Source of the DNA: Schmidtea nova
Lineage: Eukaryota
DNA length: 64,000 bases
Direction of reading: 5' to 3'
Assembly (NCBI GenBank): GCA_044892505.1
Contig: CM097882.1
Location: forward strand, 174,778,001 to 174,842,000
In this document: positions 1-64,000 of the stretch, piece by piece
Layout: each line of letters starts with the position of its first letter
Position numbering within the stretch: the first letter of the stretch is position 1
Notes under the pieces: generated by a model
Database searches by the model: none
What the model saw: the letters and a program-made list of their open reading frames with translations, nothing else
Told to the model about the DNA's origin: nothing
Position numbers and translations under genes: made by a program

Positions 1-3000
1 TAAAGTAAAATAAGGTACTTTTGTATGAAAATTAGATATTATTTAAATTAAATTAAGTAGGTCATATATGAAATTAAGTAGGTCATATATTTGAATATTT
101 ATTTTTAAAGTAAAATTAGATACTTTTTGTATGAAAATTAGATATTATTTAAATTAAATTAAGTAGGTCAAAAATGAAATTAAGTAGGTCATATATTTAA
201 ATATTTAATTTAAAGTAAAATTAGGTACTTTTTGTATGAAAATTAGATATTATTTAAATTAAATTAAGTAGGTCATATATGAAATTAAGTAGGTCATATA
301 TTTAAATATTTAATTATATTTAAATATTATTTAATTTAAGGTCATATATGAAATATTTTTTAATTAAGTAAGTCATATATGAAATATTTTTATTTAAGAC
401 AAAATAAAGTAGGTCATATATGAAAATCGTATTATTTAATTTAAAATAAGTAGGTCATATATGAAAAATTATAATTTAGGGACAATTTAAGGTCAAATAA
501 AGTAGGTCATATATTTAAATATTTATATATTAAATTAAGTAGGTCATATATTTAAATATTTATATATTAAATTAAGTAGGTCATATATTTAAATATTTAA
601 TTTAAAGTAAAATTAGGTACTTTTTATACGAAAATTAGATATTATTTAAATTAAATTAAGTAGGTCATATATGAAAATCGTATTATTTAATTTGAAATAA
701 GTAGGTCATATATGAAATTTAGTAGGTCATATATTTAAATATTTAATTATATTTAAATATTATTTAAATTAAGGTCATATATGAAATATTTTTTAATTAA
801 GTAAGTCATATATGAAATATTTTTATTTAAGACAAAATAAAGTAGGTCATATATGAAAATCGTATTATTTAATTTGAAATCAGTAGGTCATATATGAAGA
901 CATTATTATTTAATTTAAAATTAAATAAGTCATATATAAAATATTTTTATTTAAGACAAAATAAAGTAGTTCATATATGAAAATCGTATTATTTAATTTA
1001 AAATAAGTAGGTCATATATGAAAAATTATAATTTAAGGACAATTTAAGGTCAAATTAAGTAGGTCATTTATGAAAAATTAAATATTTATTATCAAATTAA
1101 GTAGGTCACATATGAAAATATTTTTATTTACGTCAAAATTAAGTACTTAATATATTAAAATTATTTTTATTTAAAGTCGAATTAGGTACTTTATATATGA
1201 AAAATAAGATATTATTAAAGCAAAATTAAGTACTTTATATGAAAAATTATTATTTAATTTAAGTAAGTCATATATAAGAGAAATTAAATATTTATTATCA
1301 AATTAAGTAGGTCATATATGAAAAGTTAAAATAATATAATTTAAGGACAATTTAAGGTCAAATGAAGTAGGTCATATATGAAACTATTTTTAAATTAAGT
1401 AGGTCATATATGAAATATTATTTAAATTAAGTAAGTCATATATGAAAATATTTTTAAATTAAGCAGGTCATATATTTAAATACTTAATTTAAAGTCAAAT
1501 TAGGTAATTTTTACATGAAAATTAAATATCATTAAAGTCAAATTAAGTAGTTCATATATGAAATATTTTTAAATTAAGTAGGTCATATATGAAAATATTT
1601 TTAAATTAAGTAGGTCATATATGAAACTATTTTTAAATTAAGTAGGTGATATATGAAATATTATTTAAATTAAGTAAGTCATTTATGAAAATATTTTTAA
1701 ATTAAGTAGGTCATATATTTAAATACTTAATTTAAATTCAAATTAGGTACTTTTTACATGAAAATTAAATATTATTAAAGTCAAATTAAGTAGGTTATAT
1801 ATGAAAATATTATTTAAATTAAGTAGGTCATATATGAAATATTTTTTAATAAAGTAAGTCATATATGAAATATTTTTATTTAAGACAAAATAAAGTAGGT
1901 CATATATGAAAATCGTATTATTTAATTTAAAATAAGTAGGTCATATGATTTAAGGACAATTTAAGGTCAAATAAAGTAGGTCATATATTTAAATATTTAA
2001 TTTAAAGTAAAATTAGGTACTTTTTATACGAAATTTAGATATTATTTAAATTAAATTAAGTAGGTTATATATGAATTTAAGTAAGTCATATATCTAATTA
2101 TTTAATTTAAAGTAAAATTAGGTACTTTTTTATGAAAATTAGATATTATTTAAATTAAATTAAGTAGGTCATTTATGAAATATTTTTAAATTAAGTAGAT
2201 CATATATTTAAATATTGAATTTAAAGTAAAATTAGGTACTTTTTACGAAAATTAGATATTATTTAAATTAAGTAGGTCATATATTGAATATAAACTAAAA
2301 TTAGGTACTTTTGTATGAAAATTAGATAATATTTAAGTTAAATTAAGTAGGTCATATATCAAATATTTTTTAATTAAATAAGTCATATATTTAAATATTG
2401 AATTTAAAGTAAAATTAGGTACTTTTTACGAAAATTAGATATTATTTAAATTAAGTAGGTCATATATTTATATACTTAATTTAAAGTCAAATTAGGTACT
2501 TTTAATATGAAAATTAAATATTTAAAGTCAAATAAAGTAGGTCATATATGAAAATATTTTTATTTAATTTAAATTAAGTAGGTCATATATGAAGACATTA
2601 TTATTTAATTTAAAATTAAGTAGGTCATATATGAAATATTTTTATTTAAGAGAAAATAAAGTAGGTCATATATGAAAATCGTATTATTTAATTTAAAATA
2701 AGTAGGTCATATATGAAAAATTATAATTTAAAGACAATTTAAGGTCAAATAAAGTAGGTCATATATGAAAAATTAAATATTTATTATCAAATTAAGTAGG
2801 TCATAAATGAAAGTATTTTTATTTACGGCATAATTAAGTACTTTATATATGAAAATTATTTTTTATTTAAAGTCAAATTAGGTACTTTATTATTATTTAT
2901 TTTTATTTAATATAAATTAAGTAGGTCATATTTGAAATATTTTTATTTAAGACAAAATAAAGTAAGTCATATATGAAAATCGTATTATTTAATTTAAAAT

Positions 3001-3420
3001 TAAGTAGGTCATATATGAAAAAATATAATTTAAGGGCTATTTAATGTCAAATAAAGTAGGTCATATATAAGAAATTAAATATTTATTATCAAATTAAGTA
3101 GGTCATATATGAAAATATTTTAATTTAAAGTCATATTAGGTACTTTTTTATATGAAAAAATTAGTTTTTATTAAAGGCTTATTAAATACTTTATATGAAA
3201 AATTATTTAATTTAAGTAGGTCATATATGAAATATATTTATTTAATTTAAATAAAGTAGGTCACATATGATACTATTCAAAGACAAATTAGTTCATATAT
3301 GAAATACTTTATTTAATTTAAATAATATAGGTCATATATGAAAAGATTTTTATTTAAGGCGGAATTACTTAATTCATATGAGAAAATATTTTAAGTAATT
3401 TAGATGAAATATGAAAAATC
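1..3420 (+). repeat. Left arm: irregular tandem array of the AAATTAAGTAGGTCATATATGAAA subrepeat with higher-order blocks
   Basis: Dozens of copies of TAAGTAGGTCATAT in one orientation, interspersed with AAATTAGGTACTTTT variants; very AT-rich. Confidence 0.95.
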
Positions 3421-3995
3421 TAAAATAATTATTTTAATAATTTTTATTATTTACTTTAAAAATTTATTATTATTAATATCTACCAAGGAAAGAGAAGACA
3501 AGATTAAGAACAAGTGCTTAATATCGCCAGTCCTAAAGAGCGGTGATTAAATGCCTGTGCCTAAAAGACACGCTGGGCAAGTGATCGCGTCCACAAGGGT
3601 CGTCGGTGCCTCCCCAAAGTGGGGTCAATAGGACCTGGGCATCAATAGTTCGCTATCTATAGCGATCACGTCTCAGATAAACAAGGGTAGCCAGCTACCA
3701 AGACATCATCCACAACATAGTGTTTCATACGCCATGAATGTGCCGGCAAGTTATCGTCATAGACACGATGACCGAATTTATTGATAATGTACACAAACAT
3801 TCTTAATCATCGCAGAGGCCTCCCATTAGGTTGGATAACGGTCATCCACCACAATGACTAGCATGCTTCATTTAAAAAATAAAATAAGGGATAACAATCC
3901 TTCCCAACCCTCATTTATTAAAATATAAAATAAAATATTAAAGTTTTTTCATTTTCCTCTTCGGTTTTTACCAGTCAAATCTAATAATAAAAGAC

Positions 3996-4436
3996 NNNNN
4001 NNNNNNNNNNNNNNNNNNNNNNNNNNNNNNNNNNNNNNNNNNNNNNNNNNNNNNNNNNNNNNNNNNNNNNNNNNNNNNNNNNNNNNNNNNNNNNNNNNNN
4101 NNNNNNNNNNNNNNNNNNNNNNNNNNNNNNNNNNNNNNNNNNNNNNNNNNNNNNNNNNNNNNNNNNNNNNNNNNNNNNNNNNNNNNNNNNNNNNNNNNNN
4201 NNNNNNNNNNNNNNNNNNNNNNNNNNNNNNNNNNNNNNNNNNNNNNNNNNNNNNNNNNNNNNNNNNNNNNNNNNNNNNNNNNNNNNNNNNNNNNNNNNNN
4301 NNNNNNNNNNNNNNNNNNNNNNNNNNNNNNNNNNNNNNNNNNNNNNNNNNNNNNNNNNNNNNNNNNNNNNNNNNNNNNNNNNNNNNNNNNNNNNNNNNNN
4401 NNNNNNNNNNNNNNNNNNNNNNNNNNNNNNNNNNNN
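3996..4436. other. Assembly gap (N). Other gaps: 17416-17654, 19889-20257, 37333-37540, 42916-43295, ~52227-52432, 57808-58223
   Basis: Runs of N. The X-filled ORFs in the track are artefacts of these gaps. Confidence 0.99.
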
Positions 4437-4660
4437 GATACTAAAAATCTTTAAAAACTCTCAAGGTAAAAAACTTTAAATAAATAATTGAAATTATATA
4501 AAAATCTATCAGGTCAAAAACTTTAATAATTGATATTATAAAATTCAACAATAGTTTTTTTTTGAAACAAAAATAATTCACAAAGTCATAAAATAATTCA
4601 CTTATATAATAACAAAGAAAACACATTTTATAGAAATTAACATTATTTATTAAAAATAAT

Positions 4661-5240
4661 CTAAATTTCGTCTAATTGCAACTCATCTGGATCATTATTT
4701 GGATTTTCGTCTGGATTAATATCAGGATCATCATCAGGTTCATCATCAATGTTGATAGAATTATCTAAATCAACAGATCCCCCTATTTGATTATTATTTA
4801 AAATTTCATTATTTAAAATTACGGGTTGTTGAATTTCAACATCCTCATCATCACTAATAATAATAATAATAAGATCTATTTTAATTTTCTTAGGTGCACA
4901 ACTGATTTTAATATCAGCAGGTCTTTTATTAGTATTTATAGTAGTTATATTATTTTTAATATTAGTTTTATTATTAGTTAAAGTATTTATATTTTTAATA
5001 TTATTTTTATTTATGGTATTTGAATTTCGAAAGATGGATTTTTTATTTTTAAAGAATTGAGAGAGATGAACTTTATGTTCATTATAAAAGTCGGAATAGG
5101 TTTGGGTATGAGATGTTTCCCATTTCGGACATATAAAAAAGTCAATGCCATTAAACCTATGATGATATTATTTATTCATAAGTTCATGGCATTTATTATT
5201 ATGTTTCAATGATGAACCACAATAATTAGGATATAGCGAG
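4661..5240 (-). pseudogene. Decayed cargo ORF in the foldback core: Cys/His-rich N-terminus, Asn-rich middle, acidic D/P-rich tail
   Basis: Manual translation: ...YCGSSLKHNNKCHELMNK*YHHRFNGIDFFICPKWETSHTQTYSDFYNEHKVH...KRPADIKISCAPKKIKID...DDEPDDDPDINPDENPNNDPDELQLDEI*. The frame is open from 5167 to 4661, with an in-frame TAA at 5168-5170. Confidence 0.5.
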
Positions 5241-5759
5241 CCTAAATATATTTTGAAAATTAGTATATATATATATATATATATAATTGATTTGATTTAT
5301 GTATAAAATATTATTTATGTTATTATTTGATTTTATTATATGATTTGATTTTATATTATATTGATTTTAGTTTAATGATGTAATTGTTTAATTTATATAA
5401 GTGATTTGATTTATGTTATTATTTTATTTTATTATATGATTTTATTTTATTTTATTTTATATAATATTGATTTCAGTTTAATGATAATCACTTAGTAATC
5501 ATTATACCACTATAATCATTTATGATAATAATTGATGAGTTTGAAAATATTTATTCTATTATGTAATACTTAAAATATCATAAATTATTACCATAAATGA
5601 ATATGTCAGTATAATAATCACTAAGTGACTTATCATTAAACTGTAAAATTGAATATATTGCATAATAAGATAATTTAGCAAAAATTAATCGCGGAAACAT
5701 AAACGTTAATTATATTATGCAATATTACATTTATCAAATTTTACCGATGTTAATAATAA

Positions 5760-6030
5760 TGATAATGATAATAATTATAATGTTAATAATTATAATAATA
5801 AAAACAATAAGAAGAATAAATATAAGAAGAAGAATAATTATAATGATAATAATAATAATTTTAAAAATAGTAATAATGCTAATAATAATTATTACATTGA
5901 TAATAATAATAGTAATAGTAATTATATAATAATAATACTAATAATGCAAATAATGCAAATAATAATAATTATAATAAAAATATTAATGATAAAAGATATT
6001 AATAAAATAATAATAATGATAATATTAATA
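5760..6030. repeat. Degenerate (AAT)n microsatellite
   Basis: ATAATAATG/ATAATAATT runs. Confidence 0.85.
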
Positions 6031-6052
6031 ATAAAAGAATATATTTTTATAT

Positions 6053-8830
6053 TTTTATATATGACCTACTTAATTTGATAATAAATATTTAATTTCTTAT
6101 ATATGACCTACTTTATTTGACATTAAATAGCCCTTAAATTATATTTTTTCATATATGACCTACTTAATTTTAAATTAAATAATACGATTTTCATATATGA
6201 CTTACTTTATTTTGTCTTAAATAAAAATATTTCAAATATTACCTACTTAATTTTAAATTAAATAATAATGTCTTCATATATGACCTACTTAATTTATATT
6301 AAATAAAAATAAATAATAATAAAGTACCTAATTTGACTTTAAATAAAAAATAATTTTCATATATTAAGTACTTAATTATGCCGTATATAAAAATATTTTC
6401 ATATATGAACTACTTAATTTGATAATAAATATTTAATTTTTCATATATGACCTACTTTATTTTACCTTAAATTGTCCTTAAATTATAATTTTTCATATAT
6501 GACCTACTTATTTTAAATTAAATAATACAATTTTCATATATGACCTGCTTTATTTTCTCTTAAATAAAAATATTTTCATATATGACCTACTTAATTTGAC
6601 TTTAAATATTTAATTTTCATATTAAAAGTACCTAATTTGACTTTAAATTAAGTATATAAATATATGACCTACTTAATTTAAATAATATCTAATTTTCGTA
6701 TAAAAAGTACCTAATTTTACTTTAAATTCAATATTTAAATATATGACCTACTTAATTAAAAAAATATTTCATATATGACCTACTTAATTTAACTTTAATA
6801 ATATCTAATTTTCACACAAAAGTACCTAATTTTAGTTTAAAATCAATATATGACCTACTTAATTTCATATATGACCTATTTAATTAAAAAATATTTCATA
6901 TATGACCTACTTAATTTAATTTAAATAATATCTAATTTTCATACAAAAGTACCTAATTTTACTTTAAATTAAATATATTAATATATGACCTACTTAATTT
7001 CATTTATGACCTACTTAATTTTATTTAAATAATATCTAATTTTCATACAAAAAGTATCTTATTTTACTTTAAATTAAATATTTAAATAAATGACCTACTT
7101 TATTTCATATATGACCTACTTAATTAAATTTAAATAATATCTAATTTTCATACAAAAGTACATAAGTTTACTTTAATATCAATAGTTAAATATATGACCT
7201 ACTTAATTTCATATATGACCTACTTAATTTAATTTAAATAATATCTAATTTTCGTATAAAAAGTACCTAATTTTACTTTAAATTAAATATTTAAATATAT
7301 GACCTACTTTATTTGACCTTAAATTGTCCTTAAATTATAATTTTTCATAAAAGACCTACTTATTTTGTCTTACATAATACGATTTTCATATATGACCTAC
7401 TTTATTTTGTCTTAAATAAAAATATTTCATATATGACTTACTTAATTAAAAAATATATTTCAAATATTTCATATATGACTTACTTAATTAAAAAATATTT
7501 CATATATAACCTACTTAATTTAAATAATATTTTCATATATGACCTACTTAATTTGACTTTAATAATATATAATTGTCATGTAAAAAGTACCTAATTTGAC
7601 TGTAAATTAAGTATTTAAATATATGACCTACTTAATTTAAAAATATTTTCATATATGACCTACTTAATTCAAATAATATTTCATATATGACCTACTTAAT
7701 TTAAAAATATTTTCATATATGACCTATTTAATTTAAAAATATTTCATATATGACCTACTTAATTTGACCTTAATAATATTTAATTTTCATGTAAAAAGTA
7801 CCTAATTTGACTTTAAATTAAGTATTTAAATATATGACCTACTTAATTTAAAAATATTTTCATATATGACCTTAATATAAATAATATTTCATATATGACC
7901 TACTTAATTTAAAAATAGTTTCATATATGACCTACTTTATTTGACCTTAAATTGTCCTTAAATTATATTATTTTAACTTTTCATATATGACCTACTTAAT
8001 TTGATAATAAATATTTAATTTCTCTTATGTATGACCTACTTAAATTAAATAATAATTTTTCATATAAAGTACTTAATTTTGCTTTAATAATATCTAATTT
8101 TTCATATATAAATTACATAATTCGACTTTAAATAAAAAATAATTTTCATATATTAAGTACTTAATTTTGACGTAAATAAAAATATTTTCATATGTGACCT
8201 ACTTAATTTGATAATAAATATTTAATTTTTCATATATGACCTACTTAATTTGATCTTAAATTGGCCTTAAATTATAATTTTTCATATATGACCTACTTAA
8301 TTTTAAATTAAATAATACGATTTTCATATATGAACTACTTTATTTTGTCTTAAATAAAAATATTTCATATATGACCTATTTAATATTAAATTAAATAATA
8401 ATGTCTTCATATATGACCTACTTATTTCAAATTAAATAATACGATTTTCATATATGACCTACTTTATTTAAAAATATTTCATATATGACCTACTTTATTT
8501 AAAAATATTTCATATATGACCTACTTAATTTAATTTAAATAATATCTAATTTTCTTATAAAAAGTTCCTAATTTTACTTTTGATTAAATATTTAAATATA
8601 TGACCTACTTTATTTCATATATGACCTACTTAATTTAATTTAAATAATATCTAATTTTCATACAAAAAGTATCTAATTTTATTATAAAAAAAATATTTAA
8701 ATATATGACCTACTTAATTTCATATATGACCTACTTAATTTAATTTAAATAATATCTAATTTTTGTATAAAAAGTACCTAATTTGACTTTAAATTAGGTA
8801 TTTAAATATATGACCTACTTTATTTGACCT
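6053..8830 (-). repeat. Right arm: inverted copy of the same subrepeat array (TTTCATATATGACCTACTTAATTT)
   Basis: Reverse complement of the left arm; blocks ~840-3110 map co-linearly onto ~8465-6053. Confidence 0.95.
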
Positions 8831-9160
8831 TAAATTCACCTTAAAAATGACCCTTATGTGTCCTTAAACCGACCTAGATCTACTTTTTTGTCCTTAAAGT
8901 GTCCTAAAACCATAAATTTGACCTTAAACTCACCTAAAAGTGTCTTTAAAGTGTCCTAAAACCAAAAATTTGACCTTAAATTCACCTTAAGCGAAAAGTT
9001 TGTCCTTAAAATGACCTTAAAATGACCTACAGAAAATTTGACCTGCATAAAAAAAAATTTCCCTCTGGGGGGCTATAGGGATTTGACCTATATATGACGG
9101 GACACATCCTACTACTGTCTGCTATTAGGGATTTGCACTGGGTATCACAAAGTTTTACTT

Positions 9161-9191
<31 letters not shown>

Positions 9192-9193
9192 AT

Positions 9194-10719
9194 CACGGAT
9201 GCACAAAGTGCGGCCCGCGGGCCACATGCGGCTCTTTTGAACAATTTGTGCGGCCCTCGTGTATATTTATTTAATATATTTATTTTAAAAAATGCCTATA
9301 TTTTCAGAAATTGCAGCACTAAAAAAACATTTTCAGTTTTTAGATATTGCAAGTGCCCTAAAAAATTAGAAATGGCAGCACTTTTTTGTTACACTAAAAA
9401 TTAGTCTGCAGGGTTATTTCAATACATATAACTATTTTTTGTTTGGTTATCTTCAAGAAACTTTTTGAAAATGTTGTGTTTTGCAATATCACAGATTTAA
9501 TATGAATTGCACAGATTTAATAAAAATTGCACATATATAATAAAAGTTCTAACTACAAAGTAATTGTTTTGTATATATTTGTTTGTACTAAGCTAGAATT
9601 CAAAATATCTTCCCAACATAAACAGCTAGTTATAAATTTTAAAATATAAAATCAAAAAATAACGCCTTCTAATTTTCTGTGGGGTGGTAATTACAATAAG
9701 TATGCAAGTTTTTATTTTATATATTTTTTAATTAACAAAGTTTTATAAATTCTAATTAGTATTAGCCCTGCAAGAGAATGATTGCAATCAAACGAAAATT
9801 GGAATCCGAAAACAGGAAATTTAATAATTGTTGGACTGATAAATATTTTGTGTTAGAACACAATAATAAAGTTATATGCTTGATTTGTCAAATAAAGATA
9901 AATTGTATGAAGGAGTTTAACATAAAGAGGCACCATATTACAACACATCTGGAATATGAGAATATTGTGGGCATATCACGGGAAGAAAAGATCAATTGCT
10001 TTAAACGTGGTATTACTGCTCAGCAACAGATTTTTAAAAAATTACATAAAGAATCAGAAGTCGTTTCTGAAATTAGCTACGATTTGTCATTGTTGATCAC
10101 TAAAACAAGTCGACCTTTCACTGAAGGAGAATTTATTAAACAGTGTTTTTTAACAGTGGGAAAAAAGTTTCTCCTGAAATAACAAAAAAGGTTGAAAATA
10201 TATCTTTGAGCAGGACAACAGTTCAGCGTCATGTGGTTGAAATGGCTGATGACATCTGTGATCAGTTCAAAGAAAAAACTGAAGATATTAGATATTTTTC
10301 TCTGGCTATTGATGAGTCAACTGATATTTCTTCAACGGCACAATTGATGATATTTTTCCGTGGTGTAACTAATAATTTTGAAATTTATGAAGAATTATTG
10401 GCGATAAGTTCATTAAAAGACCATACGACTAGAAGCGATTTGCTGACGAGTTTACTAAACTAATGTGAAAAGGCTGGCCTTGATTTAAAAAAACCTTCTG
10501 GTATTACTACAGATGGTGCACCTTCCATGATTGGTGCAAACAATGGTATGGTATCATTGCTGAAGAATAGTCTTGGTAATCGAAACTTAGAAGTATTTCG
10601 GTTCCATTGCATTATACATCAACAAAATCTTTGTGGAAAAGACTTAGGATTCGATCATGTAATGAAGGTAGTCGTATCAGTAGTAAATTTCTTAAAATAT
10701 AGAGGTCTCAAATATAGAG
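9194..10719 (+). mobile_element. 5' half of a hAT transposon (SPIN/Buster/GTF2IRD2-like), 3'-truncated
   Basis: Left end CACGGATGCACAAAGTGCGGCCCGCGGGCCACATGCGGC, typical of Charlie/SPIN ends, followed by transposase fragments. Confidence 0.85.
9778..10719 (+). pseudogene. hAT transposase (GTF2IRD2/EPM2AIP1-like), frameshifted and truncated
   Basis: BED-like CLIC...KRHH finger, FSLAIDESTD (catalytic D), TTDGAPSM, HCIIHQQNLC; split over ORFs 9778-10182, 10143-10463 and 10527-10748. Confidence 0.9.
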
Positions 10720-13700
10720 TGTGCGGCGCGCAAAACACAACATTTTGAATTTTCATTTTGGCCATCTTGTAGAAAATAAAATTCTGTCTATACATTGTTA
10801 CAGCGAGAAAAACGAATAATTTCAATTCTGGGTACAAATAAAGAAAAAAGAAAAAACGGGAGAGTAGGGGATAGTGAGGACACGGGGCCAAGCTTTTTAT
10901 TCCTAGAACTAGTATTTGATTATGATGATATGCCTATGAAACTGAGTGATATCCCAACTTTTGAACGAAAAAATCCTGGTTTGGCAATTAATGTGCTAAC
11001 TTATAATGATAATCAGTTATCTGATATGGATAATGTTGTAATGAAACACCCGCATTTGGATATAATTCATCGATGAAAAGTCTTAGATGGGAAGCAGATT
11101 TACTTATTATTATTAGAAAATAAAGATCACTTTCATTATACTGCAGTAATTAACATCGATCGTTTGATGAATTGTCATAAAAGCGCAAATTGTAGTGTTC
11201 AGATCGGTTGCAAGTGGTGCAAAAATTGTTTGAATGGATTCAGGAAGAAAAAAGCTTTTGAAAAGCATCAAGCATTGTGCAAGAAAAATCAATCGGGTAC
11301 AACTTTATATACTATGCCAATAGATAAAAATTTGGAATTCAAAAACTGGTCAAAGATAATAACACCTCCATTTGTTATTTATGTAGATTTTGAGTCGATT
11401 TTACCAAAGGATGACACTTATTTTCAAAAACATTTACCAATTTCAGCCGGACTCTTATTAATCAACAATTTTACCGGAATATCAAGTTATTATCAATTTG
11501 TAGGTGATGATTGTGTTTATCAATTTTTGAAGAAAGTAAAGATTATAGCAACAAAAATTGTTCTTCCATATTACATCAAAGAAGGGAAAAAGCCAATGTC
11601 ACCACTTTCGCTAGATGAAAAGCAATCATTTGAAAATTCAACAATTTGTTACTTGTGCACGAAACAGATGATAGAAAAGGTCAGAGATCACGATCATTTT
11701 ACTGGAAAATATATGGGTTCCGCATGTAATAAATGTAATATGTCAAGGAAAATCAATGAAATATTGCCCGTTGTGTTTCACAATTTGAGGGGTTATGATT
11801 TACACCATATCCTTAAGTATGGGTAAATCGTTTTCCGGATTGGAATTTAAGCTGTATTCCTCTTACAACTGAAAAGTTTTTATCGCTTATTGCATACATT
11901 GGTGGGATTTCAATTAAATTTATTGACTCTTATCAGTTTGTCAATGACTCCTTAGCTAAAGCCGTCAAAATATTGAACCACTTACCCATTACAAAATCAA
12001 AATTTAATGGAATTATAGTAGAATCAAAAGGAATATTTCCATATAACTTTGCCACTAATCAAGAAGTTTTGGAAACAACAACAGAATTACCCCCAATCTG
12101 GGATGGGGTTTCAAAAGAAGAATATGAAAAAGCCCAACATATATGGGAAGAAACACGTTGTAAAACGTTGATGGATTATCAGTTAGTTTATTTGAAACTT
12201 GACGTGTTTCTATTGGCTGATTTCTTTCAACAGTTTAGGGCTAAATCTATAGCTCATAATCGATCGGAACCATTGAACTTTTATGGAATCCCTGGAATGT
12301 CTTGGGCATCATCACTTATGACTTTAGATGAACCAATTGAACTGATACGAGAAATGGAAATGTTTAATTTTTATGAAGGAGGAATTCGAGGTGGCCTTAC
12401 CTTTGTGAACAAGCATTATGTTAAATCAGATACAACTACAGAGCTATTGTACATAGATATCAATAACATTTATGGATGGGCTTTAAGTCAAAGCTTGCCG
12501 TGTGGAGACTTTAGCTGGATTCATTCAGATCTAGATAAAATCTTAGACGAATGCAAGAATTTAGAATTAGAAACGCTTCCGTATGGCTATACCGCAAAAG
12601 TTGATTTAGAGATCTCTTCAGAAATTCATGATTTCTTGGATGATCTACCTGTAGCAGCAGAAAAAATGTGTGCTCCAGGATCTAAAGTAGAAAAGTTAAT
12701 GTTGACACACTATCCAAAGAAAAATTATGTAATTCATTGGCGGTTACTTCAAATGTTTATATCATTAGGTGTAAAAGTAATCAATATACATAGAGCTGTT
12801 AAATTTAAACAGGTTGCTATTTTCAAGAAGTATATTGATACAAATACTAAGCTAAGAGCTGAGTCTAATAATAGTCTCGATAAGAATTATTATAAGCTTT
12901 TGAATAATAGTCTGTACGGAAAAACAGTCGAAAATTTGAAGAAAGGAATGAATTTGAGACTGTAATACTGAACAGAAAATGATAACATATGCTTCCAAGC
13001 CAACTTTTCAAAGAAGTATCAAGATTGATGATGATTTAATAGCTGCCTTACCAAATAAAGACTATTTATTTGGATAGACCCAGCTATATAGGTCAATCAG
13101 TTTTGGATTTATCGAAACTTCGGATGTATCAGTTACAATATCTAAAGTTAGCTAAATATCGAGCACAATTCAGTTGCGAAATAAATATTGTTGCTGGAGA
13201 TACTGATAGTTTTTTCTTGGAATGTAAAAATGTTAAATTAGATACATTATTACTGGCAATGGTTAATGACAATCTCTTGGATACATCTAATTATCCTTCG
13301 GAACATCCACTCTTTTCCAGAAAATTGGATTCAGTTATCGGAAAGTTCAATGATGAAAGTAAAGGTAATGGATATAAAGAATGGGTCTTTTTAAGACCAA
13401 AATGTTACAGTTTGTTAGGGGAAAAAGAGTGCATTAAAGCTAAGAGTATCACATTAAAGGATACTAAACTGAATCATCAGTCGTACCTGGATTGTTATAA
13501 TAACATCAAAAGGTTTATAGTACCACAATGTCGAATTGGTACACAAAATCATCAATTATTTAGTTTTCAGCAGTCGAAAGTTGCTTTAACAAATGCCGAT
13601 GATAAAAGAATTTGGATTGAAAAGAATAAAAGTCATGCATATGGGTACTATGGTGATGAAAGAAAAATGAAAACAATTTACGGAGAATATAGTTTATAAT

Positions 13701-14310
13701 GAAATTATGTTATGATTAATAAATATAATTAGAAAATGTCTTAGTTTTTATTATGTTTAAATGAAATTTATAATAATTATATATATATATTTTTTAATCT
13801 GGATACTCAAGATTATTGTTAATATATATTTTGTGAGTGTTTATTTACTAGTGATTTAAAACGAGTTTCTAGTATCATTTAAACAAAAGACTTTATTAAC
13901 TTATTGGTAATATAAAACTAAAAAGTAGTTAAAGCAATATGTCAAATTTATTTAAATATATTTTAAGATTTAACCCTACTTTATCTTCCAAAATCTCCAT
14001 CAATCAATTGAAAATAAAAGTTATTTTGAAATCCCCACCAAATTTTATTTATACTAAATATTTAAAAACATCTTTTGTTTAAACACACTAAATATTCTAT
14101 ACGCACTATACACAATTAAAAGTCAATCTAATGTTCTTTTACGCACACTTAATTCCCGCAAAGATCCATACACTTTATTCCCACCAAAGTTCATGTATGC
14201 ATACCTAATTACCACCAAAGTTGGTTTACACACACTATAATCATTTTTTCGTAAATGTTAGGGGGAGAGGGAGGGGGGTAAGTGGGCCAGATGTGACACA
14301 TCATACTACT
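10720..14310 (+). mobile_element. Right-end fragment of a Polinton/Maverick
   Basis: pPolB followed by ~610 bp with short CCACCAAA(G) repeats and a G-rich patch, ending GACACATCATACTACT (14295-14310), i.e. an AGTAGT-type terminus. Confidence 0.8.
10725..13699 (+). pseudogene. polB: Protein-primed family B DNA polymerase of Polinton/Maverick (adintovirus) type, frameshifted
   Basis: ExoI YVDFESIL; CYLC..DHDHFTG..ACNKCN endonuclease VII-like Zn module; ExoII FHNLRGYD; KGIFPY; ExoIII YLKLDVFLLAD; GIRGG; motif A YIDINNIYG; motif B KLLNNSLYGKTVEN; motif C GDTDS; RPKCY; DDKR. Confidence 0.93.
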
Positions 14311-14566
14311 AACATACGTTTGCGAACAAACGTTCTCTGTTATGAACATGAACAAGTCGAAGCAACGTAACTGCCTTTCAAATGATAATTTACATTCAAT
14401 TCTACGTTTAGCAACAACAAACTTGACACCAAATATTTTAAAAATTGTTAATAAAAAACAATGTCATATTGCTCCAAATAAAAAATAAAATTAATTATTT
14501 CAACTAAATTAAAATGCATTTTTTGTATATAGAAACCGTGTTATAATTTAAAATTTTACAGATTAG

Positions 14567-16327
14567 GTGTTTTCTTCCAAATGTGACCCTCATAGAATGT
14601 ACATACTGAAAAGTCTGTGCATCCTTGTTAAACGTCATTACGAACAACATCAATCAAAATATGACAATTACGTAGGATTAATGAGACAAGAAAAATTGAA
14701 AGAGCTCAAGTTAGGTTTGAAAAAACAACAGTTACTGTTCAGTAAAGTATTGCAAGAAAGTGAAGCGGCGGTACATGCAAGCTACATCTTGCCCGAGTTG
14801 ATAGATAAACACTCGAAGCCTTTTACTGAAGATGATTTCATCAAGGAATGGCTTATTAAAGCTGGAGAAATTGTTTGTTTTTAGAAATATGAAGGCTTAT
14901 CAAACAATTTCTTGGCCGCCAATTTAAGTGATCATATCAAAGCAAAGTCATCTAGTTTCGAAAGTTTTTCCATTGCCTGTGACGAGAGCACGGACATTGG
15001 TAGCACAGCTTAATTAGCTGTGTTTCTTCGTTCTTGCGAAACGGATTTGAACATTTTTGAGGAACATTTGGACCTAATACTGATGCCTGATAATGCTACA
15101 GGACAAGATATATTTAATTGCGTTTTTAAACTTCTGCAGAAATACAATCTACCTCTGTCAAAATTAAATTCTGTAGCTACAGATGGCGCTCTATCAATGA
15201 CCGGAAAAAACAACGGCTTCGTAGCATTACTAAGGAAATCATCATGCACATTGTATTATACACAAAAATGTCCTATGCACGAATGTAATAAACATTAAAA
15301 ATGTTTTGTCATATAAAAAAAGTTATAAATTTTATAAGATCTCTAGACTTAAATCAGCGTCAATTCACTGCTTTCTTAAGTGATTTAGATAGTGCATATT
15401 TAGGTTTTTCCTACTATACCGAGGTACGTTGGTTATCTTGCTCCAAGATTCTCAAACAATTCTGGAATTTGAAAGAAGAATTATGTCATTTTTTAAAAAC
15501 TAGAAATCAAGACACAAGTTTGTTTTCCGATCCAATATGGTTTCAAGATTTACCTAACACTTAAACGAATAAAATTTATCGTTACAAGGAAAAGATCAGA
15601 TCATTACGAACATGTTTGACATAATTACATCATTCAAATGTAAGCTCTTTGGGAAAAGCAACTCAGAAATGAAGATTTGACGCACTTTCCGACGTGCAGC
15701 TTGAACAAATCAAGTTTAGATGATAAATTATCGTAAAAACAAACTCAGAAAAAATTCCAAATCTCACTTCTGAATTTGAAACAAGATTTAAAGATTTTAA
15801 TTCTTTGACATATTTTGTTTGTATTCTTCGATTTTCTCAATAATTATAGACTCAGTATCCAGTCATATGCAAATCGAGGTGATCAAGATTCAGTGCGACT
15901 CAAATTTGACGGCAAAATTCATTGAAGAGGATGTGCCTGAATTTTACAAATATTTACTAGCCAGGTTTAAAAATACTCAAAATTATCATATAAAATTACT
16001 TCCATGTTCGGTAGTACTTATCGGTGCAAGCAATTATTTTCTGTTATGAAAGGTAATAAGTCTACTGTTTAAAACAGTATTAATGACGTTTACCTTAGGT
16101 TAGTGTTGAAAGTCATCACTACGAACAAAATTTCTTCCGAAATAGGAAAGATAGTAGGAGAGAAGAGATGTTAAGTGTCAGGACGTAAACATTAAATTTT
16201 TATTGCTCTTTTATATGTTTATTATAATGTATTATTCGAAATAAACCTACGATTTTTCGAATATTGATTTTTTTGCGGCCCAACTTTTATGTTTGGTCTA
16301 AGTTAGTCTATGAGTTTGACACCTTTG
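14567..16327 (+). mobile_element. Second decayed hAT (SPIN/Buster-like) with right TIR
   Basis: Transposase fragments (KRHYEQH, FSIACDESTD, VATDGALSM, EVRWLS, STY..EQLFS-like tail). The right end TGAGTTTGACACCTTTG has reverse complement CAAAGGTGTCAAACTCA. Confidence 0.85.
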
Positions 16328-16682
16328 AGGTTAATAAAGCATGAATAATATGCAAAAATTCATTACAATACTAAAGAATTAACGAAATTATATATTTTTA
16401 TATGCATTACTAATTGTAAGGAAATCTTTTTCGGTATATGCAAAATTAAAAAGTAGTTATGCATGTCTATGAATAAAACTCCATTTTAAATTATCCAATC
16501 GAGAAGCAGTATATAAATAATTCTTCAATTGTATGTTCAGCTTGAATTTCAATAAATAAACATCTTGATCAAATGTCACGTTATAACCATAGACGAAAAA
16601 TTAAATAAGAAGTATTTTCATTTATGACAAGAACAAAAATTTTATTAAATTAACAAATTTTTTAATTTATATCGTTATATCA

Positions 16683-17251
16683 TTAGTCGTCTTTGTAACA
16701 GATAACCGCATTGTTTCGGTTGCAAACAATATTATTCCACAATCCATTTGGATAACGAGCTCCTTCCAAGCAATTTTCAACTCCAGGATTATTTGGTTCT
16801 CCTTGTTCCCAATTCCTGGAAATTGCAAAATCTTTTAACAATCCTGCTTATAAATAACAAATAATTCTTACGTGAAGGTCATTTTGCATCCACGATTATT
16901 TACCCATTTTCCGGTGACTTTTTTGTCATTGCCATCTATCCAATATCTGCCGAGGTTGTTCTTCTTGGCAAAGTTAAATACCATTTGCTAAAATATTAAT
17001 TCAAAATAATGCTGAGTTATGAATTTGCATACGTTTGTTCTATCGTCTTCGACTTTGACAAGTTTCATATTTTCTTCAATGCATAAACACGACGCAGTTT
17101 CATAATTCGTTTTTGTCGGTATTATTTTCAGTTGACTTTCAGTCAAACCTTAATAAAAGGTAAATTAATTGAAATCAAAGTCTTCAAAGGTCTTACCTTC
17201 ACACCTTTGAAGGACAAAAAGCAAAGCAAAAGCAGCTATTAAATGAAACAT
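16683..17251 (-). pseudogene. C-type lectin CTL-A copy 1, with a 1-bp deletion in exon 1
   Basis: Exons 17251-17198, 17148-17033, 16987-16872, 16815-16683, all with GT-AG introns (49/45/56 bp). The A-run at ~17217-17220 has 4 A versus 5 in copies 2 and 3, which shifts the frame into a TGA at the start of exon 2. Confidence 0.8.
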
Positions 17252-17790
17252 GATATTTGTTTTATTGAAAGTATTTGGTCATTTTATAATGATTTTATCT
17301 TTTTGTTTTCGAAAACAAATTTGCGACTTATGATATTAAAATTAATTATTGTGAGAATAATCATATGGAAAATGTATATATTCATAAGATATCAATTATG
17401 GCACCTTTAATATCCNNNNNNNNNNNNNNNNNNNNNNNNNNNNNNNNNNNNNNNNNNNNNNNNNNNNNNNNNNNNNNNNNNNNNNNNNNNNNNNNNNNNN
17501 NNNNNNNNNNNNNNNNNNNNNNNNNNNNNNNNNNNNNNNNNNNNNNNNNNNNNNNNNNNNNNNNNNNNNNNNNNNNNNNNNNNNNNNNNNNNNNNNNNNN
17601 NNNNNNNNNNNNNNNNNNNNNNNNNNNNNNNNNNNNNNNNNNNNNNNNNNNNNNTGAATCCACTAATTTATTAATTCTTTTATTTTTAATCATTTAATTA
17701 TTACTAACTGATGTGGATTTGCTTAAGTGACCTAATTTCCAAATAACTGTTAGTAAAGAGTTTAAATTACTATCTGTTATAGCTTTAGGG

Positions 17791-18907
17791 CAGTGATGGC
17801 AAACCTTTTGGCGGTGGGTCAAATTTAAATTTTTAAAAAAATAACATCGCGAGTCACATATTTCAATTAAATAGATTTATTATTAGATCAATTTTTATAT
17901 TCATTTATTTTTATTAAAAAAATTACAAAATATTCAGTATATAACTATTTTTTATTATAAATTAAATTAATGTGACATTGTTGCTGCTTTTGAGATGAAA
18001 ATTGTTGTACATCTGGATAGTATGTTATCGTTCTTAATCTTAGACATGCAGCAGTCAATTCTTTACTGAGTCAATTTCTTCCTGACGATTTTATATAATT
18101 CATGGCCGAAAATAGTTGCTCACAGGGATAAGTCGATCCGAATATTGTGAGTACAGCATATGCAAAATTTTTCATACCCATAAATGTGTTTGGCAAAGAA
18201 ATCCACGCTTGGAGTATAATATTTTCAATATTTTCTTCTGATTCATTAGAATTCATTTGGGAAACATTTAATTCTATTTTTTCAATTAAATCTTCAAATT
18301 AGTGTCTCCATAAAAAGCTATTTTGAAAAAAAGCTATTTTTTGAAATTCTTACTTAAAAAAATTTAGATAGTTAAAATTACTTACTAATTACTGAGAAAT
18401 TGTTTTTGAAATTATTAGATTTTTCTTTTATTTTATTTTTTTTAATTTGGAATTTCAAACACAGTTTGAAAATAAATATAATAGGTAACCACAAACACTT
18501 TTATTTAATAACACAATTCAACACATTGTACTTTGAGGCAACCTTATTATTTTTAAGGGCTGTCCCGAATTATGTATAATTATGGACATTATTCTTACTT
18601 TGAAACAATGTCCCATCTATCAATAATTAGATATTTAAAACTTATTTTATGGGATTTTGTTCCGTGGAGACATCTAGATTTTAGTAATAAATATTATTAT
18701 TTCACAAATATTTTGAGATTCATTTTCTATTACAAAGAAATATTTTAGAAACCAATTCTAGTTTATTCAATTATTTTAGGATTGGTTTGTGTTTTGTAAA
18801 AATTCAAAATCTACAATTTTAGAGAGACTTTCTGAACATTCTCGCGGGTAACTAAAGATTATCCATCGGGACTCCTTGACCTACGGGTCATAGGTTCACC
18901 ATCATTG
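17791..18907 (-). mobile_element. Non-autonomous hAT deletion derivative with a transposase C-terminal remnant
   Basis: TIRs CAGTGATGGCAAACCT and (reverse complement) CAATGATGGTGAACCT; flanking 8-mers CTTTAGGG/CTTTAAGG (7/8 TSD); ORF 18071-18256 contains FGSTYPCEQLFSAMNYIKS (hAT dimerisation domain). Confidence 0.88.
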
Positions 18908-21639
18908 CTTTAAGGTATTATAAGCTTGGGTTAATTTGGCATGTCGATAAGGGAAAAATCTTCGGATTCAATACTCCTCCGAAAATATTCAAGTGGAGCC
19001 GTGCGTTCTGGATAAAATTCCCATTCACAATCTGGAGAACCGACAACGACGAAAACTGCTATCGTGGAGGTCCCGTCTGGCCGATTTCAACAGATCGATC
19101 GTATTCCAACAAATTCGGCAGATTGATCATACTGATCAAGGATAAAATAAGCAGCGACCACAAGGGTAGTTTACTGGGATCACATTCTCCAATAAGAATT
19201 TGCGGAACTAAGGTTGACGTTGAAGACGTCTACAAGACCGATCAGGAGATCCCAGGAGGAAAAGCTTACTAGATTTTTTATCTCAGAATTGCGAAGGAAG
19301 CCCTTGTCCGAGGATCTGCAGATCCGGCAGGTTTTGCTCGGAACAATGATGTTGTATTCGACTGGTGTAATTATCGTTTGAATAAAAATTGTACTCTGTT
19401 ACTTTTTTTTGTTGTTAATAATACCTTTAATAAATTTAAATGGGCGGATCCGGACTCGGGTGCATCCGAATTGTAGAAACAATAAAACACATGAGAGAAA
19501 CAAAACCTTTAATATCTTTTGTTATTATAGGATGACAAAGCAACCTAACCACCAGGCCGAACTAGACAAAGCTCTTCTAATAAGGATAGGTCTGGAGAAA
19601 GAGATCGAGTGTAAGTCCTTCTAGTGGCAGCGGAAACCCGAAATGGAGAGGAGAGTGAAGAGTAGTTATTATGTTTTAATTAGTCGTTAGAATGGTTGAG
19701 TTACGAATATATTGGGTTATGATAGTTGTAGTGATGATAATTTATTTAGTTGTTTGTTGATTTTAGAAGTGAGGATGTTTCTTGTGGAGGAAAATGTAGA
19801 GCCCAAAAGAGTCTCCGGCAAAAAATATGTTAGGACAGTTTGGATAAGTGCTATGTACAGTTGTGTGAATGTGTGCGTGTGTATGTAGNNNNNNNNNNNN
19901 NNNNNNNNNNNNNNNNNNNNNNNNNNNNNNNNNNNNNNNNNNNNNNNNNNNNNNNNNNNNNNNNNNNNNNNNNNNNNNNNNNNNNNNNNNNNNNNNNNNN
20001 NNNNNNNNNNNNNNNNNNNNNNNNNNNNNNNNNNNNNNNNNNNNNNNNNNNNNNNNNNNNNNNNNNNNNNNNNNNNNNNNNNNNNNNNNNNNNNNNNNNN
20101 NNNNNNNNNNNNNNNNNNNNNNNNNNNNNNNNNNNNNNNNNNNNNNNNNNNNNNNNNNNNNNNNNNNNNNNNNNNNNNNNNNNNNNNNNNNNNNNNNNNN
20201 NNNNNNNNNNNNNNNNNNNNNNNNNNNNNNNNNNNNNNNNNNNNNNNNNNNNNNNNNTTTTATTTTTTTTCCAACTTTTTTAATTTCCCGTTATGGTTAT
20301 TTAAACTTTATTATTTTTTATCGATTTTTGTTTTTGATTTAATTTTAATTTTTATAATTTTTAAAATTTAATAATTGCTAATTATAATCAAGAATTCATG
20401 CACGCACACTACAATACACTAACAACAAAAGGGGCATCATGTGCCCGTAAGAAGAAAGCACATAATAAAAATCATAATAAAAATAACAATAATTTAACCT
20501 TACAGTAGTCTTTTTGAAAGCGCTCATCTGTTCACTCATCTCTCACCCTCTTACACAGTTCCAACATGGTGATCCGGGGAAATTGCCATGGGTATGTGAG
20601 TGGAGGATGTTATTTTTATGATTGGGATGTGTGCGACATATATTCCCTTTACCATACCAAGTCCTATGTCCACCACAACCAAAAGAATCCACCAACATTG
20701 TTTCTTTCTATTTGTTCCCAAAAGATCTATGCAAATTTAATTTTACCGATGACTTAAGCAATCTGCCCCCATTTGCGGACTCAACGACTCGAGTCCCCGA
20801 AAGTCAGCGACCCAGAGGGCCGTCATGACCTTGAATACCATGAATGTTATAAATCATTTTTAAACACAGAAATACTAAAGACGATTATGTATGAGGGGTT
20901 AACCAAATAAATCAAAAACAAACAATAAAGTTACTTGTATTAAGTTTTATTTAAGAACAATTTACGAGAATGTTCTATTATAATATCTTTTGAATTTGGA
21001 TCACAAATAGTGGATACTAACAGTAATTAATAAAAAGTTAAATAAAAAATTTTAAGTTGTCGGAAAAAGTCTTTTGTACTGAAATTGACTGCTCCTTTAA
21101 TACTGCTTTGCTAATACAATCAGCCAATCAGCTTTCTGTCGCCCCCGTAATTGGTTGTAAAATTTCAAAATTTTATTCAATTACATTTTTGGTTTTCCAG
21201 CCAATTATTTTCTTTTATTTTCTTATTCGTCCAATTCATTTTGAATTGTTTTTAATTTATTTTTATTTTATTTTTCATTTAATTTCCAATTTAGGGGTTT
21301 CGTCGGTAATTGTTTTAAATTATACTCTTTTTTTCATTTCTTTGATATTTCTATTCTTTCTTTTTCTATTTCATTTCTTATTTTTCTTTTATATAATTTA
21401 TTTTAATTTGTCTTTTAGTTTTAACTTGTTTTTTATTTCTTTTAACTATTTTATATTTATTCCTTCTTTTAGAGGTTGTATTAACTCGACAATAAATACT
21501 AAATATTATATAGTATACATTTGATATGGCTGATTATTTCATACTTGTTAACAGCATTGATCATTTATGTGCAATTTACTATGTAACACAGGAGTGGCCA
21601 ACCGGCGGCATTCTTATATTTATAACTATAGTACCTTCG

Positions 21640-21641
<2 letters not shown>

Positions 21642-21692
<51 letters not shown>
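21642..21692. repeat. (AT)n microsatellite (others at ~5265-5285 and ~9165-9190)
   Basis: Direct reading. Confidence 0.95.
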
Positions 21693-21695
<3 letters not shown>

Positions 21696-23043
21696 TTTAA
21701 ATTATTGTTATATATTATATAAGTATATATATTATTAAATTAAATATAGTTTATTTTACAAGTTAAGTAATCGTTGTTTTAATTTTGACAAAAAAATGGC
21801 AAGCAAACAAATTCAAATGCAAAGATTACAGTTTCATTTAATAAAACGCAGCAAACAAATTCAAATATAAAGATGAAAGATTTATTAAATAAAAAGCAGC
21901 AAGCAAACTCAACACCAAATATGGCGGTTTATTTAAATATGAAGAAGGAAGCAGTTCAAAACTCAACGCGTCGACATTTTTGTTTAAATAAAATTTTATT
22001 ATTTATTGTAATTTATTTCAGAGTTACTATAATAACCATAGAAATATATCTTGTTGTTCGTTCATTAGATATTTTCTTTTTATATCTAGTTATCTCCCTC
22101 AAATTTATCATTAAAAATTGATAAGTACAAAATTATTTGTAAACCCAGAAAAAGGATAAGAACAAAATATTCCATTTATTCTCATGTATGTGCGGTCCTT
22201 GAAACAATTTGGGTAGGCCAGAATTGACATATTGTGGGGGAAATTGATATATAGCGATGGCAAATGGAGAGACGTTTACGAATATGATAAAAAATATCAA
22301 TGGGGGATCCATAGAAAAAGTTATTCATTAAATAAAAATTAATTAAAAATTACTGAATAATTTATTAGTTATATAGCAAATCCGAACTAATGGAAAACCC
22401 GATATAAAATCTAATTATAGGATTTGCAATCCGAAATAATTGTCCAAAGTTATGAGACAACAATCATCTAAATTCTGCGAAAATTCAATTATAAAAAAGG
22501 ATAACATATTACATACCTATTGTAAAAATTTAATTGAAATGTTGACGCAATAAAATTACTATAAAAAAACAGCAGAGCGACGGTAAATCGCCAGTTTGGA
22601 AGAAGCAAAAAATTATTCTGGATTACAACACATTTAGTAAGTGAGGAGTGTGATTATCAGAAATCTAATATTAGCAAATCACAAGCGTATCAGAAAGAGC
22701 AATCTGCCCTTGGTAAACTTAACCCTTTCACTGTAATAAAGAAGAGTGCTGAGCGTCTTGCAGAAATTTAAAATTGTATTGATTTATCGTTTGTAAATTG
22801 TGGAATTCAATAAAGGTTATTGTGTTGGGTTTTGGTGATTTGTAATAATAGGAGCACGAGGAGTCAGAATAGAAACCGGCTCAAAATAAATAACCCAACA
22901 TTATTATTATTACTTTTATAATGGATATGTAAATTATTTAATTTTAAAAATATTATATTTTAAAAATTAAAAATTTTTAATATTTTTATTAATCAAATGC
23001 CATTGGCCTTAATTAAAATGGCTTAAGTGTAAAGAATTGGTCA

Positions 23044-23713
23044 CTAATTTTGTTTGTAGCAGATAACTGCATTTTTGCGATAACAATTCCCATCTCCCCA
23101 GTAGTCATTTGCGTATAACCCTTTCAAACAGTCGGCATCATCGTGATTATTTGGCAATCCAGGATACCAGTTACTAAATATAACACAAATGAAAAAGAAT
23201 ACACATTATAATGCTAAAAGTTACGTATATTTCATTTTACAACCGCTATTATAGACCCATTGGCCTTCAGTCTCAATATCATTTCCATTTATCCAATATT
23301 GGCCAGTTCGTTTCTTCCTTGCAAAATTATAAACCAAAGTCTGAATTATAAAAATAACTTTTAAAAAGTTACTTATTTAAACACAAAAACTTACATTTGT
23401 TTGTTTGTCTTTAATTGTTATCAACTTCATTTCTTGGGACTTGCAGAAACAAGCTGCTCCTCTATAAGTTACATTAAGAGGCAAAACGACAAGTTGGTCT
23501 TCGGTTATTTGAGCTGCTTATAAAATATAATTTAATTAATTAAAATTGTTAAGAAGGTTAATAAATGAAAATTCATCACAAATAAGCCTAATAATAATGA
23601 TATCAAGCATCACTCAAAAATGGGCAATAAATAATGTAAAAATATTTACCATTGAATTCTGATGGGAAAAGGGCAAAAATAACAAGAAATGGGAACATAA
23701 ATATTGGAATCAT
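23044..23713 (-). CDS. Secreted C-type lectin CTL-B copy 1 (143 aa, 4 exons)
   Basis: Exons 23713-23650, 23516-23395, 23340-23225, 23173-23044 splice in frame: MIPIFMFPFLVIFALFPSEFNAAQITEDQLVVLPLNVTYRGAACFCKSQEMKLITIKDKQTNTLVYNFARKKRTGQYWINGNDIETEGQWVYNSGCKMKYTNWYPGLPNNHDDADCLKGLYANDYWGDGNCYRKNAVICYKQN*. It has a signal peptide, a WIxG motif and the CTLD cysteines. Confidence 0.9.
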
Positions 23714-24283
23714 TATTTTTATTATATATCACTTTTTATTATGAATATTTTAGGTATTTATAACTCACTTTATCTTTGTTTTCTTTCATTGTTTTTGCGC
23801 TGACATGTTTTCGCTATTTTATTTACGTGTAATTACATGAGAATTCAACAGTTTTATTTTTGACATTTTTCCAAATGCCGCCACGGATTTATTTTGATTA
23901 TTTTGTAGATATTAGTATAATCATGATTTCATTTTTAATATATACTTTTTTTAAATAATAATAATAACCTTACAAAGTGCCTTATCCGACATTCTTTAAG
24001 GATTTTCAATATATTTTAAACTTATTTTACATGGCACTGCTATTATGAATCAAATTTATAAAATCTAATTCGATTTATTTTTCCACTTCCTTTTTATATA
24101 GATTTAAATGAGTTACAAAATGATATTGGAAATTTTAATTACAAGATAATTAATAAATTTTATCTATAAAATATTTTAAATGAAAAAAAATTTTCAAAAA
24201 AATTTTTGGTAAGAGCTATTTACAAGTATTTCAAAACTGGCTATCACTAGTATTTTATTATTGTATAAATAAACATTGTAAGG

Positions 24284-24362
24284 CAGCGTTTTCCAACCCT
24301 TTTACGATTATCGCCCATTTCCAATTGCTGAAAATTCAAATCGCCCAGATTGGGAAACACTG
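24284..24362. mobile_element. Tiny hAT-type MITE remnant upstream of CTL-B (also in copies 2 and 3)
   Basis: CAGCGTTTTCCAA ... TTGGGAAACACTG imperfect TIRs; no TSD seen. Confidence 0.5.
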
Positions 24363-25178
24363 GGGTAGAGTAGATGTAACTACATGAAAGGTAATGTGTG
24401 TGCGTCATATATTGTTATACTATAAAGATTGACAAATTGAGGGCAGAGGTGTATGTAGACGGAGGTCATTTATAGGATTTGTTTGTGTGTGTCTGTGCTA
24501 TATATATAGTATCTAGATTCTAGAATTTAGAAAGATACGGAAATATTAAAATTTTAAGGCAAACAGTAATGTAAGGTATGCTATCATTTAGAACGTGGCT
24601 TTCATTGCTTAAAGCTTCATTTTTTGTTGATCTTTTAATTCCTTACCTAATTTTTCTGTAAAATATTGTTTTATTGAAGATACATATAAAAAATCCCTGC
24701 TCAAAATTTGCTTTATCATTAAAGATATCAAAAAATGCCAATCATTATTATGCTACATCATATCCAAAATATAAAATAAAGTAACATTGTGCTGGTGTGT
24801 TGGTTAGATGGACAACTGAGATCATCAAGATTTTATATGTTAGGGTGATCTCGCCAACATAAAAACATTCCCCCGCTGACACCCATGATGTATCCCTAAC
24901 TACTCATCATGTTGGTGCTGTGTCAACGTTGTGAAATGACAAGGCAGGTGAGCAACCTTGCGGCTACTATTCCCTTGTTTATTCACGGGTCCACCACTAC
25001 CGATAGAAGGTGTTTGTGGATTTCTTTCGGTCCCTTTATATCTCGCTCTTTCCTGTGCTCTAGGGTTAATTCAATTTTAACGTATCTGCAGCTTCAAATG
25101 AACCAGGTTTTCATTACATTTAATTCTCATACATTCCGCAGATAAACAAGACAAGTCAAATCATTCGTCTATATACAT

Positions 25179-25817
25179 TTATTTATAATTTAACAACATT
25201 GAGGGTCTAATTACATTCAGTAATTCTTGCTCTGATAGTCCACTGAGCAGATCTACCTCTAGGCCTAGGCGATCAGCATATGCGCGTCGTTCCCTACGCT
25301 TTTTCGCTCCTAAGCGATTCCTTCGCTTTGTCCTTTGCGACCCTTGTGGAATCATTGTTGTTACTTCCGTAGACGATGTTATGATTGTTTCAGTTTCGGT
25401 TTGTGTACCTGTGGTTGTTGACGTCGAATCTATCCATTTGTTGAAGGTACTCGCCCTAATCACTGGGCGTAACTGCTCTGAGATGAATTCTTGAGTCGAC
25501 ACTCTCAAGTAATTAGATAGCTCCAGTTTCAAGGCTGCGACCTCTCTAGCCTGATCGTTGGCTACTTGTTCGGCTCTGTATCTGGCTTGCAGGATGGCTT
25601 TAACCCTTTCGGGATTAAACCACGTTGTTTTTTTCCTTTGATGTTCAGCGCTTAGCTGTCGTAAGCGATTTTCCAGAACGCAAGATCGTGCCCTATGTTC
25701 GCGTGCCTCGTGCTTGTAATTTCGTTTCGGATTCTCGTCCATATCTGGGAAATATATCATTAAATAGGGTATGTATGATTTGTTTGGTTTCTCAGTCACC
25801 ATTTTCTCGTCAAACAA
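25179..25817 (-). CDS. Orphan ORF2 (up to 212 aa; likely ATG at 25802 or 25742): coiled-coil, Thr-rich tract, basic NLS-like C-terminal region
   Basis: Uninterrupted frame; the stop overlaps AATAAA on the minus strand; no recognisable domain. Confidence 0.6.
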   Translation of the reverse strand: MFDEKMVTEKPNKSYIPYLMIYFPDMDENPKRNYKHEAREHRARSCVLENRLRQLSAEHQRKKTTWFNPERVKAILQARYRAEQVANDQAREVAALKLELSNYLRVSTQEFISEQLRPVIRASTFNKWIDSTSTTTGTQTETETIITSSTEVTTMIPQGSQRTKRRNRLGAKKRRERRAYADRLGLEVDLLSGLSEQELLNVIRPSMLLNYK

Positions 25818-25936
25818 CTACACTCTATCCTTACTCATTTCACATGCATCCAAAACCAAAACAAAACCCTTTTGAATGGATACATATATTTTAATTTACA
25901 ACAGATGTTCGTTCTTTGGAGGGATCATTCTCGCGA

Positions 25937-26572
25937 TCAATTGTATGGACGCAACTCCTGATCGGCAGGGTTCTCGTCCCGGCGAATTCCTGTTTCATGA
26001 TATAGTTCGGGCGCTGGATTCCAACTCAGTCTGTTTTGATAGATGAACACCTCCCAGAGGCGAAGATCCTTGGGCTCGGGGTGTTGATCCACTGAGACGC
26101 TTCCGGGAGCGTTTGGGTAGACGAAGACTTCCCCAGTGTCACTACACCGAGGCCTGTCTAGCAGCAAATACCCGAGTTGGCAGAATGCCTGCCCGGTCAT
26201 TATTCCGGTACTCAGTAACCAGCGGGGTTGCTGTACCTCATCTACGAATTGGTAGAACCATCTAACGGATCCTCCTTTGGTAGAACTCGGGGAAGGCGTC
26301 CAATCGACATCGCCTTCCCACCTCAACTGTAGCTGGAATGCACAGGCGGGAATACTGGCCGCTGCACTCATATGGGTCCTTGTCCATCGACGCAGGTGTC
26401 TACGTGCGGAGTTGAAAATTGGGCGTGGAGCCTCCTTCTCTCCTTTGATTTCGGAAGTTATTCTTGGTATGATGACGGAGCGGATGCGCCGTTTCCTCCG
26501 TAGAATATACTCCTCTAATTTGATGGGTAGGGGGTCTACCGGCTCCTTCATAAAATGTTCCGTTTTTATCAT
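25937..26572 (-). CDS. Orphan ORF1 (211 aa): basic N-terminus (RRKRRIR) and Trp/Pro-rich body
   Basis: Uninterrupted ATG-initiated frame with ACC-ATG context; no recognisable domain. Confidence 0.6.
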   Translation of the reverse strand: MIKTEHFMKEPVDPLPIKLEEYILRRKRRIRSVIIPRITSEIKGEKEAPRPIFNSARRHLRRWTRTHMSAAASIPACAFQLQLRWEGDVDWTPSPSSTKGGSVRWFYQFVDEVQQPRWLLSTGIMTGQAFCQLGYLLLDRPRCSDTGEVFVYPNAPGSVSVDQHPEPKDLRLWEVFIYQNRLSWNPAPELYHETGIRRDENPADQELRPYN

Positions 26573-27569
26573 GGTACTTCTGAAAGAAATGTCCAGGTTA
26601 ACCGACAGCGTCTATCATTGATCATCGATATTTATATCGATCAACCTACTTGGCTTATCGCTCTATTTGCCGTAGGCCTCAGTAGCTCATACACCGTTTA
26701 TTAGACCAGTGGTCACGATATCCATGTAGGTTGCAGTTAAGGTTTTACTTTGGTGAGTTAATTCACTCCGCAATTTTTGGCGGTTTTAGCTACTCTCATT
26801 TCACGTCGGTATTTACAATAATACATTATATTTTTTTATGTTCAATTTCTCATCGATCATTTTCATTCATTCAACACGGTTCGTTTACCGATCATCATCA
26901 GCAACTATCAAGGTTCATGTCACGGGGGAGAAATTAGTAATCCCTTAGTCAAACTGCTTTGTCAAGAAACGTACCAATTTTGGTTTTCCTACTGTCGGGA
27001 TTGACCTTTCATACCCTCCGAGGGTTATATTCATATGTTAGAAGCATATTCGAGTTACTACTACTTCTTGATGCTAGTGTCTTTTGTCCGCGACGTTACG
27101 CTTTACATATCTCTACTCTCGTCGACTTTCGATGTATCAGCACTCCTTGAAGGTACACACCCTCGTTGAGATATCACCAAGCATATATACTCCATGCGAA
27201 GTTAAATTTTACTTTGATTTGATTTATGACCCTCATCTGTTACTCGATACCCTATGTGCATTTACCCCTTCCGCTTATCAAATAGTTAGTAAACCTATAG
27301 TCCCGCCGCATCAGCACCTCACATAAAAATGTGTTGCGCTGAGAGGCCCAAGAATCCGTCAGGCTGTTAGGCCTCCGGAAAACCTTTTGGATTTTAGCAT
27401 GATTATGAGGGTTTAAACAAATCAAAAACGTAACTCGAAATTACCTTTTATTTTCGCTTCCAAATCAGGTTCACAAGATTACTACAAGTTATCAGTTACA
27501 ACTTGCACTCGGTAAAAATGACATATTGTCAATACTGATTTATCTTCAGTATTTATACTAAACCGGTGT

Positions 27570-27955
27570 TGTTGGTCAGCCAATCAGCATCGAGTATGTG
27601 TGTCTGTTTGTTCGTTCTGTTGTGTTGTCGGCTTTTTGCTGCCTAATTCAACTCACTGATTGGTTTGTTTAATCATGCGATAAGTTTTTCTTTGTCATCA
27701 ATTTATTTTATTTTATTTTTGTTTTAGGTCTTCGGTGACGTCCGCCCACGCGCTGTCATATTCAGATTTTATCTGTTTCGCATGAGTGAGTTTTTGAGTT
27801 TTATTTTGTTCTGATTAATGTTTTATTTCTTTTAGATATTGCCGCTCATTTGCTACTTTTTATGCTGGTAATTTATTTTGTTGTTATTTTTTTGTAGCTT
27901 TATTTTATTGATTGTATATTATTTTCAGATGCTGCTCGATTTGGCTGGCCCAACA
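27570..27955. repeat. 386-bp solo-LTR-like or MITE module with TG..CA ends
   Basis: It starts TGTTGGTCAGCCAA and ends TTGGCTGGCCCAACA (an imperfect 14-15 bp inverted pair). Confidence 0.55.
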
Positions 27956-28565
27956 ATTGTAAATTATTAATAATTTAAATTTTTCATTTACATAGTCTTT
28001 AATATTTTTCTTTTCAGTTTGATTACTAGTCATTCAACACTATATGGCGCTCATTAAAATCAATATAATAAAATTCTATGATATAAAATACTCTCATATG
28101 TATGTTGGCGGTGTACTGCTGATGAATAAAATCTTCTTTGTGGAGTACAATCCTGGAGGAAAGCAAGATAGATTCTATCTGATAGAATCTGATTTTCTAT
28201 ATGATAGAAAATTAAAATGAACGCTCAAATAGGAGCAAATAATGCATTTATTTTTGACAATGAAAACAGTTGAAATGCATTGTAAGCTTGCATACATTTA
28301 ATAACAATTGTTGCATTGTCGTGTGCTGTTTGTGTGCATTATAGAAATTTTATTCATCGTAAGTACATCGCTAACACACAAGTGAGTTTCTGCAACTTCC
28401 ATAATATAATTTTATTTTATATTATAGGGATTCTAATGAGTGCTTTTACGGTGTATATTCAATTTAAATTTAAAATAATTTTTGCTGATCATTTGCTAAT
28501 ATTATTTAAATAAATTTTTATTATACTAAATTATATAAATTATAATCGCTATTATGAGTGTTATG

Positions 28566-29989
28566 CAGTGGCGGACTGGGCTGGCGGGACACCGGGACAT
28601 TTCCCGGTGGGCCGGTCGAATTAGAGGCCGCGAGGCCGGCGATATGTAAACTATTAAATTATTTCTTCTGATTAAAAAAAATAAATAAATGAAACAATAT
28701 ACAATACACCCATACCTCGCTTTACGGCCTAGATACGTTCTACGAAACTTGGCCGCAAAGCGAACAGCCGTATAACGAATCAATTATTCTAATTATCAAT
28801 GCAATTATCAATGCAAACTTTAAGAATAAATTATCGATTAGGCGTTAATGGGTTAAATAAATACTTATGGTATTATATTGTTAAATTATTTACGTTTATT
28901 ATTTAGAAAAAATGGAAAAAAGAAAATTTAAAGAAGGCGCTCAAAAAGAGAGAGAAAAGCGACAAAAAATCATGCAAGAAGCTGATAAAAATACTCTTAA
29001 ATTAAGTGATATGTTTGCTTCAACTTCTAAGATCAATGCATTTGATATTGAAAATTTGAATAAGGATTTGGATTTAAGTTCATCAGTTTCGAGGAATTAT
29101 GATACTATTATGTGTCCCATTGGCGCAGATAAAGTTGAAACATCAATTCTCGAAGAAATAACTTCAGTTTCAACTTCCACCCAGGCCAATAATGAAATGA
29201 TAACACCAACAAACAAAATGTTTAATTTCTTATCAGATAATTATTTCATAAGGCCAGGAAATCAAAATTATGAAGAGTTTTTTAAAAAACATCCATGCCA
29301 ACCAACCATTGATGACATTACTAATTTACCTTTTAAACCAAATTTAATATTTTATAGAGAAGATAAAGTAAATAGGCGTTGGCTATCATATAGTTTGGAA
29401 AAAAATACTCTATTTTGTACCATGTGTTTGGCTTACAGTGATATTACAAACGAGAGTTCGTTTGTAAATCGTGGAATGACGGACTGGAGGCACACTTTGC
29501 AACGTGTTAAAGAACATGAAAATAGTAAAACTCATGAAAATTGTGTAAATTGTCATATGCTCAAATCTAAAGGCAAAGATATTTATAATTTAATGTTCAC
29601 AAATGAAGGAAGCATACGTCATAAAAATATTATTGAACGAAAGCAAGTATTGGAAAGAATTATAGATGTTGTAAAATTAATTGGAAAAAGAGGATTAGCT
29701 TTTCGCGCTCACCGATCTGAATCTGTTTCTTCACTTTCACTTGAAAATAATCAAGAAGACAATGGTAATTTTTTAGAAATAATATTGCTACTCTCTAAAT
29801 ATGACGCTGTTTTAAAATTACATTTATCAAGAGTCATCAAAGAAAAGAAGAAAAATAATGAAACATCTGCGGGAACTAAAGGTAGAGGCAGTTTCATTTC
29901 ATTAATTTCAAAATCTACTATTAACCAGGTAATTTTGGCCAGTGGAAAATTAATTCAAGATAGCATTTTGTTAGATATACAGGAAGCAG
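28566..29989 (+). mobile_element. 5' half of a hAT (ZMYM1/Tip100-like) with transposase ORF 28912-~29995
   Basis: Left TIR CAGTGGCGGACTGGG. The ORF has a TTF-type Zn finger (RWLSYS..LFCTMC...HENSKTH) and DUF4371-like LAFRAH/GNFLEII motifs, and is truncated at DIQEAGY. Confidence 0.88.
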
Positions 29990-30219
29990 GTTATGTGATC
30001 AAATTAATATTTTTATGTAGTTATTTTTGTTGATATTGTTATTGTTATTACTTATTAATCATATGATAATTATTTCCGCCTCTTCCTCAAATTCTTGTGA
30101 TAATATAGTCGTTTATTCCCTATAGTAAGTACCTTACCAACTTACTAAGGAAATTCAAAAATTCAAAAATCAATGGAAATTTTAAATTTGAAAATGACAT
30201 AACAACAGGAAAGTAAATT

Positions 30220-30636
30220 TTGAGAAAAAATAAAAATCAAATACAAAAAGAAATAAATAAAACTAACTTAGATTCAAATCAAACTTTTCCAAAGAAATTA
30301 GAACTTAGAAATTTAAAATTAATATTATTCGAAGCTCAAGGAACTAGTAAAAGATTAATTTATCAGAAGTATTTATCGAGAATTCGAGTGAATTCTCTTT
30401 TACCAAAACCTCGTGAAAACACCGAAAGTCTTCTTCATAATCTTGACCTGAGTTTTAAAGGTGAAGAAAATTATATATTAAGTCATACCAAGCCAACATT
30501 AGCAAACTTTTTCAGCCAAACAAATTTAATCAACAAGGAATTTACCGTCTTAACTGTGATACCGAAGAACTATTTGAAAAGAGAAATCAAGCTCGATAAA
30601 AGTAACATTTCGTGGTTTTTTTTGTTATCTCAATAA
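30220..30636 (+). pseudogene. Possible N-terminal region of a Penelope-like element ORF
   Basis: KKLE..L...LHNLDLSFKGEENYILSH resembles the pre-RT 'NLS..L..EE..IL.KG' segment of PLEs; no RT motifs visible. Confidence 0.35.
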
Positions 30637-30819
30637 AAATTGTTTTTAATATTAATTTATTATTTTTTTTATTTGTAGTAAAAATAACTAATTACGAACG
30701 AGTTTTTGAAAATTTTTTTTTATAACATCAATTGCCTATTTAAACAATTGAAATTAAATTAAACACAATAATTAAATTAAGCACATTTCCCCATGATGTC
30801 GTCATCAATATCGCTCGTT

Positions 30820-31330
30820 ATTTCATAGTAATCTAAGTAATGTGGCCGATTTCGTACTCTTATACTTTTACGTACTGAATCGTTAACTTCTAACTCTGCA
30901 ACCTCAGTAGTGTCTTGCATTTGTAATTCGTTCTCTGTGGAATTCTCTTTTTTTAATGTCTGAAACATGACGAGGCATACCGTCAATCTCAAAATTTGTA
31001 GATGAATTTACTTTTGTCACTCTTCCTTCTTTCCTCCGAGAAGTACATCTTCCATGAGGGGGTTTTACAAAAACCACCTCTCCCACAGTAAACCCGCCTT
31101 CTGGATCCATCAAGACATCTTCCACTTCATCTGGGTGTCTCCATACGTAATTGAACGTTAGGTCGGAAGGAGACAAATCCTCATCAACATCGTTTCTTAA
31201 CGCCACATTGTACCATTAAACCATATCCAATGGTTCTCCGCCAGACCGTGCTGTCATACGCTTGATCGTTCTATGGTTCCAAACGCAAATCAAAGACTCT
31301 GTGGGGCTCTTACAACTCCGAAAACAATCA
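30820..31330 (-). pseudogene. Gypsy LTR retrotransposon integrase C-terminal fragment
   Basis: NHRTIKRMTAR...GEVVFVKPPHGRCTSRRKEGRVTKVNSSTNFEIDGMPRHVSD and a downstream RKSIRVRNRPHYLDYY tail. Confidence 0.75.
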
Positions 31331-32172
31331 CGCAAATAAGTTCTTAACTAATAAATCGCACTCTAACAAAAAAACATTTCATACACGAATTACATAAACA
31401 ATGAGCAATAATTTTAAAAATATACAAAGATTTATTGTCGAAAAAACAAGAATTGATTTAGAAATTAAAAAACTGTTTTTAAAAAACATTTTTAAGTCTA
31501 GAATATGCCTATAAACTGAGTAGCAATTTAATATATGATTTTTTATAAATGTTGAAATATTTGTTTTCTAAAAAGAATTGGAAGTCTTATGAATATTAAA
31601 AACTAAAATTACAAGTATGAAATTTTAGTTTTATGCGGAATTTCTATGAAATCGGTATTTGAATAATTTGAAAAATGTCTCAAGAAAATCTTTTTTAAGT
31701 AATAACAAGAAAAAGAGCTTATTATATTTTTACAAGTTTTCAATGAATAAATATTTGGAACTTATTCAGTTGATATGGAGTCAGAGGAGTTCAACACGAT
31801 AACGATTGATTGCTTTATTAAGATATTTATTATATTAATACAAATGATTTTGTTTAATTAATCTTCTCTTCCTTATTTCTTTCTTTTTCAAAATAAAGTA
31901 TAAAAATTTATCCAAATCCAATCATGACATCTGAGAGCATTTTACCCGTTAAGATAGTCCTAGAAGCTGTTCAAGAAAACAAAATTGTAAGACAATATTT
32001 ATTACACAAAAGTTTTCTAAAAAAAATAGTTTGAATAAATAGTATATTAAAAATAGTCTGTTCATTACAAATATAAATTTAAAATTATCTGTAAAATAAT
32101 TTTTTTCTTCCCTTTTAACCTGTTTCACTCCTTCAAAATTTCATTTATCTTCATTTAGTTTTCTACTGTGAA

Positions 32173-34308
32173 CATGGGCGCCCGCATAAAATTTTCTAGG
32201 AGGGGGGCAAAATATTTTTAGTAATGTCTTAATGTAGTTTTAATTTATTGTAGAGTATTTGTATGGTGAACGAACGAACAGGACACTGTAGTAATGAAGG
32301 GCATACTGTAGCAACAAATTTTTTATTAACACAATATATGTATATAACAAAAAATATTATAACATAAATTTAAAATAAAATTTATTCTTTAAACAAGAAC
32401 TGGAGTCATCTGTTATCACTATCAAACATATCTACAATTTTGTCCATAAAGTCTTTTTTGTTGCAGTTCACTTTGTCTTTGTGTACGCTTAACATGCACA
32501 ATCCAGACAGACGTTCATCTGACATTTTAGATCTAAGCCATGGCTGTTTGAGAGGTTTTAAAGATTTTCAGATATCCATGTCGCCTAAAAGTAACAAGGA
32601 AGACAAAGATAAAGAATAAATAAGAAAAAACAAAAAAGAAGAAACAAAAAAGAAGGAAACTTAAACTAAAACTAAAATCCAACCAGTCTCCATAGGCCTG
32701 GTAGAAATTAAAATAAATACAAGTTAACAATTAAAAATCTTTATAATAATATAACATAATTAACAAAATAAATTATGTTAATTTATAATATAACAAGCTT
32801 AGTAATTATAACTAAAGGAAAATAATCACAATAATTAGATCACAATAATCCATGTTGCACTCTGTCACCTAATACTTAACAATGAACTTTGAACAATTAT
32901 TTTACACTCATGTATACTTTGAATTACTTATAAAAGTTGATGTTTGGTTTCGTAATTTATTATGGATGGACATAGAATGGTATAGGTAGATAGGAAAATA
33001 AATAATTAAAATAACATCATTTATTTAAAGAAAAAGATACAGAAAAATATTTCTACGATAAAAATCTAAAAACTTAAATTATACGCTATTCCCCGTAAAA
33101 ATTCTAACGTTGTTCTACTATGTCGGTTATTTTCAATCGTTGCCAATACTTGGTTCTTCTCTAGATATTGTTTTTTACGTTAGGGCCGCGGTTCCCCCAG
33201 AATTATGGATTCCGTTTCAGCTGCAGTGCTGTCTTGTTTTTGTCTAAACTGCTTAATTATGTAGAATATCCCAGGATGATTTTTTCCAACCAATATTTGC
33301 CATCTTCTGTGCCTACCCTCTACTTTGTTTTGAGTTATTGGTATGCCGTTTATTTTGTTGTCATATATAGACCAAAGCTGAGGTTGAAAAAGTGGTGGGA
33401 CTCTCTATTCTCTTCAATTTATATGCTTTAATCGGCCATTCACATAATTTTCTTAGAACCATGTCACCACTTCTTCAGCAGTAGGGGGTAATTTATTTTT
33501 ACCAGACTTCTCTTATATAACATGAATTATGTAAAGTATCTAGTTTTTACATTCCGATATACGAAGCATAATTTGTCAATAAAAATCAATTTATCTAATT
33601 AGATTACTTAACGACATTTATATGAAAAAGTAGAGTGAACATTTGTCTGTCGGCTTTTTGTCTGTCGGCCTATTGTCTGTCGGCCTTTTGTCTATGTCGG
33701 CCTTTTGTCTGTCGGCCTTTTGTCTCTGAAGGCCTTTTGTCTATGTCGGCCTTTTGTCCGGATCCCAATTAAAATAGATGATTTATATTTTTCTAATACT
33801 TTTTTGGTGGCGAAGGTCCCACGCCCATCGGCCAATTTTCTCTTTTGCGGTTGACATTAAGGAGAGCATGTAATAAATTAATGTATGGTAAGGTTTAGTA
33901 ATACTAACAGCTCGATTCACAAGTTTATTTATATAAAGGATACAGGAGTATTTGCTTAGGTAAATACAATACGACGCGAAGAGTTTACGGGACGCGTTTC
34001 TTCTTTAGGCGGTATGGAAAGAATGATCGGCCCAAGCAATGAGGCACAGGGCGAAGAGTTTACGGGACGCGTTTCTTCTTTAGGCGGTATGGAAAGAATG
34101 ATCGGCACAAGCAATGAGGCACAGGGCCGTCACACCGGTGATTCGCCAACTTGGTGATGATGTTGCTCCAGGCCGTCCAACGTTCTGCCTCTCATACATT
34201 TTTATGCTAACACAAAGTGATTTAAAATAAAAGTAACATTATTTGAGTATTTTCAATCAATCCAGGGGGATCAAGTGCCCCCTTGCCACCCTCCTGCGGG
34301 CACCCATG
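32173..34308 (-). mobile_element. Internally deleted hAT (ZMYM1/P52rIPK-like), copy A1
   Basis: Ends CATGGGCGCCCGCA ... TGCGGGCACCCATG with a perfect 8-bp TSD, ACTGTGAA; only the transposase start and last codons are retained. Confidence 0.92.
33642..33766. repeat. Short tandem array of (TGTC)TGTCGGCCTTT ending GGATCCC (subterminal repeats of a nested DNA transposon)
   Basis: About 7 copies of a 15-17 bp unit; repeated at ~48595-48720 and ~63523-63648. Confidence 0.7.
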
Positions 34309-34713
34309 ACTGTGAAGATCAATATTTTCTATAAATGAAAACTAAATCAGAATAGGCAAAATTCAATATCAATCATCAAATATCCAACCATATAAACCTA
34401 TATAGGTAATAATATGATAATGATATTTTTCGTTATTGCTGAGATTTTAAAGTTATTTTTCGGTTTTAAACTGAAAAAAGCATTCTGTTCACCGATTCAC
34501 AGTGAGCATAGAATGAAATAGCAATAATATTGAAAATGTATCAAGAATTTTTATTTAGGGTTTATTTGTTATTGAAGATATCCAATTTTATACATTGACC
34601 TGTGTACTAAATCAATTAAATAATTATTTATATTAATTACAAATTAAAAACCTTGTGTTAATATGTTATTAATTTGATAATAATAGATTTTTAAAACTTG
34701 TCTTATTTTATTT

Positions 34714-35578
34714 AAAATGCTAAATAACTTAGAAGACAACATTGGTGTCACAAGTGCGGGTCAAGAAAGTAGCCACATCCATTTGAAAATTCCAACCTTT
34801 TTCGAAAATGTGTCAGTTTGGTTCAAGCAAGTAGACGCAGCATTGGAACTAGCATCAATCAAAAATAAAAAAAATCAAATACTTTCACTTGTTACACAGT
34901 CTACTATCACGTGTACTCGAAAAATACTCGTATTTAATGGATCAACACATTAGCCATCCATATTCAGCTCTAAAAGAAGAATTATCAATGACACAAAAGA
35001 AGCAGCAAACAAATTTTCGCAAAAGTAGAAACTTAGAGATTGTAAACCAAACCAATTTCTCATAGAAATAAAAGAGAAACTACAAACAAATCGAGCCTGA
35101 CGGTGACCCAGAAACCAGCAAAATTCTCAGATACCAGTTAATCACCTGCATGCCAGTTCATATTCAACATTACTGATATCAAGCAACGCTGGCATTGAAA
35201 ATTGGCCAAAGTCGCCAACTTGTACGTAAGCATTAATGATTAGTATATTTCACAGGTGTAAAGTGAGATCATTGTCGGAAACTTCCATCATCTTGCAATA
35301 GAAAATTTGAAAGACCAAATCAATGCCATAATGGCAAATAAAAACTCAATCCAAATGGAACACCGTTCAAGTGAAGAAACAATATTATTTTCACAGAAGA
35401 TTCGTAAAAGAAACCAGGAAATTCCAGAATCCTGCTGTTGGTGCGATTCAGCTAAGTTTGGAAAAGACCAAGAATCTATTTAATGTCTACGACAGGGATC
35501 CAATGCTCAACTCAACAGTCAACAAATATTAATGCACTGTTTTATTTTATATAAAATGCTAAATAACTTAGAAGACAA
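34714..35578 (+). mobile_element. Collapsed Gypsy remnant: LTR end, PBS, gag fragment, repeated LTR end (copy at ~49610-50473)
   Basis: AAAATGCTAAATAACTTAGAAGACAA occurs at 34714-34739 and 35553-35578. After the first copy comes CA-T-TGGTGTCACAAGTG (tRNA-Leu-type PBS) and the gag motif LKIPTFFENVSVWFKQVDAALELASI. Confidence 0.72.
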
Positions 35579-36603
35579 ATATCTTTTATTAAACAAATTT
35601 TTATTATCTGTTTTATTATAATTTATACCGTTCCGGTTAAGTATAAAATGACTAGTTAATAAACCCTGTAGAAAATTTCTCGTATACAACTTCTAAGTAA
35701 ATTCGATATTTTACGCTAAGAAAAAATTAAAAATGTAAACATTTCGTTTATTTTCATATTCTCAGACAATATATCTAAGATAATTTTCGAATTCAACATA
35801 AATTTTCGGCACTGTTTTTAAAAATATTTATTCAATATTTTTAAATTAATTAATTTTTTATGAAACTCTCACTATTTTAGTATGTGAAAAACAGAATGAT
35901 ATCGCTTTTTGATAGATCTTTTATCTATATTGTTTGATGCACTTTGGTGATTTCTTATTTATTTTAAAATGAAGATCTGGTGAAAATGAAAAAATTGATC
36001 CTTGTTGCTTAAATTGATCTCCACAGTTAATAATTCACAAATTCAGTCATTACAAAATGACATAAAAAATATTTTTATTTCCCGTAAAAATTAAAAAAAA
36101 ATTATTTGAAAATGTTTTCTAAATTGCTTTTAGTGATTCTAAAATTTATGTAATGAAATTGTGATTTATGAAGATTATTAAGTGTAAAATTATATTTATT
36201 GTTCTTGACAAAAAAGAAAACTGCTAAAGCAATTTATATTAAATATATTAAAGGTAAATAAAGCACGGATAATATGCAAAAATTCATTACAATGCTAAAG
36301 AATTAAAGAAATAATCGAATACATTTTTTGCTAATTGTAAAGAAAGCTCTTTCGGTATATGCAAAATTAAAAAGTAGTTATGCATGTCTATGAATAAAAC
36401 TCCATTTTAAATTATCCAATCGAGAAGCAGTATATAAATAATTCTTCAATTGTATGTTCAGCTTGAATTTCAATAAATAAACATCTTGATCAAATGTCAC
36501 GTTATAACCATAGACGAAAAATTAAATAAGAAGTATTTTCATTTATGACAAGAACAAAAATTTTATTAAATTAACAAATTTTTTAATTTATATCGTTATA
36601 TCA

Positions 36604-37172
36604 TTAGTCGTCTTTGTAACAGATAACCGCATTGTTTCGGTTGCAAACAATATTATTCCACAATCCATTTGGATAACGAGCTCCTTCCAAGCAATTTTCA
36701 ACTCCAGGATTATTTGGTTCTCCTTGTTCCCAATTCCTGGAAATTGCAAAATCTTTTAACAATCCTGCTTATAAATAACAAATAATTCTTACGTGAAGGT
36801 CATTTTGCATCCACGATTATTTACCCATTTTCCGGTGACTTTTTTGTCATTGCCATCTATCCAATATCTGCCGAGGTTGTTCTTCTTGGCAAAGTTAAAT
36901 ACCATTTGCTAAAATATTAATTCAAAATAATGCTGAGTTATGAATTTGCATACGTTTGTTCTATCGTCTTCGACTTTGACAAGTTTCATATTTTCTTCAA
37001 TGCATAAACACGACGCAGTTTCATAATTCGTTTTTGTCGGTATTATTTTCAGTTGACTTTCAGTCAAACCTTAATAAAAGGTAAATTAATTGAAATCAAA
37101 GTCTTCAAAGGTCTTACCTTCACACCTTTGAAGGACAAAAAGCAAAGCAAAAGCAGCTATTAAATGAAACAT
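36604..37172 (-). CDS. Secreted C-type lectin CTL-A copy 2 (139 aa, 4 exons)
   Basis: Spliced product: MFHLIAAFALLFVLQRCEGLTESQLKIIPTKTNYETASCLCIEENMKLVKVEDDRTNQMVFNFAKKNNLGRYWIDGNDKKVTGKWVNNRGCKMTFTNWEQGEPNNPGVENCLEGARYPNGLWNNIVCNRNNAVICYKDD*. It has a signal peptide, WIDG, EPN and WNN. Confidence 0.92.
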
Positions 37173-38439
37173 GATATTTGTTTTATTGAAAGTATTTGGT
37201 CATTTTATAATGATTTTATCTTTTTGTTTTCGAAAACAAATTTGTGACTTATGATATTGAAATTAATTATTGTGAGAATAATCATATGGAAAATGTATAT
37301 ATTCATAAGATATCAATTATGGCAACTTTAATNNNNNNNNNNNNNNNNNNNNNNNNNNNNNNNNNNNNNNNNNNNNNNNNNNNNNNNNNNNNNNNNNNNN
37401 NNNNNNNNNNNNNNNNNNNNNNNNNNNNNNNNNNNNNNNNNNNNNNNNNNNNNNNNNNNNNNNNNNNNNNNNNNNNNNNNNNNNNNNNNNNNNNNNNNNN
37501 NNNNNNNNNNNNNNNNNNNNNNNNNNNNNNNNNNNNNNNNTAGCAGCATTAAGTATTAAATAAATTTGTAAATAAGTAACAAAATAAGGTTTTGCTGCAA
37601 AAACAATTTTAATAACTGAGAAAATTTTCCATTATAAAATAATCCTGGTCAATCTTTAATTCAGTATATAACTGGTACTTCATTCATTTATGCTGTTTCT
37701 TTATCGTGAATTATCTTCTTTTTCATTGGATGTTAATCTATTTAATATAAATTTTAAATTTTAAATTCTTAATTGTTTTTAAATGATTTTTTGTAAAAAT
37801 TTTTAAAATATAAAATAAAAACTCTAATATTTTTCAAATGTTTTCTAAATTTTTTTATTAATGTAAAATTTTCGATCAGTGGATTGAAGAGAATTGTTTT
37901 ATAATCGAAAATTTTATTCATTTATTACCGTGTGTGTTTATTTGAAAATATTTATTTTAATTTTGATTAATATTTTTATTTATTTCTACCGTATAAGCTT
38001 AAGTGTCTAATTAAATGTCAGTTTGTATTATTAAATACGCATATATTTAATATAAACTAGTTTTTTAAAAGTATTGAAATTTAAATCAACCTGTAGAAAT
38101 AATTACGTGGCGCACCATTTTCTCTGTACTGGCTTGGTGGTCAAACAATTACCGAAGGTGCTAGTGCGAATAAAGCCTCCTACGAGAAGTTGGATGAGGC
38201 AGAGCGCCAGTTACCAAGCGTTTGTGGTGAATTGGTCATACCATTTGCACCATTTTTTGTTGTATGTACTCGAAATTTTCTGACAAAATTCTAAGTCCCT
38301 AACGGTTTTTTGTTCATTTACGATCGCCTTCAAGTCGTAGTCAAATGTTTTAACGATGACAGTAATAAACGTTTTAATATCTTTTTGGTGCATTTTGCAG
38401 ACCGGCAGCTGATGGCACATGGACCGACTACGTTCCGTG

Positions 38440-38461
38440 GGCCACCACTTTGAGAATCACT
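38440..38461 (-). mobile_element. Isolated Charlie-type hAT terminal sequence (copy at ~53332-53353)
   Basis: The reverse complement reads AGTGATTCTCAAAGTGGTGGCCC; no partner end was found. Confidence 0.4.
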
Positions 38462-39139
38462 TATTTAGGGTCTAATCAAATGCACTTTGGTGTTGAAGTA
38501 TGTAGTATCATTGAAATACACAAATTAATACAGTGCGCCAACTATTATTTTGAATATTTTCCTTAAAATTTTTATGTAGATACAATGTTTCTGTCAATGT
38601 AATACAAATATCAAATATAGGTCACTATATTACATGCTCTCCTTAATGCCAACCGCAAAAGTGAAAATTTTCCGACGGGTGTGGGACCTTATGATATCAT
38701 TATCCTAGTAAATTCCATCTTCCACGCAAGTCGCCGCCAAAAAAGTATTAGAAAAATATAAATCATCTATTTTAATTTCGTTATAAATTTAGTTGTATGA
38801 GCTACATGTTTTATTGTACAGTCCAATTTTTGAATAATTAATGAGGTTATTTGCACACACAGTTGTTAAAGTTATTTTGTAAGCCTTTACTAATCTAATT
38901 ATTGTGATTATTTTCCTTTAGTTATAATTACTAAGCTTGTTATATTGTAAATTAACATAATTTATTTTGTTAATTATGTTATATTATTATTAAGATTTTT
39001 GTTTGTTAACTTGTAATTATTTTAATTTCTACCAGGCCTATGGAGACTTGTTGGATTTTAGTTTTAGTTTAAGTTTCCTTCTTTTTTGTTCTTTCTTATT
39101 TATTCTTTTTCTTTGTCTTCCTTGTTACTTTTAGGCATC

Positions 39140-41832
39140 ATGGATATCCGGAAATTTTTAAAACTTCTCAGACAGCCACAGCAAAAGACTCCAAATGTTG
39201 AAGAAAGAACTTTAACTCATGTCTGTAAAATACTGAAAACGGATGCTGTTGCTTGTTCATTTGCAGCAGCAACGCTATCACCAGAACCAGACCCTGACAA
39301 GCTTGAAAGTGGAGATACTAGGTTAACATATGAAATTGGACTCTATGTAAAATCTAATACGAAGATTCCTATCGATCTTAAGCTTAAGTATCGTTTGCTA
39401 ACTGCTCTATACAAACCTCACCTGTCATATGATTTTGAAGGCGACATGTCAGGAAGTGGAATACGTTGTTTCAGGGAATCTTGGCTAACCCAGTATAGTA
39501 CATGGTTATCATATTCATCTAGGTTAAAAGGTGCTTTTTGCATTTTCTGTGTTTTATTTCTGCAATCAGTTCAAAGAGGAATCCAAGGAGCCTTCATTAC
39601 TACTCCTTGTATAAAGTACAAAAATTTTAATGAATGTGCCAGAAACTATATCAGCTCAGCATGGCATCGTGGGTCTCAAAAAGATGCTGAACACTTCAAG
39701 TCAACCATTAGAGATCCAAATAAGGATATTGTTTGTTAGATAGATAATTCTGTAAAACGAACTATTGAAGAAAACAAAAACAAACTATATCCTATTATTT
39801 CAACAATATTATTTTGAGGAACAAATGATTTGGCAATTCGTGGGAAAGGCAGCACTAAAGGAAATGTCGAACAACTTTATGCTTATCGAATTGAGGGAGG
39901 AGACAGTATTTAAAAAAAACATTTTGATACAGTTGCTGGAAATTCACGCTACACATCACACCAAACGCAGAATGATTTGATCAATTTGTCTGAACAAGCT
40001 CTGTGAGAAGACATTGTAAAAGCTGCTAACAATGCTGTTGGATTCTCGATCATAACCGATGAAACAGCAGATATGTGACGAACAGAACAGTTATAACTGG
40101 GAGTCCAGTTTGTAGATAAGTCTAGTGAGAAGGCTATAATTCGTGAGGAATTCCTTGGATTTTCTCCGCTGAAAGGTATTGACGCCGCCACAATATCTGA
40201 TTGTATTATTCAGCATAACAAAACATTTGGTTTTCTCCTTAATAATCTGCTGGGTCAAGGTTATGATGAATGCTCGACAATGGCCGTAAAAGAAAATGGT
40301 GTTCAGGCAAAAATTCGAAGTATTTACCCCAAGGCTGTCTTTGTTCACTGTGCCTTTCACAGACTGAATCTAGTACTAAATAACCTTAATAATGTTGCAG
40401 TGATACAAAATACTATTGGTTATATCAAGGGTGGGCACGCATGAGTTCAATGAGAGACAATTTTCGATAATTTATTTTTTAAAGAGCCACCATAGTAAAG
40501 TACACATTTTTTTTATTTCATTAATTTGATTAAAAAAGACCTAAACGCTATTAAAACAAAAAGAAAATAATTATTTCAAAATTTAAGTAACAAAAATATA
40601 ATATAATAAAAATCCATTAATAAAAAGTAATGAAAATCCATTAATAAAAAGTAAAAAAAAGTGAAAAATTCCAAACCAAAAAAATCAGTGGAAAAAAAAT
40701 CGAATTCAATTTTCAAATTCAATTATCAATGAGCCGCAGTTTACTCAACGAAGAGCCGCATTTGCCCACCGTTGGGTTATATCAAAGCAATTATTACATT
40801 CTTTCGTGAAAGCCCAAAAATGAGGTCCTCTGTCCCAAATATTCTTCTTCTGTGTGAGACAAGACGGACAAGCAAGTATAAAGGTATTCGGATTTTTTCT
40901 AGTAAATTTGAAGATATTTATTGTCAACTGGAAGCATTTTCTTGCATACAAGTGGAAATACAAGACAGGCTGCATATCAGTTATATTGCTCATCGAAGTC
41001 CAGCACGTTTTTAATTTGTCTCAATATTATTTCGCAGTACTCTGCCATACTGGAACCAGTTACTCAGGCTCTTCAAGCTGTTCAAGTTGATCGTCCAGAA
41101 GTTCAACTGCAAGTTCAAACCCTGCTCAGTGTAATAAAACTTCACCGAGGTGATTCCGATAACTATTTCAGGGATATTTTTGAGAAAACAGTGCAACTCG
41201 CACAAAAAGTGGATATTGAAGTTATTATCTCAAGACAGTGTGGAAGACAAAAGCATCGAAGTAATCCGGGAACCATAAGTGTTGAAGAGTACTTCAAACA
41301 AGCAGTTTACATTCCATACTTAGATTCTCTAATTACCTCAATGGAGAGTTGATTTTGTGAAGCCAACACTGTACAATTTAACTTAGCGTTGCTACATCCT
41401 TCGAAATTGTGCAAACTGAATCGTCAACAGTTTAAGGATATAATGTCTACTATTAATAAAGTATACCACATTGATTATTTTGAAACTTAAGCCTTGAGTT
41501 GATTTGATTTTTGGGAAACGCGAGAATACAAAAGTAGCCAAGATTTCATCGACTTGTTACCTAATACAAAGTTTTATCCGAGTTTCAGGTATGCTTTACT
41601 AGTTTTGCTAACATTACCAGCAACAACATGTACGGTGAAGCGACCGTTCAGCACATTACGTCTTGTATAAACATGGCTTAGATCTACAATATCAGATGAA
41701 CGTCTGTCGGTATTGTGCGTGTTAAACGTACACAGAGACAAAGACAACTGCAACAAAAAAGACTTTATGGACAAAACTGTAGATGTTTTTGGTAGCGATA
41801 ACAGACGACTCCAGTTCTTGTTTAAAGAATAA
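39140..41832 (+). pseudogene. hAT transposase (TTF Zn finger, DUF4371-like, dimerisation domain) with multiple stops and frameshifts
   Basis: FRESWLTQYSTWLSYS..GAFCIFCVLF; FSIITDETADM; EEFLGF; QGYDECSTM; FVHCAFHRLNL; WLRSTISDERLSVLCVLNVH. Confidence 0.9.
40426..40774. mobile_element. 349-bp hAT MITE inserted in the transposase (copy at 55318-55666)
   Basis: TIRs CAAGGGTGGGCA and (reverse complement) CAACGGTGGGCA; perfect 8-bp TSD GGTTATAT (40418-40425 and 40775-40782). Confidence 0.92.
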
Positions 41833-42099
41833 ATTTCATTTTAAATTTATGTTGTAATATTTTTTATATTGTGTTAATAAAAAAGTTGTTGCTACAGTAT
41901 GCCCTTCATTACTACAGTGTCCTGTCCGTTCTTTCACCATACAAATACTCTACAGTAAATTAGAACTACATGAAAACATTACTAAAAATATTTTGCCCCC
42001 CTCCTAGAAAATTTTCTGCGGGCGCCCATGTTCACAGTAGAAAACTAAATGAAGATAAATGAAATTTTGAAGGAGTGAAAGAGATATGCAAATGTGGAG

Positions 42100-42915
42100 A
42101 GTCAAAATACAAACAAAAAATAATGATGTTAACAAATGTACAGAGTAAACTAGATAGAGAACTAGTTACGTGATTATTGTCCAAACGAACTAATCTATTA
42201 CAACAATGACTTCAACGATTGGAGCGGGACCAAGAAGACTTAAAGGAATATAACGAAGGCCTAAAATGATAGTGTGGAACATGAGGAAAGCTGAAATAAA
42301 GGAGTTTATGAGCTCCCAAGTGGCCAATGACATCCAAACCGTAATGAAAATAATAGAATTTCGAGGACCCGAGAATCTCAACGCAAACACCGCGACTAAG
42401 GACATCCACGAACGAAAACAAAAGAAGTTCAATAGTAAAGCTCGGCTACGGTACAAATGGAAACAAGAGGCTCAGGTGAAATGTGCTAATGAAGCTGGCG
42501 CTCTTGAGATACTGAAAGAAATTTATTGCCAGTTGAGTAATGACTTTTAGATATTGTAGTACGGCTAAATAAATGTATCTAATTGTGTTTTCGCTAGTCT
42601 TATCCGTAAATCTAAAATGATCCAAGCTTCCCTTAATGTCTTAGAGAGTCAAATAAAAGTTGAACGAACCCTAATAGCAGATCTCCTTAACTAAGCGTTC
42701 CCATAAATGCAATTTGTGTCTTCTATCGGAACAGATAGGTGATAGGCAGAGTATTGATTCAAAGTGAGATAAGTGAGCTCATTGCTGACATAGGCTGTCA
42801 ACCACTAGCATGTATTACCAACGTGAGTGTACACGGGTATGCTCGGTGGAAAATAGTTTGATGAACCGTGGGAATTTTGTTTGATGATGTTTCACCATGT
42901 AAATCAGGGTCAAAC
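42100..42915 (+). pseudogene. Decayed coding-like segment, possibly retroelement gag-derived (copy at ~56990-57807)
   Basis: ORF 42266-42550 plus neighbouring interrupted frames; GC-richer than flanks; no diagnostic motif. Confidence 0.3.
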
Positions 42916-43992
42916 NNNNNNNNNNNNNNNNNNNNNNNNNNNNNNNNNNNNNNNNNNNNNNNNNNNNNNNNNNNNNNNNNNNNNNNNNNNNNNNNNNNNN
43001 NNNNNNNNNNNNNNNNNNNNNNNNNNNNNNNNNNNNNNNNNNNNNNNNNNNNNNNNNNNNNNNNNNNNNNNNNNNNNNNNNNNNNNNNNNNNNNNNNNNN
43101 NNNNNNNNNNNNNNNNNNNNNNNNNNNNNNNNNNNNNNNNNNNNNNNNNNNNNNNNNNNNNNNNNNNNNNNNNNNNNNNNNNNNNNNNNNNNNNNNNNNN
43201 NNNNNNNNNNNNNNNNNNNNNNNNNNNNNNNNNNNNNNNNNNNNNNNNNNNNNNNNNNNNNNNNNNNNNNNNNNNNNNNNNNNNNNNNNNNNNNNGACAA
43301 AACAATTTGTATTTATACTTTCAATCTGAGCCAGATTAACGTCGTCTTCAAAATAGCTACAGATAAGATTTTAATAAAAAATTAAAATTTCAAAGGGAGA
43401 TTTATTCTCGAGAATTCATTAAAAGAGCTTTTTTTATGAAGGAATTATTCTAATTGTGTATGGGGAAGTGATTTTCTTTTTGATTTTTTAAAATGTTTTT
43501 ATTTAAAAAAGAGCATTTTATTAATTAAAAAGACTTTGACTCTATATGATTTTTTAAATTTTTTTTAAAAAAGGACGCTCTAATTACTGAAAATTATTAA
43601 ATAAAAATAATTTTAAATTTTGTTTAAAATAAAAATTTTATTTAATATATCTCAAGAATAAATCTTAATTTGTATTAATAATCAACATTAAATCAGAATT
43701 CGAGAGGAAGAAAATATCCAGGAAGAAGTGTAAAGTCAATTTGAATAAATTTCGTATTGGAGTGATCAGGATCTTTTTAAGATCGAAATATTTCATTTAA
43801 ATAAACATTGCGGAGAAGGCTTACTATTGTTATCATGTTATTACTTATTATTATGTTATTACTTTTATAATGGATATGTAAATTATTTAATTTTAAAAAT
43901 ATTATATTTTAAAAATTAAAAGTTTTTAATATTTTTATTAATCAAATGCCATTGGCCTTAATTAAAATGGCTTAAGTGTAAAGAATTAGTCA

Positions 43993-44662
43993 CTAATTTT
44001 GTTTGTAGCAGATAACTGAATTTTTGCGATAGCAATTCCCATCTCCCCAGTAGTCATTTGCGTATAACCCTTTCAAACAGTCGGCATCATCGTGATTATT
44101 TGGCAATCCAGGATACCAGTTACTAAATATAACACAAATGAAAAAGAATACACATTATAATGCTAAAAGTTACGTATATTTCATTTTACAACCGCTATTA
44201 TAGACCCATTGGCCTTCAGTCTCAATATCATTTCCATTTATCCAATATTGGCCAGTTCGTTTCTTCCTTGCAAAATTATAAACCAAAGTCTGAATTATAA
44301 AAATAACTTTTAAAAAGTTACTTATTTAAACACAAAAACTTACATTTGTTTGTTTGTCTTTAATTGTTATCAACTTCATTCCTTGGGACTTGCAGAAACA
44401 AGCTGCTCCTCTATAAGTTACATTAAGAGGCAAAACGACAAGTTGGTCTTCGGTTATTTGAGCTGCTTATAAAATATAATTTAATTAATTAAAATTGTTA
44501 AGAAGGTTAATAAATGAAAATTCATCACAAATAAGCCTAATAATAATGATATCAAGCATCACTCAAAAATGGGCAATAAATAATGTAAAAATATTTACCA
44601 TTGAATTCTGATGGGAAAAGGGCAAAAATAACAAGAAATGGGAACATAAATATTGGAATCAT
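43993..44662 (-). CDS. Secreted C-type lectin CTL-B copy 2
   Basis: Same exon structure as 23044-23713; differs by SQE>SQG, KNA>KNS and one synonymous Cys codon. Confidence 0.9.
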
Positions 44663-47114
44663 TATTTTTATTATATATCACTTTTTATTATGAATATTTT
44701 AGGTATTTATAACTCACTTTATCTTTGTTTTCTTTCATTGTTTTTGCGCTGACATGTTTTCGCTATTTTATTTACGTGTAATTACATGAGAATTCAACAG
44801 TTTTATTTTTGACATTTTTCCAAATGCCGCCACGGATTTATTTTGATTATTTTGTAGATATTAGTATAATCATGATTTCATTTTTAATATATACTTTTTT
44901 TAAATAATAATAATAACCTTACAAAGTGCCTTATCCGACATTCTTTAAGGATTTTCAATATATTTTAAACTTATTTTACATGGCACTGCTATTATGAATC
45001 AAATTTATAAAATCTAATTCGATTTATTTTTCCACTTCCTTTTTATATAGATTTAAACGAGCTACAAAATGATATTGGAAATTTTAATTACAAGATAATT
45101 AATAAATTTTATCTATAAAATATTTTAAATGAAAAAAAATTTTCAAAAAAATTTTTGGTAAGAGCTATTTACAAGTATTTCAAAACTGGCTATCACGAGT
45201 ATTTTATTATTGTATAAATAAACATTGTAAGGCAGCGTTTTCCAACCCTTTTACGATTATCGCCCATTTCCAATTGCTGAAAATTCAAATCGCCCAGATT
45301 GGGAAACACTGGGGTAGAGTAGATGTAACTACATGAAAGGTAATGTGTGTGCGTCATATATTATTATACTATAAAGATTGACAAATTGAGGGCAGAGGTG
45401 TATGTAGACGGAGGTCATTTATAGGATTTGTTTGTGTGTGTCTGTGCTATATATAGTATCTAGATTCTAGAATTTAGAAAGATACGGAAATATTAAAATT
45501 TTAAGGCAAACAGTAATGTAAGGTATGCTATCATTTAGAACGTGTCTTTCATTGCTTAAAGCTTCATTTTTTGTTGATCTTTTAATTCCTTACCTAATTT
45601 TTCTGTAAAATATTGTTTTATTGAAGATACATATAAAAAATCCCTGCTCAGAATTTGCTTTATCATTAAAGATATCAAAAAATGCCAATCATTATTACGC
45701 TACATCATATCCAAAATATAAAATAAAGTAACATTGTAAATTATTAATAATTTAAATTTTTCATTTACATAGTCTTTAATATTTTTCTTTTCAGTTTGAT
45801 TACTAGTCATTCAACACTATATGGCGCTCATTAAAATCAATATAATAAAATTCTATGATATAAAATACTCTCACATGTATGTTGGCGGTGTACTGCTGAT
45901 GAATAAAATCTTCTTTGTGGAGTACAATCCTGGAGGAAAGCAAGATAGATTCTATCTGATAGAATCTGATTTTCTATCTGATAGAAAATTAAAATGAACG
46001 CTCAAATAGGAGCAAATAATGCATTTATTTTTGACAATGAAAACAGTTGAAATGCATTGACAGCTTGCATACATTTAATAACAATTGTTGCATTGTCGTG
46101 GGCTGTTTGTGTGCATTATAGAAATTTTATTCATCGTAAGTACATCGCTAACACACAAGTGAGTTTCTGCAACTTCCATAATATAATTTTATTTTATATT
46201 ATAGGGATTCTAATGAGTGCTTTTACGGTGTATATTCAATTTAAATTTAAAATAATTTTTGCTGATTATTTCCTAATATTATTTAAATAAATTTTTATTA
46301 TACTAAATTATATAAATTATAATCGCTATTATGATTGTTATGTGATCAAATTAATATTTTTATGTAGTTATTTTTGTTGATATTGTTATTGTTATTACTT
46401 ATTAATCATATGATAATTATTTCCGCCTCTTCCTCAAATTCTTGTGATAATATAGTCGTTTATTCCCTATAGTAAGTACCTTACCAACTTACTAAGAAAA
46501 TTCAAAAATTCAAAAATCAATGGAAATTTTAAATTTGAAAATGACATAACAACAGGAAAGTAAATTTTGAGAAAAAATAAAAATCAAATACAAAAGGAAT
46601 AAATAAAACTAACTTAGATTCATATCAAACTTTTCCAAAGAAATTAGAACTTAGAAATTTAAAATTAATATTATTCGAAGCTCAAGGAACAAGAAAAAGA
46701 TTAATTTATCAGAAGTATTTATCGAGAATTCAAGTGAATTCTCTTTTACCAAAACCTCGTGAAAACACCGAAAGCCTTCTTCATAATCTTGACCTGAGTT
46801 AATCTTCTCTTCCTTATTTCTTTCTTTTTCAAAATAAAGTATAAAAATTTATCCAAATCCAATCATGACATCTCAGAGCATTTTACCCGTAAAGATAGTC
46901 CTAGAAGCTGTTCAAGAAAACAAAATTGTAAGACAATATTTATTACACAAAAGTTTTCTAAAAAAAAATAGTTTGAATAAATAGTATATTAAAAATAGTC
47001 TATTCATTACAAATATAAATTTTAAATTATCTGTAAAATTATTTTTTTCTTCCCTTTTAACCTGTTTCACTCCTTCAAAATTTCATTTATCTTCATTTAG
47101 TTTTCTACTGTGAA

Positions 47115-49204
47115 CATGGGCGCCCGCATAAAATTTTCTAGGAGGGGGCAAAATATTTTTAGTAATGTTTTAATGTAGTTTTAATTTACTGTAGAGTATT
47201 TGTATGGTGAACGAACGAACAGGACACTGTAGTAATGAAGGGCATACTGTAGCAACAAATTTTTTATTAACACAATATATGTATATAACAAAAAATATTA
47301 TAACATAAATTTAAAATAAAATTTATTCTTTAAACAAGAACTGGAGTCATCTGTTATCACTATCAAACATATCTACAATTTTGTCCATAAAGTCTTTTTT
47401 GTTGCAGTTCACTTTGTCTTTGTGTACGCTTAACATGCACAATCCAGACAGACGTTCATCTGACATTTTAGATCTAAGCCATGGCGTTTGAGAGGTTTTA
47501 AAGATTTTCAGATATCCATGACGCCTAAAAGTAACAAGGAAGACAAAGATAAAGAATAAAGAAGAAAAAACAAAAAACAAAAAACAAAAAAGAAGAAACA
47601 AAAAAGAAGGAAACTTAAACTAAAACTAAAATCCAACCAGTCTCCATAGGCCTGGTAGAAATTAAAATAAATACAAGTTAACAAACAAAAATCTTTATAA
47701 TAATATAACATAATTAACAAAATAAATTATGTTAATTTATAATATAACAAGCTTAGTAATTATAACTAAAGGAAAATAATCACAATAATTAGATCACAAT
47801 AATCCATGTTGCACTCTGTCACCTAATACTTAACAATGAACTTTGAACAATTATTTTACACTCATGTATACTTTGAATTACTTATAAAAGTTGATGTTTG
47901 GTTTCGTAATTTATTATGGATGGACATAGAATGGTATAGGTAGATAGGAAAATAAATAATTAAAATAACATCATTTATTTAAAGAAAAAGATACAGAAAA
48001 ATATTTCTACGATAAAAATCTAAAAACTTAAATTATACGCTATTCCCCGTAAAAATTCTAACGTTGTTCTACTATGTCGGTTATTTTCAATCGTTGCCAA
48101 TACCTGGTTTTTCTCTAGATATTGTTTTTTACGTTAGGGCCGCGGTTCCCCCAGAATTATGGATTCCGTTGCAGCTGCAGTGCTGTCTTGTTTTTGTCTT
48201 AACTGCTTAATTATGTAGAATACCCCAGGATGATTTTTTCCAACCAATATTTGCCATCTTCTGTGCCTACCCTCTACTTTGTTTTGAGTTCTTGGTATGC
48301 CGTTTATTTTGTTGTCATATATAGACCAAAGCTGAGGTTGAAAAAGTGGTGGGACTCTCTATTCTCTTCAATTTATATTCTTTAATCGGCCATTCACATA
48401 ATTTTCTTAGAACCATGTCACCACTTCTTCAGCAGTAGGGGGTAATATATTTTTACCAGACTTCTCTTATATAACATGAATTATGTAACGTATCTAGTTT
48501 TTACATTCCGATATACGAAGTATAATTTGTCAATAAAAATCAATTTATCTAATTAGATTACTTAACGACATTTATATGAAAAATTAGAGTGACCATTTGT
48601 CTGTCGGCATTTTGTCTGTCGGCCTATTGTCTGTCGGCCTTTTGTCTATGTCGACATCTTGTCTGTCGGCCTTTTGTCTCTGACGGCCTTTTGTCTATGT
48701 CGGCCTTTTGTCCGGATCCCAATTAAAATAGATGATTTATATTTTTCTAATACTTTTTTGGTGGCGAAGGTCCCACGCCCATCGGCCAATTTTCTCTTTT
48801 GCGGTTGACATTAAGGAGAGCATGTAATATATTAATGTATGGTAAGGTTTAGTAATACTAACAGCTCGATTCACAAGTCTATTAATATAAAGGATACAGG
48901 GGTATTTGCTTAGGTAAATACAATACGTCGCGAAGAGTTTACGGAACGCGTTTCTTCTTTAAGCGGTAGGGAAAGAATGATCGGCCCAAGCAATGAGGCA
49001 CAGGGCCGAACGCTTGACGCTCACGTCACACCGGTGATTCGCCAACCTGGCGATGATGTTGCTCCAGGCCGTCCAACGTTCTGCCTCTCATACTTTTTTA
49101 TGCTAACACAAAGTGATTTAAAATAAAAGTAACATTATTTGAGTATTTTCAATCAATCCAGGGGGATCAAGTGCCCCCTTGCCACCCTCCTGCGGGCACC
49201 CATG
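47115..49204 (-). mobile_element. Internally deleted hAT, copy A2 (A3 starts at 62043 and runs off the window)
   Basis: Same TIRs and the same ACTGTGAA TSD as A1. Confidence 0.92.
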
Positions 49205-51497
49205 ACTGTGAAGATCAATATTTTCTATAAATGAAAACTAAATCAGAATAGGCAAAATTCAATATCAATCATCAAATATCCAACCATATAAACCTATATA
49301 GGTAATAATATGATAATGATATTTTTCGTTATTGCTGAGATTTTAAAGTTATTTTTCGGTTTTAAACTGAAAAAAGCATTCTGTTCACCGATTCACAGTG
49401 AGCATAGAATGAAATAGCAATAATATTGAAAATGTATCAAGAATTTTTATTTAGGGTTTATTTGTTATTGAAGATATCCAATTTTATACATTGACCTGTG
49501 TACTAAATCAATTAAATAATTATTTATATTAATTACAAATTAAAAACCTTGTGTTAATATGTTATTAATTTGATAATAATAGATTTTTAAAACTTGTCTT
49601 ATTTTATTTAAAATGCTAAATAACTTAGAAGACAACATTGGTGTCACAAGTGCGGGTCAAGAAAGTAGCCACATCCATTTGAAAATTCCAACCTTTTTCG
49701 AAAATGTGTCAGTTTGGTTCAAGCAAGTAGACGCAGCATTGGAACTAGCATCAATCAAAAATAAAAAAAATCAAATACTTTCACTTGTTACACAGTCTAC
49801 TATCACGTGTACTCGAAAAATACTCGTATTTAATGGATCAACACATTAGCCATCCATATTCAGCTCTAAAAGAAGAATTATCAATGACACAAAAGAAGCA
49901 GCAAACAAATTTTCGCAAAAGTAGAAACTTAGAGATTGTAAACCAAACCAATTTCTCATAGAAATAAAAGAGAAACTACAAACAAATCGAGCCTGACGGT
50001 GACCCAGAAACCAGCAAAATTCTCAGATACCAGTTAATCACCTGCATGCCAGTTCATATTCAACATTACTGATATCAAGCAACGCTGGCATTGAAAATTG
50101 GCCAAAGTCGCCAACTTGTACGTAAGCATTAATGATTAGTATATTTCACAGGTGTAAAGTGAGATCATTGTCGGAAACTTCCATCATCTTGCAATAGAAA
50201 ATTTGAAAGACCAAATCAATGCCATAATGGCAAATAAAAACTCAATCCAAATGGAACACCGTTCAAGTGAAGAAACAATATTATTTTCACAGAAGATTCG
50301 TAAAAGAAACCAGGAAATTCCAGAATCCTGCTGTTGGTGCGATTCAGCTAAGTTTGGAAAAGACCAAGAATCTATTTAATGTCTACGACAGGGATCCAAT
50401 GCTCAACTCAACAGTCAACAAATATTAATGCACTGTTTTATTTTATATAAAATGCTAAATAACTTAGAAGACAAATCTTTTATTAAACAAATTTTTATTA
50501 TCTGTTTTATTATAATTTATACCGTTCCGGTTAAGTATAAAATGACTAGTTAATAAACCCTGTAGAAAATTTCTCGTATACAACTTCTAAGTAAATTCGA
50601 TATTTTACGCTAAGAAAAAATTAAAAATGTAAACATTTCGTTTATTTTCATATTCTCAGACAATATATCTAAGATAATTTTCGAATTCAACATAAATTTT
50701 CGGCACTGTTTTTAAAAATATTTATTCAATATTTTTAAATTAATTAATTTTTTATGAAACTCTCACTATTTTAGTATGTGAAAAACAGAATGATATCGCT
50801 TTTTGATAGATCTTTTATCTATATTGTTTGATGCACTTTGGTGATTTCTTATTTATTTTAAAATGAAGATCTGGTGAAAATGAAAAAATTGATCCTTGTT
50901 GCTTAAATTGATCTCCACAGTTAATAATTCACAAATTCAGTCATTACAAAATGACATAAAAAATATTTTTATTTCCCGTAAAAATTAAAAAAAAATTATT
51001 TGAAAATGTTTTCTAAATTGCTTTTAGTGATTCTAAAATTTATGTAATGAAATTGTGATTTATGAAGATTATTAAGTGTAAAATTATATTTATTGTTCTT
51101 GACAAAAAAGAAAACTGCTAAAGCAATTTATATTAAATATATTAAAGGTAAATAAAGCACGGATAATATGCAAAAATTCATTACAATGCTAAAGAATTAA
51201 AGAAATAATCGAATACATTTTTTGCTAATTGTAAAGAAAGCTCTTTCGGTATATGCAAAATTAAAAAGTAGTTATGCATGTCTATGAATAAAACTCCATT
51301 TTAAATTATCCAATCGAGAAGCAGTATATAAATAATTCTTCAATTGTATGTTCAGCTTGAATTTCAATAAATAAACATCTTGATCAAATGTCACGTTATA
51401 ACCATAGACGAAAAATTAAATAAGAAGTATTTTCATTTATGACAAGAACAAAAATTTTATTAAATTAACAAATTTTTTAATTTATATCGTTATATCA

Positions 51498-52066
51498 TTA
51501 GTCGTCTTTGTAACAGATAACCGCATTGTTTCGGTTGCAAACAATATTATTCCACAATCCATTTGGATAACGAGCTCCTTCCAAGCAATTTTCAACTCCA
51601 GGATTATTTGGTTCTCCTTGTTCCCAATTCCTGGAAATTGCAAAATCTTTTAACAATCCTGCTTATAAATAACAAATAATTCTTACGTGAAGGTCATTTT
51701 GCATCCACGATTATTTACCCATTTTCCGGTGACTTTTTTGTCATTGCCATCTATCCAATATCTGCCGAGGTTGTTCTTCTTGGCAAAGTTAAATACCATT
51801 TGCTAAAATATTAATTCAAAATAATGCTGAGTTATGAATTTGCATACGTTTGTTCTATCGTCTTCGACTTTGACAAGTTTCATATTTTCTTCAATGCATA
51901 AACACGACGCAGTTTCATAATTCGTTTTTGTCGGTATTATTTTCAGTTGACTTTCAGTCAAACCTTAATAAAAGGTAAATTAATTGAAATCAAAGTCTTC
52001 AAAGGTCTTACCTTCACACCTTTGAAGGACAAAAAGCAAAGCAAAAGCAGCTATTAAATGAAACAT
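51498..52066 (-). CDS. Secreted C-type lectin CTL-A copy 3
   Basis: Appears identical to 36604-37172 by eye, with the 5-A run intact. Confidence 0.9.
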
Positions 52067-53509
52067 GATATTTGTTTTATTGAAAGTATTTGGTCATTTT
52101 ATAATGATTTTATCTTTTTGTTTTCGAAAACAAATTTGTGACTTATGATATTGAAATTAATTATTGTGAGAATAATCATATGGAAAATGTATATATTCAT
52201 AAGATATCAATTATGGCAACTTTAATNNNNNNNNNNNNNNNNNNNNNNNNNNNNNNNNNNNNNNNNNNNNNNNNNNNNNNNNNNNNNNNNNNNNNNNNNN
52301 NNNNNNNNNNNNNNNNNNNNNNNNNNNNNNNNNNNNNNNNNNNNNNNNNNNNNNNNNNNNNNNNNNNNNNNNNNNNNNNNNNNNNNNNNNNNNNNNNNNN
52401 NNNNNNNNNNNNNNNNNNNNNNNNNNNNNNNNTAGCAGCATTAAGTATTAAATAAATTTGTAAATAAGTAACAAAATAAGGTTTTGCTGCAAAAACAATT
52501 TTAATAACTGAGAAAATTTTCCATTATAAAATAATCCTGGTCAATCTTTAATTCAGTATATAACTGGTACTTCATTCATTTATGCTGTTTCTTTATCGTG
52601 AATTATCTTCTTTTTCATTGGATGTTAATCTATTTAATATAAATTTTAAATTTTAAATTCTTAATTGTTTTTAAATGATTTTTTGTAAAAATTTTTAAAA
52701 TATAAAATAAAAACTCTAATATTTTTCAAATGTTTTCTAAATTTTTTTATTAATGTAAAATTTTCGATCAGTGGATTGAAGAGAATTGTTTTATAATCGA
52801 AAATTTTATTCATTTATTACCGTGTGTGTTTATTTGAAAATATTTATTTTAATTTTGATTAATATTTTTATTTATTTCTACCGTATAAGCTTAAGTGTCT
52901 AATTAAATGTCAGTTTGTATTATTAAATACGCATATATTTAATATAAACTAGTTTTTTAAAAGTATTGAAATTTAAATCAACCTGTAGAAATAATTACGT
53001 GGCGCACCATTTTCTCTGTACTGGCTTGGTGGTCAAACAATTACCGAAGGTGCTAGTGCGAATAAAGCCTCCTACGAGAAGTTGGATGAGGCAGAGCGCC
53101 AGTTACCAAGCGTTTGTGGTGAATTGGTCATACCATTTGCACCATTTTTTGTTGTATGTACTCGAAATTTTCTGACAAAATTCTAAGTCCCTAACGGTTT
53201 TTTGTTCATTTACGATCGCCTTCAAGTCGTAGTCAAATGTTTTAACGATGACAGTAATAAACGTTTTAATATCTTTTTGGTGCATTTTGCAGACCGGCAG
53301 CTGATGGCACATGGACCGACTACGTTCCGTGGGCCACCACTTTGAGAATCACTTATTTAGGGTCTAATCAAATGCACTTTGGTGTTGAAGTATGTAGTAT
53401 CATTGAAATACACAAATTAATACAGTGCGCCAACTATTATTTTGAATATTTTCCTTAAAATTTTTATGTAGATACAATGTTTCTGTCAATGTAATACAAA
53501 TATCAAATA

Positions 53510-56500
53510 TAGGTCACTATATTACATGCTCTCCTTAATGCCAACCGCAAAAGTGAAAATTTGCCGACGGGTGTGGGACCTTATGATATCATTATCCTAG
53601 TAAATTCCATCTTCCACGCAAGTCGCCGCCAAAAAAGTATTAGAAAAATATAAATCATCTATTTTAATTTCGTTATAAATTTAGTTGTATGAGCTACATG
53701 TTTTATTGTACAGTCCAATTTTTGAATAATTAATGAGGTTATTTGCACACACAGTTGTTAAAGTTATTTTGTAAGCCTTTACTAATCTAATTATTGTGAT
53801 TATTTTCCTTTAGTTATAATTACTAAGCTTGTTATATTGTAAATTAACATAATTTATTTTGTTAATTATGTTATATTATTATTAAGATTTTTGTTTGTTA
53901 ACTTGTAATTATTTTAATTTCTACCAGGCCTATGGAGACTTGTTGGATTTTAGTTTTAGTTTAAGTTTCCTTCTTTTTTGTTCTTTCTTATTTATTCTTT
54001 TTCTTTGTCTTCCTTGTTACTTTTAGGCATCATGGATATCCGGAAATTTTTAAAACTTCTCAGACAGCCACAGCAAAAGACTCCAAATGTTGAAGAAAGA
54101 ACTTTAACTCATGTCTGTAAAATACTGAAAACGGATGCTGTTGCTTGTTCATTTGCAGCAGCAACGCTATCACCAGAACCAGACCCTGACAAGCTTGAAA
54201 GTGGAGATACTAGGTTAACATATGAAATTGGACTCTATGTAAAATCTAATACGAAGATTCCTATCGATCTTAAGCTTAAGTATCGTTTGCTAACTGCTCT
54301 ATACAAACCTCACCTGTCATATGATTTTGAAGGCGACATGTCAGGAAGTGGAATACGTTGTTTCAGGGAATCTTGGCTAACCCAGTATAGTACATGGTTA
54401 TCATATTCATCTAGGTTAAAAGGTGCTTTTTGCATTTTCTGTGTTTTATTTCTGCAATCAGTTCAAAGAGGAATCCAAGGAGCCTTCATTACTACTCCTT
54501 GTATAAAGTACAAAAATTTTAATGAATGTGCCAGAAACTATATCAGCTCAGCATGGCATCGTGGGTCTCAAAAAGATGCTGAACACTTCAAGTCAACCAT
54601 TAGAGATCCAAATAAGGATATTGTTTGTTAGATAGATAATTCTGTAAAACGAACTATTGAAGAAAACAAAAACAAACTATATCCTATTATTTCAACAATA
54701 TTATTTTGAGGAACAAATGATTTGGCAATTCGTGGGAAAGGCAGCACTAAAGGAAATGTCGAACAACTTTATGCTTATCGAATTGAGGGAGGAGACAGTA
54801 TTTAAAAAAAACATTTTGATACAGTTGCTGGAAATTCACGCTACACATCACACCAAACGCAGAATGATTTGATCAATTTGTCTGAACAAGCTCTGTGAGA
54901 AGACATTGTAAAAGCTGCTAACAATGCTGTTGGATTCTCGATCATAACCGATGAAACAGCAGATATGTGACGAACAGAACAGTTATAACTGGGAGTCCAG
55001 TTTGTAGATAAGTCTAGTGAGAAGGCTATAATTCGTGAGGAATTCCTTGGATTTTCTCCGCTGAAAGGTATTGACGCCGCCACAATATCTGATTGTATTA
55101 TTCAGCATAACAAAACATTTGGTTTTCTCCTTAATAATCTGCTGGGTCAAGGTTATGATGAATGCTCGACAATGGCCGTAAAAGAAAATGGTGTTCAGGC
55201 AAAAATTCGAAGTATTTACCCCAAGGCTGTCTTTGTTCACTGTGCCTTTCACAGACTGAATCTAGTACTAAATAACCTTAATAATGTTGCAGTGATACAA
55301 AATACTATTGGTTATATCAAGGGTGGGCACGCATGAGTTCAATGAGAGACAATTTTCGATAATTTATTTTTTAAAGAGCCACCATAGTAAAGTACACATT
55401 TTTTTTATTTCATTAATTTGATTAAAAAAGACCTAAACGCTATTAAAACAAAAAGAAAATAATTATTTCAAAATTTAAGTAACAAAAATATAATATAATA
55501 AAAATCCATTAATAAAAAGTAATGAAAATCCATTAATAAAAAGTAAAAAAAAGTGAAAAATTCCAAACCAAAAAAATCAGTGGAAAAAAAATCGAATTCA
55601 ATTTTCAAATTCAATTATCAATGAGCCGCAGTTTACTCAACGAAGAGCCGCATTTGCCCACCGTTGGGTTATATCAAAGCAATTATTACATTCTTTCGTG
55701 AAAGCCCAAAAATGAGGTCCTCTGTCCCAAATATTCTTCTTCTGTGTGAGACAAGACGGACAAGCAAGTATAAAGGTATTCGGATTTTTTCTAGTAAATT
55801 TGAAGATATTTATTGTCAACTGGAAGCATTTTCTTGCATACAAGTGGAAATACAAGACAGGCTGCATATCAGTTATATTGCTCATCGAAGTCCAGCACGT
55901 TTTTAATTTGTCTCAATATTATTTCGCAGTACTCTGCCATACTGGAATCAGTTACTCAGGCTCTTCAAGCTGTTCAAGTTGATCGTCCAGAAGTTCAACT
56001 GCAAGTTCAAACCCTGCTCAGTGTAATAAAACTTCACCGAGGTGATTCCGATAACTATTTCAGGGATATTTTTGAGAAAACAGTGCAACTCGCACAAAAA
56101 GTGGATATTGAAGTTATTATCTCAAGACAGTGTGGAAGACAAAAGCATCGAAGTAATCCGGGAACCATAAGTGTTGAAGAGTACTTCAAACAAGCAGTTT
56201 ACCTTCCATACTTAGATTTTCTAATTACCTCAATGGAGAGTTGATTTTGTGAAGCCAACACTGTACAATTTAACTTAGCGTTGCTACATCCTTCGAAATT
56301 GTGCAAACTGAATCGTCAACAGTTTAAGGATATAATGTCTACTATTAATAAGGTATACCACATTGATTATTTTGAAACTTAAGCCTTGAGTTGATTTGAT
56401 TTTTGGGAAACGCGAGAATACAAAAGTAGCCAAGATTTCATCGACTTGTTACCTAATACAAAGTTTTATCCGAGTTTCAGGTATGCTTTACTAGTTTTGC

Positions 56501-56922
56501 TAACATTACCAGCAACAACATGTACGGTGAAGCGACCGTTCAGCACATTACGTCTTGTATAAACATGGCTTAGATCTACAATATCAGATGAACGTCTGTC
56601 GGTATTGTGCGTGTTAAACGTACACAGAGACAAAGACAACTGCAACAAAAAAGACTTTATGGACAAAACTGTAGATGTTTTTGGTAGCGATAACAGACGA
56701 CTCCAGTTCTTGTTTAAAGAATAAATTTCATTTTAAATTTATGTTGTAATATTTTTTATATTGTGTTAATAAAAAAGTTGTTGCTACAGTATGCCCTTCA
56801 TTACTACAGTGTCCTGTCCGTTCTTTCACCATACAAATACTCTACAGTAAATTAGAACTACATGAAAACATTACTAAAAATATTTTGCCCCCCTCCTAGA
56901 AAATTTTCTGCGGGCGCCCATG
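53510..56922 (+). mobile_element. hAT copy B2 with decayed transposase 54032-56724
   Basis: Duplicate of B1 with a few SNPs (LEPVT>LESVT; VYIPYLDS>VYLPYLDF). Confidence 0.88.
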
Positions 56923-58920
56923 TTCACAGTAGAAAACTAAATGAAGATAAATGAAATTTTGAAGGAGTGAAAGAGATATGCAAATGTGGAGAGTCAAAAT
57001 ACAAACAAAAAATAATGATGTTAACAAATGTACAGAGTAAACTAGATAGAGAACTAGTTACGTGATTATTGTCCAAACGAACTAATCTATTACAACAATG
57101 ACTTCAACGATTGGAGCGGGACCAAGAAGACTTAAAGGAATATAACGAAGGCCTAAAATGATAGTGTGGAACATGAGGAAAGCTGAAATAAAGGAGTTTA
57201 TGAGCTCCCAAGTGGCCAATGACATCCAAACCGTAATGAAAATAATAGAATTTCGAGGACCCGAGAATCTCAACGCAAACACCGCGACTAAGGACATCCA
57301 CGAACGAAAACAAAAGAAGTTCAATAGTAAAGCTCGGCTACGGTACAAATGGAAACAAGAGGCTCAGGTGAAATGTGCTAATGAAGCTGGCGCTCTTGAG
57401 ATACTGAAAGAAATTTATTGCCAGTTGAGTAATGACTTTTAGATATTGTAGTACGGCTAAATAAATGTATCTAATTGTGTTTTCGCTAGTCTTATCCGTA
57501 AATCTAAAATGATCCAAGCTTCCCTTAATGTCTTAGAGAGTCAAATAAAAGTTGAACGAACCCTAATAGCAGATCTCCTTAACTAAGCGTTCCCATAAAT
57601 GCAATTTGTGTCTTCTATCGGAACAGATAGGTGATAGGCAGAGTATTGATTCAAAGTGAGATAAGTGAGCTCATTGCTGACATAGGCTGTCAACCACTAG
57701 CATGTATTACCAACGTGAGTGTACACGGGTATGCTCGGTGGAAAATAGTTTGATGAACCGTGGGAATTTTGTTTGATGATGTTTCACCATGTAAATCAGG
57801 GTCAAACNNNNNNNNNNNNNNNNNNNNNNNNNNNNNNNNNNNNNNNNNNNNNNNNNNNNNNNNNNNNNNNNNNNNNNNNNNNNNNNNNNNNNNNNNNNNN
57901 NNNNNNNNNNNNNNNNNNNNNNNNNNNNNNNNNNNNNNNNNNNNNNNNNNNNNNNNNNNNNNNNNNNNNNNNNNNNNNNNNNNNNNNNNNNNNNNNNNNN
58001 NNNNNNNNNNNNNNNNNNNNNNNNNNNNNNNNNNNNNNNNNNNNNNNNNNNNNNNNNNNNNNNNNNNNNNNNNNNNNNNNNNNNNNNNNNNNNNNNNNNN
58101 NNNNNNNNNNNNNNNNNNNNNNNNNNNNNNNNNNNNNNNNNNNNNNNNNNNNNNNNNNNNNNNNNNNNNNNNNNNNNNNNNNNNNNNNNNNNNNNNNNNN
58201 NNNNNNNNNNNNNNNNNNNNNNNGACAAAACAATTTGTATTTATACTTTCAATCTGAGCCAGATTAACGTCGTCTTCAAAATAGCTACAGATAAGATTTT
58301 AATAAAAAATTAAAATTTCAAAGGGAGATTTATTCTCGAGAATTCATTAAAAGAGCTTTTTTTATGAAGGAATTATTCTAATTGTGTATGGGGAAGTGAT
58401 TTTCTTTTTGATTTTTTAAAATGTTTTTATTTAAAAAAGAGCATTTTATTAATTAAAAAGACTTTGACTCTATATGATTTTTTAAATTTTTTTTAAAAAA
58501 GGACGCTCTAATTACTGAAAATTATTAAATAAAAATAATTTTAAATTTTGTTTAAAATAAAAATTTTATTTAATATATCTCAAGAATAAATCTTAATTTG
58601 TATTAATAATCAACATTAAATCAGAATTCGAGAGGAAGAAAATATCCAGGAAGAAGTGTAAAGTCAATTTGAATAAATTTCGTATTGGAGTGATCAGGAT
58701 CTTTTTAAGATCGAAATATTTCATTTAAATAAACATTGCGGAGAAGGCTTACTATTGTTATCATGTTATTACTTATTATTATGTTATTACTTTTATAATG
58801 GATATGTAAATTATTTAATTTTAAAAATATTATATTTTAAAAATTAAAAGTTTTTAATATTTTTATTAATCAAATGCCATTGGCCTTAATTAAAATGGCT
58901 TAAGTGTAAAGAATTAGTCA

Positions 58921-59590
58921 CTAATTTTGTTTGTAGCAGATAACTGAATTTTTGCGATAGCAATTCCCATCTCCCCAGTAGTCATTTGCGTATAACCCTT
59001 TCAAACAGTCGGCATCATCGTGATTATTTGGCAATCCAGGATACCAGTTACTAAATATAACACAAATGAAAAAGAATACACATTATAATGCTAAAAGTTA
59101 CGTATATTTCATTTTACAACCGCTATTATAGACCCATTGGCCTTCAGTCTCAATATCATTTCCATTTATCCAATATTGGCCAGTTCGTTTCTTCCTTGCA
59201 AAATTATAAACCAAAGTCTGAATTATAAAAATAACTTTTAAAAAGTTACTTATTTAAACACAAAAACTTACATTTGTTTGTTTGTCTTTAATTGTTATCA
59301 ACTTCATTCCTTGGGACTTGCAGAAACAAGCTGCTCCTCTATAAGTTACATTAAGAGGCAAAACGACAAGTTGGTCTTCGGTTATTTGAGCTGCTTATAA
59401 AATATAATTTAATTAATTAAAATTGTTAAGAAGGTTAATAAATGAAAATTCATCACAAATAAGCCTAATAATAATGATATCAAGCATCACTCAAAAATGG
59501 GCAATAAATAATGTAAAAATATTTACCATTGAATTCTGATGGGAAAAGGGCAAAAATAACAAGAAATGGGAACATAAATATTGGAATCAT
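58921..59590 (-). CDS. Secreted C-type lectin CTL-B copy 3
   Basis: Appears identical to copy 2 by eye. Confidence 0.9.
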
Positions 59591-62500
59591 TATTTTTATT
59601 ATATATCACTTTTTATTATGAATATTTTAGGTATTTATAACTCACTTTATCTTTGTTTTCTTTCATTGTTTTTGCGCTGACATGTTTTCGCTATTTTATT
59701 TACGTGTAATTACATGAGAATTCAACAGTTTTATTTTTGACATTTTTCCAAATGCCGCCACGGATTTATTTTGATTATTTTGTAGATATTAGTATAATCA
59801 TGATTTCATTTTTAATATATACTTTTTTTAAATAATAATAATAACCTTACAAAGTGCCTTATCCGACATTCTTTAAGGATTTTCAATATATTTTAAACTT
59901 ATTTTACATGGCACTGCTATTATGAATCAAATTTATAAAATCTAATTCGATTTATTTTTCCACTTCCTTTTTATATAGATTTAAACGAGCTACAAAATGA
60001 TATTGGAAATTTTAATTACAAGATAATTAATAAATTTTATCTATAAAATATTTTAAATGAAAAAAAATTTTCAAAAAAATTTTTGGTAAGAGCTATTTAC
60101 AAGTATTTCAAAACTGGCTATCACGAGTATTTTATTATTGTATAAATAAACATTGTAAGGCAGCGTTTTCCAACCCTTTTACGATTATCGCCCATTTCCA
60201 ATTGCTGAAAATTCAAATCGCCCAGATTGGGAAACACTGGGGTAGAGTAGATGTAACTACATGAAAGGTAATGTGTGTGCGTCATATATTATTATACTAT
60301 AAAGATTGACAAATTGAGGGCAGAGGTGTATGTAGACGGAGGTCATTTATAGGATTTGTTTGTGTGTGTCTGTGCTATATATAGTATCTAGATTCTAGAA
60401 TTTAGAAAGATACGGAAATATTAAAATTTTAAGGCAAACAGTAATGTAAGGTATGCTATCATTTAGAACGTGTCTTTCATTGCTTAAAGCTTCATTTTTT
60501 GTTGATCTTTTAATTCCTTACCTAATTTTTCTGTAAAATATTGTTTTATTGAAGATACATATAAAAAATCCCTGCTCAGAATTTGCTTTATCATTAAAGA
60601 TATCAAAAAATGCCAATCATTATTACGCTACATCATATCCAAAATATAAAATAAAGTAACATTGTAAATTATTAATAATTTAAATTTTTCATTTACATAG
60701 TCTTTAATATTTTTCTTTTCAGTTTGATTACTAGTCATTCAACACTATATGGCGCTCATTAAAATCAATATAATAAAATTCTATGATATAAAATACTCTC
60801 ACATGTATGTTGGCGGTGTACTGCTGATGAATAAAATCTTCTTTGTGGAGTACAATCCTGGAGGAAAGCAAGATAGATTCTATCTGATAGAATCTGATTT
60901 TCTATCTGATAGAAAATTAAAATGAACGCTCAAATAGGAGCAAATAATGCATTTATTTTTGACAATGAAAACAGTTGAAATGCATTGACAGCTTGCATAC
61001 ATTTAATAACAATTGTTGCATTGTCGTGGGCTGTTTGTGTGCATTATAGAAATTTTATTCATCGTAAGTACATCGCTAACACACAAGTGAGTTTCTGCAA
61101 CTTCCATAATATAATTTTATTTTATATTATAGGGATTCTAATGAGTGCTTTTACGGTGTATATTCAATTTAAATTTAAAATAATTTTTGCTGATTATTTC
61201 CTAATATTATTTAAATAAATTTTTATTATACTAAATTATATAAATTATAATCGCTATTATGATTGTTATGTGATCAAATTAATATTTTTATGTAGTTATT
61301 TTTGTTGATATTGTTATTGTTATTACTTATTAATCATATGATAATTATTTCCGCCTCTTCCTCAAATTCTTGTGATAATATAGTCGTTTATTCCCTATAG
61401 TAAGTACCTTACCAACTTACTAAGAAAATTCAAAAATTCAAAAATCAATGGAAATTTTAAATTTGAAAATGACATAACAACAGGAAAGTAAATTTTGAGA
61501 AAAAATAAAAATCAAATACAAAAGGAATAAATAAAACTAACTTAGATTCATATCAAACTTTTCCAAAGAAATTAGAACTTAGAAATTTAAAATTAATATT
61601 ATTCGAAGCTCAAGGAACAAGAAAAAGATTAATTTATCAGAAGTATTTATCGAGAATTCAAGTGAATTCTCTTTTACCAAAACCTCGTGAAAACACCGAA
61701 AGCCTTCTTCATAATCTTGACCTGAGTTAATCTTCTCTTCCTTATTTCTTTCTTTTTCAAAATAAAGTATAAAAATTTATCCAAATCCAATCATGACATC
61801 TCAGAGCATTTTACCCGTAAAGATAGTCCTAGAAGCTGTTCAAGAAAACAAAATTGTAAGACAATATTTATTACACAAAAGTTTTCTAAAAAAAAATAGT
61901 TTGAATAAATAGTATATTAAAAATAGTCTATTCATTACAAATATAAATTTTAAATTATCTGTAAAATTATTTTTTTCTTCCCTTTTAACCTGTTTCACTC
62001 CTTCAAAATTTCATTTATCTTCATTTAGTTTTCTACTGTGAACATGGGCGCCCGCATAAAATTTTCTAGGAGGGGGCAAAATATTTTTAGTAATGTTTTA
62101 ATGTAGTTTTAATTTACTGTAGAGTATTTGTATGGTGAACGAACGAACAGGACACTGTAGTAATGAAGGGCATACTGTAGCAACAAATTTTTTATTAACA
62201 CAATATATGTATATAACAAAAAATATTATAACATAAATTTAAAATAAAATTTATTCTTTAAACAAGAACTGGAGTCATCTGTTATCACTATCAAACATAT
62301 CTACAATTTTGTCCATAAAGTCTTTTTTGTTGCAGTTCACTTTGTCTTTGTGTACGCTTAACATGCACAATCCAGACAGACGTTCATCTGACATTTTAGA
62401 TCTAAGCCATGGCGTTTGAGAGGTTTTAAAGATTTTCAGATATCCATGACGCCTAAAAGTAACAAGGAAGACAAAGATAAAGAATAAAGAAGAAAAAACA

Positions 62501-64000
62501 AAAAACAAAAAACAAAAAAGAAGAAACAAAAAAGAAGGAAACTTAAACTAAAACTAAAATCCAACCAGTCTCCATAGGCCTGGTAGAAATTAAAATAAAT
62601 ACAAGTTAACAAACAAAAATCTTTATAATAATATAACATAATTAACAAAATAAATTATGTTAATTTATAATATAACAAGCTTAGTAATTATAACTAAAGG
62701 AAAATAATCACAATAATTAGATCACAATAATCCATGTTGCACTCTGTCACCTAATACTTAACAATGAACTTTGAACAATTATTTTACACTCATGTATACT
62801 TTGAATTACTTATAAAAGTTGATGTTTGGTTTCGTAATTTATTATGGATGGACATAGAATGGTATAGGTAGATAGGAAAATAAATAATTAAAATAACATC
62901 ATTTATTTAAAGAAAAAGATACAGAAAAATATTTCTACGATAAAAATCTAAAAACTTAAATTATACGCTATTCCCCGTAAAAATTCTAACGTTGTTCTAC
63001 TATGTCGGTTATTTTCAATCGTTGCCAATACCTGGTTTTTCTCTAGATATTGTTTTTTACGTTAGGGCCGCGGTTCCCCCAGAATTATGGATTCCGTTGC
63101 AGCTGCAGTGCTGTCTTGTTTTTGTCTTAACTGCTTAATTATGTAGAATACCCCAGGATGATTTTTTCCAACCAATATTTGCCATCTTCTGTGCCTACCC
63201 TCTACTTTGTTTTGAGTTCTTGGTATGCCGTTTATTTTGTTGTCATATATAGACCAAAGCTGAGGTTGAAAAAGTGGTGGGACTCTCTATTCTCTTCAAT
63301 TTATATTCTTTAATCGGCCATTCACATAATTTTCTTAGAACCATGTCACCACTTCTTCAGCAGTAGGGGGTAATATATTTTTACCAGACTTCTCTTATAT
63401 AACATGAATTATGTAACGTATCTAGTTTTTACATTCCGATATACGAAGTATAATTTGTCAATAAAAATCAATTTATCTAATTAGATTACTTAACGACATT
63501 TATATGAAAAATTAGAGTGACCATTTGTCTGTCGGCATTTTGTCTGTCGGCCTATTGTCTGTCGGCCTTTTGTCTATGTCGACATCTTGTCTGTCGGCCT
63601 TTTGTCTCTGACGGCCTTTTGTCTATGTCGGCCTTTTGTCCGGATCCCAATTAAAATAGATGATTTATATTTTTCTAATACTTTTTTGGTGGCGAAGGTC
63701 CCACGCCCATCGGCCAATTTTCTCTTTTGCGGTTGACATTAAGGAGAGCATGTAATATATTAATGTATGGTAAGGTTTAGTAATACTAACAGCTCGATTC
63801 ACAAGTCTATTAATATAAAGGATACAGGGGTATTTGCTTAGGTAAATACAATACGTCGCGAAGAGTTTACGGAACGCGTTTCTTCTTTAAGCGGTAGGGA
63901 AAGAATGATCGGCCCAAGCAATGAGGCACAGGGCCGAACGCTTGACGCTCACGTCACACCGGTGATTCGCCAACCTGGCGATGATGTTGCTCCAGGCCGT

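Follow-up and report, generated by a model that had tools for sequence, protein, structure and literature searches.

The locus described here raises the question of what kind of mobile element occupies the left end of the window, where long inverted satellite arms surround a core, and how it came to be there; by the window we mean the whole stretch analysed (64,000 nucleotides of Schmidtea nova, assembly GCA_044892505.1, contig CM097882.1, positions 174,778,001 to 174,842,000). The first-pass annotation had read it as a giant foldback parasite of a Polinton, and had set as a test beforehand that a left terminus preceded by a second GTCTGC should lie outside the window. Such an end was indeed found: the terminus AGTAGTAG and the left copy of the target-site duplication (TSD) lie 570-576 nt to the left of window base 1, the terminus reading AGTAGTAGAATTTGTCCCCG, with 2 substitutions. 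The element spans 9,686 bp, from CM097882.1 174777431 (570 nt outside the window) to the right terminus GACACATCCTACTACT, whose last base is 9116, and the 6-bp duplication GTCTGC stands on both sides (Table 1). A paralogous site that is empty and has a single GTCTGC is found ~370 nt beyond the left end. The end motifs 5'-(AGT)2 // (ACT)2-3' are present on the terminal inverted repeats (TIRs), and the two ends mismatch at 9/207 aligned bases. The host repeat at the right flank received two insertions, 1 nt apart (the window element and the full-length element K8); a target preference for this repeat was rejected as too weak, with 2 insertions among 4,518 sites and 0.057 further matches expected by chance.

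Table 1. Features of the element and of its neighbour, in window coordinates.
Feature	Position	Strand	Description
Left arm, in-window part	1..3334	+	array of 21-52-bp subrepeats built on AAGTAGGTCA
U1 non-coding module, ~40% GC	3440..3995		3520-3760 core 92-100% identical across elements with the three termini
pPolB 3' end (acidic tail) and downstream flank	4443..4748	-	89% to palindrome Q2
pPolB 5' part (aa 3-145)	4735..5259	-	abuts 3' end via internal deletion of ~3.4 kb
Region upstream of pPolB	5260..6038		AT-rich, as in Q-type palindromes, (AAT)n run at end
Right arm	6062..9116	-	inverted 3,055-bp array, subterminal unique part with G-run, terminus GACACATCCTACTACT
Right TSD copy GTCTGC	9117..9122	+	within host repeat with hammerhead-like core
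Truncated Polinton, other family (not part of the element)	10852..14310	+	pPolB in multiple frames; its own TIR ends ...CATACTACT

The 28-nt terminus has 775 exact matches in the genome (402 forward, 373 reverse; none for the reversed-pattern control), and the same end ...CTACTACT was present at 30/30 terminus loci fetched, so the terminus match is not due to chance and copies with the same ends do occur genome-wide. Among them, the elements of family A, typically 16.4-17.1 kb long (E4, which has a 4.3-kb insertion, was excluded from the helper length median), carry the same terminus and arrays as the window element; the full-length ones (n = 17) share its termini and encode pPolB and integrase. 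Pfam recognised DNA_pol_B_2 (5.8e-32), rve (5e-09), Pox_A32 (1.7e-06), which is the packaging ATPase, and Peptidase_C5 (1.7e-05), an adenain-type protease, in these helpers. Their capsid-like gene had no sequence match in Pfam or PDB, and its first match in the Atlas (0.98) was to clusters in which 30% of members carry DJR-like_dom, at a recognition value below the reliable mark; a 348-aa ORF between integrase and this gene had no Pfam match and owes its penton label to its position only. The (AGT)2 termini, the 6-bp TSD and a ~17-kb helper with pPolB, integrase, ATPase, protease and capsid-like genes all resemble what is reported for Polintons/Mavericks, and the terminus matches of the three families (775, 1,097 and 2,726) exceed the vertebrate maximum of 287 given in the same sources (PMC8097293, PMC10748475). 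Every coding element with such ends contains Polinton genes, and no P- or Mutator-type transposase partner was found among them. As judged from its AGTAGT ends and 6-bp TSD, the window element is thus a non-autonomous, partly decayed Polinton derivative and not an FB element, for which mobilisation in trans, as already proposed, is most likely. The implied link to the pPolB gene 5 kb away had to be abandoned. The neighbour's terminus GACACATCATACTACT (last base 14310) and that of the element lie where they had been placed, each with its G-rich patch, but this pPolB is 66-68% identical in nucleotides to those of the three helper families tested, its TIR gives short AT-rich matches only, and the matching helper family lies elsewhere in the genome.

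The inverted arms, announced as at least 2.3 kb long, are real and longer, 3,904 bp on the left (570 of them outside the window) and 3,055 bp on the right. Within the window, AAGTAGGTCA occurs 44 times forward (55-3254), 42 times reversed (6062-8811) and nowhere else, and the best collinear inverted block (562-3128 versus 8727-6134) shows 83.8% identity. Such arms had been regarded as an FB-like addition by a parasite; satellite arrays are, however, the normal termini of the full-length helpers, present in all 17 examined (34 arms, 953-2,186 bp, median 1,735), and those of the window copy are about doubled relative to them. Polinton TIRs are reported as 46-1,447 bp in vertebrates or 100-1,500 bp (PMC8097293, PMC10748475), compared with ~1.0-2.2 kb for the helper arms, 3.9 and 3.1 kb for the window copy and 5-8.5 kb for the inverted arms of its relatives; the range of 100-1,500 bp (PMC10748475), which the window element exceeds, is descriptive rather than a strict criterion. 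No trend of array length compensating for a short core was seen across 20 gene-less or capsid-less elements. FB and MULE elements produce a 9-bp TSD, and an FB/MULE identity was rejected on TSD length and termini. More generally, an FB/Galileo-type foldback of a cut-and-paste superfamily (P or MULE), with a Polinton-like end present by chance or nesting, would agree with long, internally repetitive arms: in Galileo, too, TIRs are internally repetitive, their tandem repeats expand and they lengthen by recruiting inner sequence, the longest ones belong to non-autonomous copies, and subfamilies form chimeras (PMC3573991). It nevertheless belongs to the P superfamily, with a 7-bp TSD, TIRs up to ~1.26 kb, cut-and-paste transposition and no polymerase (PMC3573991), and the 6-bp TSD, the (AGT)2 ends, which full Polintons share without difference, the pPolB relic described below and the helper arrays refute this reading, to which we attach a negligible probability.

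The core (~3335-6061, including 441 unreadable N bases) gave no integrase or transposase match in its readable part when the 12 gene ORFs of the helper served as tblastn queries, as the annotation had it; it is not blank, however, since it holds a pPolB relic and U1. In the readable sequence the window copy has neither an integrase of its own nor an intact pPolB, the latter being reduced to a deleted relic (aa 3-145, 66% identity, E 1e-26). Window 4735-6038 matches Q2 6569-7857 at 90%, and no helper matches the region upstream of the relic along its length, so that no direct parent is seen among them. The pPolB deletion junction was found at 11 genomic places (94-100%) with unrelated flanks; among these siblings, J6 (7.8 kb) has a perfect TSD of its own, J1 a 5/6 TSD, and J2 the relic in both arms. 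U1 is located in both arms of palindromes and at one end of family-B helpers (5/5); in the 27-pair set described below and the A helpers it is carried by 12/13 gene-less elements versus 1/17 A helpers, and by 0/6 C helpers. These distributions bear on the simplest alternative, an ordinary dead Polinton, inserted at full length and later eroded on the spot through deletions and slippage of the satellite, with no mobilisation in trans. In its favour, the inner right junction is unique to the window copy (it was not found at any of the 9 further loci that carry the pPolB deletion), the element ends are 4% diverged, and vertebrate Maverick copies are reported as mostly defective (PMC8097293). The recurrence of the deletion at unrelated sites with separate TSDs largely refutes it. 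The contrast in U1 carriage between the A helpers and the gene-less elements of this unbiased set also speaks against it, as does the match of the core to Q palindromes across a region absent from helpers, and we consider it improbable.

What the window copy matches instead is a single arm of certain palindromes, 16-17 kb in length, in which pPolB is present twice in inverted orientation and integrase and capsid genes are absent. The layout of these Q-type elements is terminus-array-U1-pPolB, mirrored, for a total of 16.2-16.9 kb: Q1 is a 16,191-bp palindrome (99.4%) with an identical frameshift in both pPolB copies and without a TSD, and Q2 measures 16,918 bp with the TSD TACCCT. They are grouped with many gene-less 11-15-kb palindromes, which have arms of 5-7 kb, mostly >99% identical, target duplications and the three Polinton termini. 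Q1, Q2 and the V, U and C types are palindromic over their whole length; the window copy, with a single inner arm left and a right arm lacking both U1 and inner arm sequence, is not. The term giant foldback fits these relatives even better. Taken alone, the window copy is a modest, decayed member, and the interest lies in its wider family. That family was sampled through 27 terminus pairs, fetched out of 28 under 40 kb among the first 100 listed termini; one 34-kb and one 50-kb pair were left out, as were the rows W4 and W10 (termini not parsed) and C2 (right end outside the fetched sequence). Full-length helpers made up 14/27 pairs and gene-less elements 13/27, with a perfect 6-bp TSD in 23 pairs, a 5/6 TSD in 1, mirror flanks in 2 and none in 1.

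The giant palindromes are known here from assembled contigs alone, and mirror-image flanks were indeed seen in F2 and P7 (2/27 pairs; 298 and 300 of 300 bases), as would be the case if fold-back reads had produced assembly artefacts and only the window copy and the helpers were real. This is very improbable: in most palindromes the two flanks are unlike each other and the 6-bp TSDs are direct, the arms show small differences and arrays of unequal length, and central spacers recur between loci. V_b and P7 indeed share their spacer at 99%, U_a and U_d at 100%, U_e and W2 at 100%, and the A-ended P12 has a spacer in common with the C-ended C3 and C4 (91%). Since spacers recur across loci and across termini, the palindrome travels as one piece, and its termini are exchanged. 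Non-autonomous Polintons were reportedly described by Kapitonov and Jurka in 2006, and in Repbase, as gene-less elements with Polinton ends and a TSD; to our knowledge, they have not been described as whole-length palindromes, as carriers of two inverted pPolB genes or as exchangers of termini between families. Non-autonomous transposons usually shrink, whereas these stay near helper length through the mirroring of one end.

From a mechanistic point of view, we think it likely that the element derives from a snap-back, that is, whole-length palindromic, Polinton genome, and that the integrase of a helper with the same terminus inserted it. During protein-primed strand-displacement replication, the two ends of the displaced strand would pair, and a template switch would replace one end by a copy of the other. 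The resulting palindrome could fold on itself to form a duplex origin. With every round of replication both arms would be equalised, while slippage would alter array length. The termini would act in cis as origin and integrase sites, and integrase, together with pPolB once deleted, would be supplied in trans. Arms are more alike within than between elements (6 elements each), with medians of 99.75 vs 97.9% in the V type and 99.95 vs 88.8% in the U type; this identity and the shared mutations fit a panhandle intermediate, although gene conversion in place could also produce identical arms. The palindromes offer a natural test bed for Polinton replication. Neither a replication intermediate nor any activity was seen. 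The window copy would be one Q arm with the 3.4-kb pPolB deletion common to the sibling loci and a right arm cut to its array; because of the instability of long palindromes, the right inner arm probably disappeared once the element was in place. Mobility of this exact form is not established, because it is non-palindromic, its ends differ at 9/207 bases and its inner right junction is unique. Snap-back and copy-back defective viral genomes are similarly palindromic and helper-dependent, with one end copied over the other; most descriptions of them concern cultured RNA viruses (PMC13506859), while the present elements have integrated into a host genome, where they are flanked by TSDs and have multiplied.

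The same palindromes may, more tentatively, be read as defective-interfering genomes packaged in helper capsids, which would add to the snap-back explanation and does not exclude it. Hundreds of integrated Polintovirus genomes of this kind would have been selected at 70-100% of helper length to fill the capsid, U1 being a one-ended packaging or assembly signal that was duplicated, and helpers would be switched by recombination in the shared AAGTAGGTCA arrays; we regard this as possible but doubtful. Consistent with it, 22/28 inverted U1 pairs are spaced 9.7-13.0 kb apart (0 in the opposite-order control), U1 is single-ended in B helpers (5/5) and double-ended in palindromes, and two-ended giant palindromes measure 0.68-1.01 of helper length (1.14 for the complex Q3), though V and U arms match helpers over their outer 1.5-2.5 kb only. 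In adenovirus, the packaging sequence is reported to adjoin one ITR (PMC9863843), and helper-dependent vectors to need filling with stuffer up to about 28 kb (PMC7226970). Against it, helpers without U1 are abundant (A 16/17, C 6/6), short elements occur with perfect TSDs and near-identical ends (S4, 1.6 kb; S1, 3.3 kb; the end-divergence counts of S2, S3 and S5 are inflated by truncated arms), the pPolB-deletion subgroup includes the 7.8-kb J6, and the length pattern is drawn from fetches favouring pairs under ~20 kb. Particles were not seen here, and Polinton particles are given as so far not observed in PMC8097293. The palindrome length distribution bears on the packaging of animal Polintons and, if this reading is true, the palindromes would be a genomic record of a packaged stage. 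In any case, with hundreds of 11-17-kb palindromes in the genome, rearrangements and assembly errors would be expected to cluster at them.

Other roles for U1 were considered. A structured RNA was rejected (no Rfam match above chance, fold z ~ -1.0 on both strands), as was a coding function, no reading frame being conserved between families. Beyond the present genome, U1 gave 0 matches in metagenome and viral contigs. U1 variants were many in contigs of run X1 and few in other runs, no contig running across the stretch, an observation uninformative on function.

The arrays themselves offer a further perspective. No selection on AGGTCA was seen inside them (variation of 5-15% at several positions vs 0-5% in flanks), and this motif is absent from the TIR of the neighbouring family (10852..14310 element). 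Between families A and C, however, agreement over AAGTAGGTCA is 0.94-1.0 and drops to 0.02 one base downstream, 7/10 bases corresponding to the anchor. The repeated AAGTAGGTCA is probably a protein-binding site: AGGTCA after A/T-rich bases resembles the ROR response element DDMWBTRGGTCA (PMC7310410), a mammalian consensus. The two arms hold 52 and 43 instances of this pattern, every one oriented the same way with respect to the end, compared with at most 2 in shuffles. The binder is likely a host nuclear receptor helping an origin or promoter, or could alternatively be a protein encoded by the element.

The window spans C1:174778001-174842000 of the genome. The inverted arms, the core and both termini seen in it match the description given in the first-pass annotation, and extension to the left placed the left end of the element, AGTAGTAGAATTTGTCCCCG, 570 nt outside the window; the bases just ahead of this end, GTCTGC, are found again directly after base 9116. 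An empty nearby copy of the same host repeat carries GTCTGC once only. The element measures 9,686 bp (441 bases of its core being N, unread), and it is a non-autonomous derivative within the Polinton/Maverick class, non-autonomous Polintons having been described in the founding papers and in Repbase. Its 28-nt terminus, which defines family A, occurs 775 times exactly genome-wide (control, 0). Among the first 100 termini listed, 28 inverted pairs lay less than 40 kb apart, and the 27 fetched comprised 14 full-length Polintons, hereafter helpers, and 13 gene-less elements, with a perfect 6-bp TSD in 23, five of six bases in one, mirror-image flanks in two and none in one. With three full-length copies found otherwise, 17 A helpers were available (median length 16.7 kb, n = 16, copy E4 excluded). 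All of them carry the same satellite array at either end (953-2,186 bp, median 1,735), and the satellite is therefore the TIR of family A itself, and not an FB-like addition as had been proposed. Polinton TIRs are reported at 46-1,447 bp (PMC8097293) or, in another study, 100-1,500 bp (PMC10748475). The arrays of the window copy (3,904 and 3,055 bp) are the longest among the A-ended elements measured, siblings reaching 2.1-2.7 kb; one C-ended element held 93 array motifs in its right end as fetched. The pPolB gene 5 kb away (10852-13651), to which a similar terminus had seemed to link the element, belongs to another family (66-68% nt). The first observation was real, while its interpretation was right in part only: derivation from a Polinton stands, unlike the added arms and the implied link with the neighbour.

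The A helpers carry genes for pPolB, for an rve integrase split into two exon-like pieces, for an ATPase of the A32 type and for a protease of the adenain type, as well as for a TBP-like and a capsid-like protein, the capsid assignment of the latter being a lead only. The TBP-matching ORF (157 aa, E about 2e-16, one repeat) was observed in families A, B and C, and no report of TBP in Polintons was found in the accessible parts of the literature searched.

In the core of the window copy, both ends of pPolB are kept, fused across a deletion of ~3.4 kb. This deletion junction recurs at 11 places (94-100% identity), including J6 (7,845 bp, perfect TSD), J1 (TSD 5/6) and J2, in which the relic is present in either arm. 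A search with the upstream region of the relic matched the deletion loci and eight further places, and no full helper; the eight places fall within four palindromic or partly mirrored elements, Q1-Q4. Q1 (16,191 bp, no TSD) is a palindrome at 99.4% with the same frameshift in both pPolB copies, Q2 (16,918 bp, TSD TACCCT) has two inverted pPolB frames of 1,301 codons, and Q3 and Q4 are mirrored in part, with TSDs; inside their ends, no match to integrase or capsid-like genes was found. The Q2 arm and the window core are collinear (89-90%). Helper P3 has an arm and a pPolB that are Q-like at 97%, and thus Q-like forms and helpers recombine. The jump of the window copy from the upstream region into its right array is absent from all nine other pPolB-deletion loci, and 9 of 207 bases are unlike between its two ends, indicating an older copy, whose right inner arm was probably lost in place. 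Several deletion-type and Q-type copies lie within or adjoin the pPolB genes of other Polintons (L085-L086, L089, L201-L202, L208-L209, L087-L088; L-numbers are stretches of the same genome); Polintons cluster.

A 34-mer from the non-coding module U1 occurs 2,194 times at up to two mismatches. Inverted pairs within 45 kb numbered 28 among its first 100 exact matches; 22 of them were spaced 9.7-13.0 kb, and the opposite order, used as a control, gave none. All 15 examined of these 22 had long inverted arms and lacked integrase and capsid-like genes. Scaling 44/100 matches, from one part of one chromosome, gives a rough extrapolation of ~480 such elements. They use three termini, A, B (1,097 matches) and C (2,726 matches). 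Full-length helpers exist for each terminus (B, 5/10 fetched pairs, two of the ten not parsed; C, 6/6 pairs). U1 was present in 12/13 gene-less A elements. Across types, its core of 240 bp shows 92-100% identity, more than the A-B morphogenesis block (89%), and U1 showed no Rfam match, no notable fold and no kept reading frame. Separate loci have central spacers in common, and termini have been exchanged: A-ended P12 and C-ended C3 and C4 have a common spacer, and A-ended palindromes resemble C-ended ones at 93-96% in the inner blocks of their arms. When A (L035-L036) was compared with B helpers (L159, L151, L165), pPolB reached 66% and termini were unalignable, which, set against the morphogenesis block, indicates module exchange. 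F2 (L101-L102) and P7 (L143-L144) show mirror-image flanks (298 and 300 of 300 bases) and no direct TSD, reflecting a larger palindrome, an inversion or an assembly artefact.

The two arms of one element resemble each other more closely than they resemble arms of other elements (99.75 vs 97.9%; 99.95 vs 88.8%). A panhandle model exists for protein-primed replication of adenovirus-like genomes and, by analogy, the two ends of a displaced strand would pair, a template switch would mirror one genome end, and the mirrored palindrome would refold into a duplex origin and be inserted by the helper integrase. In-place gene conversion could add to arm identity. A bolder reading, size selection through packaging, seems rather unlikely: it fits the clustered lengths of the giant palindromes (0.68-1.01 of helper length; Q3, 1.14) and the position of U1 at one end only of B helpers (5/5), but U1 is missing from A and C helpers (found in 1/17 and 0/6) and short young copies exist, elements with perfect TSDs measuring 1.6-10 kb. 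The family probably works like a snap-back defective genome (PMC13506859). Arm dynamics resemble those of Galileo (PMC3573991), but the family differs from it in TSD and transposase. Palindromic Polinton derivatives were absent from the accessible literature searched (including PMC6431247, PMC3014272, PMC8532177 and bioRxiv 2024.01.15.575659) and are provisionally regarded as new.

The RORE consensus DDMWBTRGGTCA (PMC7310410) matches 52 and 43 times in the arms of the window copy, in a single orientation, where shuffled sequence gave no more than 2; any repeat beats a shuffle, and comparison between families is the useful test. AAGTAGGTCA is common to A and C arrays, with differing spacers and agreement down to 0.02 one base downstream. 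B termini contain 7-11 AGGTCA, arranged differently, the neighbour's TIR contains none, and inside A arrays the hexamer is kept no better than its flanks. The subrepeat motif is likely a protein-binding site. In adenovirus, host factors act at the origin within the ITRs. B-type termini show, in their first 400 bp (e.g., L117:3177-3600), TTACGTAA repeated, TGACGTCA once, clustered AGGTCA, and TTTGGCGC then TTTGAA, motifs that look like sites of the bZIP, CRE, nuclear-receptor and E2F/CHR kinds.

Coordinates of features in the window and in other stretches (L) of the genome
Feature	Location	Strand	Remark
TBP-like ORF	L036:3429-3902; L100:3364-3837	+	Pfam TBP; B and C helpers have homologues
Helper integrase	L100:966-2044	-	two frames, split inside catalytic core; C-terminal chromodomain-like match
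U1	window 3440-3995		
pPolB relic	window 4591-4747 + 4735-5259		
Mini-palindrome	L106:364-1931		1,568 bp, nothing but two 777-bp arms, 99.4% alike; TSD TTGCTC
Broken transposase-like segments	window 9778-10760, 14660-16190		Spin-doc zinc finger (E 1e-05); on either side of the adjacent Polinton fragment
Further ORF	window 28912-30033		C17orf113-type zinc finger
Tandem unit, ~14.9 kb	window 31858-64000		copies 97.6-100% identical; ORFs without Pfam match
318-aa ORF	L031:7757-8880		immediately left of host repeat
Host repeat	L031:8860-9430 + window 9117-9160		

The 318-aa ORF matched neither Pfam nor helper pPolB, and the stretch after it resembles, by eye, a pPolB exonuclease motif. The host target is a tandem repeat of ~380 bp whose core is hammerhead-like (a weak match to Rfam HH9, E 0.06, extending partly across the element), a 21-mer from it having 4,518 exact copies. 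K8, a full-length helper (L096-L097), is inserted in the same host repeat, 1 nt from the site of the window element.

Follow-up and report, generated by a model that had tools for sequence, protein, structure and literature searches.

Gene models and repeat units

The window analyzed here, a stretch of 64 kb with a GC content of 29%, contains just six small genes amid satellites and transposon remnants (Table 1). All six are intact four-exon genes on the minus strand and belong to two types, three A genes of 139 codons and three B genes of 142 codons; the stop codon of A1 at 16683 and the ATG of B3 at 59590 bound the region. Canonical GT..AG boundaries occur at all 18 introns, and the phases are 1/0/2 in 6/6 genes, as the initial annotation had described in proposing a common four-exon plan with identical phases on this strand. 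The introns measure 48, 45, and 56 bp in A1 and 136, 54, and 51 bp in B1, where exon 2 has a NAGNAG acceptor with an alternative 3 nt upstream. In A1 the CxC motif falls in exon 2, GC-KM in exon 3, and both EPN and WNN in exon 4; B1 has LPN and WGD, plus a single N-x-T sequon in exon 2. The longest open reading frame from any exon is at most 53 aa, and both types are consequently invisible in an ORF track with a minimum of 60 aa, from which they had been reported missing. Searches of the window by tblastn with each exon peptide returned no fragments beyond the six genes. The order previously given, A-B, is correct in ascending coordinates, but along the minus strand, 5' to 3', B precedes A. 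TATA-like boxes lie upstream of A1 (31-37 bp 5' of the ATG) and, as its counterpart, of B1; around them, the proximal flank of A aligns weakly with that of B, at a score of 37 (shuffle mean 25.9, maximum 46).

Coding sequences differ at 0/420 nt between A1 and A2, and A3 is identical to both. Three nucleotides distinguish B2 from B1: two replace Glu by Gly in exon 2 and Ala by Ser in exon 4, and the third is synonymous; the coding sequence of B3 equals that of B2, with no differences. The genes sit in repeat units that also carry transposon remnants, in keeping with the earlier description of a pair repeated within transposon debris. Spacer X1 (17655-22899) is unrelated to X2, and spacer Y1 holds three inserts found only in unit 1. 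Five Hydra vulgaris proteins match the truncated transposase-like ORF, inside one unit-1-only insert, at 93-96% identity, which together with the GC content of 29% would make Hydra the most likely source of the DNA; the window is not human. A family search with the two ORFs of another unit-1-only insert gave no match. The ~3.2-kb repeat of spacer X2 also has inverted, internally deleted copies at 32123-32840, 47062-47483, and 61990-62411; a Pfam search with its ORFs (39086-39739 and 40921-41352) gave no match, and terminal inverted repeats were searched for and not found.

None of the six assembly gaps in the window lies inside a gene model, so the reading frames are unaffected. Gaps cut the A promoters short at about -160, and upstream of A1, A2, and A3 three contigs stop at one and the same homologous base. 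Each stretch from the 3' side of a B gene to the 5' side of an A gene crosses two gaps, and continuous sequence joins only B1 to A2 (contig 20258-37332) and B2 to A3 (contig 43296-52226).

Table 1. Genes, repeat units, mobile-element remnants and assembly gaps in the window
Feature	Coordinates	Strand	Remarks
A1	17251-17197, 17148-17033, 16987-16872, 16815-16683	-	exons 1-4; gene 16683..17251
A2	37172-37118, 37069-36954, 36908-36793, 36736-36604	-	exons 1-4; gene 36604..37172
A3	52066-52012, 51963-51848, 51802-51687, 51630-51498	-	exons 1-4; gene 51498..52066
B1	23713-23650, 23513-23395, 23340-23225, 23173-23044	-	exons 1-4; gene 23044..23713
B2	44662-44599, 44462-44344, 44289-44174, 44122-43993	-	exons 1-4; gene 43993..44662
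B3	59590-59527, 59390-59272, 59217-59102, 59050-58921	-	exons 1-4; gene 58921..59590
TATA-like box, A1	17282..17288	-
TATA-like box, B1	23755-23762
Repeat unit 1	16328..36251		19.9 kb: A1, spacer X1, B1, spacer Y1
Repeat unit 2	36252..51145		14.9 kb: A2, X2, B2, Y2
Repeat unit 3	51146..64000		continues past window end
Unit-1-only insert	24791..27951	-	3.2 kb, GC 36-41%, two ORFs of 211-212 aa
Truncated transposase-like ORF	28912..29991	+	DUF4371 / zf-C17orf113, hAT-related; inside unit-1-only insert 28566-29989
~3.2-kb repeat	38893..42083	+	in spacer X2; second copy in X3, 53785-56975
Gap	17416-17654		165 bp upstream of A1 ATG
Gap	37333-37540		161 bp upstream of A2 ATG; homologous to 17416-17654
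Gap	52227-52432		161 bp upstream of A3 ATG; homologous to 17416-17654
Gap	42916-43295		698 bp downstream of B2 stop
Gap	57808-58223		698 bp downstream of B3 stop; homologous to 42916-43295
Gap	19889-20257		in spacer X1 between A1 and B1, ~2.8 kb downstream of B1 stop

Domain identity, calcium sites and cysteines

In an exon-by-exon search, exon 4 matches Pfam Lectin_C at 20.6 bits (E 7.8e-4) in A and 21.2 bits (E 5.1e-4) in B, both below the PF00059 gathering score of 22.6 bits and both confined to positions 70-107 of the 107-position profile; with exon 2 or exon 3 alone, Pfam gave no match. The exon-4 profile matches SP-A, SP-D, MBP-A, and selectins in the PDB at E about 2e-6. The case for a full domain is made through proxies, not through the joined A and B proteins themselves: two database proteins, P0012 (A-like) and P0010 (B-like), are each 86.6% identical and colinear with the exon junctions, and they score 45.2 bits over profile positions 2-107 and 48.4 bits over the full domain, respectively. 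AlphaFold2 models of these proxies are compact (pLDDT 93.9 and 96.2); their best Foldseek matches are human MBP (1hup, rmsd 1.1) and CL-K1 (TM 0.88), and across MBP, CL-K1, and SP-D the values are TM 0.80-0.88 and rmsd 1.1-1.3. The exon-4 matches, taken with the full-domain Pfam score and fold of the proxies, bear out the C-type lectin identity first proposed. With the leader set aside, A and B each consist of about 120 residues that, as modelled through the proxies, form one short-form CTLD with the collectin-CRD fold.

Four canonical cysteines are present in 6/6 genes (C1 in alpha-1, C2 in beta-3, C3 after beta-4, and C4 in beta-5). They fall in invariant columns of the 112- and 40-sequence alignments, and direct-coupling analysis recovers the C1-C4 and C2-C3 disulfides together with both Ca2+ sites. 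Exon 1 of both types encodes, as judged by eye, a hydrophobic stretch 11-15 residues long, after which come small residues; the relative L002 has a first exon of the same hydrophobic kind, and the gene models of P0012 and P0010 use different first exons, without a signal peptide. A and B are paralogous single-domain C-type lectin genes, with products that are probably secreted.

Alignment to human MBP and SP-D was used to map the site residues, and the direct-coupling result served as an independent check on the mapping. Ca2+ site 2 has five ligands: two in EPN (Glu and Asn), two in WND (Asn and Asp), and the Glu that precedes C2. Every copy has the motifs originally assigned to it, EPN and WNN in A and LPN and WGD in B. 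Type A keeps 4/5 site-2 ligands (EPN, the Glu before C2, and Asn), the exception being the Asp to Asn replacement that gives WNN, and P0012 is in the same state. Sugar binding by A is plausible but not certain because of this replacement, which may weaken Ca2+ binding; A would bind mannose-, GlcNAc-, or fucose-type sugars through this site 2, in which Asn takes the place of the WND Asp and the other four ligands remain. Type B, like P0010, has lost 3/5 site-2 ligands, through Glu to Leu (LPN), Glu to Ala before C2, and Asn to Gly (WGD). With three of the five ligands gone, B would be unable to bind sugar canonically; Ca2+ at its site 1 would be structural, and its target would probably be something else or a protein partner. 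The view that B is changed and possibly Ca-independent stands as to its first part, the canonical site 2 being lost; Ca independence does not follow, since all four site-1 ligands (Asp, Glu, Asn, and Asp) are retained.

Both types have two further cysteines, one in helix alpha-1 two residues before C1 (CxC) and one at the tip of the hairpin following the WIGL-type strand (GC before KM). They are present in every copy, as had been noted, and rare among relatives: only 2/457 related domains, P0012 and P0010, have both, and the pair is not seen in 453/457. On these alignments, the pair is specific to A and B. The two cysteines probably form a third disulfide, for which the one support is their co-occurrence in those 2/457 domains; their direct coupling (rank 1995 of 6903) is uninformative, and a search of the PDB for a chain with the same pair found none.

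Age and copy number of the array

Between A and B, pS is 0.77 and pN 0.33, and the split is ancient, with synonymous sites saturated. Divergence among the amplified copies of the pair is 0-2.4%, with unit 1 97.6-99.2% identical to unit 2 across aligned parts, and by this measure the amplification is recent. The introns are as unchanged as the exons between units, and the recent copies thus show no selection signal. An ancient duplication would have given A and B; a head-to-tail duplication of a segment of ~15-20 kb holding both genes would have come later, and transposon insertions and deletions since then would have set unit 1 apart from units 2 and 3. We consider it likely that the locus arose by recent tandem amplification of an old pair, each gene encoding a small secreted single-CTLD protein.

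It is possible, if somewhat doubtful, that the array is shorter than it is written, with unit 3, and perhaps the identity of A1 to A2 and A3, resulting from a repeat walked twice or from near-identical haplotype contigs placed in tandem; the real count would then be two genes of each type. Over the block 34051-49072 against 48930-64000, no more than 12 substitutions and 2 indels separate units 2 and 3 in 14.4 kb, seven of the 12 substitutions lying within 133 bp that adjoin a 75-bp tandem duplication, and 43296-49072 recurs at 100% identity as the final 5777 bp of the window. Gaps lie at homologous bases in every unit, the contigs 37541-42915 and 52433-57807 are exactly equal in length (5375 bp), and the identical stretch shared by 34199-37332 and 49078-52226 exceeds a Sanger read. 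A1 equals A2 across 895 bp, against 1-2.4% divergence elsewhere in unit 1. However, the two equal contigs differ by 5 substitutions and hence are not one contig used twice, the downstream contexts of A1, A2, and A3 all differ within contigs, and the collapse of tandem repeats is a commoner assembly error than their expansion. Because units 2 and 3 are nearly identical and share gap positions, no more than two copies of each gene can be counted as firmly distinct, and the threefold amplification originally counted holds for the assembly as written.

P0012 and P0010, from another locus or genome, keep every A and B site residue at their 86.6% identity. A word search with P0012, current Hydra vulgaris proteins included, found no other relative of similar length. 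The A-like and B-like sequences form one clade (support 97/91) with the multi-CTLD proteins P0002, P0151, and P0001 (UniParc-only) and the environmental P0005, P0017, and L002, which are 40-47% identical to the A/B-like sequences. Unlike A and B, these multi-CTLD and environmental relatives have 2-8 tandem domains, in which a canonical EPN or QPD accompanies WND and the cysteines number four per domain, with neither CxC nor GC; L002, a relative of canonical type from an independent environmental contig, matches A and B in intron positions and phases. The term lineage-specific, applied to the cassette at the outset, thus suits the A/B subtype alone, the wider clade having multi-domain and same-intron environmental relatives.

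Known lectins and possible roles

The collectin CRDs (MBP-A/MBL, SP-D, SP-A, and CL-K1/collectin-11) are closest to A and B in sequence and fold. They share with both types a short-form CTLD without the N-terminal hairpin and the four canonical cysteines, and with A the EPN motif and the Glu before C2. Unlike collectins, A and B are without a collagen-like Gly-X-Y region or coiled-coil neck; only a leader exon of 55-64 nt precedes the domain, and the contigs hold no additional exons. They differ from collectin CRDs also in the WNN (rather than WND) of A, the LPN and WGD of B, and the two extra cysteines of both. The 'scarf' C-type lectin-like proteins of the planarian Girardia tigrina (P0031, P0182-P0186), small secreted CTLD proteins, score 63 bits by the exon-4 profile and belong to the same broad tree group as A and B, but they form a separate, well-supported clade, belong to a phylum other than that of Hydra, and are missing the extra cysteine pair. 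The SWT ('sweet tooth') cuticle proteins of Hydra are a large tandem family of secreted proteins, named from a receptor with 'C-type lectin-like' domains; they are 370-390 aa long, with two SWT domains predicted as beta-sandwiches (PMC3531485). Membership of A and B in this family was rejected, given the difference in size and the unrelatedness of the published SWT peptides.

A and B may serve as surface, gland, or immune lectins. It is unlikely that they are instead nematocyst or venom-auxiliary lectins, or digestive secretions of gland cells, rather than the immune or mucus lectins originally suggested. A and B are small, disulfide-rich, probably secreted products of tandemly amplified genes, and the nematocyst and venom proteomes of cnidarians repeatedly include C-type lectins, as far as the available part of that literature extends; but nothing in this analysis links A or B to any cell type, and other C-type lectins of Hydra have been reported in neurons and in symbiosis responses.

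A more remote alternative concerns the pairing of the two types. Snaclecs consist of two paralogous CTLD chains from duplicated genes, in which sugar binding has been lost in at least one chain, and they dimerize by loop swapping with one interchain cysteine. A and B are also two paralogous CTLD chains, but their cysteine positions differ from those of snaclecs. By analogy with the alpha and beta subunits of snake venom, A and B might form a heterodimer linked by the extra cysteines, with B as the non-sugar partner, which would explain their amplification as a pair; we regard this as very unlikely. A and B alternate strictly and are co-amplified, both types are kept in a relative at equal divergence, and the extra cysteine pair is common to A and B only, at positions that are polar and surface-type in other family members. 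Yet duplication of one segment with both genes trivially gives co-amplification, the even cysteine number of each mature A and B chain fits an internal bridge, and both proxy monomer models are compact and confident. The fullest version, an obligate two-chain lectin in which B is a site-1-only partner, the cysteine bridge (intra- or interchain) is one not described before, and the pair varies in copy number between Hydra strains, is more improbable still; if true, A and B would be a cnidarian counterpart of venom alpha/beta C-type lectins. It is similarly improbable that the copies are silent, non-functional passengers recently duplicated in transposon-rich, gene-poor DNA, as the sparse gene content of the window and the two nonsynonymous changes against one synonymous between B1 and B2 might suggest, for 6/6 reading frames, 18/18 introns, and all cysteines are intact, pN lies far below pS between A and B, and both types are conserved in the proxies.

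The array of old A and B lectin genes is an ordinary lineage-specific lectin expansion. Tandem expansions of small secreted C-type lectins are common in invertebrates, and A and B add a case rather than a principle. Lectin gene counts taken from this draft are subject to the assembly caveat on unit 3, and a lectin pair as compact as this one may be missed or mis-modelled in current gene sets. For work on Hydra, A and B could serve as a natural contrast between a domain with site 2 largely intact and one with site 1 only.

Gene structure and the assembly around it

A six-frame motif scan of the window recovers six occurrences of a C-terminal lectin exon on the minus strand, and tblastx between an A region and a B region, the two paralogous members of the repeated pair, aligns three colinear conserved coding blocks. 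The fourth exon, a leader, was recognised by reading the sequence. Introns are all GT..AG, with phases 1, 0 and 2 in A and B alike, as expected from the initial annotation, which had proposed four-exon genes with identical intron phases in an interval whose ends fall exactly on the A1 stop codon and the B3 ATG. Its order of A-B three times holds as an alternation on the minus strand, but read 5' to 3' along the coding strand the genes run B, A, B, A, B, A. No exon is stop-free for more than 53 aa, which explains the absence of both genes from the ORF list, also remarked on there. An exon-peptide search found no lectin fragments in the window besides the six genes; scanning for Rfam families and tRNA genes gave zero matches; and exact look-ups returned no contig on record that matches two window exon ORFs or the database proteins P0012 (UPI00060B0AA9; A-like) and P0010 (UPI000606C1D0; B-like).

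The G+C content of the window is 29% and its CpG observed/expected ratio 0.96, values on which a human source was rejected. Of its seven runs of N, none interrupts a gene model, and the reading frames are therefore safe. Three gaps lie 161-165 bp 5' of the A start codons, cutting off the A promoters, two lie 698 bp 3' of the B2 and B3 stop codons, and one falls inside the A1-B1 spacer. Every path from the 3' side of a B gene to the 5' side of an A gene crosses two gaps; uninterrupted sequence joins B1 to A2 and B2 to A3.

Coordinates of contigs, repeats and other features in the window
Feature	Position	Strand	Remarks
Contigs between gaps	4437-17415, 17655-19888, 20258-37332, 37541-42915, 43296-52226, 52433-57807, 58224-64000		
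AT-rich satellite arrays	1-3402; 6047-8845		Units of 32, 42, 83 and 105 bp, one common core motif; mutually inverted; GC 14-22%
Assembly gap	3996-4436		Between the satellite arrays
(TAA)n run	5751-6034		Between the satellite arrays
Polinton/Maverick-like remnant	9778-13699	+	Divided over three or more ORFs: zinc-finger, Endonuclease_7-like, and protein-primed type-B DNA polymerase (PF03175, E 1.7e-23)
Repeat unit 1	16328-36251		
Sequence encoding the P0010 N-terminus	23789-23766; ~44738; ~59666		Upstream of the B leader exon; overlaps a TATA-like box
GC-richer 3.2 kb insert	24791-27951		Unit 1 only; GC 36-41% vs 29% overall; two minus-strand ORFs (211-212 aa), no family match
Truncated transposase-like ORF	28912-29991		DUF4371
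75-bp segment	33976-34127		Tandem duplicate in spacer Y1, single in Y2
Segment repeated exactly by the final 5.8 kb of the window	43296-49072		

Repeat units and copy number

The pair had been described as amplified three times within TE debris. The latter description is fair: the spacers are transposon remnants, containing a 3.2 kb repeat, in which terminal inverted repeats were looked for and none found, together with deleted inverted copies of it, and also the GC-richer 3.2 kb insert and the DUF4371 fragment. This truncated transposase-like ORF, on the gap-free contig that also carries B1 and A2, matches five different Hydra vulgaris proteins at 93-96% identity, the next named hits being from aphids (34-43%). 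On this match, and given that the Hydra genome is rich in A+T, the window was attributed with high confidence to Hydra, either the H. vulgaris group or a near relative; a planarian or rotifer source, suggested by the 'scarf' relatives and the environmental hits, was set aside because of the transposase match. Satellite arrays and a Polinton/Maverick-like remnant are also present in the window.

Of the threefold amplification, three pairs stand as assembled, but only two A and two B genes are firmly distinct. Unit 1 is 97.6-99.2% identical to unit 2 in the alignable parts, has three extra inserts, and has an A-B spacer unrelated to that of the other unit; the downstream flank of A1 is unique, and that of A2 and A3 is of the spacer-Y type. 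The coding sequences of A1, A2 and A3 are identical, as are those of B2 and B3, from which B1 departs at three positions, with two non-synonymous changes. Distinct sequence thus argues firmly for two A genes (A1; A2/A3) and two B genes (B1; B2/B3), and by the same comparisons the amplification of the pair is recent. The A1 region equals A2 without a difference for 895 bp, introns included, as would result from gene conversion or if the contig end had been assembled from the reads of all copies.

Between units 2 and 3, 14.4 kb of alignment shows 12 substitutions and 2 indels, with seven of the substitutions clustered next to the 75-bp tandem duplication. In every unit the gaps sit at homologous bases, two of the contigs are equal in length (5375 bp), and the end of the window repeats an earlier segment exactly. 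The third pair, as assembled, may be redundancy; the array may also extend past the window end.

Domain identity, binding sites and the extra cysteines

Searches were run exon by exon, with no gap filled, and folds were predicted on P0012 and P0010. Exon 4 of A and of B matches positions 70-107 of 107 of Pfam Lectin_C, slightly below the gathering score, and its profile retrieves from the PDB the corresponding segment of SP-A, SP-D, MBP-A, conglutinin and selectins (E ~2e-6); the profiles of exons 2 and 3 gave only non-significant, correctly placed CTLD hints (PLA2R and DEC-205, E 0.4-1.6; tetranectin, E ~1). A word search with exon 4 of A came back empty, as its length filter would lead one to expect; a large exon-4 profile search yielded 219 proteins with E <= 0.001, including P0012 (148 aa) and P0010 (129 aa). 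Across exons 2-4, identity is 86.6% both for A with P0012 and for B with P0010, and the exon ends map to adjacent residues of these proteins, so that the splice junctions are independently supported. Both proteins pass Pfam Lectin_C across the whole domain, and their predicted folds (pLDDT 93.9 and 96.2, with 112 and 40 family domains in the input alignments) superpose on human MBP, CL-K1 and SP-D with rmsd 1.1-1.3 and TM 0.80-0.88. A and B thus belong to the short-form CTLDs of the collectin-CRD type; with a leader exon of 55-64 nt as the sole sequence ahead of the domain, neither is a collectin.

The leader exons of A and B code for hydrophobic stretches like those of signal peptides, and both products would be secreted. 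A like leader exon, with three matching domain exons in the same phases, occurs in a canonical relative (EPN/WND, four cysteines) on an ENA metagenome contig of 1013 bp and 27% GC; its introns are ~40 bp, and an additional donor site 3' of exon 4 suggests that it is part of a multi-domain gene. P0012 and P0010, as modelled in the database, have different starts, without the leader, and the first exon of P0010 is probably mis-predicted.

Human MBP and SP-D served as alignment references for placing the Ca2+ sites, and direct-coupling analysis of 454 domains was a check on their positions; it was validated by the known disulfides (C1-C4 and C2-C3 rank second and third) and by the couplings that it recovers within Ca2+ sites 1 and 2. 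Site 2, canonically Glu and Asn (of EPN), Glu before C2, then Asn and Asp (of WND), reads Glu, Asn, Glu, Asn, Asn in A and Leu, Asn, Ala, Gly, Asp in B. Site 1, canonically Asp, Glu, Asn, Asp, is Asp, Thr, Asn, Asn in A and unchanged in B. P0012 and P0010 show the same states as A and B, respectively, and these are therefore stable features rather than decay; B and P0010 also have in common an N-x-T sequon in exon 2. Under Drickamer's established EPN/QPD rule, these residues make A a candidate for binding sugars of the mannose/GlcNAc/fucose type, one of its ligands being unusual, and B is predicted to be unable to bind sugar in the canonical manner. The suggestion that B might be Ca-independent needs qualification: the canonical sugar site is lost, but all four site-1 ligands are kept, and B may retain a Ca2+ ion there.

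The initial annotation was also right about two extra conserved cysteines, in a CxC motif of helix 1 (exon 2) and a GC before KM (exon 3). Both occur in all six genes, and they are rare: of the 457 domains taken from the 150 top-scoring hits, the complete pair occurs in P0012 and P0010 alone, and 453 have neither, with polar residues at the two positions. The pair, at residues 22 and 74 of P0012:21-148, fits a third disulfide that would have been gained once in an A/B ancestor. A PDB search with the segment spanning both cysteines found no solved chain with that pair, and direct-coupling analysis is silent on it.

Age and relatives of the pair

Synonymous sites between A and B are saturated (pS 0.77) at a pN of 0.33, which indicates an old duplication, with purifying selection since. 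Both types are kept in a relative at equal divergence, and a promoter alignment of A with B was not clearly above shuffles. A and B have no close relatives other than P0012 and P0010, both UniParc-only entries; a word search with P0012, in a collection that includes current Hydra vulgaris proteins, returned itself alone and no other protein of similar length. Beyond these, multi-CTLD proteins and environmental sequences come nearest and fall in one supported clade, to which the planarian 'scarf' lectins of Girardia tigrina form a neighbouring clade. A and B as sisters are not resolved by the tree; that grouping is compatible with the AU test (p 0.39).

Reports on Hydra place C-type lectins in neurons and among symbiosis responses, and cnidarian nematocyst proteomes are also described as containing them. 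The Hydra 'sweet tooth' (SWT) family was rejected as a placement for A and B, as these cuticle proteins have a different domain (PMC3531485).

The A/B array is a real, well-formed and ordinary tandem lectin expansion, the third copy of which is in real doubt. It is modestly interesting for its divergence into a site-2-type domain and one with site 1 only, for its rare cysteine pair, and for possible under-annotation.
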